DNA of 64,000 bases from a virus: IMG/VR virus record IMGVR_UViG_3300017971_000007; one strand, written 5' to 3'. How positions within the stretch are numbered: position 1 is the first letter of the stretch; each line of letters begins with the position of its first letter. Made by a program: the position numbers and the translations under genes. This document shows, one piece after another, positions 1 to 64,000 of this stretch. The notes below the pieces were generated by a model. It was given only the letters and a program-made list of their open reading frames with translations, did no database searches and was not told the DNA's origin.

Positions 1-2
1 AT

Positions 3-539
3 TGGGAATCGACAGAACTTGAACCTTCTAAGTTTGAGGAAAATCTGAACGAGCTTGAGAGGGTCTTAAATCCAATTTTAATCTACAGCAAACCTTCAGC
101 AGCGTTGAGGAACGATGCTTCAAATAGCTGTTCCACTCTGAAAAGTATTTATTCCTCACTAAGCGCTATTCTTGCCTCGTATTCTGTATCGGATATAGAG
201 AGAATTGATGCCTTATTGGATATGCTACAGGAAAGGGGGCTGGATAGAGCATACGATCTCTTGCTTCTGGGATACATCGAGGACTTCTTCAATCTGAATA
301 AAGACAGCGCATCTTACGGAGGAAACCTCCTGGAAAAGATGAGGTCGGTGGCGGTTAATGATGTACCGACAGGAAGAGCGAGCTTTGAAGATAATATGGA
401 TGAGAGGCTGGTTTCGACTCATGAAGACCCTGACGCGGACTTGGATTTTTCCGACCAGGACAATGAATCTATAATAAGTGAGTTAGACGACCTGGCAGAT
501 TTAGACGAGGACCCGAGTATACTCAGGAGAGCTTATTAA
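3..539 (+). CDS. C-terminal part of a hypothetical protein (5'-truncated by window edge), acidic tail
   Basis: The frame of the 105..539 ORF is open back to position 3 (WESTELEPSKFEENLNELERVLNP...), so the TTG at 105 is probably not the start. Upstream of the baseplate genes. Confidence 0.6.
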   Translation, partial: WESTELEPSKFEENLNELERVLNPILIYSKPSAALRNDASNSCSTLKSIYSSLSAILASYSVSDIERIDALLDMLQERGLDRAYDLLLLGYIEDFFNLNKDSASYGGNLLEKMRSVAVNDVPTGRASFEDNMDERLVSTHEDPDADLDFSDQDNESIISELDDLADLDEDPSILRRAY

Positions 540-908
540 ATGCCGAAACCGCCAAATAAAAAAGCTGTAGCTCCCGAAGCGAAGAAGACGAAACTAAATA
601 TTCAGATTCGGGAGATAATGAATGATGCATACGCTTTCGTGCTCGGGGAAAAGTTCACTGCCAGTGTTTCTTCAGTGACTTTGGAAACCCTTATGCGGGA
701 GAGGATAGAGCAGATAAAAGGGACAGAGGGGAAGACGTCCATAAGGTTGAATATGAAAGATAGGGTAGAAAGGTTAATGGATAGAATTAGCCAGGCAGTG
801 ACTACTGCCAAAAGTCTCCCTCCAAGTGCTTTTAGCTTGTCTGCCGAGGATAAGACCAAAGGGAACGTGAATACGTCTCTAGAAGGAGACGAGGAGATAC
901 CTCTATAA
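540..908 (+). CDS. hypothetical protein
   Basis: 122 aa. ATG follows the previous stop directly; its stop overlaps the next ATG (TAATG). Confidence 0.65.
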   Translation: MPKPPNKKAVAPEAKKTKLNIQIREIMNDAYAFVLGEKFTASVSSVTLETLMRERIEQIKGTEGKTSIRLNMKDRVERLMDRISQAVTTAKSLPPSAFSLSAEDKTKGNVNTSLEGDEEIPL

Positions 909-1558
909 TGGACATAAAAGTAACGTATCTGCAGGATGTCATCCCCGTTTCTCAAGTAACGAATATCCAGAATGTTGTTCCGAGAACTCTGGATGTGAGG
1001 GGGCCTGATTTGAGGAACGCATCTAGGGTCGAGGTCAATGAGGTTGTGGCACCGTCTTTCATGATTCTGAACAAACACAGGATGTTGGTCCAGGTGCCAT
1101 CAAGCCAAGAAAAAGAAATCATAAAAAGTATAGCCGTTCTAAGTAATTACTTTACTAGGACGAGTTCCAGTAAAGTAAATTTTGAGTTTACTTTGAATCC
1201 GAAGAAGACGGAGGGACTAGAAAAACTTATTCAGTCTTTCATCCTCTACCTATTCAGAACACCGGGGACCGACGCCTGGTATCCGAATTCAGGCGGAGGC
1301 ATACAAAAGATAGTCGGGGCTAACTTTTCGAGATCAAATGCCAGTGGCGTGACAGCCGCCTTTACTACCTCTGTCCACAGAACTAGATCACAATTAATTG
1401 CTCTTCAATCCATTAACAACAAATTAAAAGCCAGTGAAAAACTAGCTGCCGCTAATGTCCTCTCTGCAGTGTACAGCGCGGAACTGACTGCGTTGTTGGC
1501 TAGAGTAGAAATAATATCCCAATCCGGGGAACGGGCTGCAGTAGGAATGGAGTTATAA
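908..1558 (+). CDS. baseplate wedge/sheath-initiator protein (gp25/GpW-like) with N-terminal Ig/IPT-like domain
   Basis: EGLEKLIQSFILYLFRTPGTDAWYPNSGGGI resembles the gp25-family motif; lies immediately upstream of the Baseplate-J-like gene. Confidence 0.65.
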   Translation: MDIKVTYLQDVIPVSQVTNIQNVVPRTLDVRGPDLRNASRVEVNEVVAPSFMILNKHRMLVQVPSSQEKEIIKSIAVLSNYFTRTSSSKVNFEFTLNPKKTEGLEKLIQSFILYLFRTPGTDAWYPNSGGGIQKIVGANFSRSNASGVTAAFTTSVHRTRSQLIALQSINNKLKASEKLAAANVLSAVYSAELTALLARVEIISQSGERAAVGMEL

Positions 1559-4500
1559 ATGCCAGGAACTACAGATTTAAAAGAATTTGTCGAGGAAAGA
1601 CTTCTAGCGTATGACCCGGACATAGACATTACTGATGATTCTCCAGCTCAAATCACTATCATCGACCCCATAGTTAGAAGATTTACTCCAGACCCGTTTG
1701 AAATGGACATAGAGTCGTTCATAAGGGCGAGGTTGGAGCAGGAATACCCCGGTTTAAACGCCGACGAGGGTGAGGCCTTGGCCGACCTTCTTATAAAGCC
1801 TGTCGAGGCGTTACTCGATCCAATAATCAGGGAAGTGCAGTTTCTGAGAAACAACAAGTCTCTATCTGACCCAGAGATATTATCTCCTCAGGAAGCTGAT
1901 TCTCTGATGGGAAATATTTTCGTGAGAAGGAACAGAGGTGGTCTGTCTGTGGGGGTGGTTAGAATATGGTTTAATTCTCCGACAGCCGTTTTCGTGACAG
2001 TAGGCAACGTCGCTTCCACGGGAGACGGTCTTAATTTCATACCTTCATCTCCCCAATCGATATCAGCGGAACAGATGATGTTCAATCAGGACGGGAATCT
2101 GTTCTATATGGACGTATCGTTTCAAGCAGAGCAGGAGGGAGACGAGTACAACGTCGAACCGCGGACAATAACCAGCATCTCTAATCTTCCTGCAGCTGTT
2201 AAGGTTCGGAACCTCTATCGCTTTAGGGACGGGACTCCAGAAGAATCTACTCTAGCTTTTATCGATAGAGGGGAAAACAGCCTCACTGAAAGGTCGCTGG
2301 TAGTCCCCCGCGGTGTGTTAGCTACCTTATTCGACCAGTTTGGAGAGCTCCAGCATATCCAAGTAGTCGGATTCAACGACCCGGAGATGATGAGGGATGT
2401 GTTGAAGGGAGGAGGACTGGGAAGCGCTATCATATACGGCGTAGATGGAGCCTCATCTGATGACGGGGACGGGGATGGATACTCCGATATATTCGAAAGT
2501 GCGGGCGGAGGGTTTATAGAGAACATCGGACCTGTCGGTTCTGTGTCCGATTTCGTTCTCATAATTGAAGACAAGGACTATCCGATTCTGGAAGTTATTA
2601 GTGACACGATGCTAAAAGTTGGGGCATCGTTTGTTCTTGGCTCAGACCCGATAGAACCTCCACCTCATCCCGATATGCCGGATAATTTATCCGGGGCTCA
2701 GTTTCTGATAAGAAAGTCCTTGATAAATCTCTCAGATATTCCTGGTGGGATATTTAAAGTAGTGACATCCAATGGAATCCTTACTGTAAGAAATGATGAG
2801 GTACACATCGGGGGATGCACCGATTTCTATATCAGAGGGACTTCTCTAGAAGAAAGTGAGCAGGTACTAGAAGCTGTCACTGATGAGCAACCTCTCATGG
2901 AAGGCCTGACTCTGGACACGAAAGTGACAGGACTTCCGGAAGATGTTGTTCGAGATCTTTCACTAGATTCTAACAATAATTTCTTAACTAATGGTGTTCA
3001 GCCTGGTCATACTCTCGTCATAGAAACAGATGCCGGTAGTGCCGGTACATATCACATAATCAAGGTCTCACCAGATGGAGCCATCAATACTCTGCAGGTA
3101 GACCCTGCTCCTCCAGCTACCGTCTCCAATCAAAAATACAAGATAGTAGACAATATAGATGTAAATCTTGTTGAACCGAAGACAGTGAGGGGAAGTGGGA
3201 CAGACCTGAAAACTGTTATGGGGAGTACCCAAGTTTCCACAGTCAGTGAAGTGGACTTCGATCAATTAGGAGTCGAGCAAGGAGATGTCCTTAGAATATC
3301 CGGGGAGTCTGTGAACGCCGGTGATTATAACGTCGAGCAAATTGTGGGGACCGGTAACATATCTCTGGTTCTGGGAACTCCATTAAGGAAAACCTCCAGC
3401 TCAGAGACTTGGCAGGTATTCAAGGCCCAGGAAGTTATGAATCTGCCTACAATCAGAATAACCAGTTTAGAGTTATTGGATAGTTCCAAACAACCGACCG
3501 GAGAGACTATCCCGTATGCTGACCCGATTGATATCCAATCGTATGCTTTCTCAAATATGGGAATCGGGGAAAAGATTCAAGTCAATGACGCGGTAATCGG
3601 GATACTGTCCGAACCCATAATCACCCCTTCTCTTCTGGACGGTAAGGCGCTGAAATTTACTATAAATAACGGGACTATCATAACCATAACATTCAGCGGA
3701 ATCACTACAGTACAGGACGCTGTAGATCAGATAAATGCGGGCTCGTCTGGATACAATATTGCTGCCGTGTACGAGACAGACGAAGGGACGAGATTGTCCA
3801 TCCGTTCTAGAAACAATTGGATTCAGATAAATCCATACGGTTCTGCTAACGAAGTCTTTGGGTTCTCGGCGACAGTTTCTGAGGATAACAGGCAGCTGAA
3901 GAGTGAATCTGTCTCAGATTGGACAGCTGAGTCTTTGGACATAGAAGCTGAATCCGATGTTGTCTATATACTGACCGGTTCAAACATAGAATTCTGGTAC
4001 ATTCATGCCGTGGAGGAAAACAGGTTACTAATTTCCAGAGTCGAAGATGGGAGGGCGGTATTCCCTCTAACCGATAGCAGGGCCAGCTCCAGAATAGGTT
4101 CCAGGTCTTTCGGAAAACTTAGATGCTATTTTCTTGAGCCTACTTCGTTCGAGGTAAGAGGCTCGTACAGAAAAGCAGCCATCAGTGACTACAGCCCGAA
4201 CACAATCTACGGGAGCATTGTAAGAGATGAGCCCGCAAGAACAGAATTTTCATTGGATGTATTCGGAGATGAATCAGCGTTTTATAAATTCTTTCCAGAC
4301 CCGACTCTGCAGCATCAGGTCCTGCCGGCTACAGAGGAGCAGGTTCCAGACAATCTACTAATAAACCAGATTGGGGATAAATTTGTTGAGAGTGAAAACG
4401 CTCCAGCTTCCGGGATAGGAAAGGATTCAAGAAGCGACGAAATAGATTTCCTCCTAAGAGAGATTCTCCCAGGGGATATCCTAGAGATAACATATCAGCC

Positions 4501-5689
4501 CATTCAGGGAACGGCTGATATAAGGGCCACTCCGACGGGTACAATTGACTACGACCCAGATACAGGAAATATCGTTACGAAAACTCTTGTTATTTCTATG
4601 GAGAACGGACCAGATAAGACTGTTACATTCTCTGCAGAAGTAGATGGGCCAGATAGATTAGCCGCGGAAATAAATAACCAACTTGGAGAGACCATAGCTT
4701 ATGTAGAAACGGAGTCAGTTAGCGGAGAGAAGTATCTCAGATTAGAGGCGGACTTCTTTTTCAACGTCAGGTCCGCTGGGACAGCAAATTCGGTATTAGG
4801 CCTTTCGTATTTAAACAACTACGCTCAGGCCAGAGGAAAATATGTCATATCTGATGCCGGGTATGTATCAGGATCAACATCCAATCACATGAGACTGAGT
4901 ATCAGCCATCCAATCGATTCAAGTCCTGGCGCATGGACAGGATTCGATTCCACTCAGATTGGACCGTCCCAACATTTTAAAATCTACAGGCCTGGTGTCC
5001 AGAGAGTTAGTTCTACAGAAATGCAGGATAATGTGGACGGGACTCTTTATTACGCGGATATAGAGGTTGTGTCCGAAGGCCCTGGAGATGAATTCAATAT
5101 CGATGCCGACCTTCAACTTGATGTAGATGATCATAAATCTGACGGATATACGCTGTATAATACCGACGAGAACATGGCATTTTCAGAATTTGAAGACATT
5201 AGGATGATTCTTAGCAGAAGATTCCTAACTCCCGGTTCGACGGATTCGCCAGAAAATATGACCCTGATTTCCCAACAAAACATCCAGATCAATTACGAGC
5301 GTTCATCTTTAGTAGAGCAGATACAGAGTTTCGCGAACTCAGATTTGGACAGAGTTCTGAATGCGAGTATCCTTGTCAGACATCTTGTTCCTCATTTCAT
5401 ACAATTTGAGCTGAATTATTCTGGCGGGTCCCAATCATCAGTAGTCGAATCAGACATCACGGACTTAATAGATGGGCTGCTTCCGGATGAGATTCTGGAA
5501 TCCTCCGCCATCGCAGAATTAGTCAGAAAAAGGGGAGCATCGAGGGTAGAAATGCCTATAGATATGATTGGGGTGGTTCATCAAATTGATAGGAAGATAC
5601 GGGCGATGAGATCTCAGGATTTTATAAGCAGAGGCAGACTTTCTACATTCATCTCTGACAATATCCAGATAACTAGGGAATCGATTTAG
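1559..5689 (+). CDS. very large Baseplate-J / gp6-like wedge protein with multiple inserted beta-domains
   Basis: J-like segments ADSLMGNIFVRRNRGGLSVGVVRIWF and QAEQEGDEYNV...VRNLYRFRDGTPEES; 1376 aa; context between gp25-like and gpI-like genes. Confidence 0.75.
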   Translation: MPGTTDLKEFVEERLLAYDPDIDITDDSPAQITIIDPIVRRFTPDPFEMDIESFIRARLEQEYPGLNADEGEALADLLIKPVEALLDPIIREVQFLRNNKSLSDPEILSPQEADSLMGNIFVRRNRGGLSVGVVRIWFNSPTAVFVTVGNVASTGDGLNFIPSSPQSISAEQMMFNQDGNLFYMDVSFQAEQEGDEYNVEPRTITSISNLPAAVKVRNLYRFRDGTPEESTLAFIDRGENSLTERSLVVPRGVLATLFDQFGELQHIQVVGFNDPEMMRDVLKGGGLGSAIIYGVDGASSDDGDGDGYSDIFESAGGGFIENIGPVGSVSDFVLIIEDKDYPILEVISDTMLKVGASFVLGSDPIEPPPHPDMPDNLSGAQFLIRKSLINLSDIPGGIFKVVTSNGILTVRNDEVHIGGCTDFYIRGTSLEESEQVLEAVTDEQPLMEGLTLDTKVTGLPEDVVRDLSLDSNNNFLTNGVQPGHTLVIETDAGSAGTYHIIKVSPDGAINTLQVDPAPPATVSNQKYKIVDNIDVNLVEPKTVRGSGTDLKTVMGSTQVSTVSEVDFDQLGVEQGDVLRISGESVNAGDYNVEQIVGTGNISLVLGTPLRKTSSSETWQVFKAQEVMNLPTIRITSLELLDSSKQPTGETIPYADPIDIQSYAFSNMGIGEKIQVNDAVIGILSEPIITPSLLDGKALKFTINNGTIITITFSGITTVQDAVDQINAGSSGYNIAAVYETDEGTRLSIRSRNNWIQINPYGSANEVFGFSATVSEDNRQLKSESVSDWTAESLDIEAESDVVYILTGSNIEFWYIHAVEENRLLISRVEDGRAVFPLTDSRASSRIGSRSFGKLRCYFLEPTSFEVRGSYRKAAISDYSPNTIYGSIVRDEPARTEFSLDVFGDESAFYKFFPDPTLQHQVLPATEEQVPDNLLINQIGDKFVESENAPASGIGKDSRSDEIDFLLREILPGDILEITYQPIQGTADIRATPTGTIDYDPDTGNIVTKTLVISMENGPDKTVTFSAEVDGPDRLAAEINNQLGETIAYVETESVSGEKYLRLEADFFFNVRSAGTANSVLGLSYLNNYAQARGKYVISDAGYVSGSTSNHMRLSISHPIDSSPGAWTGFDSTQIGPSQHFKIYRPGVQRVSSTEMQDNVDGTLYYADIEVVSEGPGDEFNIDADLQLDVDDHKSDGYTLYNTDENMAFSEFEDIRMILSRRFLTPGSTDSPENMTLISQQNIQINYERSSLVEQIQSFANSDLDRVLNASILVRHLVPHFIQFELNYSGGSQSSVVESDITDLIDGLLPDEILESSAIAELVRKRGASRVEMPIDMIGVVHQIDRKIRAMRSQDFISRGRLSTFISDNIQITRESI

Positions 5690-5994
5690 TCTTTTTTGAG
5701 GATAGGAATTCTCGGTTCGATAGCCTTACTGATGTTCCCTATCCTAATTGTTATGCCTGTCCTCGGATCGAACTGCTCGCCACAAGCAATACACTCCATA
5801 TCAAATTTTGGAAGTATGCCGTCTTGCTGAAACATTCTGTGGAAGTCGCCTATCTTTTTGCAGGTCCCTCCACATCTGGGACAATTTTGCGATGCATAGA
5901 ATTTGGAATCTGCTTCCGCAGCTGGGGTAATGACGTCCTCCGCTCCTTCTAGCAGCTTCTTAGTTTCCTCTTCGTCTAGAAATTTCAAATGCAT
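5686..5994 (-). CDS. small zinc-ribbon protein
   Basis: CPRC...CIAC pairs; convergent with the J-like gene (4-nt overlap); AT-rich gap upstream (5995-6091). Confidence 0.65.
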   Translation of the reverse strand: MHLKFLDEEETKKLLEGAEDVITPAAEADSKFYASQNCPRCGGTCKKIGDFHRMFQQDGILPKFDMECIACGEQFDPRTGITIRIGNISKAIEPRIPILKKD

Positions 5995-6091
5995 GATGTT
6001 ACATTAACAAATGTGGATTGTTTTTCAATATTTAAGAAGTTCGGTTTCTTAGGATGTCGTTAATTCTGTACTATTTATGAAGAGGTAGTTT

Positions 6092-7318
6092 ATGTCGCAT
6101 GTTTACCAAAATGGCTTACTTCTAACGAGCCCGGCTTCTCAGGCAAATGGACGGACCTGGTCCAAATGGTTTTACATGACACTCACTGAGTGTTTAGGTT
6201 TAACCGTTGTCGACAAAGACACTAACGGACGATGGGACTCTACAAAGGGCTCAGGCTCTAGCGGTGCTACAGTCACATCGTATCCAGCCAACTTCGACAT
6301 AACGGGAGATGGCTACAATTTCACGACTGCAGATGAAGGTCGATATATTACGATAAGCGGCTTTACTGGCGAATTCTCCAACAGAAATGCTACTTATAGA
6401 ATTCTTAAGTATGTTTCCTCAAAAGTCGTCATTTTGGATATTCTAAGAAGCTGTCACTCAGAAGGGCTCCCCCCAACTTTCACAGGCCTAACTTGGAAAC
6501 TATGGGCGGCAGACACGACCGATTGTCCAGATGCCGGCGATTGGTTTGTCTATCCCGGGACCGGTCTCCAAGCTGGTGGCTTTACTTTCCATGTGAAAGT
6601 CACAGTCGGTATTTCTGGAACCTACACCTGCTACTTTCCACAATTTGAAGTCGGTCCCTACGGTGACTGGAATCCAGGGACTGACGCCTGGGGGAGTGCC
6701 AGGCATATCGACTATGGATTCATTAACAAGGACAATTCCATCTATCAAGTCGATGAGTCTTTCGTCATAGCTAGCATGAGTGAAGACTGCCTCACGGTTA
6801 TGACCAGGACCCTGGATAATTACAAATCCTGGCATGTTACTTATATTGGAGAAATAGACGTCGCTGACGACGTAACAGATACACGCCCAGTCGTCATCAT
6901 TCAAGGTTCAAATGGCGATGGAGATCTTGATAACATCATCGGCTACGGCCTGGATTCTTCAAATACCGACATCTATAAAGGCGCACGTTGGCTTTCTGCG
7001 GATGATGATACACTGACCGTTACGGGCTATCTCTGCACATACCAAGTACGGCCAGAGGCCGATGAGAGCATGGTCAGTGGCCAACACCGCAGTAAGAGCT
7101 CTCTGACTGGCAATAATTATGATGGATTCTTCACCCTCGAATGTAGGGATTGGGCGACGAACGGGGAGCTACGAGGAGTCACTAGAATCTTAGGCATGTC
7201 AAATGACGGAAACATGCGTGGAATACGTATGTTGGAAGGTTCTAGATTGCACGTTTTCGGAGGCCTATCATTGGCCTGGCACAACTCTAATATCTCAGAC
7301 CCGAGGATAGCGAGTTAA
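6092..7318 (+). CDS. tail accessory/fibre-associated protein, paralog A1
   Basis: Full-length similarity to 8637..9929 (YQNGL..T....GRT.SKW.Y; WAAD.TDCP; FP...VGPYG.WN.G; LGYGLD/IGYGLD); contains an F..AD.GRYITI.G...N.TYRI beta-domain. Confidence 0.6.
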   Translation: MSHVYQNGLLLTSPASQANGRTWSKWFYMTLTECLGLTVVDKDTNGRWDSTKGSGSSGATVTSYPANFDITGDGYNFTTADEGRYITISGFTGEFSNRNATYRILKYVSSKVVILDILRSCHSEGLPPTFTGLTWKLWAADTTDCPDAGDWFVYPGTGLQAGGFTFHVKVTVGISGTYTCYFPQFEVGPYGDWNPGTDAWGSARHIDYGFINKDNSIYQVDESFVIASMSEDCLTVMTRTLDNYKSWHVTYIGEIDVADDVTDTRPVVIIQGSNGDGDLDNIIGYGLDSSNTDIYKGARWLSADDDTLTVTGYLCTYQVRPEADESMVSGQHRSKSSLTGNNYDGFFTLECRDWATNGELRGVTRILGMSNDGNMRGIRMLEGSRLHVFGGLSLAWHNSNISDPRIAS

Positions 7319-7321
7319 AAG

Positions 7322-8623
7322 ATGGGATATAAATACATTCGCTCACTTCACTTGTTTGATTCTGATACCTGGAGACGAGCACAACAAAAAGCTACCTGCT
7401 TGTTTCTAAGAGATTGTTGCGGATGGACAAATTTTGCGCAAAATATCATCTCTTCCGGTAGTTTTAATAACGTTGCCGGAGATGGTGTAGAGTATGTTGG
7501 CACGGATGGCCGATTTGACGGCACAGATTGGGTTCTAACTGCAGACTCCTCAACTCCGTTTTCTCCGACTGATGTCACGAAGCTTATACTGATTAATGCT
7601 CCTGATTCCTCGGTGACATGCGGCGTATATACGATTAAAGAATACATTTCTTCGTCACAGGTAAAGATTGATTACAGGGCGGACCCAACGAGTGAATTTC
7701 CTCCTTCAAATCTTGGAGGAACGGCCATCACTTACAAGGTCTGGGCATATAATTATCAATCCCCCGCCTCAAACGGTGATTATTGGAGACTAGAATCTCC
7801 AGACGCATCCAATTGGGCCATTGAATGGCGTTATTATAATGCGGATGAAGCTTGGATTCGTGTGGCAGTGGACGGCAGTTGGGCCGGTAGTAAGATTCTT
7901 GGAGGGGATAATAATACTGAAAATGACCTTAATTTCGGTATTGACCACGGGGAAGGTCATATCTTTTTTAATGTTATTGCTGAAGACAACGGGGAATTGC
8001 TATTGGTGACGAATACACACTACAATACGCAGTACAGCAAATATACGTATGATCACGCTTCTGCCTTCATGGTTAATAAGTTTATGCCGCATTCAGGAAT
8101 TACGTTAGCTGACGAGGAAAAAATCGCGTTATTCGGGCAAAAGACCAGAAAAAAAGAATGGATGTGGGAGCGTATAAGCGATAATTATCGACTAACGCGT
8201 TTTAGGTCGTGGAGTAATTATCACTCTACCTACCTGACAGGGTATGTCTCTGAAGGTATTAATTATAGAGAGACTAGTGCTATAACCCACAAATCCAATT
8301 GGCCTAACTCATTCAGAGACACAAAATACAGAAGTTATGATTTTGTAGGACCTCTAGCTAATAAAATTGGGGATGTGCTAATAACTGATGATCTGAACAA
8401 TAATGAGCTGAAATATCAAAAACTAGGAACAGCCCAACATTATTATGTAACTCCGCCAGTTTTCGTGAATTTTGGCGCGGGTGAGGCGGAGATAAGTACT
8501 CAAGCTTGCTCTGTCCCCCATAAGACACTTTCCAAGACCTCAAGTACATCAAAAGGTGTTTTAACATGCCCCTGCGGCTGGGCTTTTCCATGGCCTGAGG
8601 ACATATCGTTTATTCTTTTTTAA
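7322..8623 (+). CDS. tail accessory/fibre-associated protein, paralog B1
   Basis: Similar to 9939..11552 (W.L..P....WA.E; RVAVDGSWAGSKILG vs RVAVDGSFAGSKIIG; EKIALFG vs SKIALMG). Confidence 0.6.
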   Translation: MGYKYIRSLHLFDSDTWRRAQQKATCLFLRDCCGWTNFAQNIISSGSFNNVAGDGVEYVGTDGRFDGTDWVLTADSSTPFSPTDVTKLILINAPDSSVTCGVYTIKEYISSSQVKIDYRADPTSEFPPSNLGGTAITYKVWAYNYQSPASNGDYWRLESPDASNWAIEWRYYNADEAWIRVAVDGSWAGSKILGGDNNTENDLNFGIDHGEGHIFFNVIAEDNGELLLVTNTHYNTQYSKYTYDHASAFMVNKFMPHSGITLADEEKIALFGQKTRKKEWMWERISDNYRLTRFRSWSNYHSTYLTGYVSEGINYRETSAITHKSNWPNSFRDTKYRSYDFVGPLANKIGDVLITDDLNNNELKYQKLGTAQHYYVTPPVFVNFGAGEAEISTQACSVPHKTLSKTSSTSKGVLTCPCGWAFPWPEDISFILF

Positions 8624-8636
8624 GGAGCTACCGTAT

Positions 8637-9929
8637 ATGGAAATTTACCAAAACGGTCTACCTCTCGTAACTCCAGACGGTGTTGCAGATTCTACCGGGC
8701 GCACATACAGTAAATGGCTATACCAGACTCTTAGAGTTAGTGGATGGACGATTGTTGATTCATCTGGTACGGCTTGGACTTCTTACAAAGGAGTTGGTGT
8801 TGCCGGTAAAACTGTTCTCAATGAACCTTCGCAATTCGACACATCAGTTGACGCCTCTTATGTATTTACTTCTGCTGATGTCGGAAGGTATATAACAATT
8901 TATGGATTTATAGCTCCGTATACACACATTAACGGTACTTGGAGAATCTTGAAGGTCTTATCGGATTACGTTATAGAGCTTGATATCCTTAGAGGGGTGC
9001 ATGATTCCGGTCTTCCTAATAGCCCAATAGTCACTGGTCTGACATGGGAATTTTGGGCAGCAGATGCAACAGATTGTCCAGCTACTAATGATCGGATAGT
9101 TGCACGAGGCGAAGGTATTACTCGCGCTGCGCCGTATAATTTTGATGTCCATATCAGAGTAACGGCTATCGGAAGTGACGCCGGAGCGACCTACAATTCG
9201 TGCTTTCCTGCTTATATTGTAGGCCCGTACGGAAATTGGAATGCTGGAAGCCACGATTGGGATGATTCTCGACACACTAGTGAAAGAGCCTCTGGAGGAA
9301 GTGGATTTTTAAGAGAGGTCGATGAAGCCTTGATTTTTTGTTGTGTGGATACTGACAGTTTTGCTGTAGTTATCAGAGAAGTGAACAGTTACGAAAACAC
9401 TGCCTGGAATTATGTCAACGTAGGAGAATTCACGCCGATATTCCCCGAAGCGTTGGATCCCAAGCCTGTTGCTGTATGGACGGGGAGTAATTATTGGCGA
9501 ACAGATGGCGGCAGAGACGCGTCAGCTCTTGGTTATGGTTTGGATACCGGAGGCCAGTTGTACAACGGTGTTCGATACTTAAAATGGCCTGATGAAGTGG
9601 ATACTGTCACCGGTTACGTTTATTTAGATGCTATTAGAGCATATTTTGGCACTTACGGTTATGCAACTCCAGTTATCGGCGGTGCGCACAGACTAAAAGA
9701 TCCAGTTAGCGATAGAATCTATTATCAGAAATTAGTTATCGGCACTCTTGAAAATTCCAGTGGCGCTGGAGAGTACAGGGGGTCAATTAAGAAAATGAAA
9801 TATATTAGTCACACGTATCATCAGCTCGTACACGGAACTAATTCAGCGGAACTTGCTCTCGGTACCGGTATAACGATGAAATGGCACGGAGCTACTATAC
9901 ACAATACGAACATCGACTATCGGGGATAG
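8637..9929 (+). CDS. tail accessory/fibre-associated protein, paralog A2
   Basis: Paralog of 6092..7318; AAGGAG RBS upstream. Confidence 0.6.
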   Translation: MEIYQNGLPLVTPDGVADSTGRTYSKWLYQTLRVSGWTIVDSSGTAWTSYKGVGVAGKTVLNEPSQFDTSVDASYVFTSADVGRYITIYGFIAPYTHINGTWRILKVLSDYVIELDILRGVHDSGLPNSPIVTGLTWEFWAADATDCPATNDRIVARGEGITRAAPYNFDVHIRVTAIGSDAGATYNSCFPAYIVGPYGNWNAGSHDWDDSRHTSERASGGSGFLREVDEALIFCCVDTDSFAVVIREVNSYENTAWNYVNVGEFTPIFPEALDPKPVAVWTGSNYWRTDGGRDASALGYGLDTGGQLYNGVRYLKWPDEVDTVTGYVYLDAIRAYFGTYGYATPVIGGAHRLKDPVSDRIYYQKLVIGTLENSSGAGEYRGSIKKMKYISHTYHQLVHGTNSAELALGTGITMKWHGATIHNTNIDYRG

Positions 9930-9938
9930 AGGGAGTCA

Positions 9939-11552
9939 ATGACTTACATCAGAGAAGTGAATCCGTCTTCTGCTTTCGAATTTGGACTTAAAGCTCTAGC
10001 TCTCCAGCTTTATTATATCGAGGGTTTTGGCAGTCAGACCGAGGATGTTGATATCTACGGCGTGGGGGATTCTGTAACAGACCCCGACGGCGCAAACAAG
10101 CAGACATTAACTGATGCCGCCGGGAAATTTGTTGCTGCTGATGTGGGTAGGTCTATAACTGTTTCTGGTATGACTAACCCGAATAACAACAACACCTTCA
10201 CTATCACTGATTATGTCTCTGGTACCCAAATCAAGTACGTGAACGCGGCAGGTGGGGCAGAAACTAGTGCATTTGATTGGGTCATCAGTATCTCTGACGC
10301 CAGTTATTTTTCAACAGAGAAGAACGGTTCTAATGGGGAGATAAATCTTACAGGCTCTGACTTCAATTTTAAGGACGCAACTGCTAGCCTGTTCGTTGTC
10401 GGGGATGAAGGGAAGTGGTTGCTCCTTTGTGATAATGCCACGAGTTCCGGGACAGGGGATTCAGTTTCTGCGCCAGTGGCAGGGGAGCAAACTCTAACAG
10501 ATGCTGCCGGTCTTTTTGTCGCATCAGACGATGGACGTCTGATTGCCATTAGCGGTATGACGAATCCGAGAAACAATGGTGTCTTCCTCGTCACGTATAT
10601 CAGTGCCACGCAAGTCAAGTACGTCAATCCTACAGGCGGGGCTGAGACGGCAGACTTTTCGTGGTCTATAAGCTCTAGAATAAGTGGAATTTATAAAATT
10701 AGCACCTACGTAGATGCAACTACTGTTACTATCGATTTAAGGAGTGGGGCGACTGAATATCCGACACAAAGAGTCTCTCCCGATGACGATATCGTCTGGC
10801 ATGTTTTGGCTGAGGATTATCAACTGCCTAATAGAGACACTCAATGGTTCCGACTGACAACCCCGCATGCCTACGGATGGGCCGTAGAGATCCAAAGAAA
10901 TACGGGCTCGACATACGTGGGGGCGACAGCCAGGGTGGCTGTAGATGGAAGCTTTGCCGGTTCCAAAATCATAGGCCCGGTTTACTTCGGCGCGAATAGT
11001 ACGGATGAAGTCTGGTTTTATGCCAGCATCTCTCCCGAGAAAATAATCTTTCCGTTCCACAACGTCACGGATTCCAATTGGGGTGGTTTCATCGTGTCTC
11101 ATCTTGAGGCCCTAGAAAGCTCGGAAAAGGCTAACGAGAGCAAAATAGCTCTCATGGGCGACGCCAATTCTGACTACAACCAGTGGGGCAATAACTGGAC
11201 GTTTGGGTGGAGCATCGATGACGTAAATGGCGGCTACACCTGGAATTACGGTCAATCCATGCGATGCTCCGCATGCGATTTGTCTTACCGAAATTCTACC
11301 GAGAGCCTTCGCAGGCAAAGCGGGCGCGGAATGAACAAGAGAACCGGAAAATATGACTTAGTCAGGGCGCTATTCATTCAAGACCGCAACAATGACAGCG
11401 GATATTATGAAAGACTTGGTGCCTTGCTTGGTTTTTATGTAAGTCCAGCTATAGCAGAAAAAACAGCAATTGATAATGTGTGGACTAAAAATAAATTCCA
11501 TATTACTAGCGGCCTTGTAATGGATTGGCCTGGATACACTCCGCAGCACTAA
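9939..11552 (+). CDS. tail accessory/fibre-associated protein, paralog B2, with two extra inserted repeats
   Basis: Paralog of 7322..8623 with two ~75-aa G.GDSV....QTLTDAAG.FVA.D.GR.I..SGMTNP.NN..F repeats. Confidence 0.6.
   Translation: MTYIREVNPSSAFEFGLKALALQLYYIEGFGSQTEDVDIYGVGDSVTDPDGANKQTLTDAAGKFVAADVGRSITVSGMTNPNNNNTFTITDYVSGTQIKYVNAAGGAETSAFDWVISISDASYFSTEKNGSNGEINLTGSDFNFKDATASLFVVGDEGKWLLLCDNATSSGTGDSVSAPVAGEQTLTDAAGLFVASDDGRLIAISGMTNPRNNGVFLVTYISATQVKYVNPTGGAETADFSWSISSRISGIYKISTYVDATTVTIDLRSGATEYPTQRVSPDDDIVWHVLAEDYQLPNRDTQWFRLTTPHAYGWAVEIQRNTGSTYVGATARVAVDGSFAGSKIIGPVYFGANSTDEVWFYASISPEKIIFPFHNVTDSNWGGFIVSHLEALESSEKANESKIALMGDANSDYNQWGNNWTFGWSIDDVNGGYTWNYGQSMRCSACDLSYRNSTESLRRQSGRGMNKRTGKYDLVRALFIQDRNNDSGYYERLGALLGFYVSPAIAEKTAIDNVWTKNKFHITSGLVMDWPGYTPQH
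10059..10673 (+). repeat. two copies of a ~75-aa domain repeat (about 10059-10289 and 10449-10673)
   Basis: GVGDSVTDPDGANKQTLTDAAGKFVAADVGRSITVSGMTNPNNNNTF...GGAETSAFDWVIS vs GTGDSVSAPVAGEQTLTDAAGLFVASDDGRLIAISGMTNPRNNGVF...GGAETADFSWSIS. Confidence 0.9.
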
Positions 11553-11564
11553 AAGGATTAAAAG

Positions 11565-14324
11565 ATGGCAGTTCCAACTGTAACATCAGCAACGGTTGAA
11601 GGCGTTAAAGAGAAGGTCTACACTCTCGCAGATTTACCTGTGACCGTGAATTTAAATGGTGCGGCTACAGAATCTCCTACTGGATACGAATGGTCTATTC
11701 GTAATAATAATCCTGATTCTACAAACGAAGGCGGGGTTCCAGAAGCAGCAAGTGGTTTGCTGTCAGGAGTACACGGGGATTTTACCAATGGCTTGTCTAC
11801 GACTCTGGCATCCTCTATTACGCTGAGCCAACCAGGAGCTTATAAATTCTCTCTGCGTGCGCAAAACGGGGAAGGTTGGAGTGACCCCACGTATTATGGT
11901 GATAGGGGAGATTGTGAATGCATCGTACGGATAAAGAATGAGTACGGTAGTGAGAGAGTCGCACCAAATGAATTTCGTTATGAGAACACTCTCAACGCGC
12001 TTCTTGACACATTAGAAGAGAATGCCATTGGATCCTCATCTCCCATATTCATCCCTTCTCTTTGGATAAAACCAGAAACACCCCATGCTGAGGATGACGA
12101 ATTTGAATCTGAAACATTGAGTGGATGGACTGAAAGCTTTACTGCTTCAGCATCTGCGATAGACCCTTATGCTAAATTTGCATCTGGAGACCCTCGTAGA
12201 GTAGTTCACACAAAGCCATATAGAAGTTGGTATTTAATACAGCCGCCAGCGGATTCTACTCCATATTTTTTGCACAAGGCTGTGACAATACCAACAAATG
12301 CGTTTTTTTGGTTTAGGGTATCTGCTTTTGATCGTACTGCCGCAACATCCAATAACGATGCGTCATTTAATTTTTCTATCTGGGCATCCTCTGGCGGAGT
12401 TCCAGATGAAAATGAAAGAATTGTATTATACGCTAATGAGGTTGATGGCTCTGATTTCAGGTTTCAATTTGATATTGTAAATGGAGGGGTCCCTAATAAT
12501 ATAACGAATGGTTCCGACAGACATCAAAAAGGACAAACATTTGAATTTTTCGGCATTCAAAAGTTTGGTAATACTTTTCATGCCTGGGCATTAACAAACT
12601 CTGGACAGAGATTATACATAGGAAGCGGAAATTACACTGGTGGCGCTACTTTAGATAGAATAGGATTTAGATTTACTAACACAGATTCATCAAGTGACCC
12701 CGGAAATGCTATCATGGGTGTTGATTTCTTCCGTATGGTAGAATCTTCTACCTATTTTCCAGGATACGGCGTTCTAGACATCCCCGGTGCTAATTATTCC
12801 AAACCTGAAAACATCCCCATCCTTTCTTATAATTCGGCCTCCGTTGTCGATATTCAATCTGCGCCTGGAGCCTCATCCGTCCTTCGTGCCGTGCTTAATG
12901 ATGGTTTACGTCGTACGGCTGTTTCCCCTCTGACAGTTGATTTGACGACTTCTGGGCGTGGTGGATTGGATACAGGTTCTGTTGCAGCGAATAAACTATA
13001 CCACATTTACTTAATTCCAGATGCAGCCGGTTCAGGGCTAAGTGCTGTAGCATCACTATCTGGTGTAATAAGCGGAGGACCTACAGGTTTTACCGCCTGG
13101 AGATACTTAGGATTTGTAGCGACTGACGGGTCTACTTTCATTTACCGCTTTCAGCAAACCGGAAGTTTATTCACGTTTACTGATATAGAGGGTATAGCAG
13201 TAAGAGCTGGTAGCGCTGTCGGACCGGATGTTTCAGAGATCACTACTGACATGTCTGATTATTTTCCGGAGACAGGAGCGATGGCAATCTTCCGTGTGCA
13301 TATGAACGGAAGAACGATGAGTAGTACTGAATATACTCTTTCTATTAGAAGTACTACCGGCAATGATGGATTTAAACCCTATGCAAATGACGGAGATGTT
13401 TTTTCGATTGCTTCTCCGCCAATTCCTATTATTACACAGCAAACACTATACAGTATCTTAGAACGTGGTTCCGGCTCATCCAATTTAGATAGCTATTCGC
13501 TACGTCTTAAAGGAATAGTTGATGGCGCGTTATCCTCCTCCGAGGCCCAACTCCAAGCCAAATCCCCTCTTACGACAAAGGGGGATATCTACACATTCGA
13601 TACAGAAGAGACCAGATTGTCTATAGGTTCCGACAATCAAATTTTAACCGCAGACTCATCCGTTCCTGAAGGCGTAAAATGGGCAGATAAGTATTTTTAC
13701 AGCTTTGAGGATAATTTCGATGATTCGAGCCTTAATGCAATATGGACACCTACAGCTCCAGGCAGCTCTTCTGTCGTTGAAGGCTCAGATGGAGTTGTGC
13801 TAACGGCCGACGGCGATGATGACCCACAAATAGCAATGTCCTTACCGGCGGGGATAACAAATAGAAATTGGATTGCTCAAGTACACCTTACTGTGAGTTG
13901 GACGGGTAGCCCTGGTAATGCTGGAGTTCACTTCTTACGCATAAATGGTTATGGAGGCGGTGTCGCTAAATTTATGCGCTTTGGCGTGCGCTATTTTCTA
14001 GTCGACGGCCATCACCTTCGCGTCAGTGACGACGGTGCGAATGCTGATTCCGCGTTCTCAGTGGCCTCTGCCGTATGGCTCAGAATTCGAAAGCTTGGGG
14101 ATGAAGTCCGTACTGATTACTACGAAGGCGCAGCCACGGTTGATGTAGATGGCGAAGGCCGCTGGATTGAAAACGACTCGTCAAAAGCCTGGTATGTGGT
14201 ACCTAAATCAGGTACCTATGAATACCCAGTGTCGTACACAGAGTTGGTATTACAGGCAACCCAGTCAACAGATAATCCAGGGGCTATAGCCATATTCAGA
14301 AAATTTAAGCTGCATGTGTTCTAA
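11565..14324 (+). CDS. mosaic tail fibre / receptor-binding protein (PKD-like N-terminus, two lectin-like domains)
   Basis: Fibre-type motifs GGLDTGSVAANKLYHIYLI and SPLTTKGDIYTF...RLSIGSDNQILTADSS..GVKWA; lectin-like starts DDEFESETLSGW and FEDNFDDSSLNAIW. Confidence 0.7.
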   Translation: MAVPTVTSATVEGVKEKVYTLADLPVTVNLNGAATESPTGYEWSIRNNNPDSTNEGGVPEAASGLLSGVHGDFTNGLSTTLASSITLSQPGAYKFSLRAQNGEGWSDPTYYGDRGDCECIVRIKNEYGSERVAPNEFRYENTLNALLDTLEENAIGSSSPIFIPSLWIKPETPHAEDDEFESETLSGWTESFTASASAIDPYAKFASGDPRRVVHTKPYRSWYLIQPPADSTPYFLHKAVTIPTNAFFWFRVSAFDRTAATSNNDASFNFSIWASSGGVPDENERIVLYANEVDGSDFRFQFDIVNGGVPNNITNGSDRHQKGQTFEFFGIQKFGNTFHAWALTNSGQRLYIGSGNYTGGATLDRIGFRFTNTDSSSDPGNAIMGVDFFRMVESSTYFPGYGVLDIPGANYSKPENIPILSYNSASVVDIQSAPGASSVLRAVLNDGLRRTAVSPLTVDLTTSGRGGLDTGSVAANKLYHIYLIPDAAGSGLSAVASLSGVISGGPTGFTAWRYLGFVATDGSTFIYRFQQTGSLFTFTDIEGIAVRAGSAVGPDVSEITTDMSDYFPETGAMAIFRVHMNGRTMSSTEYTLSIRSTTGNDGFKPYANDGDVFSIASPPIPIITQQTLYSILERGSGSSNLDSYSLRLKGIVDGALSSSEAQLQAKSPLTTKGDIYTFDTEETRLSIGSDNQILTADSSVPEGVKWADKYFYSFEDNFDDSSLNAIWTPTAPGSSSVVEGSDGVVLTADGDDDPQIAMSLPAGITNRNWIAQVHLTVSWTGSPGNAGVHFLRINGYGGGVAKFMRFGVRYFLVDGHHLRVSDDGANADSAFSVASAVWLRIRKLGDEVRTDYYEGAATVDVDGEGRWIENDSSKAWYVVPKSGTYEYPVSYTELVLQATQSTDNPGAIAIFRKFKLHVF

Positions 14325-14333
14325 GAGGCTGTT

Positions 14334-16208
14334 ATGGGTTTCGGTACAACATTTGGTTCAACATTAGGCGCTGATGGAGGCGCGGCAGAAGGTTTTACGC
14401 CCGAAGAAGCAACACCTCATATCCCAACATTGACATCGGTAATCGGGCTGAACATGTCGGCCGGAGCTCCAGTCCATGAGGACCTCGGCTGGCAACGCCT
14501 TCTGAGTACACCGCTTAATGTAGCCGATACTCTCGAATCGGACGTAGATGAGCGAAGTTTCGCAGACGCCTCCTGGCAGCGGTTGTTATCCACCCCCTTA
14601 AATGTTGCCGACACATTGGAGTCTGATGTAGATGAGCGGTCCTTTAAGGACGCTTCTTGGCAACGGCTTCTTTCGACTTCCCTGAATGTAGCCGACACAC
14701 TGGAATCTGATGAAGAACCATCGCGACCATTTATAGATGGTCTGTCCCCGTGTACCATAGGTTCGGAATTCAGAAACAGCGCTCTGGCTGCAGCAAAAAT
14801 AAATTCCTCAGATCTTCTTGAGGTCATTACTCCTGCCCCTGGCGGTTCTGGGAGTGCGGGAGACACTGTCATTATCCCGTGCGGGGACAGGGTCCCGGAA
14901 TGGTATGGAACGAATCCAGAAATTGGGCAATCCCAGCCGGCTAATACTCCTGCTGGTTTGGATGACTTAAAAACTATAATTACCGTGAATAGTGCCGTGA
15001 TATACAAGAATGGGTCGGCGTTGGGAGGATGGACGGTAGATAAACCAGCAAACAATATCAAGGGATTTAATTACGGACTGACAGGTCCTGGAGGAATACT
15101 TCCTCTCGGTTTGGTCACTATCGGCGTCTACTTAGAGGGAGTCAGAAGCGACTATTTCGAATACTCGTTTACGTCCTTGGAGGGGGATCCCCCGTATATA
15201 ACAAATCAAGACCCGGCACCGTCAGATACCGGAGTTCCTAGAGATAAGGTCTTGTATCTGGAAGTCGTAGATGACGTATCTGGAGTAGACCTCAGTCAAA
15301 CCGATTTATACGTAGAGGGAAATCTGGCTTTTGTCGGAGCGACAAGTACCTTCGTTGCTCCATATAATGGGGCCTCGTCTGCAGTAGCTTCTATAGCTAA
15401 GGGATACAGCTTTTACGTACACAAGACGTCGGATTGGGAATCATACAAAGAAATATCTGTAGGAGCGGAGTCTAAGGACGGAAGCGGTAATATCCTGGAA
15501 TTGGCTGCGTCGACCTACTATTTCAGGATAGAAGATTACGAGGCCCCTACATTCCACAACGAATCTCCGACTGGTGTCGGTGCTAGCAAAACAACATCTA
15601 TATTCGTTGAAATCAGGGAGACATCCGGAATAGGAGTCAATACCGCAGAAATTAACGCCAATGTTAGTGGTATCTCTGCTGTCATAGGCGGCGTGTTTCA
15701 GGCTGGTTTTTCTGGATCCATCGTCCCGAACGCGTTCAACGGGTACAATCTTACGATAGACAAGGATACTGATTACGCCTCATTCGCGAGTATCCCTGTG
15801 TCAATATCAGCTAAGGACCTGAGCGGAAATTTGGGGTCCATAAACTGGACTTTCCAGGTCGAGGACTATCTAGGCCCCCTTATTCTGCCAATAAATCCGA
15901 TAAATGGGCAGATTCAAGTAGCTATAACAGAGAATATATCCGTGAATTTAAACGATGAAGATTCTATAGATATGGCTACTGTTGTGATAGAAGTGGATAA
16001 AACAGGGACAGGGACATCATTTGAGGTGGCGTTTACAGGAGGCTCCTTTACACCGGATTTTGACGGCCCGAGCTCTATGATTGCTCCAGACGGCACCCCA
16101 GACGATGTCTATATCATCATAGATCCGGTGAACCTATTGCCTCCGAATACTCTCATCTATGTTAGGATTACGGCAAGAGACCCAACAGGGAATAACGAGC
16201 GCTTGTAA
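14334..16208 (+). CDS. virion structural protein with 28-aa tandem repeats and several Ig-like domains
   Basis: Repeated Ig-type starts (DPPYITNQDPAP, EAPTFHNESP, LGPLILPINP) and A.D..GN-type ends (SKDGSGN, AKDLSGN, ARDPTGN). Confidence 0.7.
   Translation: MGFGTTFGSTLGADGGAAEGFTPEEATPHIPTLTSVIGLNMSAGAPVHEDLGWQRLLSTPLNVADTLESDVDERSFADASWQRLLSTPLNVADTLESDVDERSFKDASWQRLLSTSLNVADTLESDEEPSRPFIDGLSPCTIGSEFRNSALAAAKINSSDLLEVITPAPGGSGSAGDTVIIPCGDRVPEWYGTNPEIGQSQPANTPAGLDDLKTIITVNSAVIYKNGSALGGWTVDKPANNIKGFNYGLTGPGGILPLGLVTIGVYLEGVRSDYFEYSFTSLEGDPPYITNQDPAPSDTGVPRDKVLYLEVVDDVSGVDLSQTDLYVEGNLAFVGATSTFVAPYNGASSAVASIAKGYSFYVHKTSDWESYKEISVGAESKDGSGNILELAASTYYFRIEDYEAPTFHNESPTGVGASKTTSIFVEIRETSGIGVNTAEINANVSGISAVIGGVFQAGFSGSIVPNAFNGYNLTIDKDTDYASFASIPVSISAKDLSGNLGSINWTFQVEDYLGPLILPINPINGQIQVAITENISVNLNDEDSIDMATVVIEVDKTGTGTSFEVAFTGGSFTPDFDGPSSMIAPDGTPDDVYIIIDPVNLLPPNTLIYVRITARDPTGNNERL
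14490..14711 (+). repeat. 84-nt (28-aa) coding tandem repeat, about 2.6 copies
   Basis: Units start at 14490, 14574 and 14658: WQRLLSTPLNVADTLESDVDERSF(A/K)DAS. Confidence 0.95.
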
Positions 16209-19200
16209 TGCCAGTAACCTATAGTTTCACTACCGAATCAATAACCGTTCCAACTTCCGACGATTTTCCATGTTTCGACATCACAGAAGGAGGAATGCCT
16301 TATTTCAGTCTCTATTCTGGGGTTGGGGTAAGCCGGGGGGCTCCATGGACGGATGTGGATGGCGACGACTTCGTCATGACCAGCGATGATAGTATAGAAA
16401 CGATAGTAACTATAAGCCTGCCCATAGGACAGAAGTTCACTCTAGAGACTCAATTTAAACCGACCGACCTTCCGCATGATCTAAGCGCTCTCGATAAGGG
16501 AAGGTTCTTTATCGCTGTTTTTGATGCCCAAGATAATGCCGGCGGGGTTCTCCTATCCAAGACCGGATTGGCTATAGTTTCCTCATACGGAAACACCGTC
16601 ATGCCGATATTCGACAGCAATGGAATTGTGGAAGAGGGAGACGATTACTATACCCTAAGAATGGTGGTGGACGGGACCAGCAACGTAATGGATTTATACA
16701 TTACGAAGACCGCGGAGTTGGATGAGACTGGACATCAACTCAGATACACGACAGCAGCCCCAATTACCCCTTCCGGGACCCCAGACCAAGTTCGGATTGA
16801 AGTACTAGGTCATCCGAGCAAGATAACGAAGGTAGCGTTTACTACCATGAGAGTGAACTGCGTTGACCTTCTGATTCCAAATAAACGTCCCATCGCGGAT
16901 ACCGGGCAGGACCAGACCGCGTCTCTCGGTTCAATTGTTGGATTGGACGGCACAAGAAGTTACGACCCTGAGGGGGAGGAACTGACCTACAAATGGTTTC
17001 TGTTTGCAGCGCCTAGCGGCTCGTCATACAGACAAGATGGAACCGGGGGATTCAGTCAAGATGACGGTGATTCTGACGGATATACGACTATATTCGAGGA
17101 GACAGGGAATCCATGGAGCGTAGAGAACTCCCCGAGTCTCCAGCCAGGTGACCTTCTAATAGTCGGCGGAAATCAATTCGAAGTAGCTGCTACAAATTGG
17201 ACATATAACTCATCAACCCAATTATATGAAAGAGATGTTGGGTTTGATTCAAATAAGCTGATTCTGGTTAAGGATATTTTGCCTGATGACTTGTCGAGTT
17301 CGGCATGGACGTTGTATCACCAGACAACTTTCTTCGATGATAGAACGGACCCACAACCAGGATTCGTTCCAGACATCTACGGGATGTACGGGATTCAACT
17401 CATCGTAAATGACGGTCAACTGGATAGTCTTCCCGACCAGGGTCTAGTGAATGTCGCAGAAACGAACATCGCTTTCGGATATATCCCTGACGTTAATTTC
17501 ATATGGGATTATCTGTCTGACGCCTGGGACATGTATTATGACAGAGGTCCCATAACAACTATATGGTCATCCATAGCTCAGATTGCATCGAACATCCTTT
17601 TAACAGCCTGGCAACTGGATTACGCCAAAAGTCTTGTTGATATCCAAAGACGTTTTCAAAGAAGATGGCTGAACTACGGGACGTTTCTGGAAGAGCCTTC
17701 CCTTTACAAGGATGACGTGGACCTGAAGCTGGTAAGAGGCAGAATTATTAGTGGAGAACTTAGCACCTCCATAGTATTCACTGAACCCGTGGAATTGATT
17801 CTAGTAAGGGATGGGATGACTACATTCACTGTATCTCTATCCGGGACAATGCACGTGTCAGAGATTGTGGATGCCATTAACTCCGCCTTAGGTGAATCAT
17901 TAGCCACTACCAAGACCGCCTCATACGATGAATTTGTTGTGGTAGACATGCCTGTAACGGTATTTATCTATCTGGAATATAGCAAATTGCTGGTCGTGGA
18001 TAAGAGCGGTTCGGCGAATTCATACCTCGGATTTAGTACTGAAGAAGACACAGAGAATCGATTCCTGGGATGGAATGGGGAGATAGGCTCGTCCGTTAAA
18101 GCTTTGGACCTAGATGGATTTCCTGCGCTGATTTTTGATTTCACTGAAGAAGACATTGAGAGGCAGGACCTTCTAATTTTTGAGGACAAGGGATTCGAGA
18201 TTCAGAAAGTTGCGGGAGCGACAGAGCTAACTACGCTTCAGGACCTATCCCTTAGCTACAATCCATCTCATGACAGGTCTGAAACATGGGAAATAAGCTC
18301 GTTCATCCGTTCAAAGACAACGAACTTCACTAATGAGCTAGTTAAATTCGGGGATATCGTAACGATAGAAGCGAGGAAGACTGGGGAATTAACCTGGACA
18401 GAATTAACCTGTCTGGTCACAGGTGCTAGAGGAAACACTCTGGGATTTAATCCACGGCCGTTGTATGAACTGGCCGGTGAGGATGATATCTCCGACTATG
18501 AGGTGTCGTTGATTGGAGTCCGTAGGACAAAATCAATCCCAGTGGATGACCTAGTTATCAGCATTCCCAGGCTCCAGGAAATAATACTAGACCCTCCATC
18601 ATTCCTCTCTGAAAACAGAGATTATAGAATCTACAAAGAAGATGACATAAACGGGATACATTTCGAGAACGTCTTTAGCTTCGACTCCCCTCCTCCGGAT
18701 TATCTGTGGGCGGAGACTACATATTTAGACAATAGGCCTATGATAGAGACTAATTTTGGGAAAGCCGTAGATTTCACAGTAGAGAATCTGGATACGAGAA
18801 CAGATGATTTAGATTATCTGTCCGCGGTACAAGGCCTATGGTATGCATTCTTTAACGGCCCCAGCTTGTGGAGAGTCAGAGTAGGAATCCAAATTCTACT
18901 AGGACTTCCGTTTGCAGAAGTTGACGGAATAGTCACTGATATAAATGAGACATACAACGCCGCGACCATAAGAATTCTCATCCAAGATAAATCAGATTCC
19001 TCTGTCATCCGCTCGTACTTCATACCCCGGAGCGTGAATATGGAGGAGGATGGGGAATCCATGATAGAGGTGAATCCTTCTACAGGCGTTGAGTATGTTG
19101 TCGGGGATGAGGTAGAGCAATTTTCCCCCTTATCAAAAGGTGTGGAGGTCGCTGATTGGATAAAAAGCGAGGATTGGTGGTCTAGATATCATGGGCAGGG

Positions 19201-19792
19201 AGTCCTTCGTGAGCTAGATAAGTTCTTTCATCATCTGGCTATTGCAGATGTCGACGTGTTCAATATCGCCAATCTGGTGTTCGCTATAGATTTTCTGAAA
19301 ACCATAAAACCTCACTACACGTTCCCGTTTTGGGTAATATTCAAAAGACTCTCCCCAGATACGATAAGTACGACAGATTATTTGCAGATGCACGGAACAA
19401 AGTATCTGTTCGACCATCCTGCGTGCGCCAAACAGATAACCGACCAGGGAGTTGGGGGAGCTTACCGGTTCGATGATGTCGATGGAGTTGGGGTCGTTAA
19501 CTGGGCTTATGACGGTGACCCATTGGGCGGGAGTACCAAGCCGATGTTTCTCTATGACAGGAAGCGGTTATGCCCTGACGAGGAAATCCATGTCATCATG
19601 ATTGGATATTTCTCTGGAGGAATTTTCCCGTTTGATTGGATTTGGGCGTTCGATGATGGAGGCGGGGAGGATATAATCCCGCTATCCGGCCCGGTGGCAA
19701 CTTATCCTCCTCCATACGGTCCGGTTGTCGGAGCAATCAAATTTGATACATCGTATGGTGCAGGCTGGTATACTCGTGGTAAGAAATTGTAG
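16208..19792 (+). CDS. baseplate wedge protein (P2 gpI / T4 gp7-like C-terminus) with PKD and other accessory domains
   Basis: PKD signature PIADTGQDQT...LDGTRSYDPEGEELTYKW ... YGIQLIVNDG; C-terminal YLSAVQGLWYAFFNGPS...IQILLGLP and IKPHYT resemble gpI-type wedge proteins. Confidence 0.6.
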   Translation: MPVTYSFTTESITVPTSDDFPCFDITEGGMPYFSLYSGVGVSRGAPWTDVDGDDFVMTSDDSIETIVTISLPIGQKFTLETQFKPTDLPHDLSALDKGRFFIAVFDAQDNAGGVLLSKTGLAIVSSYGNTVMPIFDSNGIVEEGDDYYTLRMVVDGTSNVMDLYITKTAELDETGHQLRYTTAAPITPSGTPDQVRIEVLGHPSKITKVAFTTMRVNCVDLLIPNKRPIADTGQDQTASLGSIVGLDGTRSYDPEGEELTYKWFLFAAPSGSSYRQDGTGGFSQDDGDSDGYTTIFEETGNPWSVENSPSLQPGDLLIVGGNQFEVAATNWTYNSSTQLYERDVGFDSNKLILVKDILPDDLSSSAWTLYHQTTFFDDRTDPQPGFVPDIYGMYGIQLIVNDGQLDSLPDQGLVNVAETNIAFGYIPDVNFIWDYLSDAWDMYYDRGPITTIWSSIAQIASNILLTAWQLDYAKSLVDIQRRFQRRWLNYGTFLEEPSLYKDDVDLKLVRGRIISGELSTSIVFTEPVELILVRDGMTTFTVSLSGTMHVSEIVDAINSALGESLATTKTASYDEFVVVDMPVTVFIYLEYSKLLVVDKSGSANSYLGFSTEEDTENRFLGWNGEIGSSVKALDLDGFPALIFDFTEEDIERQDLLIFEDKGFEIQKVAGATELTTLQDLSLSYNPSHDRSETWEISSFIRSKTTNFTNELVKFGDIVTIEARKTGELTWTELTCLVTGARGNTLGFNPRPLYELAGEDDISDYEVSLIGVRRTKSIPVDDLVISIPRLQEIILDPPSFLSENRDYRIYKEDDINGIHFENVFSFDSPPPDYLWAETTYLDNRPMIETNFGKAVDFTVENLDTRTDDLDYLSAVQGLWYAFFNGPSLWRVRVGIQILLGLPFAEVDGIVTDINETYNAATIRILIQDKSDSSVIRSYFIPRSVNMEEDGESMIEVNPSTGVEYVVGDEVEQFSPLSKGVEVADWIKSEDWWSRYHGQGVLRELDKFFHHLAIADVDVFNIANLVFAIDFLKTIKPHYTFPFWVIFKRLSPDTISTTDYLQMHGTKYLFDHPACAKQITDQGVGGAYRFDDVDGVGVVNWAYDGDPLGGSTKPMFLYDRKRLCPDEEIHVIMIGYFSGGIFPFDWIWAFDDGGGEDIIPLSGPVATYPPPYGPVVGAIKFDTSYGAGWYTRGKKL

Positions 19793-19801
19793 AGGTACTC
19801 G

Positions 19802-20509
19802 ATGATTTTAAGAGATTATCCGTTAAAACCTGACGGTCTACTAATCCCAAGTAATCTTGAAATTATAACTAGGGTAAGAGGCAAGAAAGTTAGGAATCAT
19901 TGCCGTAAATTTCACAATATTTGGGTCGATCTCGGGAGGGAGTATCTTGCTCGGGTTGTAGCACCGAATGATACCCTAGATGATCACTATAACGAGCCTC
20001 CAAGAGAGTTCGTGATGTATTACGGAGTCGGTATAGGGGGAATTCATCAGACAAACCCGGCAGCGTACCAATCTCCTCTTTCTGTGGATTATCCTCCAGC
20101 TCATGCAAGCGGATTGCCCGGGAATCCTGGTAATAGCTTTGAGGATGATGACCTGACTATCGCTTATCTAGAGAGGCCCGTAAAAATACATCAATCAAGT
20201 TACATCTGGCTGGATAACGTAATCACACCAGTCACGTTCTTAAACAATAGTCGGACTGTAAGATTAGATCATCTATTCACAGTCACGGATATCAATAACG
20301 CGAGGACTCCAGCGTATGACCTGGTTCCGATAAGCGAGGTTTGTCTGTGTCTATCAACACAGGACCCTGACGCGACGAACGTCTATGATTCAGGAGCCCC
20401 GAATTATGTCGGAGCTGGAAGACCTCAAATATTGGCGTATAAACCATTCAGCCCGATACCCGTGACTCTGAACTTCTCGTTGGAGTTCAGATGGGAACTG
20501 AGATTTTAG
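19802..20509 (+). CDS. baseplate/fibre-attachment protein
   Basis: HNIWVDLGREYLA...YYGVGIGG and the C-terminal AYKPF...FSLEFRWELRF pattern resemble proteins that sit between wedge and fibre genes. Confidence 0.5.
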   Translation: MILRDYPLKPDGLLIPSNLEIITRVRGKKVRNHCRKFHNIWVDLGREYLARVVAPNDTLDDHYNEPPREFVMYYGVGIGGIHQTNPAAYQSPLSVDYPPAHASGLPGNPGNSFEDDDLTIAYLERPVKIHQSSYIWLDNVITPVTFLNNSRTVRLDHLFTVTDINNARTPAYDLVPISEVCLCLSTQDPDATNVYDSGAPNYVGAGRPQILAYKPFSPIPVTLNFSLEFRWELRF

Positions 20510-20518
20510 GAGAGTAGA

Positions 20519-23500
20519 ATGACCTTACCTCATCCAAAAGATGAAACTAATCCTGGTGATTTCTTTTATCCAGGAGCTCCAGATATCCAATTTGCTGATA
20601 CTCCCGGTCCAGCCGGTTCAAGAGCAGTGGAATTCGGAGAAGATGGATTATCTTCTGCCATAAATCGAGGATTCTACGCTCTCTTAAAAAACATAGAGTA
20701 TGTCTATAATCCCCTTGCAACGGACTTGGCTCGTCCGTCGTTTGTATCCTGGACCCCGGCTGGCGGAAGCGGTGTCTCATATACATTCACCGGCGTAAAT
20801 CTGTTTGTGGGGCATGCAGATTTATACCTGCCGGAAACTCAAGCCATCAGAGACAGCCTAATAGGCGTATTAGATGGGAATTATAACGAGCTCATAGACC
20901 CGACAACTGGCGATAAAATCGTTGTTAAAGAGATAAAAAACAACGGTGACACGGCCACGGTTGTCGGGACTGAATTCTATGACGGTGGAGCTATCGTAAG
21001 GTTCAAAAGAGTTCATCCGGTGACTGGGGTATCCGGATCGGATTACACTATCCCGGACGGGACTGCTGTACGATTTGCTGTCGGGGTTAGAGCAATCTTA
21101 GAAAATATTCCCGACGTCACGGAAGGGAAATATCTCCAGGATATGATGTACAAGGGATTCCCGAGAGGTGTATCGGAAATCCATGCCTCATCGTTCGTGC
21201 GCGACGGCTCCAGGAAGATGCTTGGGGACATCAACATGGACTCCAATGATATCAACAACGCCGTCATAATTAATAGCAAGTCCGCGACCCCGGCCGAGGA
21301 TTTGGATATAAGAGGCTCCAACAATCTTCTCCTAAGCGCATTGGATGCCGATGCTACTGGTACCGAAGGCCTTATAAAGATTGACGACAGGCTTCTTACG
21401 TCGGCAATAAATTTCAACGACTCCGAACCATCTGTGTATGCCCCTGACTCCATAAACACGAGCGTGCTGGGGGCATTAAATAGTCACGGTAGGCAGATTG
21501 AGGCCCTGTCCGGAGTAAATCTTATTTCCTACGCCTTCTATTTCAATGATGCTACGGGAGAGATAACCTGGGATGACATTATCTACAGTGTCGGAGGAGA
21601 GATTAGGAAAATAGATGCTGCTGGAGCTGGAAGCGGTTTCACCCCCACTTTATCGGATACGGACCTGTACCTGGTCATAGACTCCACGGGAGCCATAAAC
21701 GATAGGGAAGTATCTACGGGATTCTCTTTCGGGGACATCGCCCTTTACAACATCTATTACGATTCCGGGACCCCAGAGTATTCGTACAAGACGAGTCTCA
21801 CGAGATATTTCAGCACCAAATCAGATGCTCTACAACTTACCGTAGGATACAAGCCTGGTTCGGATTTCGGTGATTTGCAGAAGGCTTTGGATTTTGTGGC
21901 TCATCTTGGGACCACGTACTATATGCCGGGAGTTCCGTCCATAAAAATTCTGGACTATGTACTGTGCGGCAGCACTATCGAGGTAAAGTCCGATGTCCGG
22001 ATATTTGGTTCGTATCAAGACAGCACTATCTATACCCAAGCAAATGCAGCTAATGATGGAATCAATTGCGGAAATTATCGAGTCATTATCGAGAATCTGA
22101 CTCTAAGACCTCAATACGCCAGTGCCGATGGAGGAAACGCGATTTTGAATCCTGGTAGTGGCAGTATCATACGCGACGTCTCTGTGGACGCCTCAGTCAG
22201 CAATTACAGGTACGCGTATATAGTAAAAGTTGATGGGGCGGCCAGAAAGAATATTCTGATAGATAATATCTACACGGTCGATGAGGTCATTCGCGGATTT
22301 GTGGATACTAATTCTGACGCCGAGAACGTGAAAATAAGGAATTGCAACTTCAGACTCGCCGGGGTCCTTATGTCTGGCAACCCGATAATATCTCTGGCTG
22401 GGAGTAATTGTACGGTCGAAGGATGTTATATCTGGGATGCGTACGAGGACCTTATCAGAATCGGGCATAACGGTCTTGTGAAAGACTGTATTCTGCAGAT
22501 GAATTTAGGCGCTAACGGTTATCCGATTGTCGTGAAAAAGTTCGTGACTGGTACAGGAATTCACACAGCGCGGATCGTTAACTGTTCCACAACAAATGGA
22601 TTCTATTCTATATACATAGACTATAACTCCGAGACGAACATTTTCCTTGATGTTGAGATAAACGGATGCACATTTGTCGGGCAGAATTTAGCTCTCTATT
22701 CCAAGTACCCGGTTGCCACGTTGGCCGAGGAAAGCTTAATTAAGTTCATCAATAACTACGTGGAAGGTGGGTACAGGTCTCTGTATTTGGAAAATACAGA
22801 ACGAGTAATCATAGAAGGAAACCACTTTGAATCCGTTCCCTCAGATTCCATCCTTTACATTACTGGAAGCACGAAAGTGACGTTTGACGGAAATACCGTC
22901 TCTGACTGGCCTACGTACGGAATTGCGTATCTAAGTTCTGATACGAATAGTTACTGCAGTATCACAAACAATGTGTTTGTGAATAAGACCGACGGAGGTT
23001 CAAGAACTTGTATCTATTCGACGGGCGTGAATTGCTCCGTTAAAAATAATCTGTTTTTAAATGATACAGGAGTGGAGGCTGATGAGTGGGTGACAATAGA
23101 AGACTACGTCCGTGGGTGTACGGTGGATGGAAATGTATTTGATAAGACGAAGACGCATTCTGTTAAAGCAGACGATACACTGGACGCTGGTAATGAAAAG
23201 GGGTTTCTGGTTTCAAATAACTATTTCATGGGTGTTGGTGAAAACGGCTCAGCCGTTATAGTTCACGGGTTTGAGGGGAGCATAATATCTAGTAATTCAT
23301 TCGTTCCTCCCGCTCTCTCTTCTGCTTCTGGCGCAGCAATAGAAATAGGCAGAAGAAGTGACTCTGCCTTGTATAAAGGAGATGAGACATTAATAATAAA
23401 CAATATAATTTCAGAATATAGAGGGAAAGGTAGAGATTGGGCCAGTAATCTGGCTTCTACGATAAACCTCTTTACTAGAAATTCGGATTATCCAGTAAAC

Positions 23501-24139
23501 TGCTCGATATCGAATAATATATTGATATCGTGTGGGTCTGATACCGATTCAAAGGACTGTAAGGTGATACGTTCTGATGGGTACTGTGATATATCATTGA
23601 ATTACATATACAATCCGAAAGGGCCTGGTTCGGGCGGGAGTTTGGCGGTTATAGAATTCGGAGAATATTCTAGAGTTTGTAATAATCACATTAAAGCTAA
23701 CGCCTTATATTTAGCTCGAGACACTACTCTTCTGAGAATAAGCGGCGAGTTCAGCAAAATTTCTGATAATTATGTAATGGTGACGGCTTCACGGGAATTA
23801 AATTTATTGCGCGGAATATCTCAATACTTGGGGAGCTCTGGTATTGGAGACGATGCAGAAAATTGTATGATATCTAATAATTTTATTGTTGTGGACGATA
23901 CTAATGTAATCACCGGAACGGCTGCTTCTATCTATTTACCTATAGCAGCAGATTACATTCAATTGCTCGGAAATAGAGCCACTGGAGATATAGATGCGGC
24001 GAATTTAAGTACATACTCCATAGTTATAGGAAATATGGGAGACACAATCTCCGCCTTACCGCAGGCAGTTACTGCGGATGATGCTAGTGCGGGCGGAACT
24101 AAAGGCGGAAATAGGCAGACAGCAGGAGGACCACTATAG
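20519..24139 (+). CDS. tailspike / depolymerase with right-handed parallel beta-helix
   Basis: Long run of Asn-ladder repeats (IENLTL, IRNCNF, VEGCYI, IEGNHF, ITNNVF, VSNNYF, ISNNIL) after TVG....DFGDLQKALD. Confidence 0.8.
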   Translation: MTLPHPKDETNPGDFFYPGAPDIQFADTPGPAGSRAVEFGEDGLSSAINRGFYALLKNIEYVYNPLATDLARPSFVSWTPAGGSGVSYTFTGVNLFVGHADLYLPETQAIRDSLIGVLDGNYNELIDPTTGDKIVVKEIKNNGDTATVVGTEFYDGGAIVRFKRVHPVTGVSGSDYTIPDGTAVRFAVGVRAILENIPDVTEGKYLQDMMYKGFPRGVSEIHASSFVRDGSRKMLGDINMDSNDINNAVIINSKSATPAEDLDIRGSNNLLLSALDADATGTEGLIKIDDRLLTSAINFNDSEPSVYAPDSINTSVLGALNSHGRQIEALSGVNLISYAFYFNDATGEITWDDIIYSVGGEIRKIDAAGAGSGFTPTLSDTDLYLVIDSTGAINDREVSTGFSFGDIALYNIYYDSGTPEYSYKTSLTRYFSTKSDALQLTVGYKPGSDFGDLQKALDFVAHLGTTYYMPGVPSIKILDYVLCGSTIEVKSDVRIFGSYQDSTIYTQANAANDGINCGNYRVIIENLTLRPQYASADGGNAILNPGSGSIIRDVSVDASVSNYRYAYIVKVDGAARKNILIDNIYTVDEVIRGFVDTNSDAENVKIRNCNFRLAGVLMSGNPIISLAGSNCTVEGCYIWDAYEDLIRIGHNGLVKDCILQMNLGANGYPIVVKKFVTGTGIHTARIVNCSTTNGFYSIYIDYNSETNIFLDVEINGCTFVGQNLALYSKYPVATLAEESLIKFINNYVEGGYRSLYLENTERVIIEGNHFESVPSDSILYITGSTKVTFDGNTVSDWPTYGIAYLSSDTNSYCSITNNVFVNKTDGGSRTCIYSTGVNCSVKNNLFLNDTGVEADEWVTIEDYVRGCTVDGNVFDKTKTHSVKADDTLDAGNEKGFLVSNNYFMGVGENGSAVIVHGFEGSIISSNSFVPPALSSASGAAIEIGRRSDSALYKGDETLIINNIISEYRGKGRDWASNLASTINLFTRNSDYPVNCSISNNILISCGSDTDSKDCKVIRSDGYCDISLNYIYNPKGPGSGGSLAVIEFGEYSRVCNNHIKANALYLARDTTLLRISGEFSKISDNYVMVTASRELNLLRGISQYLGSSGIGDDAENCMISNNFIVVDDTNVITGTAASIYLPIAADYIQLLGNRATGDIDAANLSTYSIVIGNMGDTISALPQAVTADDASAGGTKGGNRQTAGGPL

Positions 24140-24140
24140 A

Positions 24141-24473
24141 ATGAATCAGATTGTCGAAATCCTTATAAGTTGGCAGGCTTTGTTGATATCGTTGTCGGTA
24201 TCCACGATTCTGCATCTAATCAAAGCCACGTACTTGTACGACAGGAAATGGTTTAAGGCTTTCATGCCTTTGTATCCTTTCGTACTAGCAGTTGGGATAG
24301 TGCTGATTCCAGGCATAGACCCTCCAGCCCCCATCAAATCCACAGTCCCGGAGATTCTGTACGGAGTCTATGCCGGTTGGTTGTCATCGTTCTCCTTTCA
24401 GCTATTCAAGAGCGTGCTCAAGAAAGGATTCGGTCTGAAAAGTCTGAATACGGATAATGCTGGAGAAGATTAA
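24141..24473 (+). CDS. holin-like membrane protein (about 3 TM segments)
   Basis: Likely start is the ATG at 24141 (MNQIVEILISW...), just after the tailspike stop; three hydrophobic stretches and a charged C-terminus. Confidence 0.55.
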   Translation: MNQIVEILISWQALLISLSVSTILHLIKATYLYDRKWFKAFMPLYPFVLAVGIVLIPGIDPPAPIKSTVPEILYGVYAGWLSSFSFQLFKSVLKKGFGLKSLNTDNAGED

Positions 24474-24768
24474 GAAATACTGGAAATGGTTCGTGGCTGG
24501 TCTAGTATCAGCCACTATCGCTATAATGGGGGTATTGTTGTGGAGGAGAGGAAAGGTCAAAACGGATTCTGTAACCAGCGACAAGGCCGCGGACAAACTT
24601 GAGAAGGACTTAATTGAGATTCAGAAGAAGAAAGAAGACGACCTAAAAAAATTGGAGGAGCAGCGCAAGGATAAGCTCGGTAGGATGTCAGAAGAGCAGC
24701 ATGAAGAGTACGAGAAGTTGAAAAACAAACCCGTAGAGGAAGTTGCCGAATGGATAGACAAGCTCTAG
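24457..24768 (+). CDS. membrane-anchored coiled-coil protein (i-spanin-like)
   Basis: N-terminal TM (WFVAGLVSATIAIMGVLLW), then a charged coiled coil; follows the holin-like gene. Confidence 0.45.
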   Translation: MLEKIKKYWKWFVAGLVSATIAIMGVLLWRRGKVKTDSVTSDKAADKLEKDLIEIQKKKEDDLKKLEEQRKDKLGRMSEEQHEEYEKLKNKPVEEVAEWIDKL

Positions 24769-25514
24769 ACCTATATCCGTCATTCTTTGACGAACTAGAA
24801 AAAATCGCTGACTATAGCACAGCAGCAATTGCGCACGAATTAGGCCATGCTCAAGCTTTTGAGCAAAGCAAGATACCTGTAGGTCTAGATATTGGCGGAA
24901 GGGCGGCGATAAAATTAGTAGGCAATCTCGCATCATACCTTTCGACTCTACAAGGTAAGCCTGGTTTGGCCGCAATCTCATCGTTAGTAGCTGATTCCCC
25001 GACATTAGTAAGTGAGGGAAGAGCAAGTTACAAGGCCTTGAAGTCCCTGAAAGAAATGGGAATCAGTGAAGACGACTACAAGACTACCAGAAAGAATCTA
25101 GCCAAGGCATTCGGGACGTACATGATTCCAGCTGCAGCCAATGCTCTTACTAGAGCCGGTGCCTCGCATTTGATGAAGAAGGGTGTCGTGGGCAGGAGCC
25201 CCGATTCATTGGCTGGGACATTAATGACTGAATCGGTTATCGGTATGTTAGGTTCTGGAGCACTGAAAAAGTCATTCGACAAAACAAGGAAAGACTCGGT
25301 GTTAAGTAGAGAGCAGGTAGAGCAGTTAAAGAAGCAGATGGGAGTAGCTACTGGATTTTACAAGGCCAAGAAATCCCTACAATCAGATGCGTATATGCCT
25401 CCTCAACCAAAAATTCTTAGGAAGCCCATCGAGAGAAGTTTAAAGCCGTACCTGAGAGAGAAATCGAAATCTAAAGAGATTGTAGAAAAAGGCGGAATAT
25501 TGCTTTTGGATTAG
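24750..25514 (+). CDS. HExxH zinc metallopeptidase-like protein (YugP/neutral Zn peptidase-like) with SFFDELEKIA leader
   Basis: AIAHELGHA motif plus downstream PTLVSEGRASYKAL...L.KAFGTY (candidate third-ligand Glu segment). Confidence 0.7.
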   Translation: MDRQALDLYPSFFDELEKIADYSTAAIAHELGHAQAFEQSKIPVGLDIGGRAAIKLVGNLASYLSTLQGKPGLAAISSLVADSPTLVSEGRASYKALKSLKEMGISEDDYKTTRKNLAKAFGTYMIPAAANALTRAGASHLMKKGVVGRSPDSLAGTLMTESVIGMLGSGALKKSFDKTRKDSVLSREQVEQLKKQMGVATGFYKAKKSLQSDAYMPPQPKILRKPIERSLKPYLREKSKSKEIVEKGGILLLD

Positions 25515-25518
25515 GGCT

Positions 25519-25809
25519 ATGATTACTTCCTTACTTAGTTCCTTTCCGTTGTACGCCGAGCTGGGGAAACTTGGTATTGTCGGCGTTGTTGTGGGCGTTC
25601 TTATCTATTTATTAGTGCAGAGTCGAAAAGAGGTCAGGCATCTGCTTTCCTCGAATGAGAAGTCAGCAACTGACTACATGAAGCACATAGATGAGCTGAC
25701 TAAAATCACAATAGAGACTAATTGGGAGTGCAGTAAGGCCATGACAGTACAGGCTGAGGTCCTGCGCTCATTTGAGAGAATCATCGACGGACAGAGGCGA
25801 GACAAATGA
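25519..25809 (+). CDS. single-TM coiled-coil protein (holin/antiholin-like)
   Basis: LGIVGVVVGVLIYLLV hydrophobic segment followed by a helical charged region. Confidence 0.45.
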   Translation: MITSLLSSFPLYAELGKLGIVGVVVGVLIYLLVQSRKEVRHLLSSNEKSATDYMKHIDELTKITIETNWECSKAMTVQAEVLRSFERIIDGQRRDK

Positions 25810-26117
25810 ACGGTTTCAAGAAAACAATCGAGAGACTTGGACTAGTAGAAAAAGGGGTAATCGATGAACTCAAATTGGGGGGCGAGGAGCTTCTAGATTA
25901 TCTCGTCCAAAAGAAGATACTTGATAGTGAGTATCTTCCAATTATCAAGGAAGTGGCCGAGGATGTAGGAAGCGAGAACCAGCTTCAAGTTCTTAGGGGG
26001 GAACAGAAGATACTGAAGGTTCAGTGCTCTCACGTGATCAAGAAATCGGCGAAGATAATTGCTAGGATGAGAGATGCTCCTATCCCCAAGAAACATGATC
26101 TAGTGGCAGTAAAATGA
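25806..26117 (+). CDS. hypothetical protein
   Basis: 103 aa, ATGA overlaps on both sides. Confidence 0.6.
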   Translation: MNGFKKTIERLGLVEKGVIDELKLGGEELLDYLVQKKILDSEYLPIIKEVAEDVGSENQLQVLRGEQKILKVQCSHVIKKSAKIIARMRDAPIPKKHDLVAVK

Positions 26118-27514
26118 ACTCATCATTCTTCGACGAATTAACAAAGATAGCAGAAGAGCATAAACTACAAGGACATACTAATTTCCAGGGTATTCCGATT
26201 GCCGTAGAGAATAGGAAAGGGTCTGTTAGGAAAGGAACAGATTCTGACGGGAATGAGTGGCGAACGGAGATGAAGTACCCGTACGGGTATGTGAAGGGGA
26301 CGAAGGGGGCTGATGGGGAAGAAATCGATGTCTATGTCGGTCCTAATAAAGAATCCCCTAATGCTTTCGTAGTCCATCAAAAGGACAAGGATACCGGGAA
26401 GTATGACGAGGATAAATGCTTTCTTGGGTTCGATTCCAAGAAAGATACTAGAGAGGCTTTCCTGAAACACTACGACAGCCCGAAATTTTTGGGGCCTATA
26501 TCCAAGGTTCCGATAGAGAAGCTAAAAGAAAAAATAAGAGAAGGTAAGCAGCTGACGAAAATCAGTTCTTGTGTGGAATTTGAGAAAAATGCTGTCGACC
26601 CCCTCACGTTGGCCGGATTAGGGGCCTTGTCCCATGTAGGCGCGAACCTGGCCGTGAAAGCGGGACACGGAACAAAATTTCTTAGGAATGTGAGAAGCGG
26701 AGGTCTAGCCAGAGGAATCCGTTCTGGAATAGAAGGAAAGCCGCAGGGAATCGGAAGCAGGATGCTGGAAACGTGGGCCGGTCCGGAATTGGTGGCCACA
26801 GAGCATGCTGGAAGAGGTATCGGAAAGATATTAAGAGGGAGAACTCCTCATCAGCAAAAAAGAGCACTAAAGAAATTACGAAAAGCCGTGGCTATGAACC
26901 CAAACTTAAAACATACCCCGATAATGGAGGACGTAGTAGGAGGAGTAACTAAGGCAATAGAGGGAGGATTACCGAAAGCTGGACCGGTTAGAGAAGCTGG
27001 AAGGCTTGCAAGAGCTGCCGCATTCGCTCCAGCACCTATTCTGGCCGCGACCGAACCCTCGGCCTTAGTTCATATGGGAATTAATGTGGCCAGAAAGGGT
27101 GTAGCTCAAAGCAAAGCAGGCAAAGAGTTCATGAGAAAGGGTATGAAACGTGGTCTAGTAGAAGGGGGAGCAGATGCTGCTCCTTCTGTTAGGGAGAGGA
27201 TAATGGATGTCCTAGTTTCTCCAGCCGCCTTGCACACAGAACGTATGGGCAGAGCCATGGCGGACCTTCCTGCAACAGCTAGTAAAGAGCAGTTAGCTAG
27301 ATTAACCGGAGCTAGCCATAGTTTGATGGGTCAAAAAAGATTGAGAGGTGCTATCAAGAGGGCACCTAAGGCAGCCGAAGAAAAAATTAAAGGCGAGGCA
27401 AGACAGATTAGAGGCGATATCCAGGAAATGGCCCGTCCGGCTCCAAGGAAGGCTTCTCCAGCACCTTCTGTCGGTGCTACAGATTACGGCATACCATTGG
27501 GAGTAAGATGGTGA
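26114..27514 (+). CDS. inorganic-pyrophosphatase-like (InPase) domain fused to a basic Gly/Ala-rich region, with SFFDELTKIA leader
   Basis: GIPIAVENRKGSVRKG.D.DG.EW...M..PYGYVKGT.GADGEEIDVYVGP...FVVHQ...G.YDEDK.FLGF matches the phage InPase domain pattern. Confidence 0.75.
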   Translation: MNSSFFDELTKIAEEHKLQGHTNFQGIPIAVENRKGSVRKGTDSDGNEWRTEMKYPYGYVKGTKGADGEEIDVYVGPNKESPNAFVVHQKDKDTGKYDEDKCFLGFDSKKDTREAFLKHYDSPKFLGPISKVPIEKLKEKIREGKQLTKISSCVEFEKNAVDPLTLAGLGALSHVGANLAVKAGHGTKFLRNVRSGGLARGIRSGIEGKPQGIGSRMLETWAGPELVATEHAGRGIGKILRGRTPHQQKRALKKLRKAVAMNPNLKHTPIMEDVVGGVTKAIEGGLPKAGPVREAGRLARAAAFAPAPILAATEPSALVHMGINVARKGVAQSKAGKEFMRKGMKRGLVEGGADAAPSVRERIMDVLVSPAALHTERMGRAMADLPATASKEQLARLTGASHSLMGQKRLRGAIKRAPKAAEEKIKGEARQIRGDIQEMARPAPRKASPAPSVGATDYGIPLGVRW

Positions 27515-28083
27515 AAGCAATAACAACCGCGATTATTGTGTATTCTCTCCACATGTTCATGTTCTCCTTTATACACCCGTCAGAGATTGTCGCGCAAGAA
27601 AGGTGTCGTACGCAAAATTATGACAACGCTGACGTAGAGCCTGATTATAGTTGTCCCGGTCCTGGGGAAGATGTCATCATCCCTTCCATGTCGTATAACC
27701 CGTCTAGGGGATTGGTGAGAGGTTCTACTATCCTTCCCATGAACGGAGACAAGATAGTTCTAGGATACGATGCGGTATTAATGGATAAAAACAAGACCAT
27801 CGAACTCGGTCTGACGGTAAAGGGATTGAGGAAATTGAGATGGATGGATTTGAAGTTCGTGAAGAAGATGTTTGAGGTTAATCTCAACGCCGAAAAATCT
27901 GTATTCAATTCGAGATTGGATTTTCAGAAAAGTAGGGTCGAAACGTGCATCAATCAGAGAGATGAGATAAAAAAAGAGCTCGAGAGCTCGAGCAAATGGT
28001 ATAAGAGCTGGCCGGTCGGTGCTATCATAGGGTCAATGGTAACAGCCGCAGTCATGACTGCGGTTTTCGCTGCCGTGGAATAG
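27508..28083 (+). CDS. exported/membrane protein with C-terminal TM anchor (spanin-like candidate)
   Basis: Hydrophobic N-terminus, coiled coil, then KWYKSWPVGAIIGSMVTAAVMTAVFAAV C-terminal anchor. Confidence 0.45.
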   Translation: MVKAITTAIIVYSLHMFMFSFIHPSEIVAQERCRTQNYDNADVEPDYSCPGPGEDVIIPSMSYNPSRGLVRGSTILPMNGDKIVLGYDAVLMDKNKTIELGLTVKGLRKLRWMDLKFVKKMFEVNLNAEKSVFNSRLDFQKSRVETCINQRDEIKKELESSSKWYKSWPVGAIIGSMVTAAVMTAVFAAVE

Positions 28084-28100
28084 TCTTAATTAGGTTAGTG

Positions 28101-28133
28101 AGGGGAGTCCGCGAAAACGGACTCCCCTTTTTT
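28101..28133 (+). terminator. rho-independent terminator ending the tail/lysis operon
   Basis: Perfect 11-bp stem aggggagtccg / cggactcccct, 6-nt loop, then a T run; lies at the convergence of the + and - operons. Confidence 0.9.
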
Positions 28134-28291
28134 CATTTAATCACTGCATCATTTAGAAGACGGGTTCTTAACTTGGATATTGAATCTAGATTTTTGGTAG
28201 ATATCCCTATCTTATTAGCCAATTTGATGAGCTGTTTCTCAGATAGGGAATAGAATTCGTCTTCGCCTAGTTCGACGAAACTAGGCTCCAC
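28133..28291 (-). CDS. small helix-extension-helix (Rho-N/SAP-like) protein, absent from the ORF track
   Basis: GTG overlaps the upstream TAG (TAGTG): MEPSFVELGEDEFYSLSEKQLIKLANKIGISTKNLDSISKLRTRLLNDAVIK, 52 aa. Confidence 0.55.
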   Translation of the reverse strand: MEPSFVELGEDEFYSLSEKQLIKLANKIGISTKNLDSISKLRTRLLNDAVIK

Positions 28292-28986
28292 TACTTTCCC
28301 TCTTCCTCCTCCTCTTCGAGCTTCTCATTTATTTCTTTGTCCAAATCACTGAATCCGAGATCGTCTGGAGCGTTATCGATGGTCAGAACCTCATCGTTTT
28401 CGAGCCACGAGCCGAGATGGAAAATCATTTCTCTGGCTGCCCATGCATTATCGGCGGATTCTTTCAGAGCCTTAGTTACCTCTTTTCCTCTCGCATCTGC
28501 TGCATCGGAAAGCCCGTCTACGATTTCTCCGATGTCATCGATCTTCTTTTCTTGTCTTGTCAATCGCTCATCAATTTTCTGAAGAATTTGCACCAAATCA
28601 GACTGCTGGCTTGGGGATGAGGCTTTAGAAGACTTTTTGGATCTCTTTTCTTGTCCCTTCTCCTCTTCCTCCTCGTCCTTTGATTCTTCCTCGTCTTTCG
28701 CTTCTTCTTCATCCACTTTTCGTCCGCGTCCCCGTTTTAGCCTGGACCCGCCACTCTTCTCCTTTTTCAGCTTACTCCCTTTCCCCTTCTTCTCCTTCTT
28801 TTCCTTCTTGTCTGATTTTTCGTCTTCTTCCGCAGCCCCTCCGTCTTGGTTTTCGAAGAGCCAATCCTTAAGCTCATCAACTCCCATCTCGTTGGCTTTC
28901 TTGGCGCTGAGACCTAGCTTCTTGACCAAACGCCGGGCTTCAATCCCTGTCATATCATCGATTTCTTCTCGGCTATACTTTGACAT
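28291..28986 (-). CDS. nucleic-acid-binding protein candidate: HeH-like N-terminus, K/E low-complexity linker, coiled coil
   Basis: YSREEIDDMTGIEARRLVKKLGL...DELKDWL, followed by alternating poly-Lys and poly-Glu tracts. Confidence 0.55.
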   Translation of the reverse strand: MSKYSREEIDDMTGIEARRLVKKLGLSAKKANEMGVDELKDWLFENQDGGAAEEDEKSDKKEKKEKKGKGSKLKKEKSGGSRLKRGRGRKVDEEEAKDEEESKDEEEEEKGQEKRSKKSSKASSPSQQSDLVQILQKIDERLTRQEKKIDDIGEIVDGLSDAADARGKEVTKALKESADNAWAAREMIFHLGSWLENDEVLTIDNAPDDLGFSDLDKEINEKLEEEEEEGK

Positions 28987-29182
28987 TCTTGCCTCCTTTG
29001 ACCGGTTTCACCAGTATCTGATATGCCGTTTCTCCAGCTATCTGAATTATTTCCTGTCTCGCTTGTATGATATATTCTTCTGTGACTACCCAATCTCCAC
29101 ACCCTTCACAATTCCTAATCTTGTCTATGGTCGCGTCTTTGCATCTGCCCAGCTTGTCGCAGGTTTTGCAAATCTTATTCAT
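28973..29182 (-). CDS. small Cys-rich protein
   Basis: CKTC...C...CEGC; overlaps both neighbours within the operon. Confidence 0.55.
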   Translation of the reverse strand: MNKICKTCDKLGRCKDATIDKIRNCEGCGDWVVTEEYIIQARQEIIQIAGETAYQILVKPVKGGKNVKV

Positions 29183-29618
29183 TTCTATCTATCAACTCCC
29201 TATTCTCCAACACACATTCCAAAACCTTCAAATCCGTGCAGTCCCAACAGCATGTATCGCATTGAACTTGGGAGTGGATGAACTTCCAGTATTCGCATAT
29301 CGCTCCCTTTAGAACATTCCTATCTTTGTGTACAGGATTTAATTTGAATTGTTTCGGAGATTCCACTCCTCTTATCAAATCCATGAGTAGTTCCCTGCCC
29401 ATTCCCCTATGAATCACCTTCCACATTTCCTGTTCTTCTTTTAACGGAAGTCCGTGCAGGCACAACTCGACTAACTCACTGTCATTGAATTCATCCCACG
29501 GAATGTATGTTGTAGAATACTCAGTCTTTCCTCCTTTCTTTTTGTACTCCTGAATCAGGCAATATCTCTCATTTGTATGATTTGGTTCAGGAGGGAGTGA
29601 GGGTTCTATTTTACTCAT
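29175..29618 (-). CDS. hypothetical protein with C-terminal Cys cluster
   Basis: CDTCCWDC...EC; coupled to neighbours by overlaps. Confidence 0.6.
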   Translation of the reverse strand: MSKIEPSLPPEPNHTNERYCLIQEYKKKGGKTEYSTTYIPWDEFNDSELVELCLHGLPLKEEQEMWKVIHRGMGRELLMDLIRGVESPKQFKLNPVHKDRNVLKGAICEYWKFIHSQVQCDTCCWDCTDLKVLECVLENRELIDRNE

Positions 29619-30082
29619 GTACCACTCCTAAAACATCTTAGTGATACGTTTACGGAAGGTTCTCTAACGGTCTTGGTTTTTGCGCAAAACAAGACAAAAG
29701 TGGAACTATCATCTATCCCAGTCGCATACTTTATGGCGTCTTCAAGAAGTTTGATTCTATTGCTCAGGTCTATCCTCTTCCATTTTGAAGATGACTTTCC
29801 CTTCTCCCATCCCTTGTTTTGGATATCACTGAATTTGAAGACGAGATACAGACCGTATTGCTCAGATAAAGAGAACTTATTTAAAACGAGGTCACCTGAT
29901 TTGGATATAGTATTTACGGCTCTAGTCCTCCAAGCATATGCCTCTTTGGTCAAAGCTCTACCTTTTCCAGGTATGTTCCTGTATATCTTGTTGCTTGTGG
30001 GAGGCATGGGAAGTTCCACATCAACAACTGTTCTTGACTGGCATATGCCAGTCAAGATTCTGTCTATCTCTTTTTTGACCAT
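29615..30082 (-). CDS. rusA: RusA-like Holliday junction resolvase
   Basis: LPMPPTSN...; IDLSNRIKLLEDAI...GIDDS matches the RusA D.xN..K...DA....DD signature. Confidence 0.8.
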   Translation of the reverse strand: MVKKEIDRILTGICQSRTVVDVELPMPPTSNKIYRNIPGKGRALTKEAYAWRTRAVNTISKSGDLVLNKFSLSEQYGLYLVFKFSDIQNKGWEKGKSSSKWKRIDLSNRIKLLEDAIKYATGIDDSSTFVLFCAKTKTVREPSVNVSLRCFRSGT

Positions 30083-30747
30083 CTTTCCTCTCTTGTGGAG
30101 CGAGATTCCCCTCTGACTGGTTTCGTGTATTTGGAATCTCTGGAAAATCCAGATACACGTGCTCGTACCCGCTGTCTGTGATTTTCGATGAACGAGGCTC
30201 TATTGCCGTGCCTCTCCCCATCCAATGCAATAGTCACGTTTCTGGATACAGTCTTCAGTGTGGCATCGGCACAATTTACTATCGGCAGCATCAGGTCGTG
30301 CATACACTTCAGTTTCAACAATTCAGAATTAGCGTGGACATATCTCGCATCTACAATCTGTTTCGAGTCTTTCACCTTCTCTGTACCGTCTTTAGCCAAT
30401 CTGACCTTCGCGCTCACGAATTTGAATACCTCCTCAGCCTCCCTCATTCTCGATATCAGACATCCTAGTTGATGAGAGACGTATTCATAATACGTGTGAG
30501 CTACCAGATACAGCTCTCCGAGTTCCTGCCATGTAAGTTGTTGTAAATTTCTCGGTATGTGAGGAGAGCCGTTTTTGAAGAATTGTGAATCAGTGAATCC
30601 AGGTTTCTCCTTGACGTATATCCCCATGCGATGGAGCTCATCCATCGCTCTATCGGATACTCTATAGGAAGCGATTGCATCTGGAATATCCGCGTACGGC
30701 TTTCCGCTCATCAACTTCTTGGCTTTAGGAGAAATCCTATCTCTCAT
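30064..30747 (-). CDS. helical protein, possibly a UvsY-like recombination mediator
   Basis: Long amphipathic helices; lies between the Cas4-like nuclease and RusA in a recombination cluster. Family call is tentative. Confidence 0.4.
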   Translation of the reverse strand: MRDRISPKAKKLMSGKPYADIPDAIASYRVSDRAMDELHRMGIYVKEKPGFTDSQFFKNGSPHIPRNLQQLTWQELGELYLVAHTYYEYVSHQLGCLISRMREAEEVFKFVSAKVRLAKDGTEKVKDSKQIVDARYVHANSELLKLKCMHDLMLPIVNCADATLKTVSRNVTIALDGERHGNRASFIENHRQRVRARVSGFSRDSKYTKPVRGESRSTREERWSKKR

Positions 30748-31574
30748 TTTCTCTTTCTCCTGAAACCTTCTATTATGGTCTTCTTCCCTCTCGGATTGGG
30801 TTTACAGATATGGAAGTATCTGCACTCATAACAAAACATGCTGCATTCTCTAGGAGGAGGGGAGTTTTCTATGGCGGCCATTCTGACGAACAGTATTTTC
30901 TTGGATATCGCCTTCCATATTTCTGGATCAAATACTAGTGGAAACTCTAGAATAGATGATGTGTTCTTGTTGTAATACAGGATGTTCATCAGAGGGAGGT
31001 CCAAGCACGCCATGTAAAGCGTAGACTGGACAATGTGTTCTGGTTTCGGACCGTTTAGTTTGTCGAATAACTCGGTCTTGATGGATTTGATTTCTAGGCC
31101 GAATCTTATCTGATTCCCTAATTTTATCTCGAATATCCCATCTGTGGTTGAGACTATCTCCAGTCTATTCGCTTCCTGGCTGGTCTTCGGAGAAATGCCT
31201 ACTTCATCATTGAAGTCATATTCTTCGTTCGATCTCCTGGCTATTTCGTTCAAGTAAGCTTGTAGCTGTATATGTATTTGGGTTCCGGTATCGAAAATTC
31301 TCCTATTTCTCGGTTTCGTTCTTTGTACCGGTTCCTCTCCGATGTATCTGTAGTAAAGCATTCTTCCGCATCCCATGGGATATTTCCCACAAAGTGAGTG
31401 CCCGGTAGTCGAGCCTATATCGGATGCACTAAACACATACAAGCTTCTAGAGTTTTCTAGATTGAGGTCATCTAGATGTGAATCAATTCTCGGAAGAAGT
31501 TGGATCTCGGATTTCGCTTCTCTTATTTCTTCTGCGCTCAGTTCCTCCAGTTCTTTTATCGTCCTTACTTTCAT
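30744..31574 (-). CDS. Cas4-like PD-(D/E)xK exonuclease with probable Fe-S cluster
   Basis: SASDIG...CGR.LYY, GTQIH, TDG..., LEIKS, Q..LYM, C-terminal C...C..C.....C. Confidence 0.8.
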   Translation of the reverse strand: MKVRTIKELEELSAEEIREAKSEIQLLPRIDSHLDDLNLENSRSLYVFSASDIGSTTGHSLCGKYPMGCGRMLYYRYIGEEPVQRTKPRNRRIFDTGTQIHIQLQAYLNEIARRSNEEYDFNDEVGISPKTSQEANRLEIVSTTDGIFEIKLGNQIRFGLEIKSIKTELFDKLNGPKPEHIVQSTLYMACLDLPLMNILYYNKNTSSILEFPLVFDPEIWKAISKKILFVRMAAIENSPPPRECSMFCYECRYFHICKPNPRGKKTIIEGFRRKRK

Positions 31575-32076
31575 TAACCATCTCCAGAAATATTTGAAGG
31601 GGAATTACAGCAAAAGATTGCCCGGCTTTCTTGAATTCCACGACCAGAACAGGAATTTCATCTCCTGTAGCTTGGTCAGAGATTTTAGACAAGTAAGAAA
31701 GTTTTAGAGGCCACTGTCTCTCATTGTCCGTGAATTTGTGCTCTATCCTAAGTTTTCCCTGAACTCTTACATCTCCTTTCGCGCCACTCAGTTCCACATT
31801 CCCAGAACCTGGCTGTCTTCTGCCCCCTACAGATTCAGCTAATCTGCTTTCCAGGTCATGAGAACTTCTGATTCTTTGCTTTCTTTCTTTTATCTTGACT
31901 CTATCAGCGGCAGGCTTGGGTGTTATCAAGTTCAATTCAAGCGAGAATTCACTATCCTGTAAACATCGGTGACAGATATAGATTACAGTGTCCGGCATCT
32001 TTATCGCTACGGTGTCCCCGACCCTCTTGCAAATTAAGCATCTATGACCGTAATCCGCAGCTTCTATACGAGTCAT
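31483..32076 (-). CDS. zinc finger plus PD-(D/E)xK (Hjc-like) nuclease
   Basis: CLIC...CHRC N-terminus; E..LA...GG.RQPGSG...KGDV...IEHK catalytic pattern. Confidence 0.7.
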   Translation of the reverse strand: MTRIEAADYGHRCLICKRVGDTVAIKMPDTVIYICHRCLQDSEFSLELNLITPKPAADRVKIKERKQRIRSSHDLESRLAESVGGRRQPGSGNVELSGAKGDVRVQGKLRIEHKFTDNERQWPLKLSYLSKISDQATGDEIPVLVVEFKKAGQSFAVIPLQIFLEMVNESKDDKRTGGTERRRNKRSEIRDPTSSEN

Positions 32077-33443
32077 ATAAACCTCACATGCGCTAGTCCG
32101 GAGTCTATGTATGCTTTATCCAGCAACGAATCAAACAGCTCACGGTTGTTCTCTAATTCGGATATGAGCTTTCCCTTGCCGTGGATATTCTTTCCCAGGA
32201 CTTTGTAGTGCCCAGACCCGTCCCCTTCAATTAATCCAAGTTTTCTGGACAGATCAATTAAGTCCGTTACAACATCCGCTTCCAATGGAGAGAAATACAG
32301 ATTGAACGCGCCTTTGGCCTTTTCTCTCGCTCCTCCTTTAGCTTTTCTTATCTCCCAGTTTATCTCCTTTCCGATTATTTCATCGCTCTTCATTTTTATG
32401 AACGGGCCGGGATGCATGCTCACGCGAATGTGATACAGATGGTTAAGCATCCTCGCTCCGGTAGCATCATACGGGCGACCCATTACTTTGCCAGTTGTTC
32501 TTATTTTCGCCCTAACCTGTCTGATGCAATAAATCGTTGTCTCGTTTATCTCTACAGCTGGGTAGAGACCCTTCCAGTCAGAGCATTTTCCGCAGGTGTA
32601 ATGGTACTTCCCTTCGTTTGAATTGATAACTTTTTTAGATACGGGAAGATGCCCACATTTTGGGCATCTGTAGACAGGTCCCAAAGAATCTAAGATTTTC
32701 TTTCCCCATCTAGTCTGTAGCATGGAGGAAGACGCTATTTGGGGAATCTCATCCAAATCAGATGTTTCCTCTTGAGCCGTTATCATCGCATCCCAGGAAT
32801 CTATACCTATCATTTGGTAGATATTGGTACTGGCTGCTTTGACTAATCCATCTAAGACACTCTCCGTATCACTGTCAAAAATGTGGAAAGCCCCGACTTT
32901 TTCGCAGCTTATTGCCTCCTTAATTTCTTCCTTTGTTAGAGGGGGCTCGCCTCTTCTCTTTCTGGCCCTTTGTGATACAGCCACGTCATATTCGGACATC
33001 GAAATCTTGCATCCACATTGTTGGGCAAACTGTTTATCGACAAATGATTCGAAACAGGCCATCCCCAAACATGACTTATCTCCATATCTTCTCTGTATCT
33101 CAGCGAAGTGCTTATAAAGCAGAAAGTTCTTCCCGATACCTTCAGGGCCGTCAAATTGATGAACCTTTCCTGCGATGAGACCTCCACCAGCGGCTATATC
33201 CAAACTCGGTATGCCGCTTGGTCTGCGGAGATCACTTACATCCCAGGCGTTGTTGGCTGACCTAACGACTGGCCCATAATCACCGTACCTCATATTTATG
33301 TCGCGGATGACCTCGTCCGGAGTCGGTTTGGGGAACTTATTCCAGGTACTAGGGTCTCTTACTTCGTAAGCTTCCTCAGCAGTTTCAGTCTTAGGCTCTT
33401 TAGGTTTCTTGGTTGGTTGCTTTTTCGACTTAGTCTTTCTCAT
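32073..33443 (-). CDS. recA: RecA/UvsX-like recombinase with zinc-ribbon insertion
   Basis: SGIPSLDIAAGGGL..GK, Walker A GPEGIGKN, IGIDSW, IRQVR, ATGARML. Start reassigned to the ATG at 33443 (GAGGAG RBS). Confidence 0.85.
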   Translation of the reverse strand: MRKTKSKKQPTKKPKEPKTETAEEAYEVRDPSTWNKFPKPTPDEVIRDINMRYGDYGPVVRSANNAWDVSDLRRPSGIPSLDIAAGGGLIAGKVHQFDGPEGIGKNFLLYKHFAEIQRRYGDKSCLGMACFESFVDKQFAQQCGCKISMSEYDVAVSQRARKRRGEPPLTKEEIKEAISCEKVGAFHIFDSDTESVLDGLVKAASTNIYQMIGIDSWDAMITAQEETSDLDEIPQIASSSMLQTRWGKKILDSLGPVYRCPKCGHLPVSKKVINSNEGKYHYTCGKCSDWKGLYPAVEINETTIYCIRQVRAKIRTTGKVMGRPYDATGARMLNHLYHIRVSMHPGPFIKMKSDEIIGKEINWEIRKAKGGAREKAKGAFNLYFSPLEADVVTDLIDLSRKLGLIEGDGSGHYKVLGKNIHGKGKLISELENNRELFDSLLDKAYIDSGLAHVRFI

Positions 33444-33591
33444 CCGTCTCCTCAAAAGGTTCTGTGCCTTTATCTGGGTCATAAGGGACGTTTATTTTCG
33501 GGTTATTGTATGGTTTTCGTTCTTCTCCTTTTTTGGAAATCTTCTCTCTTTCCACCTTATCTGGGTCTATCTTCACGCCATATTTTTCCAT
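33430..33591 (-). CDS. small hypothetical protein
   Basis: MEKYGVKIDPDKVEREKIS...GTEPFEETDEKD; GGAG RBS before the ATG at 33591. Confidence 0.55.
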   Translation of the reverse strand: MEKYGVKIDPDKVEREKISKKGEERKPYNNPKINVPYDPDKGTEPFEETDEKD

Positions 33592-33602
33592 TGTGTCTCC
33601 TT

Positions 33603-35609
33603 CTAATGGGCTTGAGCCCACGATTCTCCTCGTCCCACGTCAACATCTAGCGGGACAGATAATTCTCTGAAGTTAAGTCCTAGTCTCTCTGGTATATCTT
33701 GAAGCGGTCTAGACATTATGTTTTTAATTCTTCCGCATGCTTCATCTAGATTCTCATTAGGAATCTCAAAGAGGATTTCATCGTGGACTTGCAGAAGTTG
33801 CTCTACTCCAAGATTTTTTAATCCACTATCATTTTCTGTGAGGATTTGGGCCAATTTTGCTATTTCTGCCGCCGTTCCTTGAATTCTGGAATTCACATCC
33901 TGACGTAGAGCTCTAGAGGCCAGAGGACCAGGTCTCTCTGGTAACATTTCTCTTGTCTTGTAATCGTATTGAGGTTCAAGCCAATCAGAATCAGCATCAA
34001 CCAATCTGCGCAATCTGCCTAGCAGTGTATCAACCTGGAGTTCGTATCTGCATCTTCTGTGCGTCTCTTCTATGAATTCCTGGACCTGCGGGAAAGGTTC
34101 GAAGAACTTCATTTTCCTGATACCGGCTTCTTCCCTGCTTATGCCTAGTTTTTTAGCTAGTGCATCGTCACCTTGTCCGTACACGATTCCAAAACCGATG
34201 GTCTTAGAATCCTGGCGATAGCCAACTATTCTAGGCACCCATTCAGGCCATTCAAGCTTGTCTATCTTCAGCCCTGACAGTCTCTTCTTCTCATTCTGAG
34301 CCTCTATTATTTTCTCGTAGGGAGTGTCGTACATAAGACTCGCGGTTCCACTGTGTATATCCCATCCCTTTCTGATAACGTTTCTCATGTTCTCGTCCCC
34401 AGAAAGGTCAGCAAGAATCCGCATTTCTAATTGTTCGTAATCAGCTGCTACTAGTGTGTATCCAGGTCTTGGGATGAAAGCTCCTCGTATAACCCAAATA
34501 TCATCAGCAGGCCTCTTGAGATTTTGAAGATTAGGGTCCTTCGAGGACGTTCTTCCAGTAACAGCAATATGCTGCTGGATTTTGGTGTGGATGCGACAGT
34601 TCTTGTCCTGTCTGGACAGCATACCGTCTACGTACGTACCTATTATTTTAGCCAGTTCCCTGTGTTTCAGAAGAATCTTGGAACACTCACATCCTTCTTT
34701 GGCCCATATCTTTAGCACATTCACGTCGACAGACGGCTGTCTGTTTCCGCTTTCTCCTCCAGATGTCCACTTCAAAGGCTTGTGCCCGAGCCTGTTAATA
34801 AATACATCAATCAGCTGTTTCGGTGATTGTAGATTTACCTCCTTTCCGGCTTTCTTAGCGAACATGTGTTCTAGCTTTCGCATCTCTTTTTCTATCGGAA
34901 CTCGAATCCATTTTAAGTACCAACTCTCTACTCTCACCCCCCTTCGGATGTTGTGGTAGAGAACTTTTGTATAGGGAGCCTCAATTCCCACAAAATAGTC
35001 CCACAAGGTTATTCCTGTCCTGAGTTTTGTGGATTCGAGTTTCTGTCGCAGAAACTTATGAACGGCTAGGGATGCGAATGCGTCGAGTGAGGCATAGTCT
35101 ATAGCTTTATCAGGTTCAGTATCCATTATTCGGAGAAGTGTATCCTGATAAGTCTCTTTCCCTCTTTTCTTGAAGACGGACTTGAACTCATTCATGTTCA
35201 GACTGAGGTGGTCTTTTGCCGTCTCTTTTAAACCATGCCTTCCAGTACGATTCTCGTCATATAACGCATCCATTACTAAAGTACAGTGAATCTGACCAGC
35301 AAGCAGCGGAACCCCAGAGTTCGCCATCATGCAGTTGTCAAAATTCGCATTTGTCATTGCCCATGTAATGGACGGGTCATTGCCTAGCTCCTCTTTGAGA
35401 ATTCTGAGCATCCGTCTGGACAGGCAATACCTCTTATTAAGACTAGGACAGAGACTCCAGAAAAGGACACTGTCTGTCATCCAGTTATCCTTTCCTGTTG
35501 TCTCTGTATCGATGCCGCACTCTTTCGTATCCCTTATCTCTCTGCAGATTTGCTGCATTCTGTATGGGTCATCTACCCATTCTGGTAAGGGAACGTCTTT
35601 ATGAAGCAT
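33603..35609 (-). CDS. polA: family A DNA polymerase (3'-5' exonuclease plus polymerase, no 5' nuclease)
   Basis: Exo I GIDTETTG; TGRTSSKDPNLQN; motif A AADYEQLEMRILA; motif B RQDSKTIGFGIVYG; motif C QVHDEILFE. Confidence 0.95.
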   Translation of the reverse strand: MLHKDVPLPEWVDDPYRMQQICREIRDTKECGIDTETTGKDNWMTDSVLFWSLCPSLNKRYCLSRRMLRILKEELGNDPSITWAMTNANFDNCMMANSGVPLLAGQIHCTLVMDALYDENRTGRHGLKETAKDHLSLNMNEFKSVFKKRGKETYQDTLLRIMDTEPDKAIDYASLDAFASLAVHKFLRQKLESTKLRTGITLWDYFVGIEAPYTKVLYHNIRRGVRVESWYLKWIRVPIEKEMRKLEHMFAKKAGKEVNLQSPKQLIDVFINRLGHKPLKWTSGGESGNRQPSVDVNVLKIWAKEGCECSKILLKHRELAKIIGTYVDGMLSRQDKNCRIHTKIQQHIAVTGRTSSKDPNLQNLKRPADDIWVIRGAFIPRPGYTLVAADYEQLEMRILADLSGDENMRNVIRKGWDIHSGTASLMYDTPYEKIIEAQNEKKRLSGLKIDKLEWPEWVPRIVGYRQDSKTIGFGIVYGQGDDALAKKLGISREEAGIRKMKFFEPFPQVQEFIEETHRRCRYELQVDTLLGRLRRLVDADSDWLEPQYDYKTREMLPERPGPLASRALRQDVNSRIQGTAAEIAKLAQILTENDSGLKNLGVEQLLQVHDEILFEIPNENLDEACGRIKNIMSRPLQDIPERLGLNFRELSVPLDVDVGRGESWAQAH

Positions 35610-35611
35610 GT

Positions 35612-36751
35612 TTAATACTCGATGTCATCGTCATCGTATTCAACAGTTTCATCCTCATCTCTTACATAATCTGCGGTATCCCTTCTTTCTCCCGCCCACG
35701 GGTCCTTTACCTTCAACATCTTCAATTGATAATCAATAGGGTCTCCGCAGAACGCTCTGTGAAGGTTGTCTTCGTGCTTATCTAATAGAGGAAGAACGCG
35801 CTCGTCAGGTTCCTGGACATAATATCTGCTGATGTGTATCTGAGATTGGGTGGCTTCACCGGTTTTGTATACCTCGAAGTCCACATCCCAAATTTGGACA
35901 GATTCGGCCTTATCACATTTGTCACAGAATTTGACAGGCATCAGCTCTACTACGTTCTTGCATTTTGGGCAGTCGTAGAATTCTGTCACGATGTTATAGA
36001 TTTCCTCGTTAGATAATTCTTCTGAAGACTCGTCAGTAAGGTCCAGGGCTTCATACCCGCATTCCGGGCATTCGTAAACTGGGATTTCTATTCTTCCTCC
36101 ACACGTACACTCGCGTTCAACTTCAGAGAGGGCAGCCGTAACTTGGTCGTAGTGCATGGGACCGAGACTCCAATGAAGAATCTGGCCGAATACCTTGTCG
36201 TACTTTTTAAGATTCGCTCTTCCAATATCCTTTATTGCAGTGGCCTTGTTGACGAGATGGTAGATGACATCACCGGCTTTATGATCTTTAGTGTTTCTTG
36301 TGTATTTTACCGTCCTCCCGTTTTTCTCAAACTTCGGGATTTCGTAGTACCAATCATAATGAACGATGCTGAACGCTTTAGCATGTCTGACACTCGTGTT
36401 TTTGCTTCCATCCTCAATCATGTAACAGGACACGCACTTACCTTCAGAATAGAGCTCGCCGTCAGTATCTCTCTTCCATATTCTTGAGCACACATGTCCT
36501 TTCTTGACCGTGGCGTTGAAGTGGTCTGCGTATTCGAAGTAGGGGACCGACGCCTTGTCGTATCCGACGTAATTTCCAGGTATCAGTCTTATAAGAGCAG
36601 GCTTTACACTTCCTATAGGAGGGTTAAACCTCTTCCCGAATCTTATGTTCAACCACGGTTTGTTCTGTTGCTTGGCTTTGGTTCTAGCAGCCTGATTTCT
36701 CATGCGATGACCAGCATCTTTGTGCTTCCGTCTTGCGTCTCTGTATCCCAT
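35612..36751 (-). CDS. probable single-stranded DNA-binding protein with zinc ribbons
   Basis: Lies between primase and polymerase; several CxxC pairs; strongly acidic tail DEDETVEYDDDDIEY. Confidence 0.55.
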   Translation of the reverse strand: MGYRDARRKHKDAGHRMRNQAARTKAKQQNKPWLNIRFGKRFNPPIGSVKPALIRLIPGNYVGYDKASVPYFEYADHFNATVKKGHVCSRIWKRDTDGELYSEGKCVSCYMIEDGSKNTSVRHAKAFSIVHYDWYYEIPKFEKNGRTVKYTRNTKDHKAGDVIYHLVNKATAIKDIGRANLKKYDKVFGQILHWSLGPMHYDQVTAALSEVERECTCGGRIEIPVYECPECGYEALDLTDESSEELSNEEIYNIVTEFYDCPKCKNVVELMPVKFCDKCDKAESVQIWDVDFEVYKTGEATQSQIHISRYYVQEPDERVLPLLDKHEDNLHRAFCGDPIDYQLKMLKVKDPWAGERRDTADYVRDEDETVEYDDDDIEY

Positions 36752-37745
36752 TTCTTCTCCATTTAGAAAATGGTTGTGCTGATTCTACAACACCAATTAG
36801 CTCATTTTTGTTCAAGCTATCCGGTTGCTCGTCTCCAATACAACGAGTTGGATACGTGCACACCCTCACTCTATTAGACCTTCTAAGTCTTAATCCGGCA
36901 TCCATTACACCTTTTCTGGCGGAGTCCGTATTATCTAGAAATATCAATATCTCCGCATCTAGTCTCTGAAGTAGCATTTGTTGGGTACTAGAGAGATAGG
37001 TCCCCATTATGGCGACCGTGTCCTTGAATCCATTCTGAATCATCCATAGAGCGGCCTTGTATCCTTCAACGACAACCACCCTACCTACTTCGACATTCCT
37101 TCTGAAGGATAGGGGGTAGATGTTATGCATGTTCCATAGATGATGCCTCTTCTCGAATCTGTGATTGGCGTAGGCTTCGTTAAATATCGCCAAGTCATTC
37201 CCTGTATAGTTCTTGTATCTCGGGGATTCGTCTATGACTGTCCTCCCAGCTATTCCGACTAGCAGCCCGAGATGATTTCTTATAGGAAACGTTATCCTTA
37301 GATTCTGCTTGTCGAACCCAACATCGTACTTTTTAAGTACTTGGATATCAAATCCCGCATCCAGTAGAACTTTCGGGCAATAATCGAAGATACCGAGAAT
37401 GGCCTCACTCAATATCATTTGATCCCTAAACGGGTCCCTGATATCTGCCATCCTCTTCCTGTCCCCTCTTTTTTCAATCTGAGAGGACATGGACTTCATG
37501 ACTGATTCTCGGAGTCTTCTGGGGGCTTTCACCTCCTTCAGAAAAGTGAACAAAGAACCCTTTGTCTGACACGAATGACAGATGAATAGACCGTTCATAA
37601 GGGACATATAGAACGCGCCTTCACTAGACTCCGAATGGAATGGACACGCTCCGTAGATGTTCTTTCCGTCTGACGACCTTTTCCACCATTTCAAATATTT
37701 GTTTGCTAGTTCTTCGACAACATCAGATACATCATCCATATCCAT
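36684..37745 (-). CDS. dnaG: DnaG-type DNA primase (CHC2 zinc finger plus TOPRIM)
   Basis: ACPFH...CHSC; RITFPI...GIAGR...PRYKN; VVVEGY; IFLDN. Confidence 0.9.
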   Translation of the reverse strand: MDMDDVSDVVEELANKYLKWWKRSSDGKNIYGACPFHSESSEGAFYMSLMNGLFICHSCQTKGSLFTFLKEVKAPRRLRESVMKSMSSQIEKRGDRKRMADIRDPFRDQMILSEAILGIFDYCPKVLLDAGFDIQVLKKYDVGFDKQNLRITFPIRNHLGLLVGIAGRTVIDESPRYKNYTGNDLAIFNEAYANHRFEKRHHLWNMHNIYPLSFRRNVEVGRVVVVEGYKAALWMIQNGFKDTVAIMGTYLSSTQQMLLQRLDAEILIFLDNTDSARKGVMDAGLRLRRSNRVRVCTYPTRCIGDEQPDSLNKNELIGVVESAQPFSKWRRNGIQRRKTEAQRCWSSHEKSGC

Positions 37746-39198
37746 CTTTCCTTTTCTGAAAAGAGTCAGTTTTTAGATGACGTCTTTTGTTTATCTCGTT
37801 CGCCGCCTCCTGTTCTTCTTTGGCCATGGCTTCTGCTTCTGCTTTGAAAACAGCCTGTAGTTGGATAGTTGAGCGATAGGCTTTAATCAAATTAAATCTG
37901 GTAGCGGGCTCGACATCTAACAGTATCCCAGGAAATTTAAATTGCCTGGCACCGGTCACGACCAAAGTAAGATGAAGAGAGCCGTCTGGTTGCTCGAGAA
38001 GAACGGTTCTAAAGACTTCATCGGCATACTGCCCGAATGCATCTGAGAATGCCAATTCAGACATCGAGGTTCCTTTTGTTTCATCTCCTTTCCTGTTTGC
38101 TTGGGTAGATACTACAATCGGTATCTTCTTGGATTTAGCCTGCTCTTTGAGGGTCCCACATACGTATCTTATTTGTTCGTGGTGTGCTTTTTTGGACATA
38201 CTATCCGCGGCAGTGTAAATGGAATCAGCTAAAACGATGTCAGGGTCGTATTCGTCGATTTTCGATATAAGACAGGACATCCTAGCGCTGAGGGATGTTC
38301 CGCTATCAGCCGCACTAGTGAATAGTATTCCGGCATTCTTTCCCTTCTTTCTCAGTCTCTTTTCTTCGCGATTTAGGGACCTGAGTACGTATAGATAGTC
38401 TTCCTCATCATCCTGCGATAGCTTTCCGCTCAATACCTGCTCATAACTAACTCTAGCTATCCTGGCTGCCGTTCTCTCCATCAATTCCAGATGACCCATC
38501 TCCCCACTAAAGAATAAGCACTTGCAATTCTGTCTGGAGTAGCATTCATCTAGGATGTCTACCAAAATCCAAGTCTTCATCGATTTCGGTCTTCCGTAGA
38601 CTACCGTCAGATGTTCTCTTTGGATGCCTCTCGTCGCCTCATTCATCGGATGCTTATGAGAACCATTAGGATTCAACTTAGGTCTTCCGTTATCATCCAT
38701 ATACCCCCATCCTTTCGGATAAGGCAGGCCTATCAATCCTCCAACTTCTTTTGCAAACAGATATCTCCTCTCCAGCTCGTCTCCAGAGGCAGCAAAAAAT
38801 TTATCATCGATACCGTTAGAAGATCTTAGGTTTCTAAGCCCTTCCATTAGCCCGTTTAAGGCTACATCCGGGTCTTGTAGATCTGAGGATGCGTCTTCTA
38901 TGATTTCTTCAATCTTCCTTCTCTTCCAAGATTGAATCAGCTCTTTGCACAGTGCTTTTACGGTAAGTCTTCCTGGATGAGGCATCTCCAAGGCGGGATG
39001 ATTTTCTTCGATTATGTCTAGCGTAGGAACTAGATTTCTCGTGTCTCTGCCGTTGTAGTAAGAAAGTATATCCTCGAATACCAATCTCGCTTCACTAGAA
39101 CCAAATTTTGAGGCGTCTATTCCATAATTCAATACAGTTTTCAGGTCTCCCGTCTCTATTATTTTGCTTAGTAATTGAAATTCTATGTTAGCGGCCAT
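37732..39198 (-). CDS. dnaB: DnaB-like (SF4) replicative helicase
   Basis: YGRPKSMKT Walker A variant, FFSGEM, IVLADS, STQANR, LAFSDAFGQYAD. Confidence 0.85.
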   Translation of the reverse strand: MAANIEFQLLSKIIETGDLKTVLNYGIDASKFGSSEARLVFEDILSYYNGRDTRNLVPTLDIIEENHPALEMPHPGRLTVKALCKELIQSWKRRKIEEIIEDASSDLQDPDVALNGLMEGLRNLRSSNGIDDKFFAASGDELERRYLFAKEVGGLIGLPYPKGWGYMDDNGRPKLNPNGSHKHPMNEATRGIQREHLTVVYGRPKSMKTWILVDILDECYSRQNCKCLFFSGEMGHLELMERTAARIARVSYEQVLSGKLSQDDEEDYLYVLRSLNREEKRLRKKGKNAGILFTSAADSGTSLSARMSCLISKIDEYDPDIVLADSIYTAADSMSKKAHHEQIRYVCGTLKEQAKSKKIPIVVSTQANRKGDETKGTSMSELAFSDAFGQYADEVFRTVLLEQPDGSLHLTLVVTGARQFKFPGILLDVEPATRFNLIKAYRSTIQLQAVFKAEAEAMAKEEQEAANEINKRRHLKTDSFQKRKDGYG

Positions 39199-39234
39199 GT
39201 AATACCTTCGAGATTCAGCATGATTCCTCCGATA

Positions 39235-39258
39235 GAGGTCCCTCTTCCGAAGGACCTC
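39235..39258. other. intergenic hairpin between the DUF932-like gene and the helicase
   Basis: gaggtcc...ggacctc inverted repeat; no clear U tract. Confidence 0.35.
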
Positions 39259-39270
39259 CGTGAGATGGTC

Positions 39271-40350
39271 TTATGCAGCTCTGAGATATTTGGAGGCCAT
39301 AGCCTCTATTTCGTAGATCTTCTCGACATTTTCAGATTGTTGAGAGGCTCTGCTAATGGCTTGCAGGACCCCAAATTTCGTCGGGTCTGGTTCCTCTTTG
39401 TAGGCATCGATAGCGTGTTGAGTTAAGAGCTTGGTTTGTTTCTGAGCGCCCATGAACTTCCTGATTTCTTCCTCAGGGTCTTCTACTGTCAGATTTTTCA
39501 GCCCCCTTATTCTGAGGTATGTCTCCTCTATTCTCCTGTCTAGAAGAGACATACCAGCTTCCAGATAATCTTCGATATCACTGACATCTTTCGGTCTGTG
39601 CGTTAAATACACCAACCTATCGCTCTTTTCTGTGACAATTAACCCGTTGAGGCAGACTAGTCTAAGAAAACTGATACTGACGGTCAACGCCGAACATCCC
39701 ACTTCCGAGTTTCTGATATGATATCCAGGAAAGACCCAGTCCTTCTTCTTGCTATAGTCCTTGTTGAGGTTCCTGGGGTCTAGAATTGCGGTGTAATTCG
39801 ATGTCCGGTCGCCGTTTTCTAATCTTCCGAACCTGTTTGATATGAAATAGTGATCACTTGCCGAGCTTGGCAATTTCTCAAGAACTTCGAGATCGTCAAT
39901 CGGAGCATACTTTTTCCCTACAAACGCTCTGATTTCTCCGTTGGTACCGTTGACACAACGCGACGCATTGTGTTTAGTCCATTTCCACGCCCTAATTTTC
40001 TGCTCGACGGATCTCATTTTCATTCTAGTGGACAGCTCATCAACTGCTCTTTCTGGACCTATGTCATTGAACCATCTGTCCCATGTGAATCCGAACATCT
40101 TTCCGATTTGTTCTTTCGCTAATGGACTCATGGATAGCAATGAAGTAGTGGGAGTAGAGACAACAACATCATTGTTATCCATATCCGCCACTAAGGACAA
40201 GTCGGAGATATCCACGACCTCGTCTTCGAGATACGAATCTCTTATCGCGGCCACACTTTCTAGGACATCATCATATTTGGATATCTTCCTCGCTTTCTTC
40301 AGCAATTCCAGAGGGCTCTTTGAGCCCGACTTCTTCTGTTTCTCCTCCAT
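39271..40350 (-). CDS. DUF932-like protein
   Basis: IRNSEVG.SAL......RLVCLNGLI motif is characteristic of this phage family of proteins. Confidence 0.65.
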   Translation of the reverse strand: MEEKQKKSGSKSPLELLKKARKISKYDDVLESVAAIRDSYLEDEVVDISDLSLVADMDNNDVVVSTPTTSLLSMSPLAKEQIGKMFGFTWDRWFNDIGPERAVDELSTRMKMRSVEQKIRAWKWTKHNASRCVNGTNGEIRAFVGKKYAPIDDLEVLEKLPSSASDHYFISNRFGRLENGDRTSNYTAILDPRNLNKDYSKKKDWVFPGYHIRNSEVGCSALTVSISFLRLVCLNGLIVTEKSDRLVYLTHRPKDVSDIEDYLEAGMSLLDRRIEETYLRIRGLKNLTVEDPEEEIRKFMGAQKQTKLLTQHAIDAYKEEPDPTKFGVLQAISRASQQSENVEKIYEIEAMASKYLRAA

Positions 40351-40591
40351 TTAATCCTCCTGATAAGAAATTAGCGGCATCGGATTCCATTCTACGTATC
40401 AGCTCTTTCAATAGAGCTACGGTATTCTTTTTCATAAATGTGGGGCCGTTTAAATCGACACCGCCGAGAGCTACTCCATTTTCGGTAACGTACTTGAAAT
40501 TGGAAGCGACCGAATATATCGGTCCAGCTATCTTAATAGTAACCTCCCCTAGTGCCACGCCCTCGAACACGAACGTTCTGCATCTGATCAT
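40271..40591 (-). CDS. hypothetical protein
   Basis: 106 aa within the operon; overlaps both neighbours. Confidence 0.55.
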   Translation of the reverse strand: MIRCRTFVFEGVALGEVTIKIAGPIYSVASNFKYVTENGVALGGVDLNGPTFMKKNTVALLKELIRRMESDAANFLSGGLNGGETEEVGLKEPSGIAEESEEDIQI

Positions 40592-40913
40592 CTCCGTTTT
40601 CCTTTTTCTGCATACTTTCTTGTAGTTTTAGGCCGTTAGATAGCGAAAAATTATAGGCTAGCTTAGATGCCGTCAGGTTTGCTTTTTCGATTTGTTCGAA
40701 ATCTTGGGCACAACTCAGCGAGACTGAGCAAGTAGATTCGATTGTCTTGCCGTAGGAACCATCAGATACCCATTCCTTGAATCCGTGTGTAACGCACACA
40801 GAAGCTATGCCAGGTTCGACATCAACTTCGATAGTTTTTCTGGTTCTTCTGGTTCTTTTAGGCTTGTCTTTTGTGGACGCTTTCGCATCCACATTCGCTT
40901 TTCCCTTTATCAT
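40533..40913 (-). CDS. hypothetical protein
   Basis: 126 aa, coupled to the upstream gene by a TGATG overlap. Confidence 0.55.
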   Translation of the reverse strand: MIKGKANVDAKASTKDKPKRTRRTRKTIEVDVEPGIASVCVTHGFKEWVSDGSYGKTIESTCSVSLSCAQDFEQIEKANLTASKLAYNFSLSNGLKLQESMQKKENGDDQMQNVRVRGRGTRGGYY

Positions 40914-41383
40914 CAGATGCTAATCAACTTCGGGCATCCAGGAACCATGGATAGTACCTGTTTGCTCGGTACTTTCGCTTTGGATACGCTATCTGCTCTC
41001 ACCTCACCGAGCTCGATGAGGTGCTCCAATTCATCGACATTAACGACGTACGTTATTTTCTCTTCAGTACATCTTCTGAATGTCTTTCTATCTAGAACGC
41101 TTTTGAGGATACTCGGGTCCCATTTATATGTCGGACCCTTCTTTATGACTCCAAATCTTCCTACGTGAAGCTTACTGGCGTCTGAATCTGATAGAGAACT
41201 CTTGAGAGCTGTCTCTACCTGCTTTAAAGCGTCGTTCCTTTCTTCGACTAGTCGCCTGAGAGTTGAAGCGAAATCATCGTTCTCTTCCAGGAACTCGTTT
41301 AGTTCGCTGTCGGCTTCATCAAATTTTTTAACAGCTCTCTCAGTCAGATTCGGACTATTCTTTATTCTTTCTCTCTTCCTCAT
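40913..41383 (-). CDS. hypothetical coiled-coil protein (possibly Gam/gp157-like)
   Basis: N-terminal coiled coil, then a short beta-rich part; family call weak. Confidence 0.5.
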   Translation of the reverse strand: MRKRERIKNSPNLTERAVKKFDEADSELNEFLEENDDFASTLRRLVEERNDALKQVETALKSSLSDSDASKLHVGRFGVIKKGPTYKWDPSILKSVLDRKTFRRCTEEKITYVVNVDELEHLIELGEVRADSVSKAKVPSKQVLSMVPGCPKLISI

Positions 41384-42141
41384 TTAGGTAATCCTCCTTC
41401 TACTAAAAACAAGTCACTTTCTTTAAACTTTCGTTTTGGGATTTCAGTTCCGTAGTACTTGTTTTTCAATCTATCTAGCAAGTAGGCTGTTCGTTGAAAA
41501 GCTACATATTGCTTGTGCCACGGTCCGCCGTGGAAATGATCTCCGCTTCTAGCAAGGAATGCCGGATGATACATACACATCACTGGATATTTGATGTCCT
41601 TGACTCTCTTGTTGATCACACACTCATCTACGGTTCCTTGTATGTTGTGAATAGAACTCACAGCCTTCTTAGTAAGTTCTTTTATCGCCAACTTTCCCAA
41701 TCCTATTACCAAAAGTGGGTCGACGATATACAAGGCCTCCTCCCAAAGAGGCCTACACTCCCTTCGTTCTGCCGGGGTCGGGTCCCTGTTTTCTTCTCTT
41801 AATCTTCCTTTTTCGTTTTCGGTTTCTGAAAATGACCTACAAGAGACTAGGTTCGTGATGAAAGTATCTTCTCCCCGCTTTATATTGACTGAATCTAGAT
41901 ATTCGTTCAGTATATCCCCGCTTTCTCCTACGAATACTCTTCCTTTCTTGTCTTCCTCGACAGCAGGAGCGGTTCCCAATATGAAAATACTTGCATCTGG
42001 ATTCCCTTCCCCCATCGCCATGTTTCCAGAAAATCCATTCGTTCTCTTGTTCTTGCTTTCTCTGAGTTTTCCGAGCTCGCACCTTGTACAGCCCTTCCAT
42101 TCAGAGAACAAGCCCGATAACTCCTCGTATTTATCTCTCAT
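41380..42141 (-). CDS. udg: family-4 uracil-DNA glycosylase (Fe-S type)
   Basis: CTRCEL, GEGNPDA, GTAP..EED..G..FVGESG, TNLVSCR, NRDP...C, YHPAFLAR. Confidence 0.9.
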   Translation of the reverse strand: MRDKYEELSGLFSEWKGCTRCELGKLRESKNKRTNGFSGNMAMGEGNPDASIFILGTAPAVEEDKKGRVFVGESGDILNEYLDSVNIKRGEDTFITNLVSCRSFSETENEKGRLREENRDPTPAERRECRPLWEEALYIVDPLLVIGLGKLAIKELTKKAVSSIHNIQGTVDECVINKRVKDIKYPVMCMYHPAFLARSGDHFHGGPWHKQYVAFQRTAYLLDRLKNKYYGTEIPKRKFKESDLFLVEGGLPK

Positions 42142-43652
42142 CTCATCCCTGATATGTCCTTGAATTTATAAGGGCCTCCCTCATCGGCAGGCCATTTTCT
42201 CAATTGTCTACGGAGCTGATTGCACATTTTGTGGAATTGGAAAATGAGAACATCGTCGTAAATTATAACCAATGGCTTTTTCATGCCTTCTTCGAATCTG
42301 TATCCTTGGATTCTTCCCATACCCTGTTGAAGGGCGTTCTTTCCTCCATCTGGATGACTCGACCCAAATGGAGTCATCCAAACAAGTGTATCTAAGCTCT
42401 TTTCATCGATAGCCTCTGTGACTAGTTGGTGGGTTCCAAATACAAGTCTCTTATCCCGAAGAGCGGCCCATCTTTGCTCCACGTCAGTAATATCACCAGT
42501 ACATATACCTACATCCATGTTTTCAGCTAGGGCTATTTCGTACATGATGTTCAATTGCTTCTTGCTGTGACTGAGAGCTAGAATTTTTCTTCCTTTGCTC
42601 AATATCTTCTTCAGCTCTTCTAAGAGATATGCGTTTCTTCCGGCCATTCCCCCGACATAGGTTCTCATCTTTCCTATATTCACCTCGCCTCTTTTATCGA
42701 TTATGTTTTCCTTGAAATCTTCAGGCGGTATAGGAAAGTGGATTTTTTTGAACGCTATCTCTGTGTCAACATCCTGCATCAAATTTTTATGGAATACAGG
42801 ACCTATGTGGTTCTTATACACTACCTCTGTCCCGTCTTCCCTGTTTACTGTGGCCGTGAGTCCGTATCTTCTGCCCAGAAACATGGTCGCGGTGATACAA
42901 AAATGAGGAGCACTGAGATGATGAATCTCATCCCAAACAACGACCCCGAACCACCGTCTCATGTCCGGTGTTACAGCATCTGGATTGTTGGCCAAAGTCT
43001 GCAGAGTAGCTAAAGTAATAGGATGTCTCCAGTCCCATTTTGATGGATTGCCTTGTATTATCCCTATCTCTCCGTCAAATTTAAGGAATTCAGATATAAA
43101 TCCATTCCATTGATTCAGAATCGTCTTCTGGTTGACGACTATCAATGTATTCATTCCGAATTTGGCGATAGCATGAAGGGTAATACAAGATTTTCCTTTC
43201 CCACACGAGATATTCAATATCCCATTTCTGTGGGATATGAACTCCTCATATGCTTTTCTTTGGTCATCTTTCTGCTGATTCAGGAAATCAAGAATCAGCG
43301 AACTCTCGAATTTGACTTTCGGAAAATCCCTGTCATCTGGAATCAGATTTACGGTTTGGAAAGGCAGTCTGTTGATATCGATGAATTCTCTGGGAACCCC
43401 TATGTGGTGCGGAGACAATTCCCATAGTTTTAGGGTCTGCTGTCCATCCGGCCCAGGCACAACGAACTCTAAGGCAGACTTTATGGCCAAGGTATTCACT
43501 TTTCTGATAGGCAACCACAGAAGAGTTCCTAGATACGCCTTATCAGGTTCCCTTATATAGAATCTGTATTGACCGAGCATATGGTCTATTACTAGTTTTT
43601 CCTTCGCCATTATTCCTGTTCCATTAGTTGATGATGGGCCAAGGAGGCCCAT
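42138..43652 (-). CDS. superfamily 2 helicase (UvsW/XPB-like)
   Basis: CGKGKS, WDEIHH, GLTAT..REDG, QGMGRI. Confidence 0.9.
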   Translation of the reverse strand: MGLLGPSSTNGTGIMAKEKLVIDHMLGQYRFYIREPDKAYLGTLLWLPIRKVNTLAIKSALEFVVPGPDGQQTLKLWELSPHHIGVPREFIDINRLPFQTVNLIPDDRDFPKVKFESSLILDFLNQQKDDQRKAYEEFISHRNGILNISCGKGKSCITLHAIAKFGMNTLIVVNQKTILNQWNGFISEFLKFDGEIGIIQGNPSKWDWRHPITLATLQTLANNPDAVTPDMRRWFGVVVWDEIHHLSAPHFCITATMFLGRRYGLTATVNREDGTEVVYKNHIGPVFHKNLMQDVDTEIAFKKIHFPIPPEDFKENIIDKRGEVNIGKMRTYVGGMAGRNAYLLEELKKILSKGRKILALSHSKKQLNIMYEIALAENMDVGICTGDITDVEQRWAALRDKRLVFGTHQLVTEAIDEKSLDTLVWMTPFGSSHPDGGKNALQQGMGRIQGYRFEEGMKKPLVIIYDDVLIFQFHKMCNQLRRQLRKWPADEGGPYKFKDISGMR

Positions 43653-43661
43653 CTAAAAACA

Positions 43662-44033
43662 CTAGAATCTAAATCTGCAGAAGAATCTATACATCTCGTA
43701 CGCCATCCCTCTGCAGGCTCCTGTTAGCGAATCTTTACAAAATCTTTCAAAAGCTGATTCTCCTTCTCTTATTACTCCTGTTGGAGTTTCACCGACAGGC
43801 TCGACATATCTACTCTCCTTTACCGGAATCCCAAGTGGGCTCCCAAGCGAACTTCCAATTGATCTTCCAATTGAACTCCTCATCGGTCTTTGATTTTCGA
43901 TTTCATCACTGCACTGGTCCGCATATTCGCAGTCCAGACATTCCCCACTTTCAGAGTTGTGCTGTGACTGTCGACCGAAGCATGATGGAACTCGCGATTC
44001 CCGCTGCTTCCACCTATCTCCGTATCTTCCCAT
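43662..44033 (-). CDS. Cys-rich hypothetical protein, first gene of the replication operon
   Basis: PSCFG...CLDC....C; AAAGGAG RBS. Confidence 0.65.
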   Translation of the reverse strand: MGRYGDRWKQRESRVPSCFGRQSQHNSESGECLDCEYADQCSDEIENQRPMRSSIGRSIGSSLGSPLGIPVKESRYVEPVGETPTGVIREGESAFERFCKDSLTGACRGMAYEMYRFFCRFRF

Positions 44034-44069
44034 TTACTCTCCTTTCATATTAGGTTGATATTCATGTTA

Positions 44070-44096
44070 CTTATACCGAAGGACCGATATCTTTTG
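44070..44096 (-). promoter_or_regulatory. candidate phage-specific promoter CAAAA-N11-TTCGGTATAAG for the replication operon
   Basis: Identical 11-mer (plus strand cttataccgaa) and similarly spaced ttttg also found at 50597-50624; both sit just upstream of leftward RBS/start codons. Confidence 0.65.
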
Positions 44097-44101
44097 CTTT
44101 G

Positions 44102-44131
44102 TTGACCGTATACTTAGGCGTAGCTTAAGAT
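44102..44131 (+). promoter_or_regulatory. sigma70-like promoter candidate TTGACC-N18-TAAGAT
   Basis: Upstream of the 44159 ORF in the divergent intergenic region. Confidence 0.4.
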
Positions 44132-44158
44132 AAACTAAGATGATTTCGGAGCGAAGAA

Positions 44159-45631
44159 ATGAATTTGGATTTTTATGATGACGAAAACGGGACTATTCTG
44201 AAGTCTAAAATAGCATCTTTGGAAAAGATTCCCGAGTTCATAAAATCAGCAGAAAAATTGGATAAGGAATCCCTGAATAAATTGCCGGATGATGTATTCG
44301 CCTTAGTGGCTAGAAACGGCAATACGACATTCAGAAAATATGCCTGTGTGGATAGAGGAAATACGGCCCTATCAGTTCTCTATTTCATGGAGAATAGGGA
44401 CAGATTACCTCTTGAAGCGCAGAAAACTGCGGCCGCGAATCTACTAACTGCGTGCAGTTGGTATGATATACAGCCTCCCTTAGAGCTCCAAAAATTGGCG
44501 TTCGTAGGGAAAATGATTGGAGCGGCGACTCTTCTTGGAGGAATTCCAGAAGCAAGTAAGAAGTTCAAGATGCAGAAGCAGATGCTTAATGCTGGTGTTC
44601 CTGGAAGAGAGGTAATGAAAGCCAGTGAAGTTAGTGGTACCGATGCCATGCCTTACAGCAGAGAAGTATCAAAGAAAGCTGGAGCCAGGTGGAAGGCTTT
44701 TAAAGAAGGATTCGATATCGCAAGAGAGGCTAGAGGAGCTATCAAGGGTTTAGGAAAGACAACAAAAGAATTCGGACAGGAATCTTTGAAGGGAGAACCG
44801 CTGGCAGCCTTAGGACATAGAATCGGATATCTGGCCCCGAAAGCAGCAAAAGCTGTTGCAGGTACGGCTGCACTCGGAACCGCTTACAAAGTCGGTAAGA
44901 AGAAGGGTGAGTCCTCAAAAACAGCCAGCATGAATCCGCATATCGACATAACTGGATTAGAACCAGCTCCAAAATTTGTCAAAGAAAGCGGTTCAATTTA
45001 CTGCCTCACCAGAAACGGGAAACCTTCGTATCCGATTAATACGAAGGAGCAGGTGAAGAAAGCCAATGCCTACTTTATGGAATATAAGGACGACTTCACT
45101 CCATTCGAGAGACACCAGTATTGCGTAAAACTAGCTTCTAGAGCTAAGTCTCTGGATGTCCCCGTGGATAAGTTGGTTGAAAAATACGGTTCCAAATCCT
45201 ACGCAACTGATGCTGGAATCGCTATCTACTCCAGACAGAGATTATTTCGAGAAGGAACGTCAGAACGTTCTCTACTGGAAGAGATGAGAGATAAATACGC
45301 TTCGGTAAATCCAGAGGTAATGGCCACTGCTCTAGAAAAATTTGACAGAGAGAATAATTTAGATTTGATGTGGGGTAGAGATATCGAAGATCCGTATCTC
45401 AGTTTGTTCGGAATGACGAAGGAAGCAGAGTACAGTTTCGTGGACAGAAACAGGATTGTGTCAGCTAGCAGGCTACAGAGATGTGCAAAAGAACAGAGAG
45501 ATGGTTTAATTGATTTGTTCGGGGAAGATTTCGCAAATGAGTTTGCGGAAGACCCTGTTGGAATTTTTGAGTCAATGCCTTTAGATAAGAAGCGGATAAT
45601 CATGAATTTGGCCGCTTCTGTCGAACAGTAG
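44159..45631 (+). CDS. probable head-associated multidomain protein / polyprotein with many K-x-A/S sites
   Basis: Two related modules (LPDDVFALV...RKYACVD...ALS..YF and SYPINTKEQVKKANAYF) flank basic amphipathic segments bounded by LQKLA, VMKAS, SKKAG, SKTAS. Confidence 0.55.
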   Translation: MNLDFYDDENGTILKSKIASLEKIPEFIKSAEKLDKESLNKLPDDVFALVARNGNTTFRKYACVDRGNTALSVLYFMENRDRLPLEAQKTAAANLLTACSWYDIQPPLELQKLAFVGKMIGAATLLGGIPEASKKFKMQKQMLNAGVPGREVMKASEVSGTDAMPYSREVSKKAGARWKAFKEGFDIAREARGAIKGLGKTTKEFGQESLKGEPLAALGHRIGYLAPKAAKAVAGTAALGTAYKVGKKKGESSKTASMNPHIDITGLEPAPKFVKESGSIYCLTRNGKPSYPINTKEQVKKANAYFMEYKDDFTPFERHQYCVKLASRAKSLDVPVDKLVEKYGSKSYATDAGIAIYSRQRLFREGTSERSLLEEMRDKYASVNPEVMATALEKFDRENNLDLMWGRDIEDPYLSLFGMTKEAEYSFVDRNRIVSASRLQRCAKEQRDGLIDLFGEDFANEFAEDPVGIFESMPLDKKRIIMNLAASVEQ

Positions 45632-45639
45632 GAGAAACA

Positions 45640-46389
45640 ATGGCAAAAGAGAGTAAAGCGTTTGGTTCGCAGAGGGCCAAGAAGGCACACCTCCTTCGAG
45701 GAAGTGGCGGGCTTCAAGCGGAAATATCGGACCTGAGATCAGATGTCGAAGAAGGATTCCAGAACTTCGAAGAGAGGGCCGGATTTCCAGAGCTTGATTA
45801 TCATGATCTGTCCGATGGGGCCGTGGCCGCAGCCGGCGGGGACATAACATTAGTCGGAAGAAATCTTCTCCAAGACCAGACTTTCGATAGTGTGAATGTC
45901 GTTGAAGGTGCGGCAGACCTCCTGATTGAAGCCTTGAAACCTGGAGATAGCGAGATTCGGGTAATTTTCGAAACCGGTGCAGGAGCGCTGGCGGTTGACC
46001 TTACCGACGGTCTTCTAACCATCACGCTCCCGGTTGCAGGGACGGACACTGTAGCAAATATCGCGACCGCGATTAATGCCGATGCCGCAAACTGTAACGG
46101 TATTCTTCGTGCCAACGAAGACGGAGCAGGTTCCTTGACCCAAGCCGGTGTTGGGGCGGCCGAAATCCCCCTTACCGGCGGTGTGGGTTCGTATGCGGAT
46201 AACAAGGTTATGGTGGGAGGAAAAGAGGCGCTTCCGCAGAATGAGACCGGCGCAACCAGTACCGCAAAGTGGACCGATACATCAGTAAAGGTGACCACTC
46301 AGGCGGTAGGGGCAGCTGGGGATCATGCTCAAATCACCATCGCCTCAGATGGAACTCGGACCGATGCTTTAACAGCAGTGCTGACGTAA
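45640..46389 (+). CDS. virion decoration-type protein (split IPT/TIG-like domain with inserted beta-domain)
   Basis: GGDITLVGRNL ... KVMVGGKEA...WTDTSVKVT; AGGAG RBS; Ala/Gly/Thr-rich. Confidence 0.5.
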   Translation: MAKESKAFGSQRAKKAHLLRGSGGLQAEISDLRSDVEEGFQNFEERAGFPELDYHDLSDGAVAAAGGDITLVGRNLLQDQTFDSVNVVEGAADLLIEALKPGDSEIRVIFETGAGALAVDLTDGLLTITLPVAGTDTVANIATAINADAANCNGILRANEDGAGSLTQAGVGAAEIPLTGGVGSYADNKVMVGGKEALPQNETGATSTAKWTDTSVKVTTQAVGAAGDHAQITIASDGTRTDALTAVLT

Positions 46390-46396
46390 ATTTTTC

Positions 46397-47203
46397 ATGG
46401 CTACTGATTATAAATCAGCTCTTCGGGACCTTCTTGAAAGTAGTGGAGGAGAATATGGGATAGCAGATTCGAGTGACGAAACTGCTGACCATATCGAGAC
46501 TACTGAAGAAGGCCCGAAGAGCAAGCCTGAAATAGAGGCTAAAAAAACCAAACCATTCTCCAAAAAGAACATGTTCGTTCATCACGATACCCATCCTATC
46601 CTCTTGGACATGATTCTCTTGGAAAAATATGAATTATCTTGGTTTGACTGGGAGCCAGAGACCGTATGGAGGTCTATCATGAAAGACTTCCAGACTTCTT
46701 CTATAAGCGATCATGTAAAGAGCAAAATTCAGGCTGTAAGGACTACACATATTACTGATTTGTCTTTCACGAGATGGGAAACATTCTCTGTCATAACTCA
46801 GGCTCTGAACAATAATATTCCTGATTTCGAGGTCATGCGCAGACCGACAATATCACAACTATTCACCGCCGTGGATATGATGGAGTCCATCAGAAACGAT
46901 GTTCCATTTTCCGAAGAAGTAGGTCTTTGGTGTGCCGCTGCTATGATAGACGCGGGAGTCATTTGTGCTCCACAACCACTAGCTTTCTGCCAGGAGTATA
47001 TCCTGGAAATTCAGAAAAATAGGGGGAATCCAGTCAATCCAGATCCAGTCAAAGAAAAGTATCGCTACTATCTGTCTACTCCCAAGGAAGAAGTGAGATT
47101 GGAAGAAACTGATGTGGATATTCAGACAGCAAAACTTATTATAGCTAGAGATTATATGACTCTTAGGAGACAGCAGCTTAGCGAACAATTAAAAATCCTA
47201 TAG
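46397..47203 (+). CDS. hypothetical protein (head region)
   Basis: 268 aa globular ORF in the operon upstream of the portal. Confidence 0.65.
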   Translation: MATDYKSALRDLLESSGGEYGIADSSDETADHIETTEEGPKSKPEIEAKKTKPFSKKNMFVHHDTHPILLDMILLEKYELSWFDWEPETVWRSIMKDFQTSSISDHVKSKIQAVRTTHITDLSFTRWETFSVITQALNNNIPDFEVMRRPTISQLFTAVDMMESIRNDVPFSEEVGLWCAAAMIDAGVICAPQPLAFCQEYILEIQKNRGNPVNPDPVKEKYRYYLSTPKEEVRLEETDVDIQTAKLIIARDYMTLRRQQLSEQLKIL

Positions 47204-47211
47204 GAGCTTTC

Positions 47212-48003
47212 ATGGATGCGCTTGTTTATATTTCCTGCTCTGAGGAATTAGAGAAAACGGCTGGTCCTATTCTAAATAGGATATGGAAATCTGGATTAGG
47301 TAGGGCAGGAGTCGGAGCTCTTGGAGGAGCAGCTGCGGGGGCGCTAGCATCCCCAGAAGATAGATTAAAGGGGGCTGTTAGAGGTGGAGCTCTGGGAGCA
47401 GGACTCGGGTATGCATCTCCGCTCCTAACGGCCGCAGGCAGGAAGGGATTTGGAGAAAGAGTGAAAGATATATATCAGGCCCAAGTTCACGGTCTAACAG
47501 GTCGTGGAAGCATGCCGAAACGTGGATTAAAAGGCAAAGACTTGGAAAGGCTTGAGAGACTGGAAAATGCTGGTCTCACTAATATCCCTGGGGTTATGAA
47601 AGCCATTCGAAAGAATCCGAAACAGACGATTAAAGCTCTATATGATGATATGGGGACTTTGGGGAAGGGTATGATGGCTCTGGATTTGGCATCGCAGGCG
47701 CACAACGTAGCAACAAATCCAGAGGCTAGGACAGGAGAGAGTGTTGGCGGGGCACTAGGAAGTACGGTTGGGTATGCGTTGGGAGGAGCTCTTCCGTTCT
47801 CATCCAGCTCATTGCTAGGTGCAGCAGGAGGGACTGCCGGAAAGTTGGTAGGGAGGGGGATAGGAAAATTAGTCGGCAGCAAAGAGAGCAAAGATTTATC
47901 CCTTAAACCGATCCAGAAATTTGAATCAGTTAGGCGGCTCGGGGAAAATGCATTACCGGTTAGTCGAGTATCGGCTCCATATCTAAGAATGAGCGGAGAA
48001 TGA
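47212..48003 (+). CDS. basic glycine-zipper protein with EELEKTA leader
   Basis: SCSEELEKTAG, then GxxxG arrays (GLGRAGVGALGGAAAGA, GGALGAGLG, GGALGSTVGYALGG). Confidence 0.65.
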   Translation: MDALVYISCSEELEKTAGPILNRIWKSGLGRAGVGALGGAAAGALASPEDRLKGAVRGGALGAGLGYASPLLTAAGRKGFGERVKDIYQAQVHGLTGRGSMPKRGLKGKDLERLERLENAGLTNIPGVMKAIRKNPKQTIKALYDDMGTLGKGMMALDLASQAHNVATNPEARTGESVGGALGSTVGYALGGALPFSSSSLLGAAGGTAGKLVGRGIGKLVGSKESKDLSLKPIQKFESVRRLGENALPVSRVSAPYLRMSGE

Positions 48004-48004
48004 G

Positions 48005-49897
48005 ATGTCATTATTGGGTGAATCGTACAGCAGGTCTCCGGTAAGAGGGCGAGTTACTGGTTCAGTAAGAGGGGTCGCTTACCCAAGTCCGTTCTTTGAT
48101 ATAGGCCAAACCTATATGCCGTCGTCCATCAAAGAGATGTTTAGATGGTGCAGGCATTATTTTCTTACGCATCCAATTATAAATACAATCGCTTTCAAAT
48201 TAAGCCAATATATAATAACTGATATAGTGTATATGACGGAAAATCTGAAACTCAAGGGGATGTGGTCCGAGTTTTTAGAAGAAAAGCTCAGATACAGAAT
48301 ATTCCAACTTGAGTCGGGTTTAGACTACAACGTATACGGAAATTGTATTGTCAGTATATTTTTTCCGTTCATTAAAATGCTGAGATGTAAGAAATGTAAC
48401 TTCACTTCCGAGGCAAAGAGTTCCAAATATTACTTCAAAAATTTTGAATTCATGTGGAAGTGTCCGTCATGCGGATTCCACGGCCCAGCTTCAGCTAGTG
48501 ATTATCATATTAGGAAGGCCGACGGGATCAGACTCATTAGATGGAACCCAGAAAACATAGATATTACGTACAATGAAATAAATGGCTCTACTACGTACTT
48601 CTATAGAATGCCGCTACAGACAAAAAACGACATTATTATGGGAAAGAAGAGCGTGGTGGAGGAAGTACCACAGCTTTACATTGAGTCCTTAAAAAGAAAA
48701 AAGGCTATCGTCTTTTCAAACGACAATCTCTTTCACTTCAAACGAGGAACCCTGGCCGGGAAGGATAGAGGATGGGGTACTCCAGCTCCATTACCAGTTC
48801 TGAAAGATGTCTACTATCTCCAAATACTAAAAAAGAGTCAGGAGTCAATCGCCTTAGAGCATATAGTTCCTCTTCGCACGATATTCCCTCAGGCAAGTTC
48901 AGGGCTCGCGGACCCATTCAAAAACGTGAATCTTGTTGATTGGAGAGACCAGATTCATGACGAGGTGAATCGTTGGAGATTTGATAACAACTACATGCCG
49001 ATTCTCAGCTTCCCCATAGGGACCCAAAGTATAGGAGGGGACGGGAGAGCTCTCCTTCTCGGACAAGAAATAAGAGTTTGGCTGGAACAAATAGCTATAG
49101 GAATGGGAGTGCCGACAGAGCTGATATTTGGCGGTCTATCTTATTCCGGCAGCAATGTATCTCTTAGGATGTTAGAGAATAGCTTTATCACCAACATCCT
49201 AGAGCACGTGAGCATGCTCAACTGGTGCATCAGAAGAATCGGGACGTATATGAATTGGGAAATAGTTCAAGCTCGATTCAAACCATTTAAAATGGCTGAC
49301 GACCTACAAAGAAAAGCATATAACTTGCAGCTTAATCAACTCGGAAAGATATCATCTACTACCTTAATTGAGGACGCTGATTTTGATGCAGCTAGGGAGA
49401 ATGAGCTAATAGAAACAGAAACGAATGCAATGGCTGAAGCTCAAAAGAAATCCAGGCTGGCTCAAGCCAACATCGAAGGTGAAAGCCAGATGATAATGAT
49501 GAGATGGCAGTCAAAAGCCCAGGTCGAACAACAACAAATGATGTCACAGCAGGCTCCTGCTCCTGGAGAGCCCGGCGCAGAAGCAGAAGGAGTAACTCAA
49601 GAAGGAGGACAGATACCACAAGAAATGCAATCACCGTTGAACGCCGGTCAACAGCAGGCTGGAGGGAGTGCGAACTTTGACTTACTCTCCGAGGCCCAAA
49701 ACATCGCTTCCCAGTTAATTCAATTGGACGAGAATTCACAGACAGCCGCTCTTCAGAATATTTCTTCCCAAAGCCCTGAGTTTGGGCAGGTAGTAGAAAG
49801 TATGCTCGTTTCGATGAAACAAGAGACCTCGCCACAGGGTGCTCCGCTACCGGAACAGAAACCACCGCGGCGAGGTCCTGGATCCTCCTTAATCTAA
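48005..49897 (+). CDS. portal protein with zinc-ribbon insertion and Gln/Pro-rich C-terminal extension
   Basis: Portal-like pattern HPIINT, DYNVYGNC, FHFKR...GWGTP..PVLK, GMGVP.ELI.G..SYS; CKKC...CPSC insert. Confidence 0.75.
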   Translation: MSLLGESYSRSPVRGRVTGSVRGVAYPSPFFDIGQTYMPSSIKEMFRWCRHYFLTHPIINTIAFKLSQYIITDIVYMTENLKLKGMWSEFLEEKLRYRIFQLESGLDYNVYGNCIVSIFFPFIKMLRCKKCNFTSEAKSSKYYFKNFEFMWKCPSCGFHGPASASDYHIRKADGIRLIRWNPENIDITYNEINGSTTYFYRMPLQTKNDIIMGKKSVVEEVPQLYIESLKRKKAIVFSNDNLFHFKRGTLAGKDRGWGTPAPLPVLKDVYYLQILKKSQESIALEHIVPLRTIFPQASSGLADPFKNVNLVDWRDQIHDEVNRWRFDNNYMPILSFPIGTQSIGGDGRALLLGQEIRVWLEQIAIGMGVPTELIFGGLSYSGSNVSLRMLENSFITNILEHVSMLNWCIRRIGTYMNWEIVQARFKPFKMADDLQRKAYNLQLNQLGKISSTTLIEDADFDAARENELIETETNAMAEAQKKSRLAQANIEGESQMIMMRWQSKAQVEQQQMMSQQAPAPGEPGAEAEGVTQEGGQIPQEMQSPLNAGQQQAGGSANFDLLSEAQNIASQLIQLDENSQTAALQNISSQSPEFGQVVESMLVSMKQETSPQGAPLPEQKPPRRGPGSSLI

Positions 49898-50344
49898 GTC
49901 TATTCCTAGTCTTTCTTTGGATAATTCAGAATCGTCTTCTCCAATTCCATCGAAGACACAATCCCAACATCCGTAAAATCGACTAGGAATACCTTCGCAT
50001 GAGTGAACAATCCAGCTAGTTACATCCCGAACCAAGTCAAATTGCCCACTCTCAAACTCGAAATACCTTACTTCCTCCCTTAGTGGCGTCCCACAAAAGG
50101 AGCATTTTCCTGTCCTCCTACTATCTGCGTCGGATAGATCAAACAGATCTGAGCAACCAGAGCATATGAATTTTTGGTCTTCATCGTCATCAAAAGAATC
50201 CGGCTCGAAGACGATTGCCATTCCTCCGCGAATTCTTTTTGGAGTACCGACCCTAAGTAAAAATGCTTCTAGGCCTACACCGATTTGTCTGCCACAACAG
50301 ATGCAGTACGGAGAACTGTCTCCTGGTATGTCTGAGTTAATCAT
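49889..50344 (-). CDS. double zinc-finger protein
   Basis: CICC, CSGC, CSFC, CWDC: two similar halves. Confidence 0.65.
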   Translation of the reverse strand: MINSDIPGDSSPYCICCGRQIGVGLEAFLLRVGTPKRIRGGMAIVFEPDSFDDDEDQKFICSGCSDLFDLSDADSRRTGKCSFCGTPLREEVRYFEFESGQFDLVRDVTSWIVHSCEGIPSRFYGCWDCVFDGIGEDDSELSKERLGIDLD

Positions 50345-50362
50345 TACTAAAAAAAGCCACTA

Positions 50363-50397
50363 TCTCCTTGCAGCACTCGGTTAATGCTGCAAGGAGA
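50363..50397 (-). terminator. 13-bp perfect hairpin between two leftward genes (terminator/attenuator candidate)
   Basis: tctccttgcagca / tgctgcaaggaga with a 9-nt loop; on the minus strand a T7 run follows after a 7-nt gap. Confidence 0.5.
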
Positions 50398-50416
50398 CCG
50401 ACGAAGAACGCTATTT

Positions 50417-50566
50417 TCACTCCCCTCCGTCCTCGTCCTCGTCCTCCTTTCTCTCATCCTCATCCTGCGGATCCAACTGGCTTTCCAGCCAGTCTTCCGC
50501 ATCCCCCAGGCCTGACAACATGATTATCAGAAATGACAATGCTGTTCTCGTCTTTAGTTTCCTCAA
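50417..50566 (-). CDS. small acidic-tailed peptide
   Basis: TTG start at 50566 with AGGAG RBS, just downstream of the TTCGGTATAAG motif: MRKLKTRTALSFLIIMLSGLGDAEDWLESQLDPQDEDERKEDEDEDGGE. Confidence 0.5.
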   Translation of the reverse strand: MRKLKTRTALSFLIIMLSGLGDAEDWLESQLDPQDEDERKEDEDEDGGE

Positions 50567-50596
50567 TTTTCTTCTCCTAGTTACTGTTTCATTACT

Positions 50597-50624
50597 CTTA
50601 TACCGAAAACGATTCACTGTTTTG
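50597..50624 (-). promoter_or_regulatory. second copy of candidate promoter CAAAA-N12-TTCGGTATAAG
   Basis: Same motif as 44070-44096. Confidence 0.65.
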
Positions 50625-50651
50625 ACTGCACATAAGGCCGTTTGCTAATCT
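50622..50651 (+). promoter_or_regulatory. sigma70-like promoter candidate TTGACT-N18-TAATCT upstream of the RNAP gene
   Basis: Same architecture as 44102-44131, again back-to-back with the leftward motif. Confidence 0.4.
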
Positions 50652-50706
50652 TAGATTGAGACGAGGATCCCGGAGAAGGGCAACCGAGGGACCCAAAGGA
50701 GATACA

Positions 50707-53700
50707 ATGTCTAGACTAGCCCCAGAAGAAAACTTCGAAGCGTTAAAAGAAAAAGTATCAGAAACATTAAAAGGGATATTCCCTATAGAAGGGAAGAATC
50801 AGTCACTAAGGCTGGATGATGTTCTAATCAATGACGATAAAGATATCGATGATTTCAGAACACAGAAGGAGGCAAGACTGAATGGAAGGACGTGGTCCGT
50901 TCCGGTCAGCGCCTCTTTTTCGTTGATAGACAATGAGACCGGAAAAGTAATAAATACTAGGCGGCAGAAAATAATGAACCTGCCAAAAATCACAAGCAGG
51001 CACAGTTACATAGTCGATGGGCAGGAGTATCAAGTCGATAATCAATGGCGGTTGAAATATGGAGTGTATTCCAGAAAGAACGATAAGGGAGAAATAGAGT
51101 CGACGTTTCACACGAGAGGAGCTCCTGGATTTAAACTGAGATTTGATCCAGAATCCTCAAATTTTGTGATGAAGAAAGGAAATTCTGAATTTCCTGCATA
51201 CCCAATTCTCAGGGAGATGGGAGTATCTGACAGCAACATAGAGCAAATTTGGGGAAAGGAGATATTGGAGACAAACAGATCTACTGACCCTAAAAAAGCT
51301 CTTATGAGTTTCCATAGAGCCATTACTGGTACTAAAGCCCAGAATGTGGAGGAGGCGAGAGAGTATATCAAAGATTATATGGCAAAGACTGATATGGATG
51401 AGGATGTAAACAGGATAACTCTGGGAAGGAAGCAAAGTGTAGTTGACGGGAATCTGATGCTGGAGGCGAGCGGAAAGCTGCTGGGAATAAGTCGGGGGAC
51501 TAAGAAACCGGATGTAAGAGATTCTCTCATCTTTAAATCTTTCCACTCTACAGAAGATTTCATTTCCGAGGCCCTGACCAATAGATCTAGAGATATACTG
51601 AAAAAAATAAGAAATAATTTAGACAGAAAGCAGCAGGTAAAAGAAATAATCGGCACTGACTTATTCAACAAGCCCATAGCCCACGCATTCACAAAAACAT
51701 CTCTATCGAATCACGTCGATCAGACGAATCCTTTGGAGATGTTATCTGGAGCAATGAAGACAACGATAATGGGAGAGGGCGGAATAAAGGACGCTCATAA
51801 AATAACTGATGACGCGAAATTGGTCGATGAGTCTCATCTTGGATTCCTAGACCCAATCCATACTCCAGAATCTGATAGAAGCGGGATTACGTTGCACTTA
51901 CCGGTTGGGGCGTACAAGAAAGGAAATACTGTCGTAAATAAGCTTTACAACCTAAAAACCGGGAAGATGGAAGAGGTAGACCCAGAAAAAGCCTATAATT
52001 CGAAAATAGCTCTGCCAGACCAAGTTAAATGGGTGAAAGGGAAACCGGTTGCTCTGCATGACGAGGTAAAGATGAGCGGCCAGGAGAACGAGATTATAAC
52101 TGGATCGTTAAAAGATGCAGATTATGCTGTAACGTCCCCAGTTCAGCTGTTCTCCATCGCCTCGAACATGGTCCCATTTCTTCAAAACAATAGCGGGAAC
52201 AGAGCCACGTATGCCGGAAAGCAGATGGAGCAGGCCCTGTCCTTAAAGCATAGAGAAGAACCTCTAGTCCAGACAGCTATAGTCTCTGGAAGGCCTGAAT
52301 CCAGCTTAAATGAGTTTGTCGGAAGGATTAATTCCCAGAGATCTCCTATAAACGGGGAAATTGTGGAAGTAAAGAACGACGCGATTATTGTGAAGGGAGA
52401 GGATGGAAAGAATAGAGAAGTTCAAATCTATGACAATTTCCCTCTAAATGACGACAAATCATTTATGCACTCAGACCCGATTGTGAAGGTCGGAGACAAA
52501 GTAAAGAAGGGTCAGACGTTAGCTGATACGAATTTCTCGAAAAACGGGAAACTGGCGATAGGTACAAATTTAAAAGCCGCATATATCCCGTTCAAAGGTT
52601 ACAACTTCGAGGACGGGATAGTGATAAGTGAGTCCGCGGCCAAGAAACTCACTAGTGAGCATATGAAGAGAAAGTCCTTGGATGTGACTAGCGAGCATAT
52701 TCAAGACAAAAATAAATTTATAGCCTATGAGAGGGCAAATATAAATCAGGAACAGGCCGACAAGCTCAGTGACGACGGGATCATAAAAAAAGGAAGTCTT
52801 GTAATGCCTGGAGATACGCTAATAGCGGCTTTAAAGAAGAGGGAGGAAACAGACGAGGCTAGAATAAAAGCCAAGATGCACAAATCCCTGGTCAAGCCCT
52901 ACGATAACGTATCTGTGAAATGGGAAAGTGATTATCCGGGAGTAGTTACCGGAATCGTAAAAAAAGGTGGAAAGACTGAGGTCCATGTTAGGACGGAAGA
53001 GCCTGCTGAAATCGGAGACAAACTTTGTGGGAGGTCTGGGAACAAGGGCATTATCACAAGAATAATTCCAGACCATGAGATGCCGAAGACTAAAGATGGG
53101 GAGCATGTCGAAATAGCTCTTAACCCGACTGGTGTAGCAGGAAGAATAAATCTGGGGCAGATTCTGGAAACGGCTGCCGGAAAAATTGCTCAGAAGACAG
53201 GAAAGCCTTACACGGTTCAGAATTTCGATGGGACAGAGGATATGACAGAGAGGGTTTCCAGAGAGCTAAAAGCTCATGGCATAGAGGATAAGGAGGAATT
53301 AGTTGACCCCAAAACCGGAAAAGTTATGGGAAAGGCCTTAGTAGGTCCGCATTATATTCACAAACTAAAACACCAGGTAGAGAAAAAATTAGTAGCTAGA
53401 GCAGGAGGCCCTGGATATCTGTATGACATGAACAAGATTCCGAAGAGTGGTTCAAGACCCGGACTCGGAGCTCAGGCTATGGATGCCTTAGGCATGTACG
53501 CGATGTTAGCGCACGGAGCAAACGCTAATGTTAGGGAGATGGCCACTTATAAAAGTGATGCAGAGAATAATGATAGGCTTTGGTCTTCGATTCAAGCTGG
53601 GGATGTTCTCCCTCCTCCAAGACCATCATTTGCGTACAACAAGTTCATTGATTTGCTGAAAGTAGCTGGGGTAAACACCGTAAAAGAAGGAAACTCCCTG

Positions 53701-56700
53701 AATCTGGTTCCCATAACTGACAAGCAGATACTTGAGATGAGTAATGGGGAAATCAAAGATGCTGGGAGAATTGTAACGGCTAAGGACATTAAAGAGGAAA
53801 AAGGCGGTCTCCTGGATAAGCAAATAACTGGAGGGGTGAGTGGAACGAAATGGTCGCACATAACACTTCCGGAAAAAATGCCCAATCCTATCTTCGAAAA
53901 AAGCATCGTCTCCCTAACTGGAATTAAGGCTAAGGAATATGAAGACATCGTATATGGCAGAAAAGCTATCAATACCAAAACCGGGAAAATAGTTCCTCCA
54001 GAAGATGGAATATCCGGCGGTCCAGCCATAGAGCATCTTCTAAGCAAAGTAGACGTCGGAAAAGAGTTGGAGGCTGCAGAAAAACAACTGAACGACCCCA
54101 ACATGAGAGCGGACAAGCTAGACCCCATAAACAAGAAAGTAAAATATCTGAAATCGCTGAAACGGCTGGACATGAATCCGGTTGAGGCTTACATGACCAA
54201 GCATGTTCCAGTTCTTCCGCCGTCTATGAGACCTATCTCAGTTATGCAGGATGGAACCCTAATCCAAGATGATATGAATGGGGTTTATAAAGGTCTGGGC
54301 CTCGTAGTAAATAAATTCAAGGACGCTGACCCTAGCGTTCTCCCGCAGGAGGATATCAATAACAGACGAGGTTCCATATACGATGCTCTGAAGAGCGTGT
54401 CCGGGCTTGGCGGGTACATAAACAGAGAACATAAGGGAGTCCTAGATATCATAAGTGGTAAATCAGCATCCAAAGACAGTGACCTGAAAAGCGGAAGTCC
54501 TAGAGATTCGTATTTCCAAAGCAAGCTCATAAAAAGGAAACAGGACCTGTCTATGCGCTCCACAATCATTCCTGAGCCTGAATTAAGCCTGGACCAGGTA
54601 GGGATCCCCAGACAGGCGGCAATGGAAATCTACAAACCGTTTGTCATGAAAGAGATTAGAGGGATGACTGGTGTGTCCCCTCTTCAAGCCCAAAAACTGG
54701 TAGAGAAGGGAGATACTCTAGCAAACAGGGCGCTGGAAAGGGTTGTAGAGAATAGACCGCTTCTAATGAAAAGAGACCCAGTTCTTCACAAGTACGGGGT
54801 CCAGGCATTCAAGCCTATTCTCACTAGCGGAAAAGCGATAAAGATTCATCCGCTAGTGACATCAGGATTTAATGCAGATTTCGACGGGGATCAACAAATA
54901 AACACGGTATTCGCGTTAGTTCCTAGAGATATGTATAATCACGATTCTGGATTTTGGGGTGCACGGAAAGTAGGAATGAGCGCAAGATTTAAAGAGACTG
55001 TCGGATATCTAGAGTCCATGGATGGAGAATTCGCGGTCTGTAATTTGGAAGATTTCCCTAGAGAGAAGAAATTAAAATCCAAAGATCATATCGACTTCTG
55101 GACCGTACCCAATGGAATAAAGGTCGTGGCAATGGATGAGAGGACAAATCAACCTGTTTTGGCTGATGTCAGCGGATGGTCATTTCATAGGAAACGAAAG
55201 GTTCAGATTGTAGAGCTCGGCAGCGGCAGACAGATAATAACTGATGATGATGAGAGGGCTGTATATGGAATAGATGTATCTTCATTAAAATGGTGTAGGA
55301 AGAGACCTGATGAATCCAAGAATCAGTTTGTCCCGGTGCTGAGTAAGATCCCTGTTCCGGATGAGCTCATAACACGGATACCGCTTCCAGATTCTCCTCG
55401 TTTGAGAAAGGAAGCTCGTTTAGACGGGCAATTTGGATATTTTTTAGGAACAATGATTGGGAATGGATGGCCTGGAATCTCAAAAGGTGTTCCTAGAGAC
55501 GTCTGCTTTTCTACAGAATATGATTCCGTATATGATGCCTGGTTTGAGTCTCTCCTTTCTGTATTCAAGAAACACCCGAATATCTATTACAGGAGTACAA
55601 CCAGAGGTCAATTTAAAGGATCAGAGGGGTCTGAATCGCAAATTGTTTCCTGTGCCCCGCTAGCGGTTCTAATCAAGGAGTTGATAGGAAGTGGGGCAGA
55701 GAACAAACACCTTCCCCCATTCTATATCTCCGCTCCGAACATATTTATTAAGGGATTGTTAGCTGGTTTGTGGGATACCGATGGTTCTGTTTCCTGGTCC
55801 GAAGGAAAGAGAACTCCACAATTCATGTGTTCATATACATCAAAATCCATTCGACTGGTGCAGGAGATACAACAACTTCTAAGAATGCTAGAAATATCAT
55901 CAACAATTACCTCTACAGTAACGCCTGCTGGGGAGCCGTTTTGGGTACTAAATGTTTCGATTGTTGATTTCCATAGGTTTGGTGGATTCCCTCTTAAGAA
56001 TAGAAGGAAGAAAGAGATACAGGATGAATTTCTGAGGGAGAAGCAGCCAGATTCTTCTATGTCATATAGTCGTTACAGATTGGTTCCTGTCCCATCTGCT
56101 TTAGCAAATGAATTGAGGACTGTTCTTGGTTCGAGTTGCAGGACCTTATACGTTACTTTGTCGAAAGCTATAGAACGTCAGTATGTGTCAAAAGAGACTG
56201 CCGTGAGAATAATTAAGATAGTAGGGGAGAGATGCAGACATCCTTTATACTCTGAATGGAAATCCATCGTTCTTATGAATAACGTCCATTTTGAGAGAGT
56301 TAAGGGAGTCAAGAAAACGGAAATAAGAGAGGACGGATACGACCTTACTGTTCCTGGATACGAGACTTTCATGTCTCTAGACGGAGTAATTCTATCAAAT
56401 ACAATGTCTGCCTTCGTTCCTATCTCTTCCGAGGCCGTATCAGAGGCCGCAAAAATGTTCCCGTCTAGGAACTTGTTTAATCCGGCAACAGGGTCCCTGA
56501 TGTATAAACCCACACTAGAAAGTCAATTAGGACTGTACATGATGTCCAAAGACGGGGACATCAAAGACAAGTCTTTCAAGACCTTCCAGGAGGCCGCCGA
56601 TGCAGCTAAAAAAGGACAGATAGCTTTCACTGATGTAGTGAAGATAGGAAAGGATAAGACTACAGTCGGTAAGATGATGATAGCCAACTCTCTTCCTGAG

Positions 56701-58422
56701 GAGATGCGCCGGGAGATAATTACAGGCGGGGAAATGACGGGTAAGAGACAGGCAGAAATTCTTACTAGAGTAGCTAAAGAGCGTAAGGCAGATTTCGGGC
56801 AGGTAGCGGATAAGTTCAAGGATATGGGAAATACGTATTCCTCAGAAACGGCGTTCTCTCTGGGAATAGAGGACCTAAAAACTGATAAATCCAGACGTAA
56901 TAGGATACTAGAAGAAGCTGATAGACGGGTTAAACAGGCTCTAAAATCAAAAGACCCAAACAAAGCCTTGAAAGATGTGGTCAGTGTCTACGATAAAGCA
57001 TCTGAGAAGATGATTGAGACCATAGAAAAGGAACACGGGAAAAAGCCGACAAACCTATTCAATATGATGAAATCTGGAATCAAGCCTCAGATGGAAGCCT
57101 ATCGACAAATCACCATGGCCCCGATGTTGGTCATGAATGCCAAGGGCGAAGTGATTCCTAATCCAATCAGAAAATCATGGTCTGAGGGATTAGACACAGG
57201 AGACTACTGGACTCAGATGTCCGGAGCTCGAAAAGGTGTCATCCAGAAGGTCCAGTCTGTTAAAGACCCAGGATATTTCACCAAACAAGTAGTAAATACT
57301 GTCATGAACAACAGCATCTTGGCCGAAGATTGCGGAACAAAGAGAGGGATAAGTCTGGATGTGAGTGAGAAAGATATCCTGGACAGATATCTTTCTGAGG
57401 ATATCAAAGTCGGAAACAAGGTCCTGAAGAAAGACACTCTGATAACTCCAGGAGTCAGAGACACTTTGAGGAATAATAAAGTCAATAAGGTATTAGTGAG
57501 GTCACCCTTAAGATGCGAGCACGGAAGGGGTCTATGCAGTAGATGTTATGGACTGGATGAGAATGGAGAAAATGTTACCACAGGGAAGAATGTTGGAATT
57601 GTTAGTGCTCAATCTATAGGAGAGAGAGCGACCCAACTATCTATGAAGACATTCCATTCAGGTGGTGTAGCCCCTGTAGGGGAGAAGTCTAAACAACAGG
57701 CGGCGTTGACTGATGGGTTTAATAGGGTCCAGCAGTTGGTCCAGATGAACAAAACTGTTCCCGGTTCAGCTACACTAAGCACTGTGAACGGTGTCGTGGA
57801 CAGTGTCAGCAAAGACAAAGCCGGAGGATATAGCGTGGTTATTAGCGGAGTCAGGCATTACATACCTCAGGATAGGGGAGAACCGATGGTTTTCTCTGGA
57901 AATAAGGCCGTTCCCATTACCAAGGGATCAAAGATTCAAAAGGGAGCGCCGCTATCTGGGGGTCCGATAAATCCGCATGAGATGTTGCCATTGACTGGAA
58001 TAAACAAGGTCCAGAGTTATGTATCTGGGGCTTTGCATGATCTATATAAGAGTGAGGGGATTAGGCGGAGAAATATCGAAACTGCAGTCAAGAGCATGAC
58101 TAATCTCACCAAGATAAGAAATCCAGGAGATAACCCCGAATTCATAAGAGGGGATTTTGCGCCTACCTCATACGTGCAGGCTCTGAATAAGCAGCTAGTC
58201 AAGGACAAGCGAAAGCCTATAGAGCACACTCCCGTTATCAAGGGAGTAAAAACCATGCCCCTGGACATTCAAACGGACTGGATGGCAAGATTAAACCATG
58301 AACGTCTGACTGATACCGTAATCGATGCAGCAAACCAGGGATGGAAGTCCGATATACACGGAACCCATCCGATTCCGGCTCTGGTCTATGGAGCAGAGTT
58401 TGGCAAAGGAAAACCATACTAA
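50707..58422 (+). CDS. rpoBC: single-polypeptide beta-beta' two-barrel RNA polymerase (bacterial-like), interrupted by an intein-like element
   Basis: beta motifs DQTNPL, TPES, GYNFEDGIVISE, GDKLCGRSGNKG, LNPTGVAGRINLGQ, KLKHQV; beta' motifs PVLPP..RP, RDPVLH, NADFDGD, GARKG, RSPLRC, AQSIGERATQLSMKTFH. Start reassigned to the ATG at 50707 (AAAGGAG RBS). Confidence 0.95.
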   Translation: MSRLAPEENFEALKEKVSETLKGIFPIEGKNQSLRLDDVLINDDKDIDDFRTQKEARLNGRTWSVPVSASFSLIDNETGKVINTRRQKIMNLPKITSRHSYIVDGQEYQVDNQWRLKYGVYSRKNDKGEIESTFHTRGAPGFKLRFDPESSNFVMKKGNSEFPAYPILREMGVSDSNIEQIWGKEILETNRSTDPKKALMSFHRAITGTKAQNVEEAREYIKDYMAKTDMDEDVNRITLGRKQSVVDGNLMLEASGKLLGISRGTKKPDVRDSLIFKSFHSTEDFISEALTNRSRDILKKIRNNLDRKQQVKEIIGTDLFNKPIAHAFTKTSLSNHVDQTNPLEMLSGAMKTTIMGEGGIKDAHKITDDAKLVDESHLGFLDPIHTPESDRSGITLHLPVGAYKKGNTVVNKLYNLKTGKMEEVDPEKAYNSKIALPDQVKWVKGKPVALHDEVKMSGQENEIITGSLKDADYAVTSPVQLFSIASNMVPFLQNNSGNRATYAGKQMEQALSLKHREEPLVQTAIVSGRPESSLNEFVGRINSQRSPINGEIVEVKNDAIIVKGEDGKNREVQIYDNFPLNDDKSFMHSDPIVKVGDKVKKGQTLADTNFSKNGKLAIGTNLKAAYIPFKGYNFEDGIVISESAAKKLTSEHMKRKSLDVTSEHIQDKNKFIAYERANINQEQADKLSDDGIIKKGSLVMPGDTLIAALKKREETDEARIKAKMHKSLVKPYDNVSVKWESDYPGVVTGIVKKGGKTEVHVRTEEPAEIGDKLCGRSGNKGIITRIIPDHEMPKTKDGEHVEIALNPTGVAGRINLGQILETAAGKIAQKTGKPYTVQNFDGTEDMTERVSRELKAHGIEDKEELVDPKTGKVMGKALVGPHYIHKLKHQVEKKLVARAGGPGYLYDMNKIPKSGSRPGLGAQAMDALGMYAMLAHGANANVREMATYKSDAENNDRLWSSIQAGDVLPPPRPSFAYNKFIDLLKVAGVNTVKEGNSLNLVPITDKQILEMSNGEIKDAGRIVTAKDIKEEKGGLLDKQITGGVSGTKWSHITLPEKMPNPIFEKSIVSLTGIKAKEYEDIVYGRKAINTKTGKIVPPEDGISGGPAIEHLLSKVDVGKELEAAEKQLNDPNMRADKLDPINKKVKYLKSLKRLDMNPVEAYMTKHVPVLPPSMRPISVMQDGTLIQDDMNGVYKGLGLVVNKFKDADPSVLPQEDINNRRGSIYDALKSVSGLGGYINREHKGVLDIISGKSASKDSDLKSGSPRDSYFQSKLIKRKQDLSMRSTIIPEPELSLDQVGIPRQAAMEIYKPFVMKEIRGMTGVSPLQAQKLVEKGDTLANRALERVVENRPLLMKRDPVLHKYGVQAFKPILTSGKAIKIHPLVTSGFNADFDGDQQINTVFALVPRDMYNHDSGFWGARKVGMSARFKETVGYLESMDGEFAVCNLEDFPREKKLKSKDHIDFWTVPNGIKVVAMDERTNQPVLADVSGWSFHRKRKVQIVELGSGRQIITDDDERAVYGIDVSSLKWCRKRPDESKNQFVPVLSKIPVPDELITRIPLPDSPRLRKEARLDGQFGYFLGTMIGNGWPGISKGVPRDVCFSTEYDSVYDAWFESLLSVFKKHPNIYYRSTTRGQFKGSEGSESQIVSCAPLAVLIKELIGSGAENKHLPPFYISAPNIFIKGLLAGLWDTDGSVSWSEGKRTPQFMCSYTSKSIRLVQEIQQLLRMLEISSTITSTVTPAGEPFWVLNVSIVDFHRFGGFPLKNRRKKEIQDEFLREKQPDSSMSYSRYRLVPVPSALANELRTVLGSSCRTLYVTLSKAIERQYVSKETAVRIIKIVGERCRHPLYSEWKSIVLMNNVHFERVKGVKKTEIREDGYDLTVPGYETFMSLDGVILSNTMSAFVPISSEAVSEAAKMFPSRNLFNPATGSLMYKPTLESQLGLYMMSKDGDIKDKSFKTFQEAADAAKKGQIAFTDVVKIGKDKTTVGKMMIANSLPEEMRREIITGGEMTGKRQAEILTRVAKERKADFGQVADKFKDMGNTYSSETAFSLGIEDLKTDKSRRNRILEEADRRVKQALKSKDPNKALKDVVSVYDKASEKMIETIEKEHGKKPTNLFNMMKSGIKPQMEAYRQITMAPMLVMNAKGEVIPNPIRKSWSEGLDTGDYWTQMSGARKGVIQKVQSVKDPGYFTKQVVNTVMNNSILAEDCGTKRGISLDVSEKDILDRYLSEDIKVGNKVLKKDTLITPGVRDTLRNNKVNKVLVRSPLRCEHGRGLCSRCYGLDENGENVTTGKNVGIVSAQSIGERATQLSMKTFHSGGVAPVGEKSKQQAALTDGFNRVQQLVQMNKTVPGSATLSTVNGVVDSVSKDKAGGYSVVISGVRHYIPQDRGEPMVFSGNKAVPITKGSKIQKGAPLSGGPINPHEMLPLTGINKVQSYVSGALHDLYKSEGIRRRNIETAVKSMTNLTKIRNPGDNPEFIRGDFAPTSYVQALNKQLVKDKRKPIEHTPVIKGVKTMPLDIQTDWMARLNHERLTDTVIDAANQGWKSDIHGTHPIPALVYGAEFGKGKPY
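54892..56400 (+). mobile_element. atypical intein with LAGLIDADG homing endonuclease (503 aa) inserted after the RNAP catalytic motif
   Basis: In-frame insert between NADFDGD and TMSAFVPIS; HINT-like segments (KVQIVELGSGRQIIT; YDLTVPGYETF...VILSN|T); LAGLIDADG motifs FLGTMIGNG and LAGLWDTDG. Confidence 0.9.
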
Positions 58423-58757
58423 TGGAAGACGAACTTTACATCGCAAAAATGGCTTCAGCTTTTTTGGATGAGATGACGGAGATAGAAAAAGTGGCCTTAT
58501 TGGGAGGGGCGCTGAACTTTTTCAAAGGGGGTTTAAGAGGACTATCCAAAGCCGTCTCGGCTCCAGCTGGAACCTCATTCGCAAGACGTATGGGAGTGGG
58601 AAAAACTGGATTGTGGAATCAGCTCAGTCACGCGTACAAGAGCGGAGCTCAGAAGGGGGGATTTAGGGAGGGTGCTCGTAGAGTGATGGCTCAGAAACCT
58701 GTCCAAATTGCGGGAACCGTGGCCGCTCCCGTAGCCGCGGGTTATGCTCTCGGTTAA
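58422..58757 (+). CDS. small basic Gly/Ala-rich protein with AFLDEMTEIEKVA leader
   Basis: ATG overlaps the RNAP stop (TAATG); MEDELYIAKMASAFLDEMTEIEKVA is followed by an amphipathic peptide. Confidence 0.65.
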   Translation: MEDELYIAKMASAFLDEMTEIEKVALLGGALNFFKGGLRGLSKAVSAPAGTSFARRMGVGKTGLWNQLSHAYKSGAQKGGFREGARRVMAQKPVQIAGTVAAPVAAGYALG

Positions 58758-58759
58758 CA

Positions 58760-59983
58760 ATGCCTCCAGCAATAAGAGACACAAAAAACTCTCCAACCAG
58801 GTCTAGCCAAAGAGCGGCGTGGATATCAAAGGCTATCGTCACGAACGTCGACCTAAAAAACTATACCGTGGATGTCATTACTGAGTACGAGGGAAAGACA
58901 TTCGACAGTATCCAAGTCGGGAGCCCGTATTTCCACACCAACAATGGAGAAGGTATCACCGCAATGCCCGAAGTCGGGGCTTTATGTGAAATATGCCAGC
59001 CCTCGGACGAGGATACTCCATTTATTTTGTCCTTTATCGGGTCCTTCGAAATGGAATTCGCCAAGCAAGATAATTTAGAGGACCTGGCCGGAGAAGCGGA
59101 AGTCGAGACCGAGGAATTAGAGAGTACCCTTAGCACCCCCACATCAACTACATCCACAGGTTCGTCTGACAAAAACGTTTCAAGTGCGTCGGCGCGAGGG
59201 GGACGCCCATTTCTTAATCCAGGGGATATTCTTCTAAGGACTAGAGACGAGAACTTCATAATTCTCAGAAGAGGTGGAGTAATCCAGATTGGCTCAACTC
59301 CGATGTGTCAATCCATTTACATCCCTCTCAAGAACTACATCAGGCATTTCTGCGAGAACATAGAAACTAGTACTCCCGGAGGGGTTCTGACATGGAACGT
59401 TCAAAGGAAAGAGAAGGACCCTGCCGGGGAAGCACCTATCTTGTATAGATTATCTCTCAGGGATAAAGCTCAGAACGACAAGGCTGATATTCAACTAAAG
59501 ATGGGTCATGTTTCCGATTCAATAAGGTATGAGTTATCGGTAGCTCCGTCAGGTATATCCACATCTACTGGGAGTATCAACAATTCCAAATTCAAGATGG
59601 TCGTAGATAACGTCGGGAATCAGACATTTAACATGTCAGGTTCTTTAGATTACACCATCTCCGGTTCTCGGAAATTTTCTGTATCAGGTTCTGATGAGGT
59701 CTCGATAGGCTCTTCCAGGATTGTGAAGGCATCCACTGAATCTACTGAAATCACAGGAGCTCATAGCCTAAAAGCTGCCTCCAGTTCTGAGGAGATAACC
59801 GGCCTAAAAGCAATAAAAGCCACTCAAGTTTACTTGGGAAAGGCTTCGAACTTTTCTGCTGTATTGGGGGAGTTACTGGTTATTTGGCTAACCAAGCACG
59901 TTCATCCGATGTGGAACGTTCCAGATGTTCAGGTGGCGGAGTTGCCCAATATCCTTTCCAAGAATATAAAGGTTAGTCCATGA
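58760..59983 (+). CDS. baseplate central spike (gpV/gp138/gp5-like)
   Basis: OB-fold start (AIVTNVD..NYTVDV...GEGITAMPEVG), Ser/Gly beta-helix repeats, HVH metal-binding tip motif near 59897. Confidence 0.75.
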   Translation: MPPAIRDTKNSPTRSSQRAAWISKAIVTNVDLKNYTVDVITEYEGKTFDSIQVGSPYFHTNNGEGITAMPEVGALCEICQPSDEDTPFILSFIGSFEMEFAKQDNLEDLAGEAEVETEELESTLSTPTSTTSTGSSDKNVSSASARGGRPFLNPGDILLRTRDENFIILRRGGVIQIGSTPMCQSIYIPLKNYIRHFCENIETSTPGGVLTWNVQRKEKDPAGEAPILYRLSLRDKAQNDKADIQLKMGHVSDSIRYELSVAPSGISTSTGSINNSKFKMVVDNVGNQTFNMSGSLDYTISGSRKFSVSGSDEVSIGSSRIVKASTESTEITGAHSLKAASSSEEITGLKAIKATQVYLGKASNFSAVLGELLVIWLTKHVHPMWNVPDVQVAELPNILSKNIKVSP

Positions 59984-60339
59984 AGATATCAGAATCTGGA
60001 TTAGAAAATCTTCTAGTAAAATACATAACTACCCTTAAGGCAGTCGCAAAGGATACGATAACAGGAGTGGATGTCTCAAAGGAGACACAACCGGACGGTT
60101 CCACGAAGATTAAACAAGTGCCTAGAAAAGGAGATGTCTACATCCCAAAAAATTTTGCTAGTGCCTTATCTAAAGGAATGGCCAAGGCGATATTCGAGCA
60201 TATCGTGGGATACATAAACAATCCCGTTGTGTCTAAACTCAACGAATTGATAGGACAATACAATCAGCTGCGAAGTGACTGCATTTCAGGAGGAATCATC
60301 ACAACAGCCACGGCAGTCGATGAAATAACAATAAACTAG
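59980..60339 (+). CDS. hypothetical protein next to the spike
   Basis: 119 aa, ATGA overlap. Confidence 0.6.
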   Translation: MKISESGLENLLVKYITTLKAVAKDTITGVDVSKETQPDGSTKIKQVPRKGDVYIPKNFASALSKGMAKAIFEHIVGYINNPVVSKLNELIGQYNQLRSDCISGGIITTATAVDEITIN

Positions 60340-60358
60340 CAGCTATCAGGAGAACAAA

Positions 60359-62374
60359 ATGAATCTTTTTCTGGATGATGTCACTCCTCGGATTATGGAA
60401 AAGATCAGTGCAGCTTTCGCCAGGCTGTCTGAGAATCCTGACGATTGGCAATCTGAAATTACAGATGAACTATACAGGCAAGTTCCGTTTATCGGAGATT
60501 TCGACACGAAGATAATCATGATGGAACTTGACCCAGAGAGAAGATATGCACTAGCGGCCATAAAGCTTAGCAGTAGGCTGAATAAAATCCCGAAACAGGA
60601 GAACGGACACAATCCGTATAGCAATGAAATAAGTCCAGATCTATCTGGACAAAAGACGGCAATAATACCGGTCATCGTACAAGAGGGAAAGATGAGCCCG
60701 TTGGATGTATTTATATCCAACGGAATGTTTCAACCGCTGACGGACAAAAGGCTGAAGAAGGAAATGTTTAGGCCTCAGATGTTCGAGGCGATTGGAGAGT
60801 CACCAGGAACTAAGGACATGACCGAGATGTTGTATCCGCCATATCGAATGGGATTGGGGGGGACGAACTCGTATATGGGGCATATGCAAAAATCCAGCTC
60901 TCCAAATAGGATAATTGACGTTATTCGACATACCCTCAATCAGAATGAGGTGGAGAAGGTATGCAGTGCTATAACCGAGGATGAAGAAACTTTGTCCCTG
61001 TTTATCAGAAATCCAGAGGCCAGTCATTTCATGGACAAGCTGGTGGAGGACGTGAAGACAGTTTCTTCTAGTGAGATGATGAAGACGGCCTCGGGGATGA
61101 TCAAACCCAAAGTCATCCAAATATCAAAAATAGACGGCGGATTCCGTGTTAAGACAGCCAACCCCGAGGCTTTACTTCCAGAGGAAAATGATATCCCAAG
61201 ACCGTTGGCTGAAGAAATGGCTGGAGCAGATGTGGTGAGGAAGGTGGAAAATGGGGAGACTGTGACTATCAGTACGAACAAGGCCTCCAGAGAATCTCTG
61301 GCTGATATTACGGTCAGTGTCGTGGAAGAGTTTGGAGAATATAAGGTCAAGACAAAGGACGGTCGGGAACTAGTCGGATGGGTGTTTCCTCATGTTGTAG
61401 ACCTAGACGGGACCTCACTAGATATTTCTGTTTTCACGAACGGTTCCGAATCTGCTGTCCAGGAGTCAATAGCTGGGAGTCTTGTAGGAAAGGGGACGAA
61501 TTTAATAGACGAGAATCCGAGCGGATTTGGTATTTTCTATTTAGCCAGACAGGGAGGAGCTACTGCCATAGTTCCGGTGAATATTGTGGCAGAAGCTCAA
61601 TCAACAGAGCTGGTTGATGAATACATCTGCGAAACCATGCTTGGGGAAAGAGTGATTATCAAGAAGCTACCGGGTTTGGTTAAGGCCGCGCAGATAGAAG
61701 ATGGTATGTACGCTATCCCAGATGATTGTGGGTGGATTCCCCTCCAAAGAATGACTGAGCTCTCAGAGAATCCGGACGAGTTTATGAAAACTTCAGCCGT
61801 GCGACTCGATTTTGATGCGGTCAAGGTCATGCATGACCACGGCTCTTATTCCATGAAGGGTCGGCACATTGAAAAATTAGCATCTGTGTGCCAGACGAGC
61901 GGTATTTCAGAAGACCAGGCAATATTCAATCTGGCTATTTTGGGTATCCCTTCTGATATATCCAGAGAGAAATTGGCGGAATCGAGGAAATATTCTCATT
62001 GGGTGAATATACAGGGAGCGAAACCAGTAAAGTTGTTGAGTGAGAGAATCAAAGAAGCGAGGATGAAATCCATTGAGTTCGTGAAGAAGGTTCCGAGAAT
62101 GCCGATGTTCTTGAAAGAGGCGGCATTGATTGACGACCCATCGACTGTTGATAATGTCCTCTCTCTGGGATTTCTCAATTCAGAGAATGTATCAACATTT
62201 GTGGAATACATCCCTGATTTGGAAAGAACTGTCTCGAGAATGTGCAATCTCTTGATAGCTTCCAGATTAGGCCTGAAAAATATCATTGACGTGACTGCCC
62301 TGGAACGGCTAATTAAACATATGGATGTGGTAATTAATGGACTAAAAGAATTGTCTCAGTACACAAATGATTAG
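60359..62374 (+). CDS. large hypothetical protein with repeated K-x-A/S sites (probable head/core protein)
   Basis: AGGAG RBS; MEKISA, MMKTAS, FMKTSA, IEKLAS, FLKEAA at apparent domain boundaries. Confidence 0.6.
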   Translation: MNLFLDDVTPRIMEKISAAFARLSENPDDWQSEITDELYRQVPFIGDFDTKIIMMELDPERRYALAAIKLSSRLNKIPKQENGHNPYSNEISPDLSGQKTAIIPVIVQEGKMSPLDVFISNGMFQPLTDKRLKKEMFRPQMFEAIGESPGTKDMTEMLYPPYRMGLGGTNSYMGHMQKSSSPNRIIDVIRHTLNQNEVEKVCSAITEDEETLSLFIRNPEASHFMDKLVEDVKTVSSSEMMKTASGMIKPKVIQISKIDGGFRVKTANPEALLPEENDIPRPLAEEMAGADVVRKVENGETVTISTNKASRESLADITVSVVEEFGEYKVKTKDGRELVGWVFPHVVDLDGTSLDISVFTNGSESAVQESIAGSLVGKGTNLIDENPSGFGIFYLARQGGATAIVPVNIVAEAQSTELVDEYICETMLGERVIIKKLPGLVKAAQIEDGMYAIPDDCGWIPLQRMTELSENPDEFMKTSAVRLDFDAVKVMHDHGSYSMKGRHIEKLASVCQTSGISEDQAIFNLAILGIPSDISREKLAESRKYSHWVNIQGAKPVKLLSERIKEARMKSIEFVKKVPRMPMFLKEAALIDDPSTVDNVLSLGFLNSENVSTFVEYIPDLERTVSRMCNLLIASRLGLKNIIDVTALERLIKHMDVVINGLKELSQYTND

Positions 62375-63260
62375 AAGCCCCTCAGAATTTTTCCTCAGAT
62401 ATCTGATCTCTAGAAACGAACTAGTTACAACAGAAGAAGAGCTCAAAGAGCAAATCGATGAAATATCCAGAATAATGAACTCTATGAACCTGGAATCGAT
62501 TGGTTTGGGGTACATTCAAAATCTCATAGCTGATATGACTCAAACCAGACCCGGAGATTACTTTCCAGATAATCCGCATCACAAGAAAAGCAAGGAATAC
62601 CTGAAATACCACAGGATATTTGATATGTGGTATCCGACAAAGGAGGTCAGAGAATCGAATCTGATACTCTCAGATTTGTTCTTGAGAGAGAAAATAGAAC
62701 CTCTGATGTTGTCCACCATAACTCCCTCATCAATCATAAGGAAAGTAAGGAAGTACACCTCAATATCTCTGACCGTTGGTGGGATAGGAGCGTACGGACA
62801 CTACTATTGGAACCGGAACTTGATGTCGAAGGGGGAATGGCTTGATTTTCTGAGATACAGAACCGGGAAAAATCCGTATATCCAGAGCCTAGTCATATCT
62901 CCTGATGTAGCTCCACAACATCTTCCATGGATTGTAGGAGTATCAGGACCCAAGAAAGTATTTAATACGGCGGAGGCAGCCTCAAGAATAGGGCAAATAG
63001 CTTTCAAGCATGCCTTAGAATTAGAGAATCAACCGGCTAGTTTTAAGACGACATCTGCTCTAAGAAATTGCATGTCTACGTTGAAAGATGCCGACGAAAT
63101 AATGAGACGTAGTGACGCCATGCTGCAGGACGTACTGAATCAATTCCAGAAATTTAGAATGAGGTTGGATGATGCCGAAGTCATAGACGTTAATAGATTG
63201 ACTGACGGGAAACATAGTCAATCTTCTGGAAGCGAGAGCGATGATGATGAGTCGTTTTAG
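62367..63260 (+). CDS. hypothetical protein (terminase small subunit candidate by position only)
   Basis: 297 aa, helical C-terminus, upstream of the putative terminase start. Confidence 0.5.
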   Translation: MIRSPSEFFLRYLISRNELVTTEEELKEQIDEISRIMNSMNLESIGLGYIQNLIADMTQTRPGDYFPDNPHHKKSKEYLKYHRIFDMWYPTKEVRESNLILSDLFLREKIEPLMLSTITPSSIIRKVRKYTSISLTVGGIGAYGHYYWNRNLMSKGEWLDFLRYRTGKNPYIQSLVISPDVAPQHLPWIVGVSGPKKVFNTAEAASRIGQIAFKHALELENQPASFKTTSALRNCMSTLKDADEIMRRSDAMLQDVLNQFQKFRMRLDDAEVIDVNRLTDGKHSQSSGSESDDDESF

Positions 63261-63268
63261 AGGGTCCT

Positions 63269-63760
63269 ATGAGAGAAAATGAAGAGAAAGCTTTACTGAG
63301 TTTGGTGGAAGCTGATGAGTACACCGATGTTGATTCCTTGGAGAATGCGAGAGCTGTTGGGGAGTTAATCTGCGATGGTGACTTCGCTCATATCAGAATG
63401 TTTCGTGAAGATGATCTTATATATCATGTCTTCAGAGGACCAAAAGTACATGAAAGGTACTGGGGAACAGGGGAGTTCGGTCTAGATGTTTTGTCATCCA
63501 TAGAATCGATTTGGCCGTCTGATTTCCCTAATGTTGATTTCGACATCAATGCAGTTAGGTTAGAAGTGTATGCGGATGAAATCGACAAACGAAGTAAATA
63601 CCCGGACCATTATTACGGGGCCTATTTGGTAGCTGTCAGAAACATTCATCTGAAACCGGTTTTAAGTACGAGAAAAATTCGACAATTCGGTGAAATCCTA
63701 GAACTTAACGTAGAAAAAAGAATGGAAATTTGGTTGAGGAATCTTGTTAGTCAATATTAG
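63269..63760 (+). CDS. hypothetical protein
   Basis: 163 aa in the same operon. Confidence 0.6.
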   Translation: MRENEEKALLSLVEADEYTDVDSLENARAVGELICDGDFAHIRMFREDDLIYHVFRGPKVHERYWGTGEFGLDVLSSIESIWPSDFPNVDFDINAVRLEVYADEIDKRSKYPDHYYGAYLVAVRNIHLKPVLSTRKIRQFGEILELNVEKRMEIWLRNLVSQY

Positions 63761-64000
63761 AGAAGCAGAAGCTCTCGCTTCTAGATCAGTAGTACCCCTA
63801 AGTTACGCAACGCAGGTTGTGGGAGGGGAAAAATACACCGAACCGTTCCATGATTATAACGGCGAAGGTAGTCCTGAATATTATGGGTTTGATAACGAAC
63901 CGAGGGAACCTACAGACGAGGAATTTGATGAGTTTCAGGACGGAAATTACCTCTATAACGTAAGTCCTCACGAGTTTGTAGAAACAGCTATAAACATTGG
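63744..64000 (+). CDS. 3'-truncated ORF, possibly the N-terminus of the terminase large subunit
   Basis: TTG start with GAGGA RBS, open to the window end (MLVNIREAEALASRSVV...VSPHEFVETAINI). No ATPase motif is visible, so the product call is a guess. Confidence 0.4.
   Translation, partial: MLVNIREAEALASRSVVPLSYATQVVGGEKYTEPFHDYNGEGSPEYYGFDNEPREPTDEEFDEFQDGNYLYNVSPHEFVETAINI

Follow-up and report, generated by a model that had tools for sequence, protein, structure and literature searches.

In bacteriophage T4, capsid-targeting (CTS) propeptides of 10-20 residues are carried by the internal proteins IPI, IPII and IPIII and by Alt (Mullaney & Black, 1996; reviewed in PMC9026906, PMC5694885 and PMC3012670), and are removed by the prohead protease gp21, which also fragments core proteins (PMC5694885, PMC9026906, PMC3012670). 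In phiKZ and SPN3US, the propeptides each contain multiple cleavage sites (PMC5694885, PMC9026906, PMC3012670). These large phages, whose heads are processed by gp175 and gp245, respectively, carry a virion multisubunit RNA polymerase (Thomas & Black, 2013; PMC5694885), and in this they probably resemble the clade described here.

The window analysed here comprises 64,000 nucleotides of the virus record IMGVR_UViG_3300017971_000007 and contains several copies of an N-terminal FFDELxKIA leader. We consider it probable, at somewhat better than even chances, that this leader is a capsid-targeting propeptide of the T4 CTS kind, with a Lys-x-Ala site for the clade's own prohead protease at its end. 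As in T4, a short N-terminal peptide common to unrelated proteins ends in the predicted motif of the phage protease, the motif is repeated in scaffold or core proteins and present at the N-terminus of the capsid protein, the cargoes are varied and exchangeable, and the protease has a predicted gp21/assemblin fold with a catalytic domain apparently bracketed by its own sites. In contrast, the leader is unrelated in sequence to the T4 CTS (MKTYQEFIAE), the putative site is phi-x-Lys-x-Ala rather than Leu/Ile-x-Glu, and the clade, known from sequence alone, is not T4-like, with a portal and virion RNA polymerase related to those of Salmonella phage Arash. The likeness to phiKZ and SPN3US would extend to the processing of many head proteins at a short motif and to a very diverged, autoprocessing gp21 relative as protease; however, phiKZ-type sites are S/A/G-x-Glu and their propeptides mostly exceed 100 aa, whereas the clade has a uniform tag of 13-16 aa with a Lys-x-Ala motif.

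Leader copies and their distribution

Read from the sequences, the leader has the form M-x(2-8)-[A/G/S]-[F/L]-F-D-E-L-x-K-[I/L/V/M]-A. All five peptides listed in the earlier note are present in the window where it placed them, which confirms its observation of a shared leader, and four of its five tagged ORFs stand: those at 24750 and 26114 are canonical, and those at 47212 and 58422 are diverged but kept in orthologues, whereas the ORF at 60359 has no true leader (Table 1). The two canonical cores are identical at nine of ten residues, and because five of these nine are specified by different (synonymous) codons, the conservation acts at the peptide level, as had been claimed. Only three window proteins matched the strict leader regex, every match falling in the first 20 residues. 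A leader HMM gave E-values of 1.6e-6 for ORF 24750-25514 and 2.3e-6 for ORF 26114-27514, with the next window match at E 0.5; these two scores are not independent, since both leaders are rows of the alignment of 60 leaders (58 from other contigs) from which the HMM was built. Support independent of the two rows consists of the 58 other-contig leaders and the score gap to the next window match. The HMM missed the leaders at 47212 and 58422, the latter of which (SAFLDEMTEIEKVA, aa 12-25; A13-A25 at nt 58458-58496) has a 3-residue insertion. ORF 25519-25809 matched the loose core regex only, with a leader HMM score that was not significant. Several of the window leader genes lie outside the head module, where the tail-fibre module ends, amid small membrane-like genes.

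Table 1. Features of the window discussed in the text (nucleotide positions within the window).
Feature	Position	Strand	Remarks
Leader-bearing protein 1	24750-25514	+	254 aa; MDRQALDLYP-SFFDELEKIA, then HELGH cargo (possible zinc peptidase)
Leader core SFFDELEKIA	24780-24809	+	aa 11-20 of ORF 24750-25514
Possible degenerate leader SSFPLYAELGKLG	25519-25809	+	aa 7-19, then hydrophobic segment; weak candidate
Leader-bearing protein 2	26114-27514	+	466 aa; two fused leader-cargo units
Leader core SFFDELTKIA	26123-26152	+	aa 4-13 of ORF 26114-27514
Internal junction VEFEKNA	26573-26593	+	aa 154-160; relic leader tail; candidate cleavage site between two cargo modules
First head-module gene (gp490 family)	44159-45631	+	490 aa; poorly ordered, core/scaffold-like
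Leader-bearing protein 3	47212-48003	+	263 aa; diverged leader, then Gly-zipper-rich cargo; directly upstream of portal
Diverged leader SCSEELEKTA	47233-47262	+	aa 8-17 of ORF 47212-48003
Portal protein	48005-49897	+	30% identity to annotated portal of Salmonella phage Arash; marker of leader-owning clade
Fused multisubunit RNA polymerase (beta + beta') with LAGLIDADG intein	50656-58422	+	Pfam domains; untagged, context only
Leader-bearing protein 4	58422-58757	+	111 aa; variant leader MASAFLDEMTEIEKVA, then Gly-rich basic cargo
Head-module protein (gp671 family)	60359-62374	+	671 aa, phi-x-K-x-A-rich; matches in 18 of the 21 clade records searched

A scan of 2.9 million viral contigs with the pattern FFDELxK[ILVMF]A returned 92 sites, and a reversed-pattern control returned 19 stretches (17 once duplicates were removed). 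An open frame starting at an ATG no more than 12 codons upstream was present for 54 of the 92 sites (59%) versus two of the 17 control stretches (12%), an N-terminal enrichment over background that agrees with the earlier note. A portal of the window type was found in 19 of 28 contigs with an N-terminal leader, including all 15 of those of at least 84 kb, and in none of 19 comparison contigs (nine with non-N-terminal hits and ten control contigs). The leader is confined to one clade of uncultured phages of roughly 180-210 kb, and it is absent from Salmonella phage Arash and Vibrio phage D69, both cultured relatives. Relatives carry from five to at least 13 leader genes, versus about four tagged genes in T4, and the clusters often adjoin the portal. 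For example, L010 has at least seven tandem genes with the start MNFQxAFFDELxK.A just upstream of its portal, at least 13 leader genes are present in L117, 11 leader hits were counted in G008, and a 61-kb relative has eight hits on the forward strand, none on the reverse strand and none with the control pattern. The residue before FFDEL, which was never part of any search pattern, is small (A/G/S/T) in 58 of 58 leaders, and the first Phe, left free in the relaxed pattern, is F in 51 and L in seven of them.

Short motifs do recur by chance, the reversed control still gave hits, and AAA+ Walker B motifs occur among the real-pattern hits, all of which would suit the absence of any shared function, with the copies arising by chance, as paralogous N-termini retained by descent, or as a nucleotide element such as a translation enhancer. 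This is hardly credible, however, in view of the N-terminal placement, the strict clade association, leader HMM E-values of about 1e-6 with a cargo identity of about 6%, and the synonymous codon differences between copies, which occur on the coding strand only.

The earlier note had also raised double-glycine bacteriocin leaders as an alternative. Like the leaders of class II bacteriocins processed by C39 peptidases, those of the clade are short, acidic and N-terminal, with E-L-x-x-I spacing. A non-virion sorting or export signal more generally (a double-glycine leader, a membrane or lysis targeting helix, or a host-secretion tag) would also suit the many cargoes with Gly-zipper or hydrophobic segments and the small membrane-like ORFs surrounding the window genes at 24-28 kb. 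Against this, no GG was found after the motif in the leaders examined, neither Peptidase_C39 nor the corresponding ABC transporter was found in the four complete clade genomes (control genomes did score for Peptidase_C39), and none of 185,579 prokaryote species genomes has the exact string FFDELEKIA in an N-terminal position, so the double-glycine alternative was set aside. In addition, the acidity of the leader is unlike that of membrane-binding or Sec/Tat signals, and the enrichment of the motif in the head module would be left without explanation, which makes an export signal of any kind very improbable.

Unrelated and exchangeable cargoes

Outside the leader, the aligned columns have a mean identity of 6%, and only eight Pfam families were matched among 66 leader proteins, each by one or two proteins. 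The cargo of ORF 24750-25514, with HELGH at aa 29-33 downstream of the leader, matched Zn_peptidase_2 at E 3.3e-5 and 24 bits, below the 27-bit cut-off. This cargo family was not found in the four complete clade genomes and is therefore a variable cargo rather than a core function. The gene at this syntenic position in G035, a complete genome of a relative, keeps the start MDRQ..SFLDELEKIG but has a different cargo.

ORF 26114-27514 combines a leader and InPase module (aa 1-150; PF18823 at aa 17-141, E 1.5e-45) with a second, Gly-rich cargo (aa 161-466) preceded by a relic leader tail. Its C-terminal 310 aa align with the stand-alone leader protein at 9174-10205 of L117 (31% identity, E 8e-36), and the alignment begins at the leader tail, where VEFEKNA is matched to ELEKQA in the leader of this free-standing homologue. 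The InPase orthologue in G035 is without a canonical leader, so a given cargo need not always be tagged. Polyvalent or MuF-type minor head proteins reportedly carry InPase and zincin domains. The PHROG matches of ORF 26114-27514 are minor head or virion proteins, and annotations from PHROG and tblastn place InPase elsewhere in minor-head or polyvalent virion proteins, so that an InPase cargo is known from head-packaged proteins that are delivered with the DNA. In those systems, one giant protein, presumably MuF-anchored, contains the enzymes as domains, whereas the clade has separate small proteins with their own leaders.

The Gly-zipper match of ORF 47212-48003 is sub-threshold (Pfam, E 6e-4), and its positional orthologues keep near-canonical leaders (AFVDELGKTA in L007, AFVDELEKQA in L008, AFLDELEKIS in G006 and AFVDELEKLA in G035). 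The orthologue of 58422 retains the leader MATAFLSELSEIEKQG in G035 and was not found in G006.

Lys-x-Ala sites in head proteins and a candidate protease

The window does not include the protease, the capsid protein or most of the enriched scaffold proteins; these were examined in relatives, the closest complete one of which has 50-68% identity per protein. In G035, which is syntenic with the window, exactly five proteins are enriched for K[ILVMTQ]A, and all of them belong to the head module (7-9 observed versus 1-1.8 expected, p <= 0.0015). The context of K-x-A in the enriched head proteins is phi-x-K-x-A, matching the leader, and this motif is over-represented 5- to 7-fold in scaffold- or core-like head proteins. 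Two of the families concerned have members in the window. The gp490-family protein, whose Atlas model has a pLDDT of 0.52, contains five K[ILVMTQ]A versus 1.45 expected (p 0.016; G035 orthologue, seven versus 1.08, p 0.0015), and its K-x-A sites at about aa 17, 89, 112 (ELQKLA) and 254 (SSKTAS), conserved in five orthologues, bracket a variable middle. For the gp671-family protein, the count is five versus 0.97 expected (p 0.002; G035 orthologue, nine versus 1.35, p 0.0005), and the phi-x-K-x-A sites, namely an N-terminal MEKISA (aa 13-18), MMKTA at about aa 241 and FMKTS at about aa 476, are positionally conserved over about 18 orthologues; from its sequence, this protein is likely a protease substrate. 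Its N-terminus (LFLDDVTPRIMEKISA, aa 3-18) had been considered as a loose leader. In most orthologues MxLFLDD is followed by K-x-A some residues later, but the spacing varies, and the protein fits the description of a K-x-A-rich head protein better than that of a leader-cargo protein.

In relatives, the capsid protein has a conserved K-x-A site at about aa 25, close to its N-terminus; in the core clade this site has Lys or Arg, and no hydrophobic residue, at K-2. The RNA polymerase has no K-x-A enrichment. By analogy it is probably a virion enzyme, the Arash homologues gp206 and gp216 both ranking in the top five proteins by number of spectra in a virion preparation, gp206 first (PMC10585845).

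The earlier note had suggested a search for the prohead protease outside the window, and a candidate of 623 aa was found, in relatives only (19 of the 21 clade records searched). A model of its catalytic domain alone (pLDDT 85.7) had only two matches with Z >= 8 among 48,161 representative chains, VZV protease (1vzv; Z 10.0, with 124 residues aligned at an rmsd of 3.4) and T4 gp21 (Z 8.7, with 132 of 165 residues aligned at an rmsd of 2.8); the Foldseek E-values for the assignment were weak (0.07-0.4), and the Pfam S77 and S78 models failed to detect the protein. His119 and Ser176 are invariant in the family, and conserved MDKVAA and VMAKLAS sites lie on either side of the folded domain, at the borders of the disordered segments 1-50 and 284-357. 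Modelling thus supports a predicted clade protease of gp21/assemblin fold. Herpesvirus assemblins (VZV, HCMV, HSV-2), although eukaryotic virus enzymes with no sequence similarity to the candidate, are the best structural match. Their sites have Ala at P1, then Ser (V/L-x-A↓S). The ...K-x-A-[S/A/G] ends of the clade resemble these sites, but P3 is hydrophobic in assemblin sites and would be Lys here if the cut falls after Ala.

These sites bear on whether the leader could instead be an uncleaved docking helix that anchors proteins to the portal, core, inner capsid wall or tail and is retained, as encapsulin cargo-loading peptides are. Although F, F, L, I and A would lie on one helical face and leader genes cluster next to the portal, such a helix leaves unexplained the multiplication of K-x-A in scaffold-like proteins, the sites bracketing the protease domain and those at disordered linkers flanking variable segments, and we regard it as quite unlikely.

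A possible label for head loading and trimming

The leader might also be a cleavage signal only, that is, a propeptide or junction for the prohead protease that keeps enzymes inactive or splits polyproteins, with incorporation through the cargo or other contacts. Its phi-x-K-x-A tail is the sole part shared with the scaffold, protease and capsid protein sites, and further copies of the motif are internal, at junctions between modules. However, FFDE and the preceding small residue are conserved as strongly as K-x-A yet absent from the internal scaffold sites, a pattern that implies a second function for the leader; a prohead-confined protease would reach only substrates already inside, and the T4 precedent combines targeting and cleavage in about 10 residues. 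We therefore hold cleavage alone to be unlikely, if deserving of some weight.

We thus favour a capsid-targeting propeptide, and the portable, Lys-x-Ala-ended rather than Glu-directed tag of the earlier note gains support from the clade-wide leaders, the phi-x-K-x-A enrichment and the gp21/assemblin-fold protease. In our proposal, the amphipathic FFDEL part would dock tagged proteins in the core of the assembling prohead, and the L-x-K-x-A tail would be the recognition motif of the clade's protease. After assembly, this protease would trim the leader, cutting after Lys or Ala, fragment scaffold- or core-like proteins (the gp490 and gp671 families and acidic scaffold-like proteins downstream of the window), cut a short N-terminal piece off the capsid protein and release its own catalytic domain. 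The trimmed cargoes, which in the window would be the HExxH protein, the InPase enzyme, the Gly-zipper proteins and small basic proteins, would remain in the head and presumably be delivered alongside the DNA. If this reading is true, the leader is a "load into head, then trim" label as in T4, with a different, lysine-based cutting rule.

Layout of the window and its leader genes

The window, part of a large phage genome, can be divided into three blocks (see the table). Its RNA polymerase is encoded by one fused ORF, whereas the subunits of the cultured Salmonella phage Arash are encoded by two genes, gp206 and gp216; the orthologue in the complete genome G006 (2103 aa) lacks the intein. In an Arash virion preparation both subunits were within the top five proteins by spectra, with gp206 the highest (PMC10585845), and it is thus probable that much protein is packed into the heads of the window's lineage. 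Split matches inside open frames of 1000-2000 aa were also observed for the portal of G013, G017, G025 and G030 and for the candidate prohead protease of G016, G017 and G023, which suggests inteins in these essential head genes in several members of the clade (the uncultured phages with a window-type portal and the leader). Searches for tRNAs and Rfam elements gave no match anywhere in the window.

Features of the window, in window coordinates
Feature	Position	Strand	Remarks
Tail and baseplate block	1-28 kb	plus	
Replication block	28-44 kb	minus	
Head block	44-64 kb	plus	
Small hydrophobic-segment ORFs	24078-24473, 24457-24768, 25519-25809, 27508-28083		Interspersed with two leader genes where the tail-fibre block ends; possible lysis or membrane proteins
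Leader SFFDELEKIA	aa 11-20 of 24750-25514		
Leader SFFDELTKIA	aa 4-13 of 26114-27514		
Relic leader tail VEFEKNA	26573-26593 (aa 154-160 of ORF 26114-27514)		Junction of two fused units
Portal	48005-49897		In the head block; 30% identical to its annotated counterpart in Salmonella phage Arash and to Vibrio phage D69
Stretch from portal stop to likely RNA polymerase start	49898-50706		About 800 nt without a convincing ORF; may have a regulatory or promoter role
RNA polymerase beta and beta' fusion	50656-58422		Single 2588-aa ORF; LAGLIDADG intein at about aa 1503-1915

The earlier note had placed five leader-like peptides in the window, and all five were located as claimed. The two closest copies, SFFDELEKIA and SFFDELTKIA, are identical at nine of ten residues, five of which are specified by different codons, in agreement with what had been said of them, and these synonymous differences rule out an element acting at the nucleotide level. 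A strict regular expression run over the window proteins found the motif in three only, each time inside the first 20 residues. A leader HMM built from 60 leaders (alignment A2) matched the two closest copies at E ~1e-6, partly by construction since both are among the 60 rows, and the next match had an E of 0.5. The diverged leaders of the 47212 and 58422 ORFs are real, as orthologues at the same positions retain leaders (AFVDELGKTA, AFVDELEKQA, AFLDELEKIS or AFVDELEKLA for the former and MATAFLSELSEIEKQG for the latter). In contrast, the fifth proposed member, the 60359 ORF, bears only a loose likeness to the leader at its N-terminus (MNLFLDD...MEKISA), and its orthologues retain MxLFLDD and K-x-A with variable spacing between them.

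Distribution of the leader and diversity of its cargoes

IMG/VR was scanned with a degenerate DNA pattern encoding FFDELxK[ILVMF]A, which matched 92 stretches; the same pattern read backwards, used as the control, matched 19. Sites were counted as N-terminal when an in-frame ATG lay no more than 12 codons before them and the frame stayed open for 45 codons or more beyond; 54 of the 92 distinct sites qualified versus 2 of 17 in the control, which is the enrichment over background that the earlier note had named as a test. The leader consensus is M-x(2-8)-[A/G/S]-[F/L]-F-D-E-L-x-K-[I/L/V/M]-A, with complete divergence beyond it. Five to nine copies were found in each of the complete genomes G006, G007 and G035, eight in G005 and at least 13 within 10 kb in G008; copies in relatives lie on the coding strand only, and the control pattern gives none. 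A distant relative (L010, portal 32% identical) carries at least seven consecutive small genes beginning MNFQxAFFDELxK.A directly upstream of the portal.

The leader is also restricted to one group of phages. Among contigs chosen solely by the presence of an N-terminal leader, a window-type portal was detected in 19 of 28, including all 15 of at least 84 kb, and in none of nine contigs with non-N-terminal matches or ten reversed-pattern contigs. The FFDEL leader was not found in the cultured relatives Arash and D69. A leader-only query, which is very short, gave only three candidates in a set of 5.8 billion proteins, and the leader peptide strings were not found in the literature. As a separate observation, a DUF3008-like N-terminal segment (..SKAQQRFMF..) precedes an internal motif, VVNELNKLA or AVFDELEKLA, in L010 (6105-6545) and in the G008 locus L117 (10570-11235), and thus the leader-like motif can also lie farther into a protein. 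Many Nostoc assemblies (L147-L161, MAG contigs) contain, within very short open frames, the exact coding string for FFDELEKIAVDKDILS; this is probably a repetitive element, non-coding or a remnant, with no relation to the phage leader.

At least 58 distinct leader proteins were collected, with a cargo identity of about 6%. Pfam searches over 66 leader-pattern proteins returned eight families only, each in one or two proteins: InPase, DUF5661, DUF6321, HNH, Gly-zipper, a sub-threshold zinc peptidase, and Lon lid and AAA, the last two being false positives from AAA+ Walker-B motifs. In the window, the InPase domain (PF18823) occupies aa 17-141 of a 466-aa protein (154.8 bits against a gathering cut-off of 26.8, E 1.5e-45). 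The other FFDEL-tagged protein contains HELGH and scores 24 bits against the 27-bit cut-off of Zn_peptidase_2 (PF04298), so its cargo is tentatively a peptidase; an ESM Atlas structure search with it returned nothing informative. The remaining cargoes are a Gly-zipper-rich protein (47212 ORF) and a small Gly-rich basic protein (58422 ORF). A role of the HExxH protein as the leader peptidase was rejected, as it is missing from four complete clade genomes.

Cargo modules appear to have been swapped and fused behind a constant tag. G035, a complete 178-kb genome with terminal repeats, is syntenic with the entire window; where the window encodes the HExxH protein, G035 has a gene that retains the leader (MDRQ..SFLDELEKIG) ahead of a different cargo, and the G035 InPase orthologue is without a canonical leader. 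Two leader-cargo units have been joined in the window's 466-aa InPase protein, whose last 310 residues share 31% identity (E 8e-36) with a leader protein that stands alone in G008; the alignment begins exactly at VEFEKNA, opposite ELEKQA, the leader tail of the G008 protein. The alternatives weighed, in a list headed ALTERNATIVES, include chance or paralogy; the N-terminal bias speaks against it, as do restriction to the clade and this cargo diversity. The list also includes a double-glycine leader of the bacteriocin type, which the earlier note had raised and doubted; that doubt was borne out, as the leader has no GG, residues beyond K-x-A are variable, a C39 peptidase (PF03412) was not found in four complete clade genomes by a search that scored in seven control genomes, and the exact string FFDELEKIA heads no protein in 185,579 prokaryote species genomes.

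The Lys-x-Ala motif in head proteins and a candidate prohead protease

When the proteins of G035 were shuffled one by one, K[ILVMTQ]A was enriched in exactly five (7-9 copies versus 1-1.8 expected, p <= 0.0015), all of them in the head module: the orthologues of gp490 and gp671 (the 490-aa and 671-aa head-block proteins of the window, the latter being the 60359 ORF), a 623-aa protein and two low-complexity acidic scaffold-like proteins. The window proteins themselves contain five copies each (0.97 expected, p 0.002 for gp671; 1.45 expected, p 0.016 for gp490). The sites read hydrophobic-x-K-x-A, often with Glu preceding Lys, and match the leader end L-E-K-I-A. In the gp490 family conserved sites flank a variable, poorly ordered middle, and in the gp671 family they lie at the N-terminus and in two linkers. 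The clade capsid protein, identified via its match to the Arash major capsid protein (MCP) gp226, carries E/D-K-I/L-A at about residue 25, directly ahead of its conserved body, and the Arash and D69 capsid proteins have LVKEAG and LTKEAG at the corresponding place. Judged from these recurrences, the leader tail is probably a head-maturation motif. PDB sequence and ESM Atlas searches gave no usable match for gp490, and gp671 was rejected as the capsid protein, the MCP matching that of Arash being farther downstream. The MCP, the protease and most scaffold proteins lie outside the window and were examined in relatives.

A prohead protease had been expected outside the window, and a candidate was found in relatives: the 623-aa protein, present in 19 of 21 clade records searched. 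AlphaFold2, run on 16 orthologues, predicts with confidence a domain at residues 51-283 that has disordered stretches on either side, and the pLDDT reaches 85.7 when the domain is modelled by itself. The top Foldseek matches were herpesvirus assemblins and T4 gp21, at weak E-values of 0.07-0.4; on structural re-alignment the top 35 rows were all assemblin or gp21 (T4 gp21: Z 9.8, rmsd 2.7, 133 residues). When 48,161 representative chains were scanned independently of Foldseek, only the VZV protease (10.0) and T4 gp21 (8.7, 132 of 165 residues) reached Z >= 8. His119 (HHxNK) and Ser176 (SMG) are invariant and have a spacing of 57, similar to the distance between the catalytic residues of T4 gp21. 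Two sites, M-D-K-V-A-A (12 of 16 orthologues) and V-M-A-K-L-A-S (14 of 16), mark the two edges of the folded domain, a pattern that would be expected of a self-processing prohead protease, and about six further conserved K-x-A-type sites follow it. A family profile search found no relative among PDB sequences, and thus the protein is predicted to be a gp21/assemblin-fold prohead protease by fold only. Neither the protease nor the scaffold proteins of the G035 head module could be assigned to a family by PHROG and Pfam scans; the Pfam S77 and S78 prohead-protease models had no match in five clade records, the S77 result being uninformative because that search scored in no control genome either.

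The cultured phage Arash encodes a homologue of this protein, gp222 (E 1e-26), flanked by LTKQA and LEKVA in the same arrangement, and its gp220 and gp225 are enriched in K-x-A (p 0.001), so the predicted cutting rule seems older than the FFDEL tag. The Arash head locus (L187, 142-166 kb) contains gp220, gp222, gp223, gp225 and gp226, and the K-x-A pattern is also seen in the head protein gp223.

Comparison with known packaging systems and a proposed model

Experimental knowledge of how proteins are addressed to the head interior comes mainly from T4, with its capsid-targeting sequence (CTS), and from phiKZ-like phages, both of which cut after glutamate. In T4, internal proteins and Alt reach the scaffolding core by way of CTS propeptides of 10-20 residues, which gp21 then cuts off; gp21 also fragments core proteins and trims capsid proteins, and equivalent processing occurs at S/A/G-x-Glu in phiKZ and SPN3US (PMC5694885, PMC9026906, PMC3012670). 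Like the CTS, the clade leader is a short N-terminal peptide common to otherwise unrelated proteins of one phage, its end recurs by motif statistics in scaffold or core, protease and capsid proteins, and the clade encodes a predicted gp21/assemblin-fold protease. Unlike the T4 motif, Leu/Ile-x-Glu with the cut C-terminal to Glu, the clade motif is phi-x-K-x-A; F-D-E of the leader fits phi-x-E, yet it is not the tripeptide repeated in scaffold proteins. Nor does the clade motif agree with the phiKZ gp175 sites (S/A/G-x-Glu): at its core, in leader and internal sites alike, is an invariant Lys, and Ala stands at the second position after it.

The simplest model, which we consider the probable one, is therefore a T4-like 'load, then trim' capsid-targeting propeptide, in which FFDE would be the address and L-x-K-x-A the site of a protease whose predicted specificity centres on Lys and Ala rather than Glu. 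Sites in T4 and of assemblin have a hydrophobic P3, and the same placement here would put the cut after Lys, where tryptic proteomics would miss it; a cut after Ala would instead follow from the likeness of the frequent ...A-[S/A/G] to the assemblin site, which is cut between Ala and Ser. Cleavage without targeting, in which the shared K-x-A sites would be cut but the leader would carry no address, seems unlikely, and docking without cleavage, in which the leader would bind and stay on, slightly more so.

More broadly, we see about an even chance that a phage lineage with a virion RNA polymerase has re-tuned a gp21/assemblin protease from Glu/Ala to a Lys-centred phi-x-K-x-A and coupled it to a portable label of 13-16 residues, FFDELxKIA, with free swapping, fusion and multiplication of cargoes (5 to at least 13 per genome); such a system would be a second 'package-and-trim' code that arose independently and differs in sequence. 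New here, and found in an unrelated uncultured clade, are a putative address label and a predicted cutting rule that are both distinct. If the model is true, the label could serve as an orthogonal packaging tag for loading foreign proteins into capsids, and the Lys-x-Ala rule seen in the head genes of cultured Arash makes the predicted cutting rule accessible in the laboratory. In addition, the leader yields, from sequence, a list of candidate injected effectors, both enzymes and membrane-active peptides, for the whole phage group.

Follow-up and report, generated by a model that had tools for sequence, protein, structure and literature searches.

A phage-encoded single-chain β-β′ RNA polymerase of bacterial type next to the portal gene

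Assembly of bacterial RNA polymerase (RNAP) is taught as proceeding from α2 to α2β and then to α2ββ′. In the rpoBC fusions of Helicobacter and Wolbachia, as in the engineered E. coli β-β′ tether, the C-terminus of β is joined to the N-terminus of β′, showing that these ends are adjacent and that their fusion is tolerated. The cellular fusions are full-size, still use α2, ω and host σ, and nest within bacteria. Among phage enzymes, the crAss-like virion RNAP gp66 is a single polypeptide with both barrels that is packaged and injected. It has no detectable similarity to β/β′ beyond DxDxD (PMC7481178). The phiKZ/AR9 RNAPs are two-barrel enzymes that lack α and ω, and one set is packaged in the virion for early transcription (PMC7598289, PMC13282480); they consist of 4-5 highly diverged polypeptides in two paralogous sets, with specificity subunits (gp68, gp226) that are not of the σ70 type. 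The mReC polymerases are bacterial-like, deep-branching β/β′ of large uncultured tailed phages, and the table of that paper always gives them as two genes, of ~1360+1005 or 1020+905 aa (PMC7481178). Salmonella phage Arash encodes an RNAP (Gp206 and Gp216) and a σ protein (Gp10); its description labels the RNAP proteins as ordinary β and β′ subunits and does not mention a fusion (PMC10585845).

In this study, we analysed a 64,000-nt stretch of the virus record IMGVR_UViG_3300017971_000007 (the window), in which an RNAP gene with the following parts was identified.

50707..58422, plus strand: whole RNAP ORF, 2571 aa (2068 aa without the intein), from translation, Pfam and relatives
50707..53697, plus strand: β module, aa 1-997 (~997), from Pfam Rpb2_3 and Rpb2_6 and alignment to Thermus β 79-1089
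52849-52890, plus strand: equivalent of the flap-tip helix, TDEARIKAKMHKSL, from the Thermus β alignment
53029-53049, plus strand: GRSGNKG active-site motif, within the β module
53659..53718, plus strand: seamless β/β′ junction, KVAGVNTVKEGNS/LNLVPIT, open in every phage-clade member tested
53698..54891, plus strand: N-terminal part of β′, aa 998-1395, from alignment to E. coli β′ 177-466
53803..53868, plus strand: site of the missing β′ N-terminal four-Cys zinc ribbon, from alignment with Salmonella β′
54280-54324, plus strand: β′ clamp helices, within the N-terminal part of β′
54871-54891, plus strand: NADFDGD, aa 1389-1395, the Mg-binding loop, within the N-terminal part of β′
54892..56400, plus strand: 503-aa LAGLIDADG intein, Q1396-N1898, +1 Thr, with a non-canonical N-terminus, absent in intein-free relatives
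56401..58419, plus strand: C-terminal part of β′, aa 1899-2571, with bridge helix, trigger loop and second zinc site, from Pfam Rpb1_3 and Rpb1_5 and alignments
[quoted passage not shown] Both ends agreed with those of relatives, where neither M1 nor the C-terminal ...EFGK.KPY varies. The Pfam results showed the bacterial order, with Rpb2_3 and Rpb2_6 (β) followed by Rpb1_1, Rpb1_2, Rpb1_3 and Rpb1_5 (β′). Rpb2_6 matched at E 2e-59, with GRSGNKG at aa 775-781 as the GNKG lysine motif of the β barrel; Rpb1_2, Rpb1_3 and Rpb1_5 exceeded the cut-off, and Rpb1_1 was weak. In the PDB, bacterial β and β′ matched at E 7e-75 and E 4e-98, respectively, whereas archaeal and eukaryotic subunits matched at only ~1e-24. 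The C-terminal part of β′ aligned to β′ 464-941 and to Thermus β′ 929-1462. Together, these matches account for every catalytic and nucleic-acid-handling module, arranged as in bacteria. At the junction, the peptide KVAGVNTVKEGNSLNLVPIT (aa 985-1004, nt 53659-53718) carries the C-terminus of β (..PSFAYNKFIDLLKVAGVNTVKEGNS) without a linker into β′ at residue ~15. A preliminary description had reported the β and β′ motifs in bacterial order in one ORF of about 2070 aa without the intein, joined seamlessly near 53670-53700; the ORF, Pfam and PDB results bear this out, with 2068 aa computed and a junction that covers that interval. It had also considered misassembly or a frameshift at the junction, but the frame was open in every clade member tested, including Arash and Vibrio phages D69, D148 and D181, and the junction had the same design in >70 independent contigs.

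The RNAP was ~680 aa shorter than Salmonella/E. coli β and β′ summed, in agreement with its earlier characterization as streamlined relative to a typical β plus β′. In the pairwise alignment, Salmonella β′ residues 68-99 had no counterpart, and the zinc-ribbon site reads GGLLDKQITGGVSGTKWSHITL, with no Cys. Mapped on Salmonella β and β′, the SI3 insert of β′, the lineage-specific inserts of β and the N- and C-terminal tails were trimmed as well. Both σ docking elements, the β′ clamp helices and the β flap-tip helix, were kept by alignment, the flap tip being read from the Thermus alignment. Compared with the cellular rpoBC fusions, the phage enzyme is ~25% shorter and lies outside the sampled bacteria, and neither α nor ω was found in five related genomes.

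Among phage enzymes, the window RNAP groups with those of Arash, the Vibrio phages and their uncultured kin. Arash and Vibrio D69, D148 and D181 share with it the clade, the seamless junction, an RNAP gene just after the portal gene, a homologous σ70-family gene and a genome of ~180 kb. In these phages, however, β′ is divided downstream of the catalytic loop (window aa ~1981/1986), giving a 1525-aa β-β′N and a 606-aa β′C with 0.6-7 kb of other genes between them, whereas β′ is unsplit in the window; RNAP identity to the window is only ~30%. Membership in mReC was rejected, since mReC has two separate genes in its published table and the trees separate the groups (mReC clade support 0.998). The mReC enzymes are 23-33% identical to the window RNAP, β′ precedes β where both genes are visible in matching IMG/VR contigs and look-alikes, and some genomes carry two sets. 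Unlike the phiKZ/AR9 enzymes, the window RNAP is one chain, is single-copy in relatives, has clear bacterial-level similarity and is accompanied in relatives by a σ70-family gene. The crAss gp66 enzyme is of a different evolutionary type.

No α, ω or σ Pfam domain was detected in any window ORF of at least 100 aa. Five related genomes (four near-complete relatives and Arash) were then considered, each with one RNAP copy. Neither α (0/5) nor ω (0/5) was found in a search with PF01000 and PF01192 alone, whose positive controls succeeded in 14/14 genomes. A σ homologue was present in 5/5; its profile matched regions 2-4 of SigA/RpoD at E 5e-14, and Sigma70_r3 was found in all five. The preliminary statement that no α, ω or σ gene is recognizable therefore holds within the 64 kb, but the absence of σ does not extend to the phage: because the four near-complete relatives and Arash carry this conserved gene, its lack is a limit of the window only. 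The geometry of one relative (G001) places the σ gene ~14-16 kb before the window. Given this conservation, the enzyme is most likely σ-dependent rather than σ-free. Host α or host σ may also be used.

The following features flank the RNAP gene.

48005..49897, plus strand: portal protein gene, 5′ neighbour of the RNAP gene, 31% identity to Arash Gp204 'portal protein'
50622..50651, plus strand: putative promoter-like element TTGACT-N18-TAATCT, proposed from its recurrence upstream of RNAP in relatives
58420..58424, plus strand: TAATG stop/start overlap between the RNAP gene and the next gene, read from the sequence
58422..58757, plus strand: small 111-aa gene with an N-terminal tag (..AFLDEMTEIEKVAL) similar to other window proteins
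58760..59983, plus strand: probable baseplate central-spike protein (T4 gp5-like β-helix), from a profile of 12 homologues

The position between portal and spike genes, as first described, was upheld, the portal through its identity to Arash Gp204 and the spike through a weak match: the 12-homologue profile matched the T4 gp5 C-terminal β-helix at E 0.002-0.03. The portal also showed Atlas feature and structure matches to Portal_Mu, Phage_portal and Portal_T4 clusters. A portal homologue was present in 69/81 loci, the spike gene was kept 3′ of RNAP in 58 loci, and the order u5-u3-portal-RNAP-d2-d4-d5 was common to ~60 loci. The TAATG coupling reported previously is real, and a scan of the window detected no plus-strand terminator between RNAP and the next genes. 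FFDELxKIA-like N-termini, as in the 111-aa protein, also occurred in the products of 26114-27514, 24750-25514 and 47212-48003; the RNAP N-terminus carried no clear copy of this tag borne by neighbouring candidate cargo proteins. A PHROGs search of ten neighbouring genes gave nothing useful, the portal and d4 (60359-62374) profiles had no match among PDB sequences, and the AlphaFold model of d4 (pLDDT 71, pTM 0.32) had no PDB fold match and a blank Atlas result.

Because a consensus promoter scanner missed the element upstream of RNAP, we examined TTGAC-N16-19-TAnnnT across relatives. It was found 5′ of the RNAP start in 14/64 non-redundant relatives, compared with a mean of 0.64 (maximum 4) in shuffles and 0 on the opposite strand. 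A separate candidate, GGTATAAG as a phage promoter core, was discarded; its 3 occurrences in the window are no enrichment (20/100 shuffles reach 3).

Virion mass spectrometry of Arash detected 3516 spectra for Gp206, the highest of all, 1210 for Gp216, 467 for σ Gp10 and 877 for the portal (PMC10585845). Since this homologue tops the virion proteome and the portal-RNAP-spike synteny is conserved, packaging of the window RNAP, ~30% identical to that of Arash, is plausible. We consider it likely that the phage has a single RNAP of its own, that this ORF supplies its catalytic core as a chain of ~230 kDa after intein removal, and that this core uses σ and is packaged. The covalent β-β′ link would replace the α-dimer platform that joins the subunits, and the loss of the β′ C-terminal tail would go with the loss of ω. 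The core would bind the phage σ and read promoters of the -35/-10 type. Expression of the gene would accompany that of the virion genes from portal to spike, with translational coupling to the gene that follows, and the enzyme would be packed in the capsid, injected and start early transcription, as proposed here also for Arash. Given a single RNAP gene, newly made enzyme would serve later stages too.

It is also conceivable, though unlikely, that the RNAP is functional but unpackaged, being made after infection for middle or late genes only, with early genes left to host RNAP and the portal-spike position merely historical. A host holoenzyme could read the σ70-like -35/-10 element that lies ahead of the RNAP gene both here and in the 14/64 relatives, the RNAP lacks a clear capsid-targeting tag, and the Arash 'virion' proteome is broad, with 116 proteins that include obvious non-structural enzymes (PMC10585845). 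However, Gp206 gave more spectra than any other protein of that virion, its spectra per residue were similar to or above those of the portal, and σ was detected too; the RNAP gene also stays next to the portal gene in 69 loci, even where portal identity falls to 31%.

The intein limits Q1396-N1898, and with them the mature chain of 2068 aa, were set because intein-free relatives read NADFDGD/TMSAFVP. The Pfam results showed LAGLIDADG_3 at E 3.7e-11 and a weak Intein_splicing match. Class 1 inteins have Cys/Ser/Thr at residue 1, a block-B His, a C-terminal (His-)Asn and Cys/Ser/Thr at +1; class 2 (KlbA) has Ala1 and Cys+1, and class 3 (WCT) has Trp B12, Cys F4 and Thr G5 (PMC2807308). Here, Gln occupies residue 1, block B (ITDDDE) lacks a His, and the penultimate residue is Ser (Ser-Asn end), so that of the class 1 residues only the C-terminal Asn and the +1 Thr fit. 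Block F (GYDLTV) has Asp at F4, not the class 3 Cys, block G is GVILSN and there is no WCT triplet; neither class 2 nor class 3 is matched. Judged by these residues, the intein fits no known class. Invariant Cys1444 was dropped as a candidate relocated nucleophile because the position is Phe in L021, another carrier of this allele. In the absence of an N-terminal nucleophile, the 'intein-less protein' of the preliminary description presupposes putative splicing, and the enzyme would be dead if the intein cannot splice.

The gene might accordingly be crippled in this phage, with a degenerate intein and an unspliced 2571-aa product that is inactive or only cleaved C-terminally. The departures at residue 1, block B, the penultimate position and block F, together with the missing triplet, speak for this, as does the first LAGLIDADG motif, GNGW here vs GDGW in relatives. 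But the same allele is found in five further divergent hosts (P0011, P0072, P0088, P0119 and L021; RNAP identity 39-62%); there, residue 1 is Gln or Asp, the end is ...LSN/T, the frames are intact and conservation is strong along the length. In addition, the exteins have stayed conserved, and no second RNAP occurs in related genomes; a non-functional enzyme would not have been preserved in this way. We regard a crippled gene as improbable.

At least 120 protein clusters were listed with the fused gene, all spanning β and β′N, at 46-66% identity and mostly of 2037-2078 aa, and 79 IMG/VR loci had the fused gene in the portal-RNAP-spike neighbourhood. All members with the fully fused gene are uncultured. 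A megablast of 20 kb against a phage collection gave no match, a single match was obtained among 185,579 prokaryote species genomes, on a MAG contig of 'uncultured bacterium', and no description of the single-chain form was found in the literature. Nesting within a cellular clade had been raised in the preliminary description. In the trees, the fused RNAPs grouped as a clade of their own with support 1.0, separate from the mReC two-gene polymerases and from the bacteria, thinly sampled with 4 named and 3 contig sequences. Their distance to the bacteria was 2.6 substitutions/site, compared with 1.25 for Salmonella vs Staphylococcus. L170, a fused sequence of high divergence, changed position between the two trees. 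On these alignments and trees, the fusion is ancestral to a very large, deep phage clade and not a one-off. The recent acquisition of a cellular rpoBC fusion of the Helicobacter/Wolbachia type, or a chimeric rpoB-rpoC assembly, would account for the bacterial gene order and motifs, but it has next to no probability and is refuted as far as present data reach by the identity of only 27-30% to bacterial β and β′, the exclusion of bacteria from the clade and its distance, the same junction design in >70 contigs and the lone MAG match.

More tentatively, and with slightly less than even confidence, the clade may represent a minimal self-contained machine, one β-β′ chain plus one σ without α or ω, packed and injected, with an ancestral fusion and a lineage outside the sampled bacteria. 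If so, it would be the first σ70-dependent virion RNAP and a natural case of a covalent fusion replacing the α platform. Abundant in nature, with bacterial-level sequence similarity and a σ partner but without α, ω, zinc ribbon or lineage-specific inserts, it would rank as the smallest bacterial-type holoenzyme known. It would also offer a tractable way to find out what α and ω are needed for, and a third phage two-barrel design beside the split phiKZ/AR9 and single-chain crAss enzymes. Packaging and early transcription are testable in the cultured relatives Arash and Vibrio D69. The gene's length, good conservation and undivided form also make it useful for marking a large group of phages with genomes of 170-190 kb.

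The fused RNAP family is, in addition, an unusual intein hotspot, with up to ~5 inserts per gene.

We analyzed the phage RNA polymerase (RNAP) gene, which reads through 2571 codons without interruption. An AAAGGAG ribosome-binding site lies eight bases ahead of its ATG, and every close relative has the same first and last residues, which secures both ends of the frame. The features of the frame were as follows.

50707-58422, plus strand: RNAP open reading frame
First 900 residues, plus strand: Rpb2 domains 3 and 6 (beta), Pfam
After the Rpb2 domains, plus strand: Rpb1 domains 1, 2, 3 and 5 (beta'), Pfam
In between these RNAP domains, plus strand: LAGLIDADG_3 and a sub-threshold Intein_splicing match, Pfam
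53659-53718 (residues 985-1004), plus strand: beta/beta' junction peptide, from motif coordinates

In searches against solved structures, bacterial beta (Thermus, E 7e-75) was by far the better match for the first 995 residues, with archaeal or eukaryotic second-largest subunits reaching about 1e-24; the remainder aligned with bacterial beta' (E 4e-98). Beta ends in ..PSFAYNKFIDLLKVAGVNTVKEGNS, the counterpart of the E. coli beta C-terminus, and the chain goes straight on at a point corresponding to beta' residue ~15. The preliminary description of a single-frame beta-beta' enzyme with a seamless junction was thus borne out, and we class it as a phage-encoded two-barrel RNAP in single-chain form with a predicted sigma partner.

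The singular occurrence which that description implied did not hold. RNAP residues 1-1395 were searched against a collection of 5.8 billion proteins and matched at least 120 clusters; among the matches listed, all span beta and the N-terminal part of beta' at 46-100% identity, and most are 2037-2078 aa long, the longer ones bearing inteins. In IMG/VR, 79 distinct loci carry the gene; their contigs reach 210 kb, and several, at 168-178 kb, are nearly complete. The contig from which the window comes measures 174,585 bp. A pattern scan of prokaryotes, one genome per species (n = 185,579), gave a single match, on a 72-kb contig of an "uncultured bacterium" MAG. About 60 of the 79 loci share the window's gene order, u5-u3-portal-RNAP-d2-d4-d5, where u and d denote up- and downstream neighbours. 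The upstream gene is the portal (homologous to Gp204 of the cultured Salmonella phage Arash, and matching Atlas portal clusters), and d2 weakly matches the T4 gp5 spike beta-helix. The 671-aa protein of d4 (60359-62374) is kept downstream of RNAP in 62 loci; it had no sequence or fold match and no PDB hit (AlphaFold model pLDDT 71, pTM 0.32).

To place the enzyme, query-anchored alignments from tblastn matches were analyzed with FastTree under LG. The beta' tree united 26 open-junction sequences in one clade (support 1.0), apart from a 44-tip clade (support 0.998) and, in this fast-method tree without archaeal or eukaryotic outgroup, from seven bacterial sequences (two phyla plus three contig sequences; support 1.0). 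The 44-tip clade includes four contigs equated with contigs of the published mReC enzymes, which are two-gene bacterial-like phage RNAPs. The distance between the window's sequence and the bacteria is 2.6 substitutions per site, against 1.25 between Salmonella and Staphylococcus; L170, a very divergent fused sequence, shifts position between trees. Nesting within a cellular clade and a stop or frameshift at the junction had been raised beforehand as grounds for rejection. The first was not seen in these trees; as to the second, the frame is open in every clade member, down to the deepest branches and also in the Arash type. It follows that the fusion is the ancestral state and that beta' was divided secondarily in the Arash type.

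The closest cultured-phage matches were Vibrio phages D69, D148 and D181 and Salmonella phage Arash (~30% identity). In these phages a 1525-aa protein fuses beta to beta' until ~85 residues beyond the catalytic loop, and what remains of beta' is made as a 606-aa protein of its own, whereas the window's beta' is unsplit. The mReC enzymes are encoded by two genes, and wherever both were seen the one for beta' comes before the one for beta, in contrast to the single fused gene here. The mReC paper mentions fusion for crAss phages only (PMC7481178), a 2021 comparative jumbo-phage review and a 2026 review give only split, sigma-less enzymes, and the Arash paper treats the RNAP genes as ordinary beta and beta' (PMC10585845). 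No description of the single-chain form was found in open-access papers and preprints.

We then examined partner subunits. No sigma, alpha or omega domain was detected in window frames of at least 100 aa, the window being only a third of the genome, and the search was extended to four related genomes (85-100% complete) and Arash, each with exactly one RNAP gene. The alpha N-terminal domain and omega were each found in none of the five genomes, while both searches were positive in 14 of 14 control genomes. As proposed earlier, the enzyme probably needs no alpha. All five encode a 234-272-aa homologue of Arash Gp10; every homologue reached Pfam Sigma70_r3, and their joint profile matched SigA/RpoD across regions 2 to 4 (E 5e-14). 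The earlier observation that alpha, omega and sigma are missing therefore stands for the 64 kb, but the enzyme is most likely sigma-dependent rather than sigma-free as it implied. In the complete relative G001 the sigma gene lies ~67 kb upstream of RNAP, equivalent to ~16 kb before the window start. Sigmas of the fully fused group (loci L086, L087, L088 and L089) carry an acidic N-terminal extension of 20-45 residues, absent in Arash Gp10. A further Sigma70_r2 match in the Arash genome, the stronger of the two, falls in a 380-aa frame (120974-121165).

Pairwise alignment with Salmonella beta (27.6% identity) and beta' (30.1%) agreed with the expected streamlining. Missing from beta are ~30 N-terminal residues and three further blocks, which we take to be the lineage-specific inserts SI1, SI2 and one near residue 1120-1180 (E. 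coli numbering); missing from beta' are the first 14 and last 42 residues, the four-Cys zinc ribbon (68-99) and the trigger-loop SI3 region. The GNKG motif, NADFDGD, the clamp helices, the second zinc site (DCGT...RCEHGRGLCSRCYG) and an equivalent of the flap-tip helix (TDEARIKAKMHKSL, aligned to Thermus TPEERLLRSIFGEKA) are kept. Judged by what is lost and kept, the predicted core is a bacterial minimum with both classic sigma docking sites.

A 360-nt divergent region precedes the RNAP gene and contains the following element.

50622-50651, plus strand: TTGACT-N18-TAATCT

Of 64 non-redundant relatives, 14 had the pattern TTGAC-N16-19-TAnnnT at this position (shuffle control mean 0.64, maximum 4; opposite strand none). 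By its sequence, the element is of the -35/-10 type and should be readable by a sigma70-family holoenzyme, host or phage. The same region holds a small, very acidic minus-strand frame of ~50 aa (50415-50560; ..DPQDEDERKEDEDEDGGE), downstream of a GGTATAAG motif (50597-50604, minus strand) and followed by a strong terminator with a 16-bp stem (50362-50398).

Packaging was assessed by comparison with Arash, a relative at ~30% identity. Mass spectrometry of purified Arash particles gave 3516 spectra for Gp206 (beta-beta'N), the highest of all proteins, 1210 for Gp216 (beta'C), 467 for sigma Gp10 and 877 for the portal (PMC10585845); per residue, the polymerase equals or exceeds the portal. This proteome is supportive rather than decisive, because its 116 proteins include some enzymes unlikely to be structural (PMC10585845). 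Together with the place between portal and spike genes, the failure to find a plus-strand terminator after the RNAP gene, and the overlap of its stop with the next start as TAATG, these data tilt the balance towards packaging of the window-type RNAP in the virion. FFDELxKIA-like N-terminal tags (..SFFDELTKIAEE, ..SFFDELEKIAD, ..AFLDEMTEIEKVAL, ..SEELEKTAG) occur on neighbouring proteins at 58422-58757, 26114-27514, 24750-25514 and 47212-48003, among them an InPase-domain and a zincin-like protein, and these are candidate cargo; no clear copy is present at the start of the RNAP chain. The tag may serve as a leader that directs proteins to the capsid or is removed by a protease.

Intein-free relatives (63-66% identity) read NADFDGD/TMSAFVP at the insertion point (slash), and the insert was delimited accordingly.

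54892-56400, plus strand: intein, Q1396-N1898, 503 aa, Thr at +1, by comparison with intein-free relatives

Its removal would leave a predicted mature protein of 2068 residues. The intein has two LAGLIDADG motifs and ends ..GYDLTVPGYETFMSLDGVILSN; residue 1 is Gln, block B reads ITDDDE in place of the usual TxxH, the penultimate residue is Ser, not His, and block F position 4 is Asp. Class 2 inteins have Ala1 with Cys+1 and class 3 a Trp-Cys-Thr triplet (PMC2807308); by the definitions of that paper, none of classes 1, 2 and 3 fits. This allele, oddities included, recurs in five RNAPs 39-62% identical to the window's (proteins P0011, P0072, P0088 and P0119 and locus L021), indicating that it is conserved, not decayed. 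The intein is the chief reservation about whether this RNAP copy is active. Its first LAGLIDADG motif has GNGW, against GDGW in relatives.

Five other RNAPs (P0006, P0032, P0055, P0042 and P0051) carry other alleles at the site equivalent to 54891/54892, with a changed N-extein catalytic triad: NADFDGN/C...VVWD/TM in three and NADFNGD/SC...ITRN/TM in two. At face value, such proteins would be one catalytic Asp short once spliced. The family is an intein hotspot, with up to ~five inserts per gene at ~seven recurrent sites (protein P0003 reference positions).

~390: insert site
~775-785: insert site
~948: insert site
~1076: insert site
~1394: insert site
~1775: insert site
~1813-1830: insert site

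Insert-rich RNAPs include P0072 (3990 aa, ~five inserts), P0011 (3719 aa) and P0071 (3591 aa). At locus L010 (4183-9057) the portal frame is 1624 aa, compared with the usual ~630 aa, and probably carries inserts too.

Follow-up and report, generated by a model that had tools for sequence, protein, structure and literature searches.

The locus analysed here raises the question of how, if at all, a 503-residue insert that interrupts the catalytic loop of an RNA polymerase is removed from the protein, when the first residue of this insert is a glutamine. It lies within the window, a 64,000-nucleotide stretch of viral DNA to which all coordinates refer. The enclosing open reading frame (50656-58422) has a probable ATG start at base 50707 and contains the insert in the same frame. 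Its product is 100% identical to a database protein of 2571 aa (P0003), which starts at Met18, i.e. at base 50707. The Pfam domains follow each other in beta-beta' order (Rpb2_3/Rpb2_6, then Rpb1_1/2/3/5), the reading frame is open across 2571 codons, and every polymerase motif is intact, as the original prediction had stated for the motifs surrounding the insert. The gene sits on a phage-like contig.

50707..58422, plus strand: gene for a fused single-chain beta-beta' RNA polymerase, 2571 aa with the intein and ~2068 aa without it
54871..54891, plus strand: end of the N-extein, the catalytic NADFDGD loop, in which Asp(-1) is the third Mg-binding Asp
54892..56400, plus strand: predicted intein of 503 aa (Gln1 to Asn503), a HINT splicing domain with an inserted LAGLIDADG endonuclease

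Both junctions lie in one frame and read SGFNADFDGD / QQINTVF...GVILSN / TMSAFVPIS (translation of 54700-56600, DNA of 54880-55000). Translation and DNA agree on the in-frame insert that had been placed between NADFDGD and TMSAFVP, with the codon for Gln1 beginning at 54892 and that for Asn503 finishing at 56400. The boundaries are exact because they are fixed by empty alleles (DGD, then Q). When 115 further relatives of the polymerase were retrieved together with their C-extein, the insert was absent from 104, and the junction of these reads NADFDGD / (T/A/Q/S/K)M..VP; insert-less relatives are 2045-2078 aa long. The empty alleles correspond to a precise deletion, and precise excision would therefore restore the polymerase. 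Of the 118 insert-bearing alleles, 117 have Thr at +1, as against only half of the 104 empty ones (T 52, A 39, Q 9, S 2, K 2). Being fixed with the insert and free without it, Thr+1 therefore appears to be needed by the insert and not by the polymerase.

The nearest polymerases by C-extein (~65% identity, 2067-2072 aa) are without the insert, and the nearest insert (59-62% identity) lies inside a more distant polymerase. The AT skew is ~0.2-0.3 outside the insert and ~0 within it. As judged from sequence, the insert is a mobile intein. Its parts are given below, with conservation counts from an alignment of 118 insert-bearing homologs.

54892..54912, plus strand: block A without a nucleophile (QQINTVF), aligning column for column with the Ser1 start of a sister clade, S-[IV]-L-G-[ED]-[VI]
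54922..55026, plus strand: family-specific loop of variable length, residues ~11-45, with a W..R...M-S-A-R-F motif
55177..55188, plus strand: W-S-x-H motif with His99 (W96 113/118, S97 116/118, H99 118/118)
55240..55257, plus strand: block B variant T-D-D-D-E-R, with Asp120 in place of the TxxH His by profile alignment to PI-PkoII
55435..55470, plus strand: LAGLIDADG motif 1 (GYFLGTMIGNGW), with Asn191 here at the usual acidic position
55753..55788, plus strand: LAGLIDADG motif 2 (GLLAGLWDTDGS) with Asp297 (D295 116/118, D297 113/118, G298 117/118)
56335..56370, plus strand: block F (GYDLTVPGYETF) with Asp484 at F:4 (D484 and F493 invariant)
56383..56400, plus strand: block G (GVILSN) with penultimate Ser502 and terminal Asn503 (G498, L501, S502 and N503 each 118/118)
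56401..56421, plus strand: start of the C-extein (TMSAFVP), with Thr+1 as the presumed acyl acceptor (T 117/118, S 1/118)

The standard intein signatures recognised the insert poorly. The Pfam Intein_splicing match was weak (26 bits vs a cut-off of 35.8) and began at insert residue 77 and profile position 22, and an NCBIfam search gave matches far below threshold only, so that no standard intein signature in Pfam or NCBIfam reached its family threshold on the insert. The LAGLIDADG nuclease domain that had been predicted was found both by Pfam (LAGLIDADG_3, PF14528, E 4e-12) and by structural matches. Position 191 holds Asp in 76 (64%) and Asn in 40 (34%) of the 118 homologs; both motifs and the fold are present, and the domain is a predicted nuclease.

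An AF2 model of the insert (pLDDT 81.9, pTM 0.80) had the HINT fold, with the insert termini aligned to intein termini. In VIA-align, the best structural match of the model was PI-PkoII (2cw7; Z 25.4, 392 residues aligned), and mini-inteins were matched at Z 14-17, with model residues 10-511 set against chain residue 4 to the end. Confidence was low at the N-junction: the N-extein flank and Gln1-Gln2 have pLDDT <50, and the first aligned pair (Gln2 / chain residue 4) has an unreliable register. The pLDDT was also <50 at model residues 24-51 in the family-specific loop (54922..55026), whose length differs between aligned homologs. A single-sequence search of PDB sequences gave no match, but a profile search did find the PI-PkoII alignment. 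Fold and position therefore agree with the identification of the insert as an intein, and its C-terminus is that of an intein, Ser502-Asn503 followed by Thr+1.

To our knowledge, characterised inteins begin splicing in three ways, through Cys, Ser or Thr at residue 1, through Cys+1 (KlbA), or through a block-F Cys (WCT). The insert has Gln instead of a class 1 nucleophile at residue 1, and of the class 1 block-B motif T-x-x-H it has T117, with the invariant Asp120 at the His position. As in class 2, residue 1 is non-nucleophilic, but Thr+1 stands instead of Cys+1 and there is no block-B His. The three WCT positions of class 3 are held by Arg122 (B:12), Asp484 (F:4) and Leu501 (G:5), all invariant. 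The residues on which the original prediction was built (Gln1, penultimate Ser502, Thr+1 and Asp484 in block F) were confirmed from the translation, as was its His-less reading of block B (IITDDDERAVY) by the profile alignment. It had also listed the Asp in block F as an anomaly, which it is not, Asp at F:4 being a normal class-1 residue. The further statement that the insert fits none of the three classes holds for the signature but not for the mechanism, as direct attack by the +1 residue, which defines class 2, could still apply.

More than 200 cluster representatives carry the insert at the same site; the family comprises 208 at E<1e-30 and 421 at E<1e-10. Asn503, Ser502, Leu501, Asp484, Asp120, Arg122 and His99 are invariant among the 118 homologs, and the window copy has the consensus residue in each of the 71 columns with a conservation of 90% or more. 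A lone decayed or mis-sequenced copy is ruled out by the carriers at this site and by the retention of these columns. This disposes of the objection of decay or sequencing error that had been foreseen, since more than 100 diverged homologs share the same peculiarities at the same site. In block B, position 117 is T or S in 111/118, D118 is present in 117/118, D119 in 109/118 (N in 8), and D120 and R122 in 118/118; among 220 family proteins the motif is TDDD in 140, SDDD in 26 and TDND in 15. In block F, Y483, L485, T486, V487 and P488 are each conserved in at least 96% of the 118 homologs. The insert thus belongs to a family that keeps the TDDD-type block B and the terminal SN, two of the three features whose conservation the original prediction had asked about.

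The third feature, Gln1, is not conserved. Residue 1 is Q in 61 of the 118 homologs, E in 17, A in 8, C in 6 and D in 5, with others besides, so that Gln and Glu together make up 66%; Cys is the sole nucleophile among its eight commonest residues. The tree requires at least 46 changes at this residue, and the Cys1 and Ser1 forms are few, scattered and form no clade. Residue 2 is Q in 90/118. The suggested route through an internal Cys (AVCNLED, Cys50) fails, because this residue occurs in 36% of members only and there is no conserved Cys column in the insert among the 118 homologs. An internal Cys nucleophile and class 3 were rejected together on this ground and on that of the residues at the WCT positions. 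Cys50 as the true start of the intein, suggested by the late Pfam match, was rejected on its frequency, on the alignment of block A with the Ser1 start of the sister clade and on the empty-allele boundary DGD/Q.

No family member was found in another host protein: all ~220 lie at DxDGD / ...N / T..VP of the polymerase, and DxDGD is present in 118/118 insert-bearing homologs. The GenBank phage collection held no close relative of the insert, with two weak partial matches only, and a full-text search of the literature found no description of a nucleophile-less RNA polymerase intein family.

Upstream of block B, cysteine-less inteins have a conserved His in what has been defined as the NX motif (PMC10189870). 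The invariant His99 occupies such a position, and the profile alignment sets it against the 'RH' present in both PI-PkoII and the TFIIB intein; the preceding residue is Arg or Lys in only ~38% of members and Phe in the window copy. His99 is the predicted counterpart of the NX-motif His. The cysteine-less oxyester class 1 inteins (PI-PkoII/Tko Pol-2, the TFIIB mini-inteins, Psp Pol-1 and PolB16 OarG) share Thr+1 and the NX His with the window family, but they have a Ser1 oxyester and a block-B His, whereas the window family has a variable residue 1 (Gln here) and an invariant Asp at B:10. PolB16 OarG can do without its block-B His, and its NX His lies at the N-terminal scissile bond (PMC10189870).

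At the same site of the polymerase, a sister clade keeps Ser or Cys at residue 1 together with SxxH, and ends VVWD before T. Ser1 is retained only in this sister clade, the window copy having Gln1. Tentatively, the clade of the insert may descend from Ser1/Thr+1 'oxyester' class 1 inteins with an NX His, and would have lost both the Ser1-type nucleophile and the block-B His since.

We argue that the insert is probably still processed, because purifying selection acts on Thr+1, Asn503, block B, block F and His99, and because empty DFDGD/TM alleles exist. Removal with ligation of the exteins is probable, and splicing would most likely proceed without a residue-1 ester. No observation spoke for or against the conditional switch of polymerase activity that the original prediction had also suggested. 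The overall favoured route, to which we assign a probability of about 0.35, would use the carboxyl group of Asp(-1). In its first step, the HINT site would be folded round the Asp(-1)/Gln1 bond and the Asp(-1) carboxyl would attack its own backbone carbonyl, forming a cyclic anhydride and freeing the residue-1 amine, with protonation adjusted by His99 and the acidic T-D-D-D block. In the second step, Thr+1 would open the anhydride at the alpha-carbonyl to give the usual C-extein ester. Cyclisation of Asn503 would then release the intein, and an O-to-N shift would yield DFDGD-TMSAF. The Gln/Glu preference at residue 1 might be linked to this scheme, as cyclisation of the freed N-terminus to pyroglutamate might drive the reaction forward.

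Such a scheme would need no intein nucleophile and no block-B His, because Asp(-1) itself would give the activated acyl group. It is conceivable, if doubtful, that it represents a fourth mechanistic class, in which an N-extein Asp, here a Mg-binding Asp of the polymerase, supplies the activated acyl as an anhydride that is captured by Thr+1. Anhydride-mediated cleavage at Asp-Xaa is established chemistry. Minteer et al. (2017) reportedly found that an 'aspartic acid effect' depends on the folded active site of the intein, whereas Cys1, the terminal Gln and Cys+1 can be dispensed with; in the Pab PolII intein the effect is said to be cleavage and not ligation, to occur at pH 5 and to be lost on active-site mutation. 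The Pab PolII (PolD DP2) intein likewise lies inside an acidic catalytic motif of a two-barrel polymerase, but it follows the first residue of NxDGD, whereas the RNA polymerase insert follows the third catalytic Asp. Moreover, it is a Cys1/Cys+1 class 1 intein with Asn as its native -1 residue, in which the Asp effect is an off-pathway cleavage in mutants: once Asp stands at -1, the intein promotes cyclisation of this Asp and cleavage at the N-junction (cited in PMC7897204 and PMC7708050). Asp-anhydride cleavage is cited as an intein side reaction where Asp flanks the intein (PMC7897204, after Minteer et al. 2017).

The exclusive position of all ~220 members behind DxDGD favours the anhydride route, but a restriction to a single site is normal for any homing intein, and the invariance of Asp(-1) is explained by the need of the polymerase and is not specific to the intein. 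As every member shares this site, the Asp(-1) idea is inseparable from the host site by comparison. Further points against the route are that the Pab PolII effect was reportedly cleavage rather than ligation, and that opening of the anhydride can alternatively give isoAsp, to the detriment of the Mg site. If true, the Asp(-1) idea would explain why Ser1 was lost only at an Asp(-1) site, and would link this loss to the neighbouring canonical inteins ending in Asp (VVWD/T) and to the Asn-for-Asp catalytic motifs that some neighbouring canonical inteins at the site have (DFDGN/C, DFNGD/S).

A close second, itself on the unlikely side, is a class-2-like reaction, in which Thr+1 would attack the Asp(-1)/Gln1 bond directly. 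His99 would serve as the general base, either Asp484 or the Asp cluster would provide the acid or orienting groups, and the reaction would end as usual with Asn503 cyclisation and an O-to-N shift. It is consistent with a residue 1 that is non-nucleophilic and evolutionarily free (cf. Ala1 of KlbA), with the near-fixed Thr+1 and with the invariance of His99, Asp120 and Asp484, and class 2 provides the precedent that step 1 can be skipped (PMC2807308). The KlbA intein shares with the window intein the terminal Asn, the Asp at F:4 and a start without a residue-1 (thio)ester, but has Cys+1 and a block-B His, whereas the window intein has Thr+1 and has lost the His. All known class 2 inteins, a small archaeal group confined to one host protein, have these two residues (PMC2807308). 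Hydroxyl attack on an unactivated amide across the active site is without known intein precedent, and the His that is thought to activate the scissile bond is an Asp here.

Rather less probable is a reading in which the insert would support cleavage only, with Asn503 cyclisation persisting to give a two-chain polymerase, whose N-chain would retain the intein or lose it by later trimming. The lost residues, the residue-1 nucleophile and the block-B His, are those of the N-junction, and the C-junction is fully canonical. In one relative (L007), the enzyme is encoded by two genes broken inside the intein, within the loop that corresponds to 54922..55026, so that 24 aa of the intein lie on the first gene, and the second gene starts MANNV at the loop Met; PolB16 OarG is likewise split after a short N-fragment. 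C-terminal intein cleavage needs no +1 nucleophile, but Thr+1 is fixed with the insert, and empty alleles use Ala or Gln freely. Elements of the N-junction (T117, D118-D120, R122 and H99) are strongly conserved too, and a retained domain of ~500 aa on the catalytic Asp would, judging from RNA polymerase structure, sit where the main and secondary channels join. L007 was the only clean split among the proteins that begin at the family Met29; four others begin at contig ends and are uninformative on splitting. A second apparent split (P0250/L054) was an artefact of a phage with TGA recoded to Trp, in which code 4 reads through and TGA falls on a conserved Trp.

A class-3-like route is improbable. 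Here Ser97, which shares a strand with His99 and precedes it by two residues, would take the N-extein as an ester and pass it to Thr+1. A hydroxyl is always present at position 97 (Ser in 116 and Thr in 2 of the 118 homologs), and Ser97 adjoins the invariant His99, whose counterpart in PolB16 OarG sits at the N-terminal scissile bond (PMC10189870). However, the Ser1 sister clade and the TFIIB intein already have S-x-H, which was therefore not gained with the loss of Ser1. The class 3 intein in DnaB of mycobacteriophage Bethlehem shares with the window intein a non-nucleophilic residue 1, Thr or Ser at +1 and a phage host, but it carries the WCT triplet, whereas the window intein is without WCT and its family without any conserved Cys.

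Least probable, and very unlikely in view of the conservation, is an inert or decaying insert, in a pseudogenised polymerase or as a tolerated unspliced domain, for which the sub-threshold intein signatures and Asn191 in place of the usual motif-1 Asp could be cited, but against which stand the open frame of 2571 codons with its intact polymerase motifs, the more than 200 diverged members with the same invariant positions, and the match of the window copy to every highly conserved column. The Arth_1007 intein of Arthrobacter FB24 (Gly1, WDT) likewise has no N-terminal nucleophile and has Asp at F:4, but it occurs as a single copy and has been reported to be a pseudogene (PMC3196547; PMC2807308), whereas the RNA polymerase insert belongs to a large family under strong purifying selection.

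Taken with the anhydride route, our tentative reading is that the insert would be a mobile intein that is still functional and belongs to a large clade specific to the site after the third catalytic Asp in the single-chain RNA polymerases of uncultured phages. The family is apparently undescribed, and lacks the residue-1 nucleophile and the block-B His used by studied inteins. Whereas residue 1 drifts and Asp stands in place of the His of block B, selection maintains Thr+1 and the chemistry of the C-terminus. The window sequence fully specifies the material for a direct bench test, namely one gene fragment and a reporter. If the members splice, their chemistry would lie outside the current classification of inteins, and they would be cysteine-free inteins of practical interest as protein ligation tools. 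Because the insert sits in the most conserved loop of the RNA polymerase, transcription in these uncultured phages would depend on the reaction of the insert.

The fused RNA polymerase gene of the window and the insert within it occupy the following positions:

50656-58422, + strand, fused RNA polymerase ORF; probable ATG start at 50707, in agreement with the 2571-aa database protein P0003
54892-56400, + strand, in-frame intein insert of 503 aa; exact boundaries, between ...SGFNADFDGD and TMSAFVPIS

Pfam matches on the polymerase ORF were Rpb2_3 and Rpb2_6 (beta), followed by Rpb1_1, 2, 3 and 5 (beta') on one chain; minus the intein, it is a compact single-chain beta-beta' protein of ~2068 aa. 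Nearby genes encode a family A DNA polymerase, a DnaB-like helicase, a RecA-like protein and a virion-protein domain, with many ORFans among them. Given these neighbours, a 174.6-kb metagenomic contig encoding an identical polymerase, and related loci that are IMG/VR viral contigs, the source of the window is a large uncultured phage. A series of very large + strand ORFs (1376, 919, 1194 and 1206 aa) at 1559-24139 gave hardly any hits in PHROG or Pfam, limited to a Flagellin_IN motif in 1559-5689 and, in 11565-14324, a weak match to a PHROG of unknown function. The products are presumably virion proteins from a phage group not yet described.

Translation of the window bore out the residues given in the original prediction, namely Gln1, IITDDDERAVY in the place of TxxH, GYDLTV in block F, the terminal Ser-Asn and Thr+1 (the first C-extein residue), and the LAGLIDADG domain is present. 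The block-F Asp, which had been taken for an anomaly, is the usual class-1 residue at F:4. An AlphaFold2 model from a 19-sequence alignment (mean pLDDT 81.9, pTM 0.80, with low confidence in the extein flanks, Gln1-Gln2 and insert residues about 16-43) had the predicted HINT fold, superposing on intein-endonucleases and mini-inteins. The best intein-endonuclease match was PI-PkoII (2cw7; Z 25.4, 392 residues), with TliVMA, PI-PfuI and PI-SceI also matched, and the splicing domain superposed on the RadA, CDC21-1, Aes123 PolB1, TFIIB, DnaB and Npu DnaE mini-inteins with Z 14-17. The superposition covered model residues 10-511, against chain residue 4 through the final residue. Judged by this modelled fold and its position, the insert is an intein. 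Standard intein family models barely detect it: Pfam Intein_splicing scored 26 bits, below the cut-off of 35.8, and NCBIfam models gave far-sub-threshold matches only.

More than 100 metagenomic proteins spanned the whole of polymerase residues 1300-2000 (35-62% identity), and phmmer, run exhaustively against 1.84 billion cluster representatives, matched 208 of them at E<1e-30 and 421 at E<1e-10. In all 118 aligned homologs the insert lies directly behind D-x-D-G-D and has His99, Asp120, Arg122, Asp484, Phe493, Gly498, Leu501, Ser502 and Asn503; Trp96, Ser97, Asp118 and the block F stretches GYDLTVP and ETF are almost invariant. The +1 residue is Thr in 117 and Ser in one. In a collection of 220 family proteins, about 195 have (T/S/A)D(D/N)D as block B and 194 have W-S-x-H; Ser is penultimate in 211, and 217 have Thr+1. 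The acidic block B and terminal Ser-Asn are thus conserved, but Gln1 is not: residue 1 is Q in 61 of the 118 homologs, E in 17, A in 8, C in 6 and D in 5, with others scattered. It changed at least 46 times on a tree of 119 inserts, where the rare Cys1 and Ser1 members are dispersed. An internal Cys (AVCNLED, Cys50) had been proposed as nucleophile; this idea failed, as Cys50 is present in only 36% and the alignment has no Cys-rich column. The window copy has the consensus residue at all 71 columns conserved at >=90%, which settles the choice between family and decay: the insert is intact and belongs to a large, conserved and apparently undescribed intein clade.

The nearest relatives found with the C-extein alone (about 65% identity) lack the insert and are polymerases of 2067-2072 aa. 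In 104 such empty alleles NADFDGD is followed by T (52), A (39), Q (9), S (2) or K (2), then M..VP; deletion of Gln1-Asn503 from the window protein therefore yields the sequence of intein-less relatives. Comparison of these alleles indicates that the polymerase itself tolerates Ala or Gln at +1. Since Thr+1 is fixed with the insert and free in its absence, it is required by the insert. Of the computational arguments for selection on ester-forming splicing steps, beyond Asn-mediated cleavage, this one is the strongest.

The patchy distribution, the LAGLIDADG motifs conserved in the family and an AT-skew shift inside the insert fit a homing element, and homing inteins are a known element type. 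In the window copy Asn191 (55462-55464) occupies the acidic position of LAGLIDADG motif 1, as in 34% of the family, and Asp297 of motif 2 is retained; in this copy the endonuclease may act as a nickase or have no activity.

A sister clade at the same RNAP site (L013, 2543-4093; L047, 2381-3889; P0118, P0174, P0188, P0195 and P0233) aligns over the full length with about 25% identity. Residue 1 of its members is Ser or Cys, block B is of the S-x-x-H form, the S-x-H motif is shared, and the last intein residues before Thr or Cys are VVWD (Asp, not Asn). Their start, Ser1-[IV]-L-G-[ED]-[VI], matches Q-Q-[LI]-[GN]-[ST]-V column by column, and Gln1 is therefore intein position 1. The family profile aligned W-S-x-His99 to R-H of PI-PkoII and the TFIIB intein. 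Both belong to the Ser1 inteins for which Pasch et al. described the 'NX motif' His, a residue positioned at the N-terminal scissile bond and confined to cysteine-less inteins (PMC10189870). PolB16 OarG can even do without its block-B His (PMC10189870). In our reading, the family would descend from Ser1/Thr+1 oxyester inteins: the NX His was retained, Asp took the place of the block-B His, and the nucleophilic Ser1 was lost.

Two more intein types occur at the site in relatives outside the window, with Asn within the catalytic triad: NADFDGN/C...VVWD/TM and NADFNGD/SC...ITRN/TM (P0129, P0138, P0159, P0171 and P0170, P0192, P0219). Canonical splicing would give a DFDGN or DFNGD polymerase; in PolD, Asn is tolerated solely at the first triad position (PMC7708050). 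Relatives P0004, P0005, P0012 and P0030 reach up to 3700-3990 aa with additional Intein_splicing, Hom_end and LAGLIDADG matches, so single-chain phage polymerases of this kind appear to be intein hot spots.

In one related locus (L007:2290-2480, IMGVR_UViG_3300045988_176085) the polymerase is encoded by two genes with the break inside the intein. Gene 1 ends with NADFDGD plus 24 residues (FQVSRV...RLDF) and a TAG stop; after a 56-nt spacer, with AAGGAG 8 nt upstream of an ATG in a different frame, gene 2 starts with MANNV, at the conserved family Met29 of M-S-A-R-F. The locus appears to carry a naturally split intein of atypical form, whose N-fragment is very short. Another polymerase-intein gene (L054:2-4231) has two in-frame TGA codons, one precisely at the conserved Trp of the intein W..R motif, and is a single open ORF when TGA is read as Trp; it is probably from a stop-codon-recoded phage. 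P0250, considered as an 'IntC-first' protein, was an artefact of table-11 gene calls splitting this locus.

As regards signatures, the insert indeed fits none of the three intein classes. Class 1 is ruled out, since residue 1 is no nucleophile; the class 3 signature would require W, C and T where the insert has Arg122, Asp484 and Leu501; and the insert lacks the Cys+1 and block-B His retained in class 2 (PMC2807308). The residues for the late steps (Thr+1 ester, Asn503 cyclisation, O-to-N shift) are intact, which allows these steps to be canonical. For the first step we favour, at a probability of roughly 0.35, activation of the Asp(-1)-Gln1 amide by the N-extein's own last residue. An anhydride of the Asp(-1) side chain would break the amide, and the invariant acidic T-D-D-D block could maintain Asp(-1) in its protonated form at neutral pH. 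The anhydride would be opened by Thr+1, and Asn503 cyclisation and the O-to-N shift would follow. Minteer et al. in 2017 reportedly found that an intein active site promotes Asp anhydride cleavage when Asp flanks the intein. Cleavage of Asp-Xaa bonds via a side-chain anhydride is established (PMC7897204).

Direct attack of Thr+1 on the scissile bond, class-2-like with the invariant His99 as base, is a nearly equally probable alternative; Asp(-1) is common to all family members, so comparison across the family does not separate these routes. Cleavage without ligation would need only Asn503 and is improbable given the fixed Thr+1. An ester on the almost invariant Ser97 is more doubtful still, as the S-x-H motif is older than the loss of Ser1, and an inert insert is very improbable in so conserved a family.

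Full-text literature searches found no description of this intein family, and its feature set (no residue-1 nucleophile, Asp at B:10 and F:4, Ser-Asn followed by Thr, NX His) corresponds to none of the class signatures described so far. Inteins in the acidic motif of two-barrel polymerases have a precedent in archaeal PolD DP2, where the intein follows the first residue of NxDGD, whereas the window insert follows the third (PMC7708050). The splicing chemistry of the family is plausibly new, and the Asp(-1) route, if true, would explain both a nucleophile-less clade at an obligatory Asp(-1) site and the free variation of residue 1.
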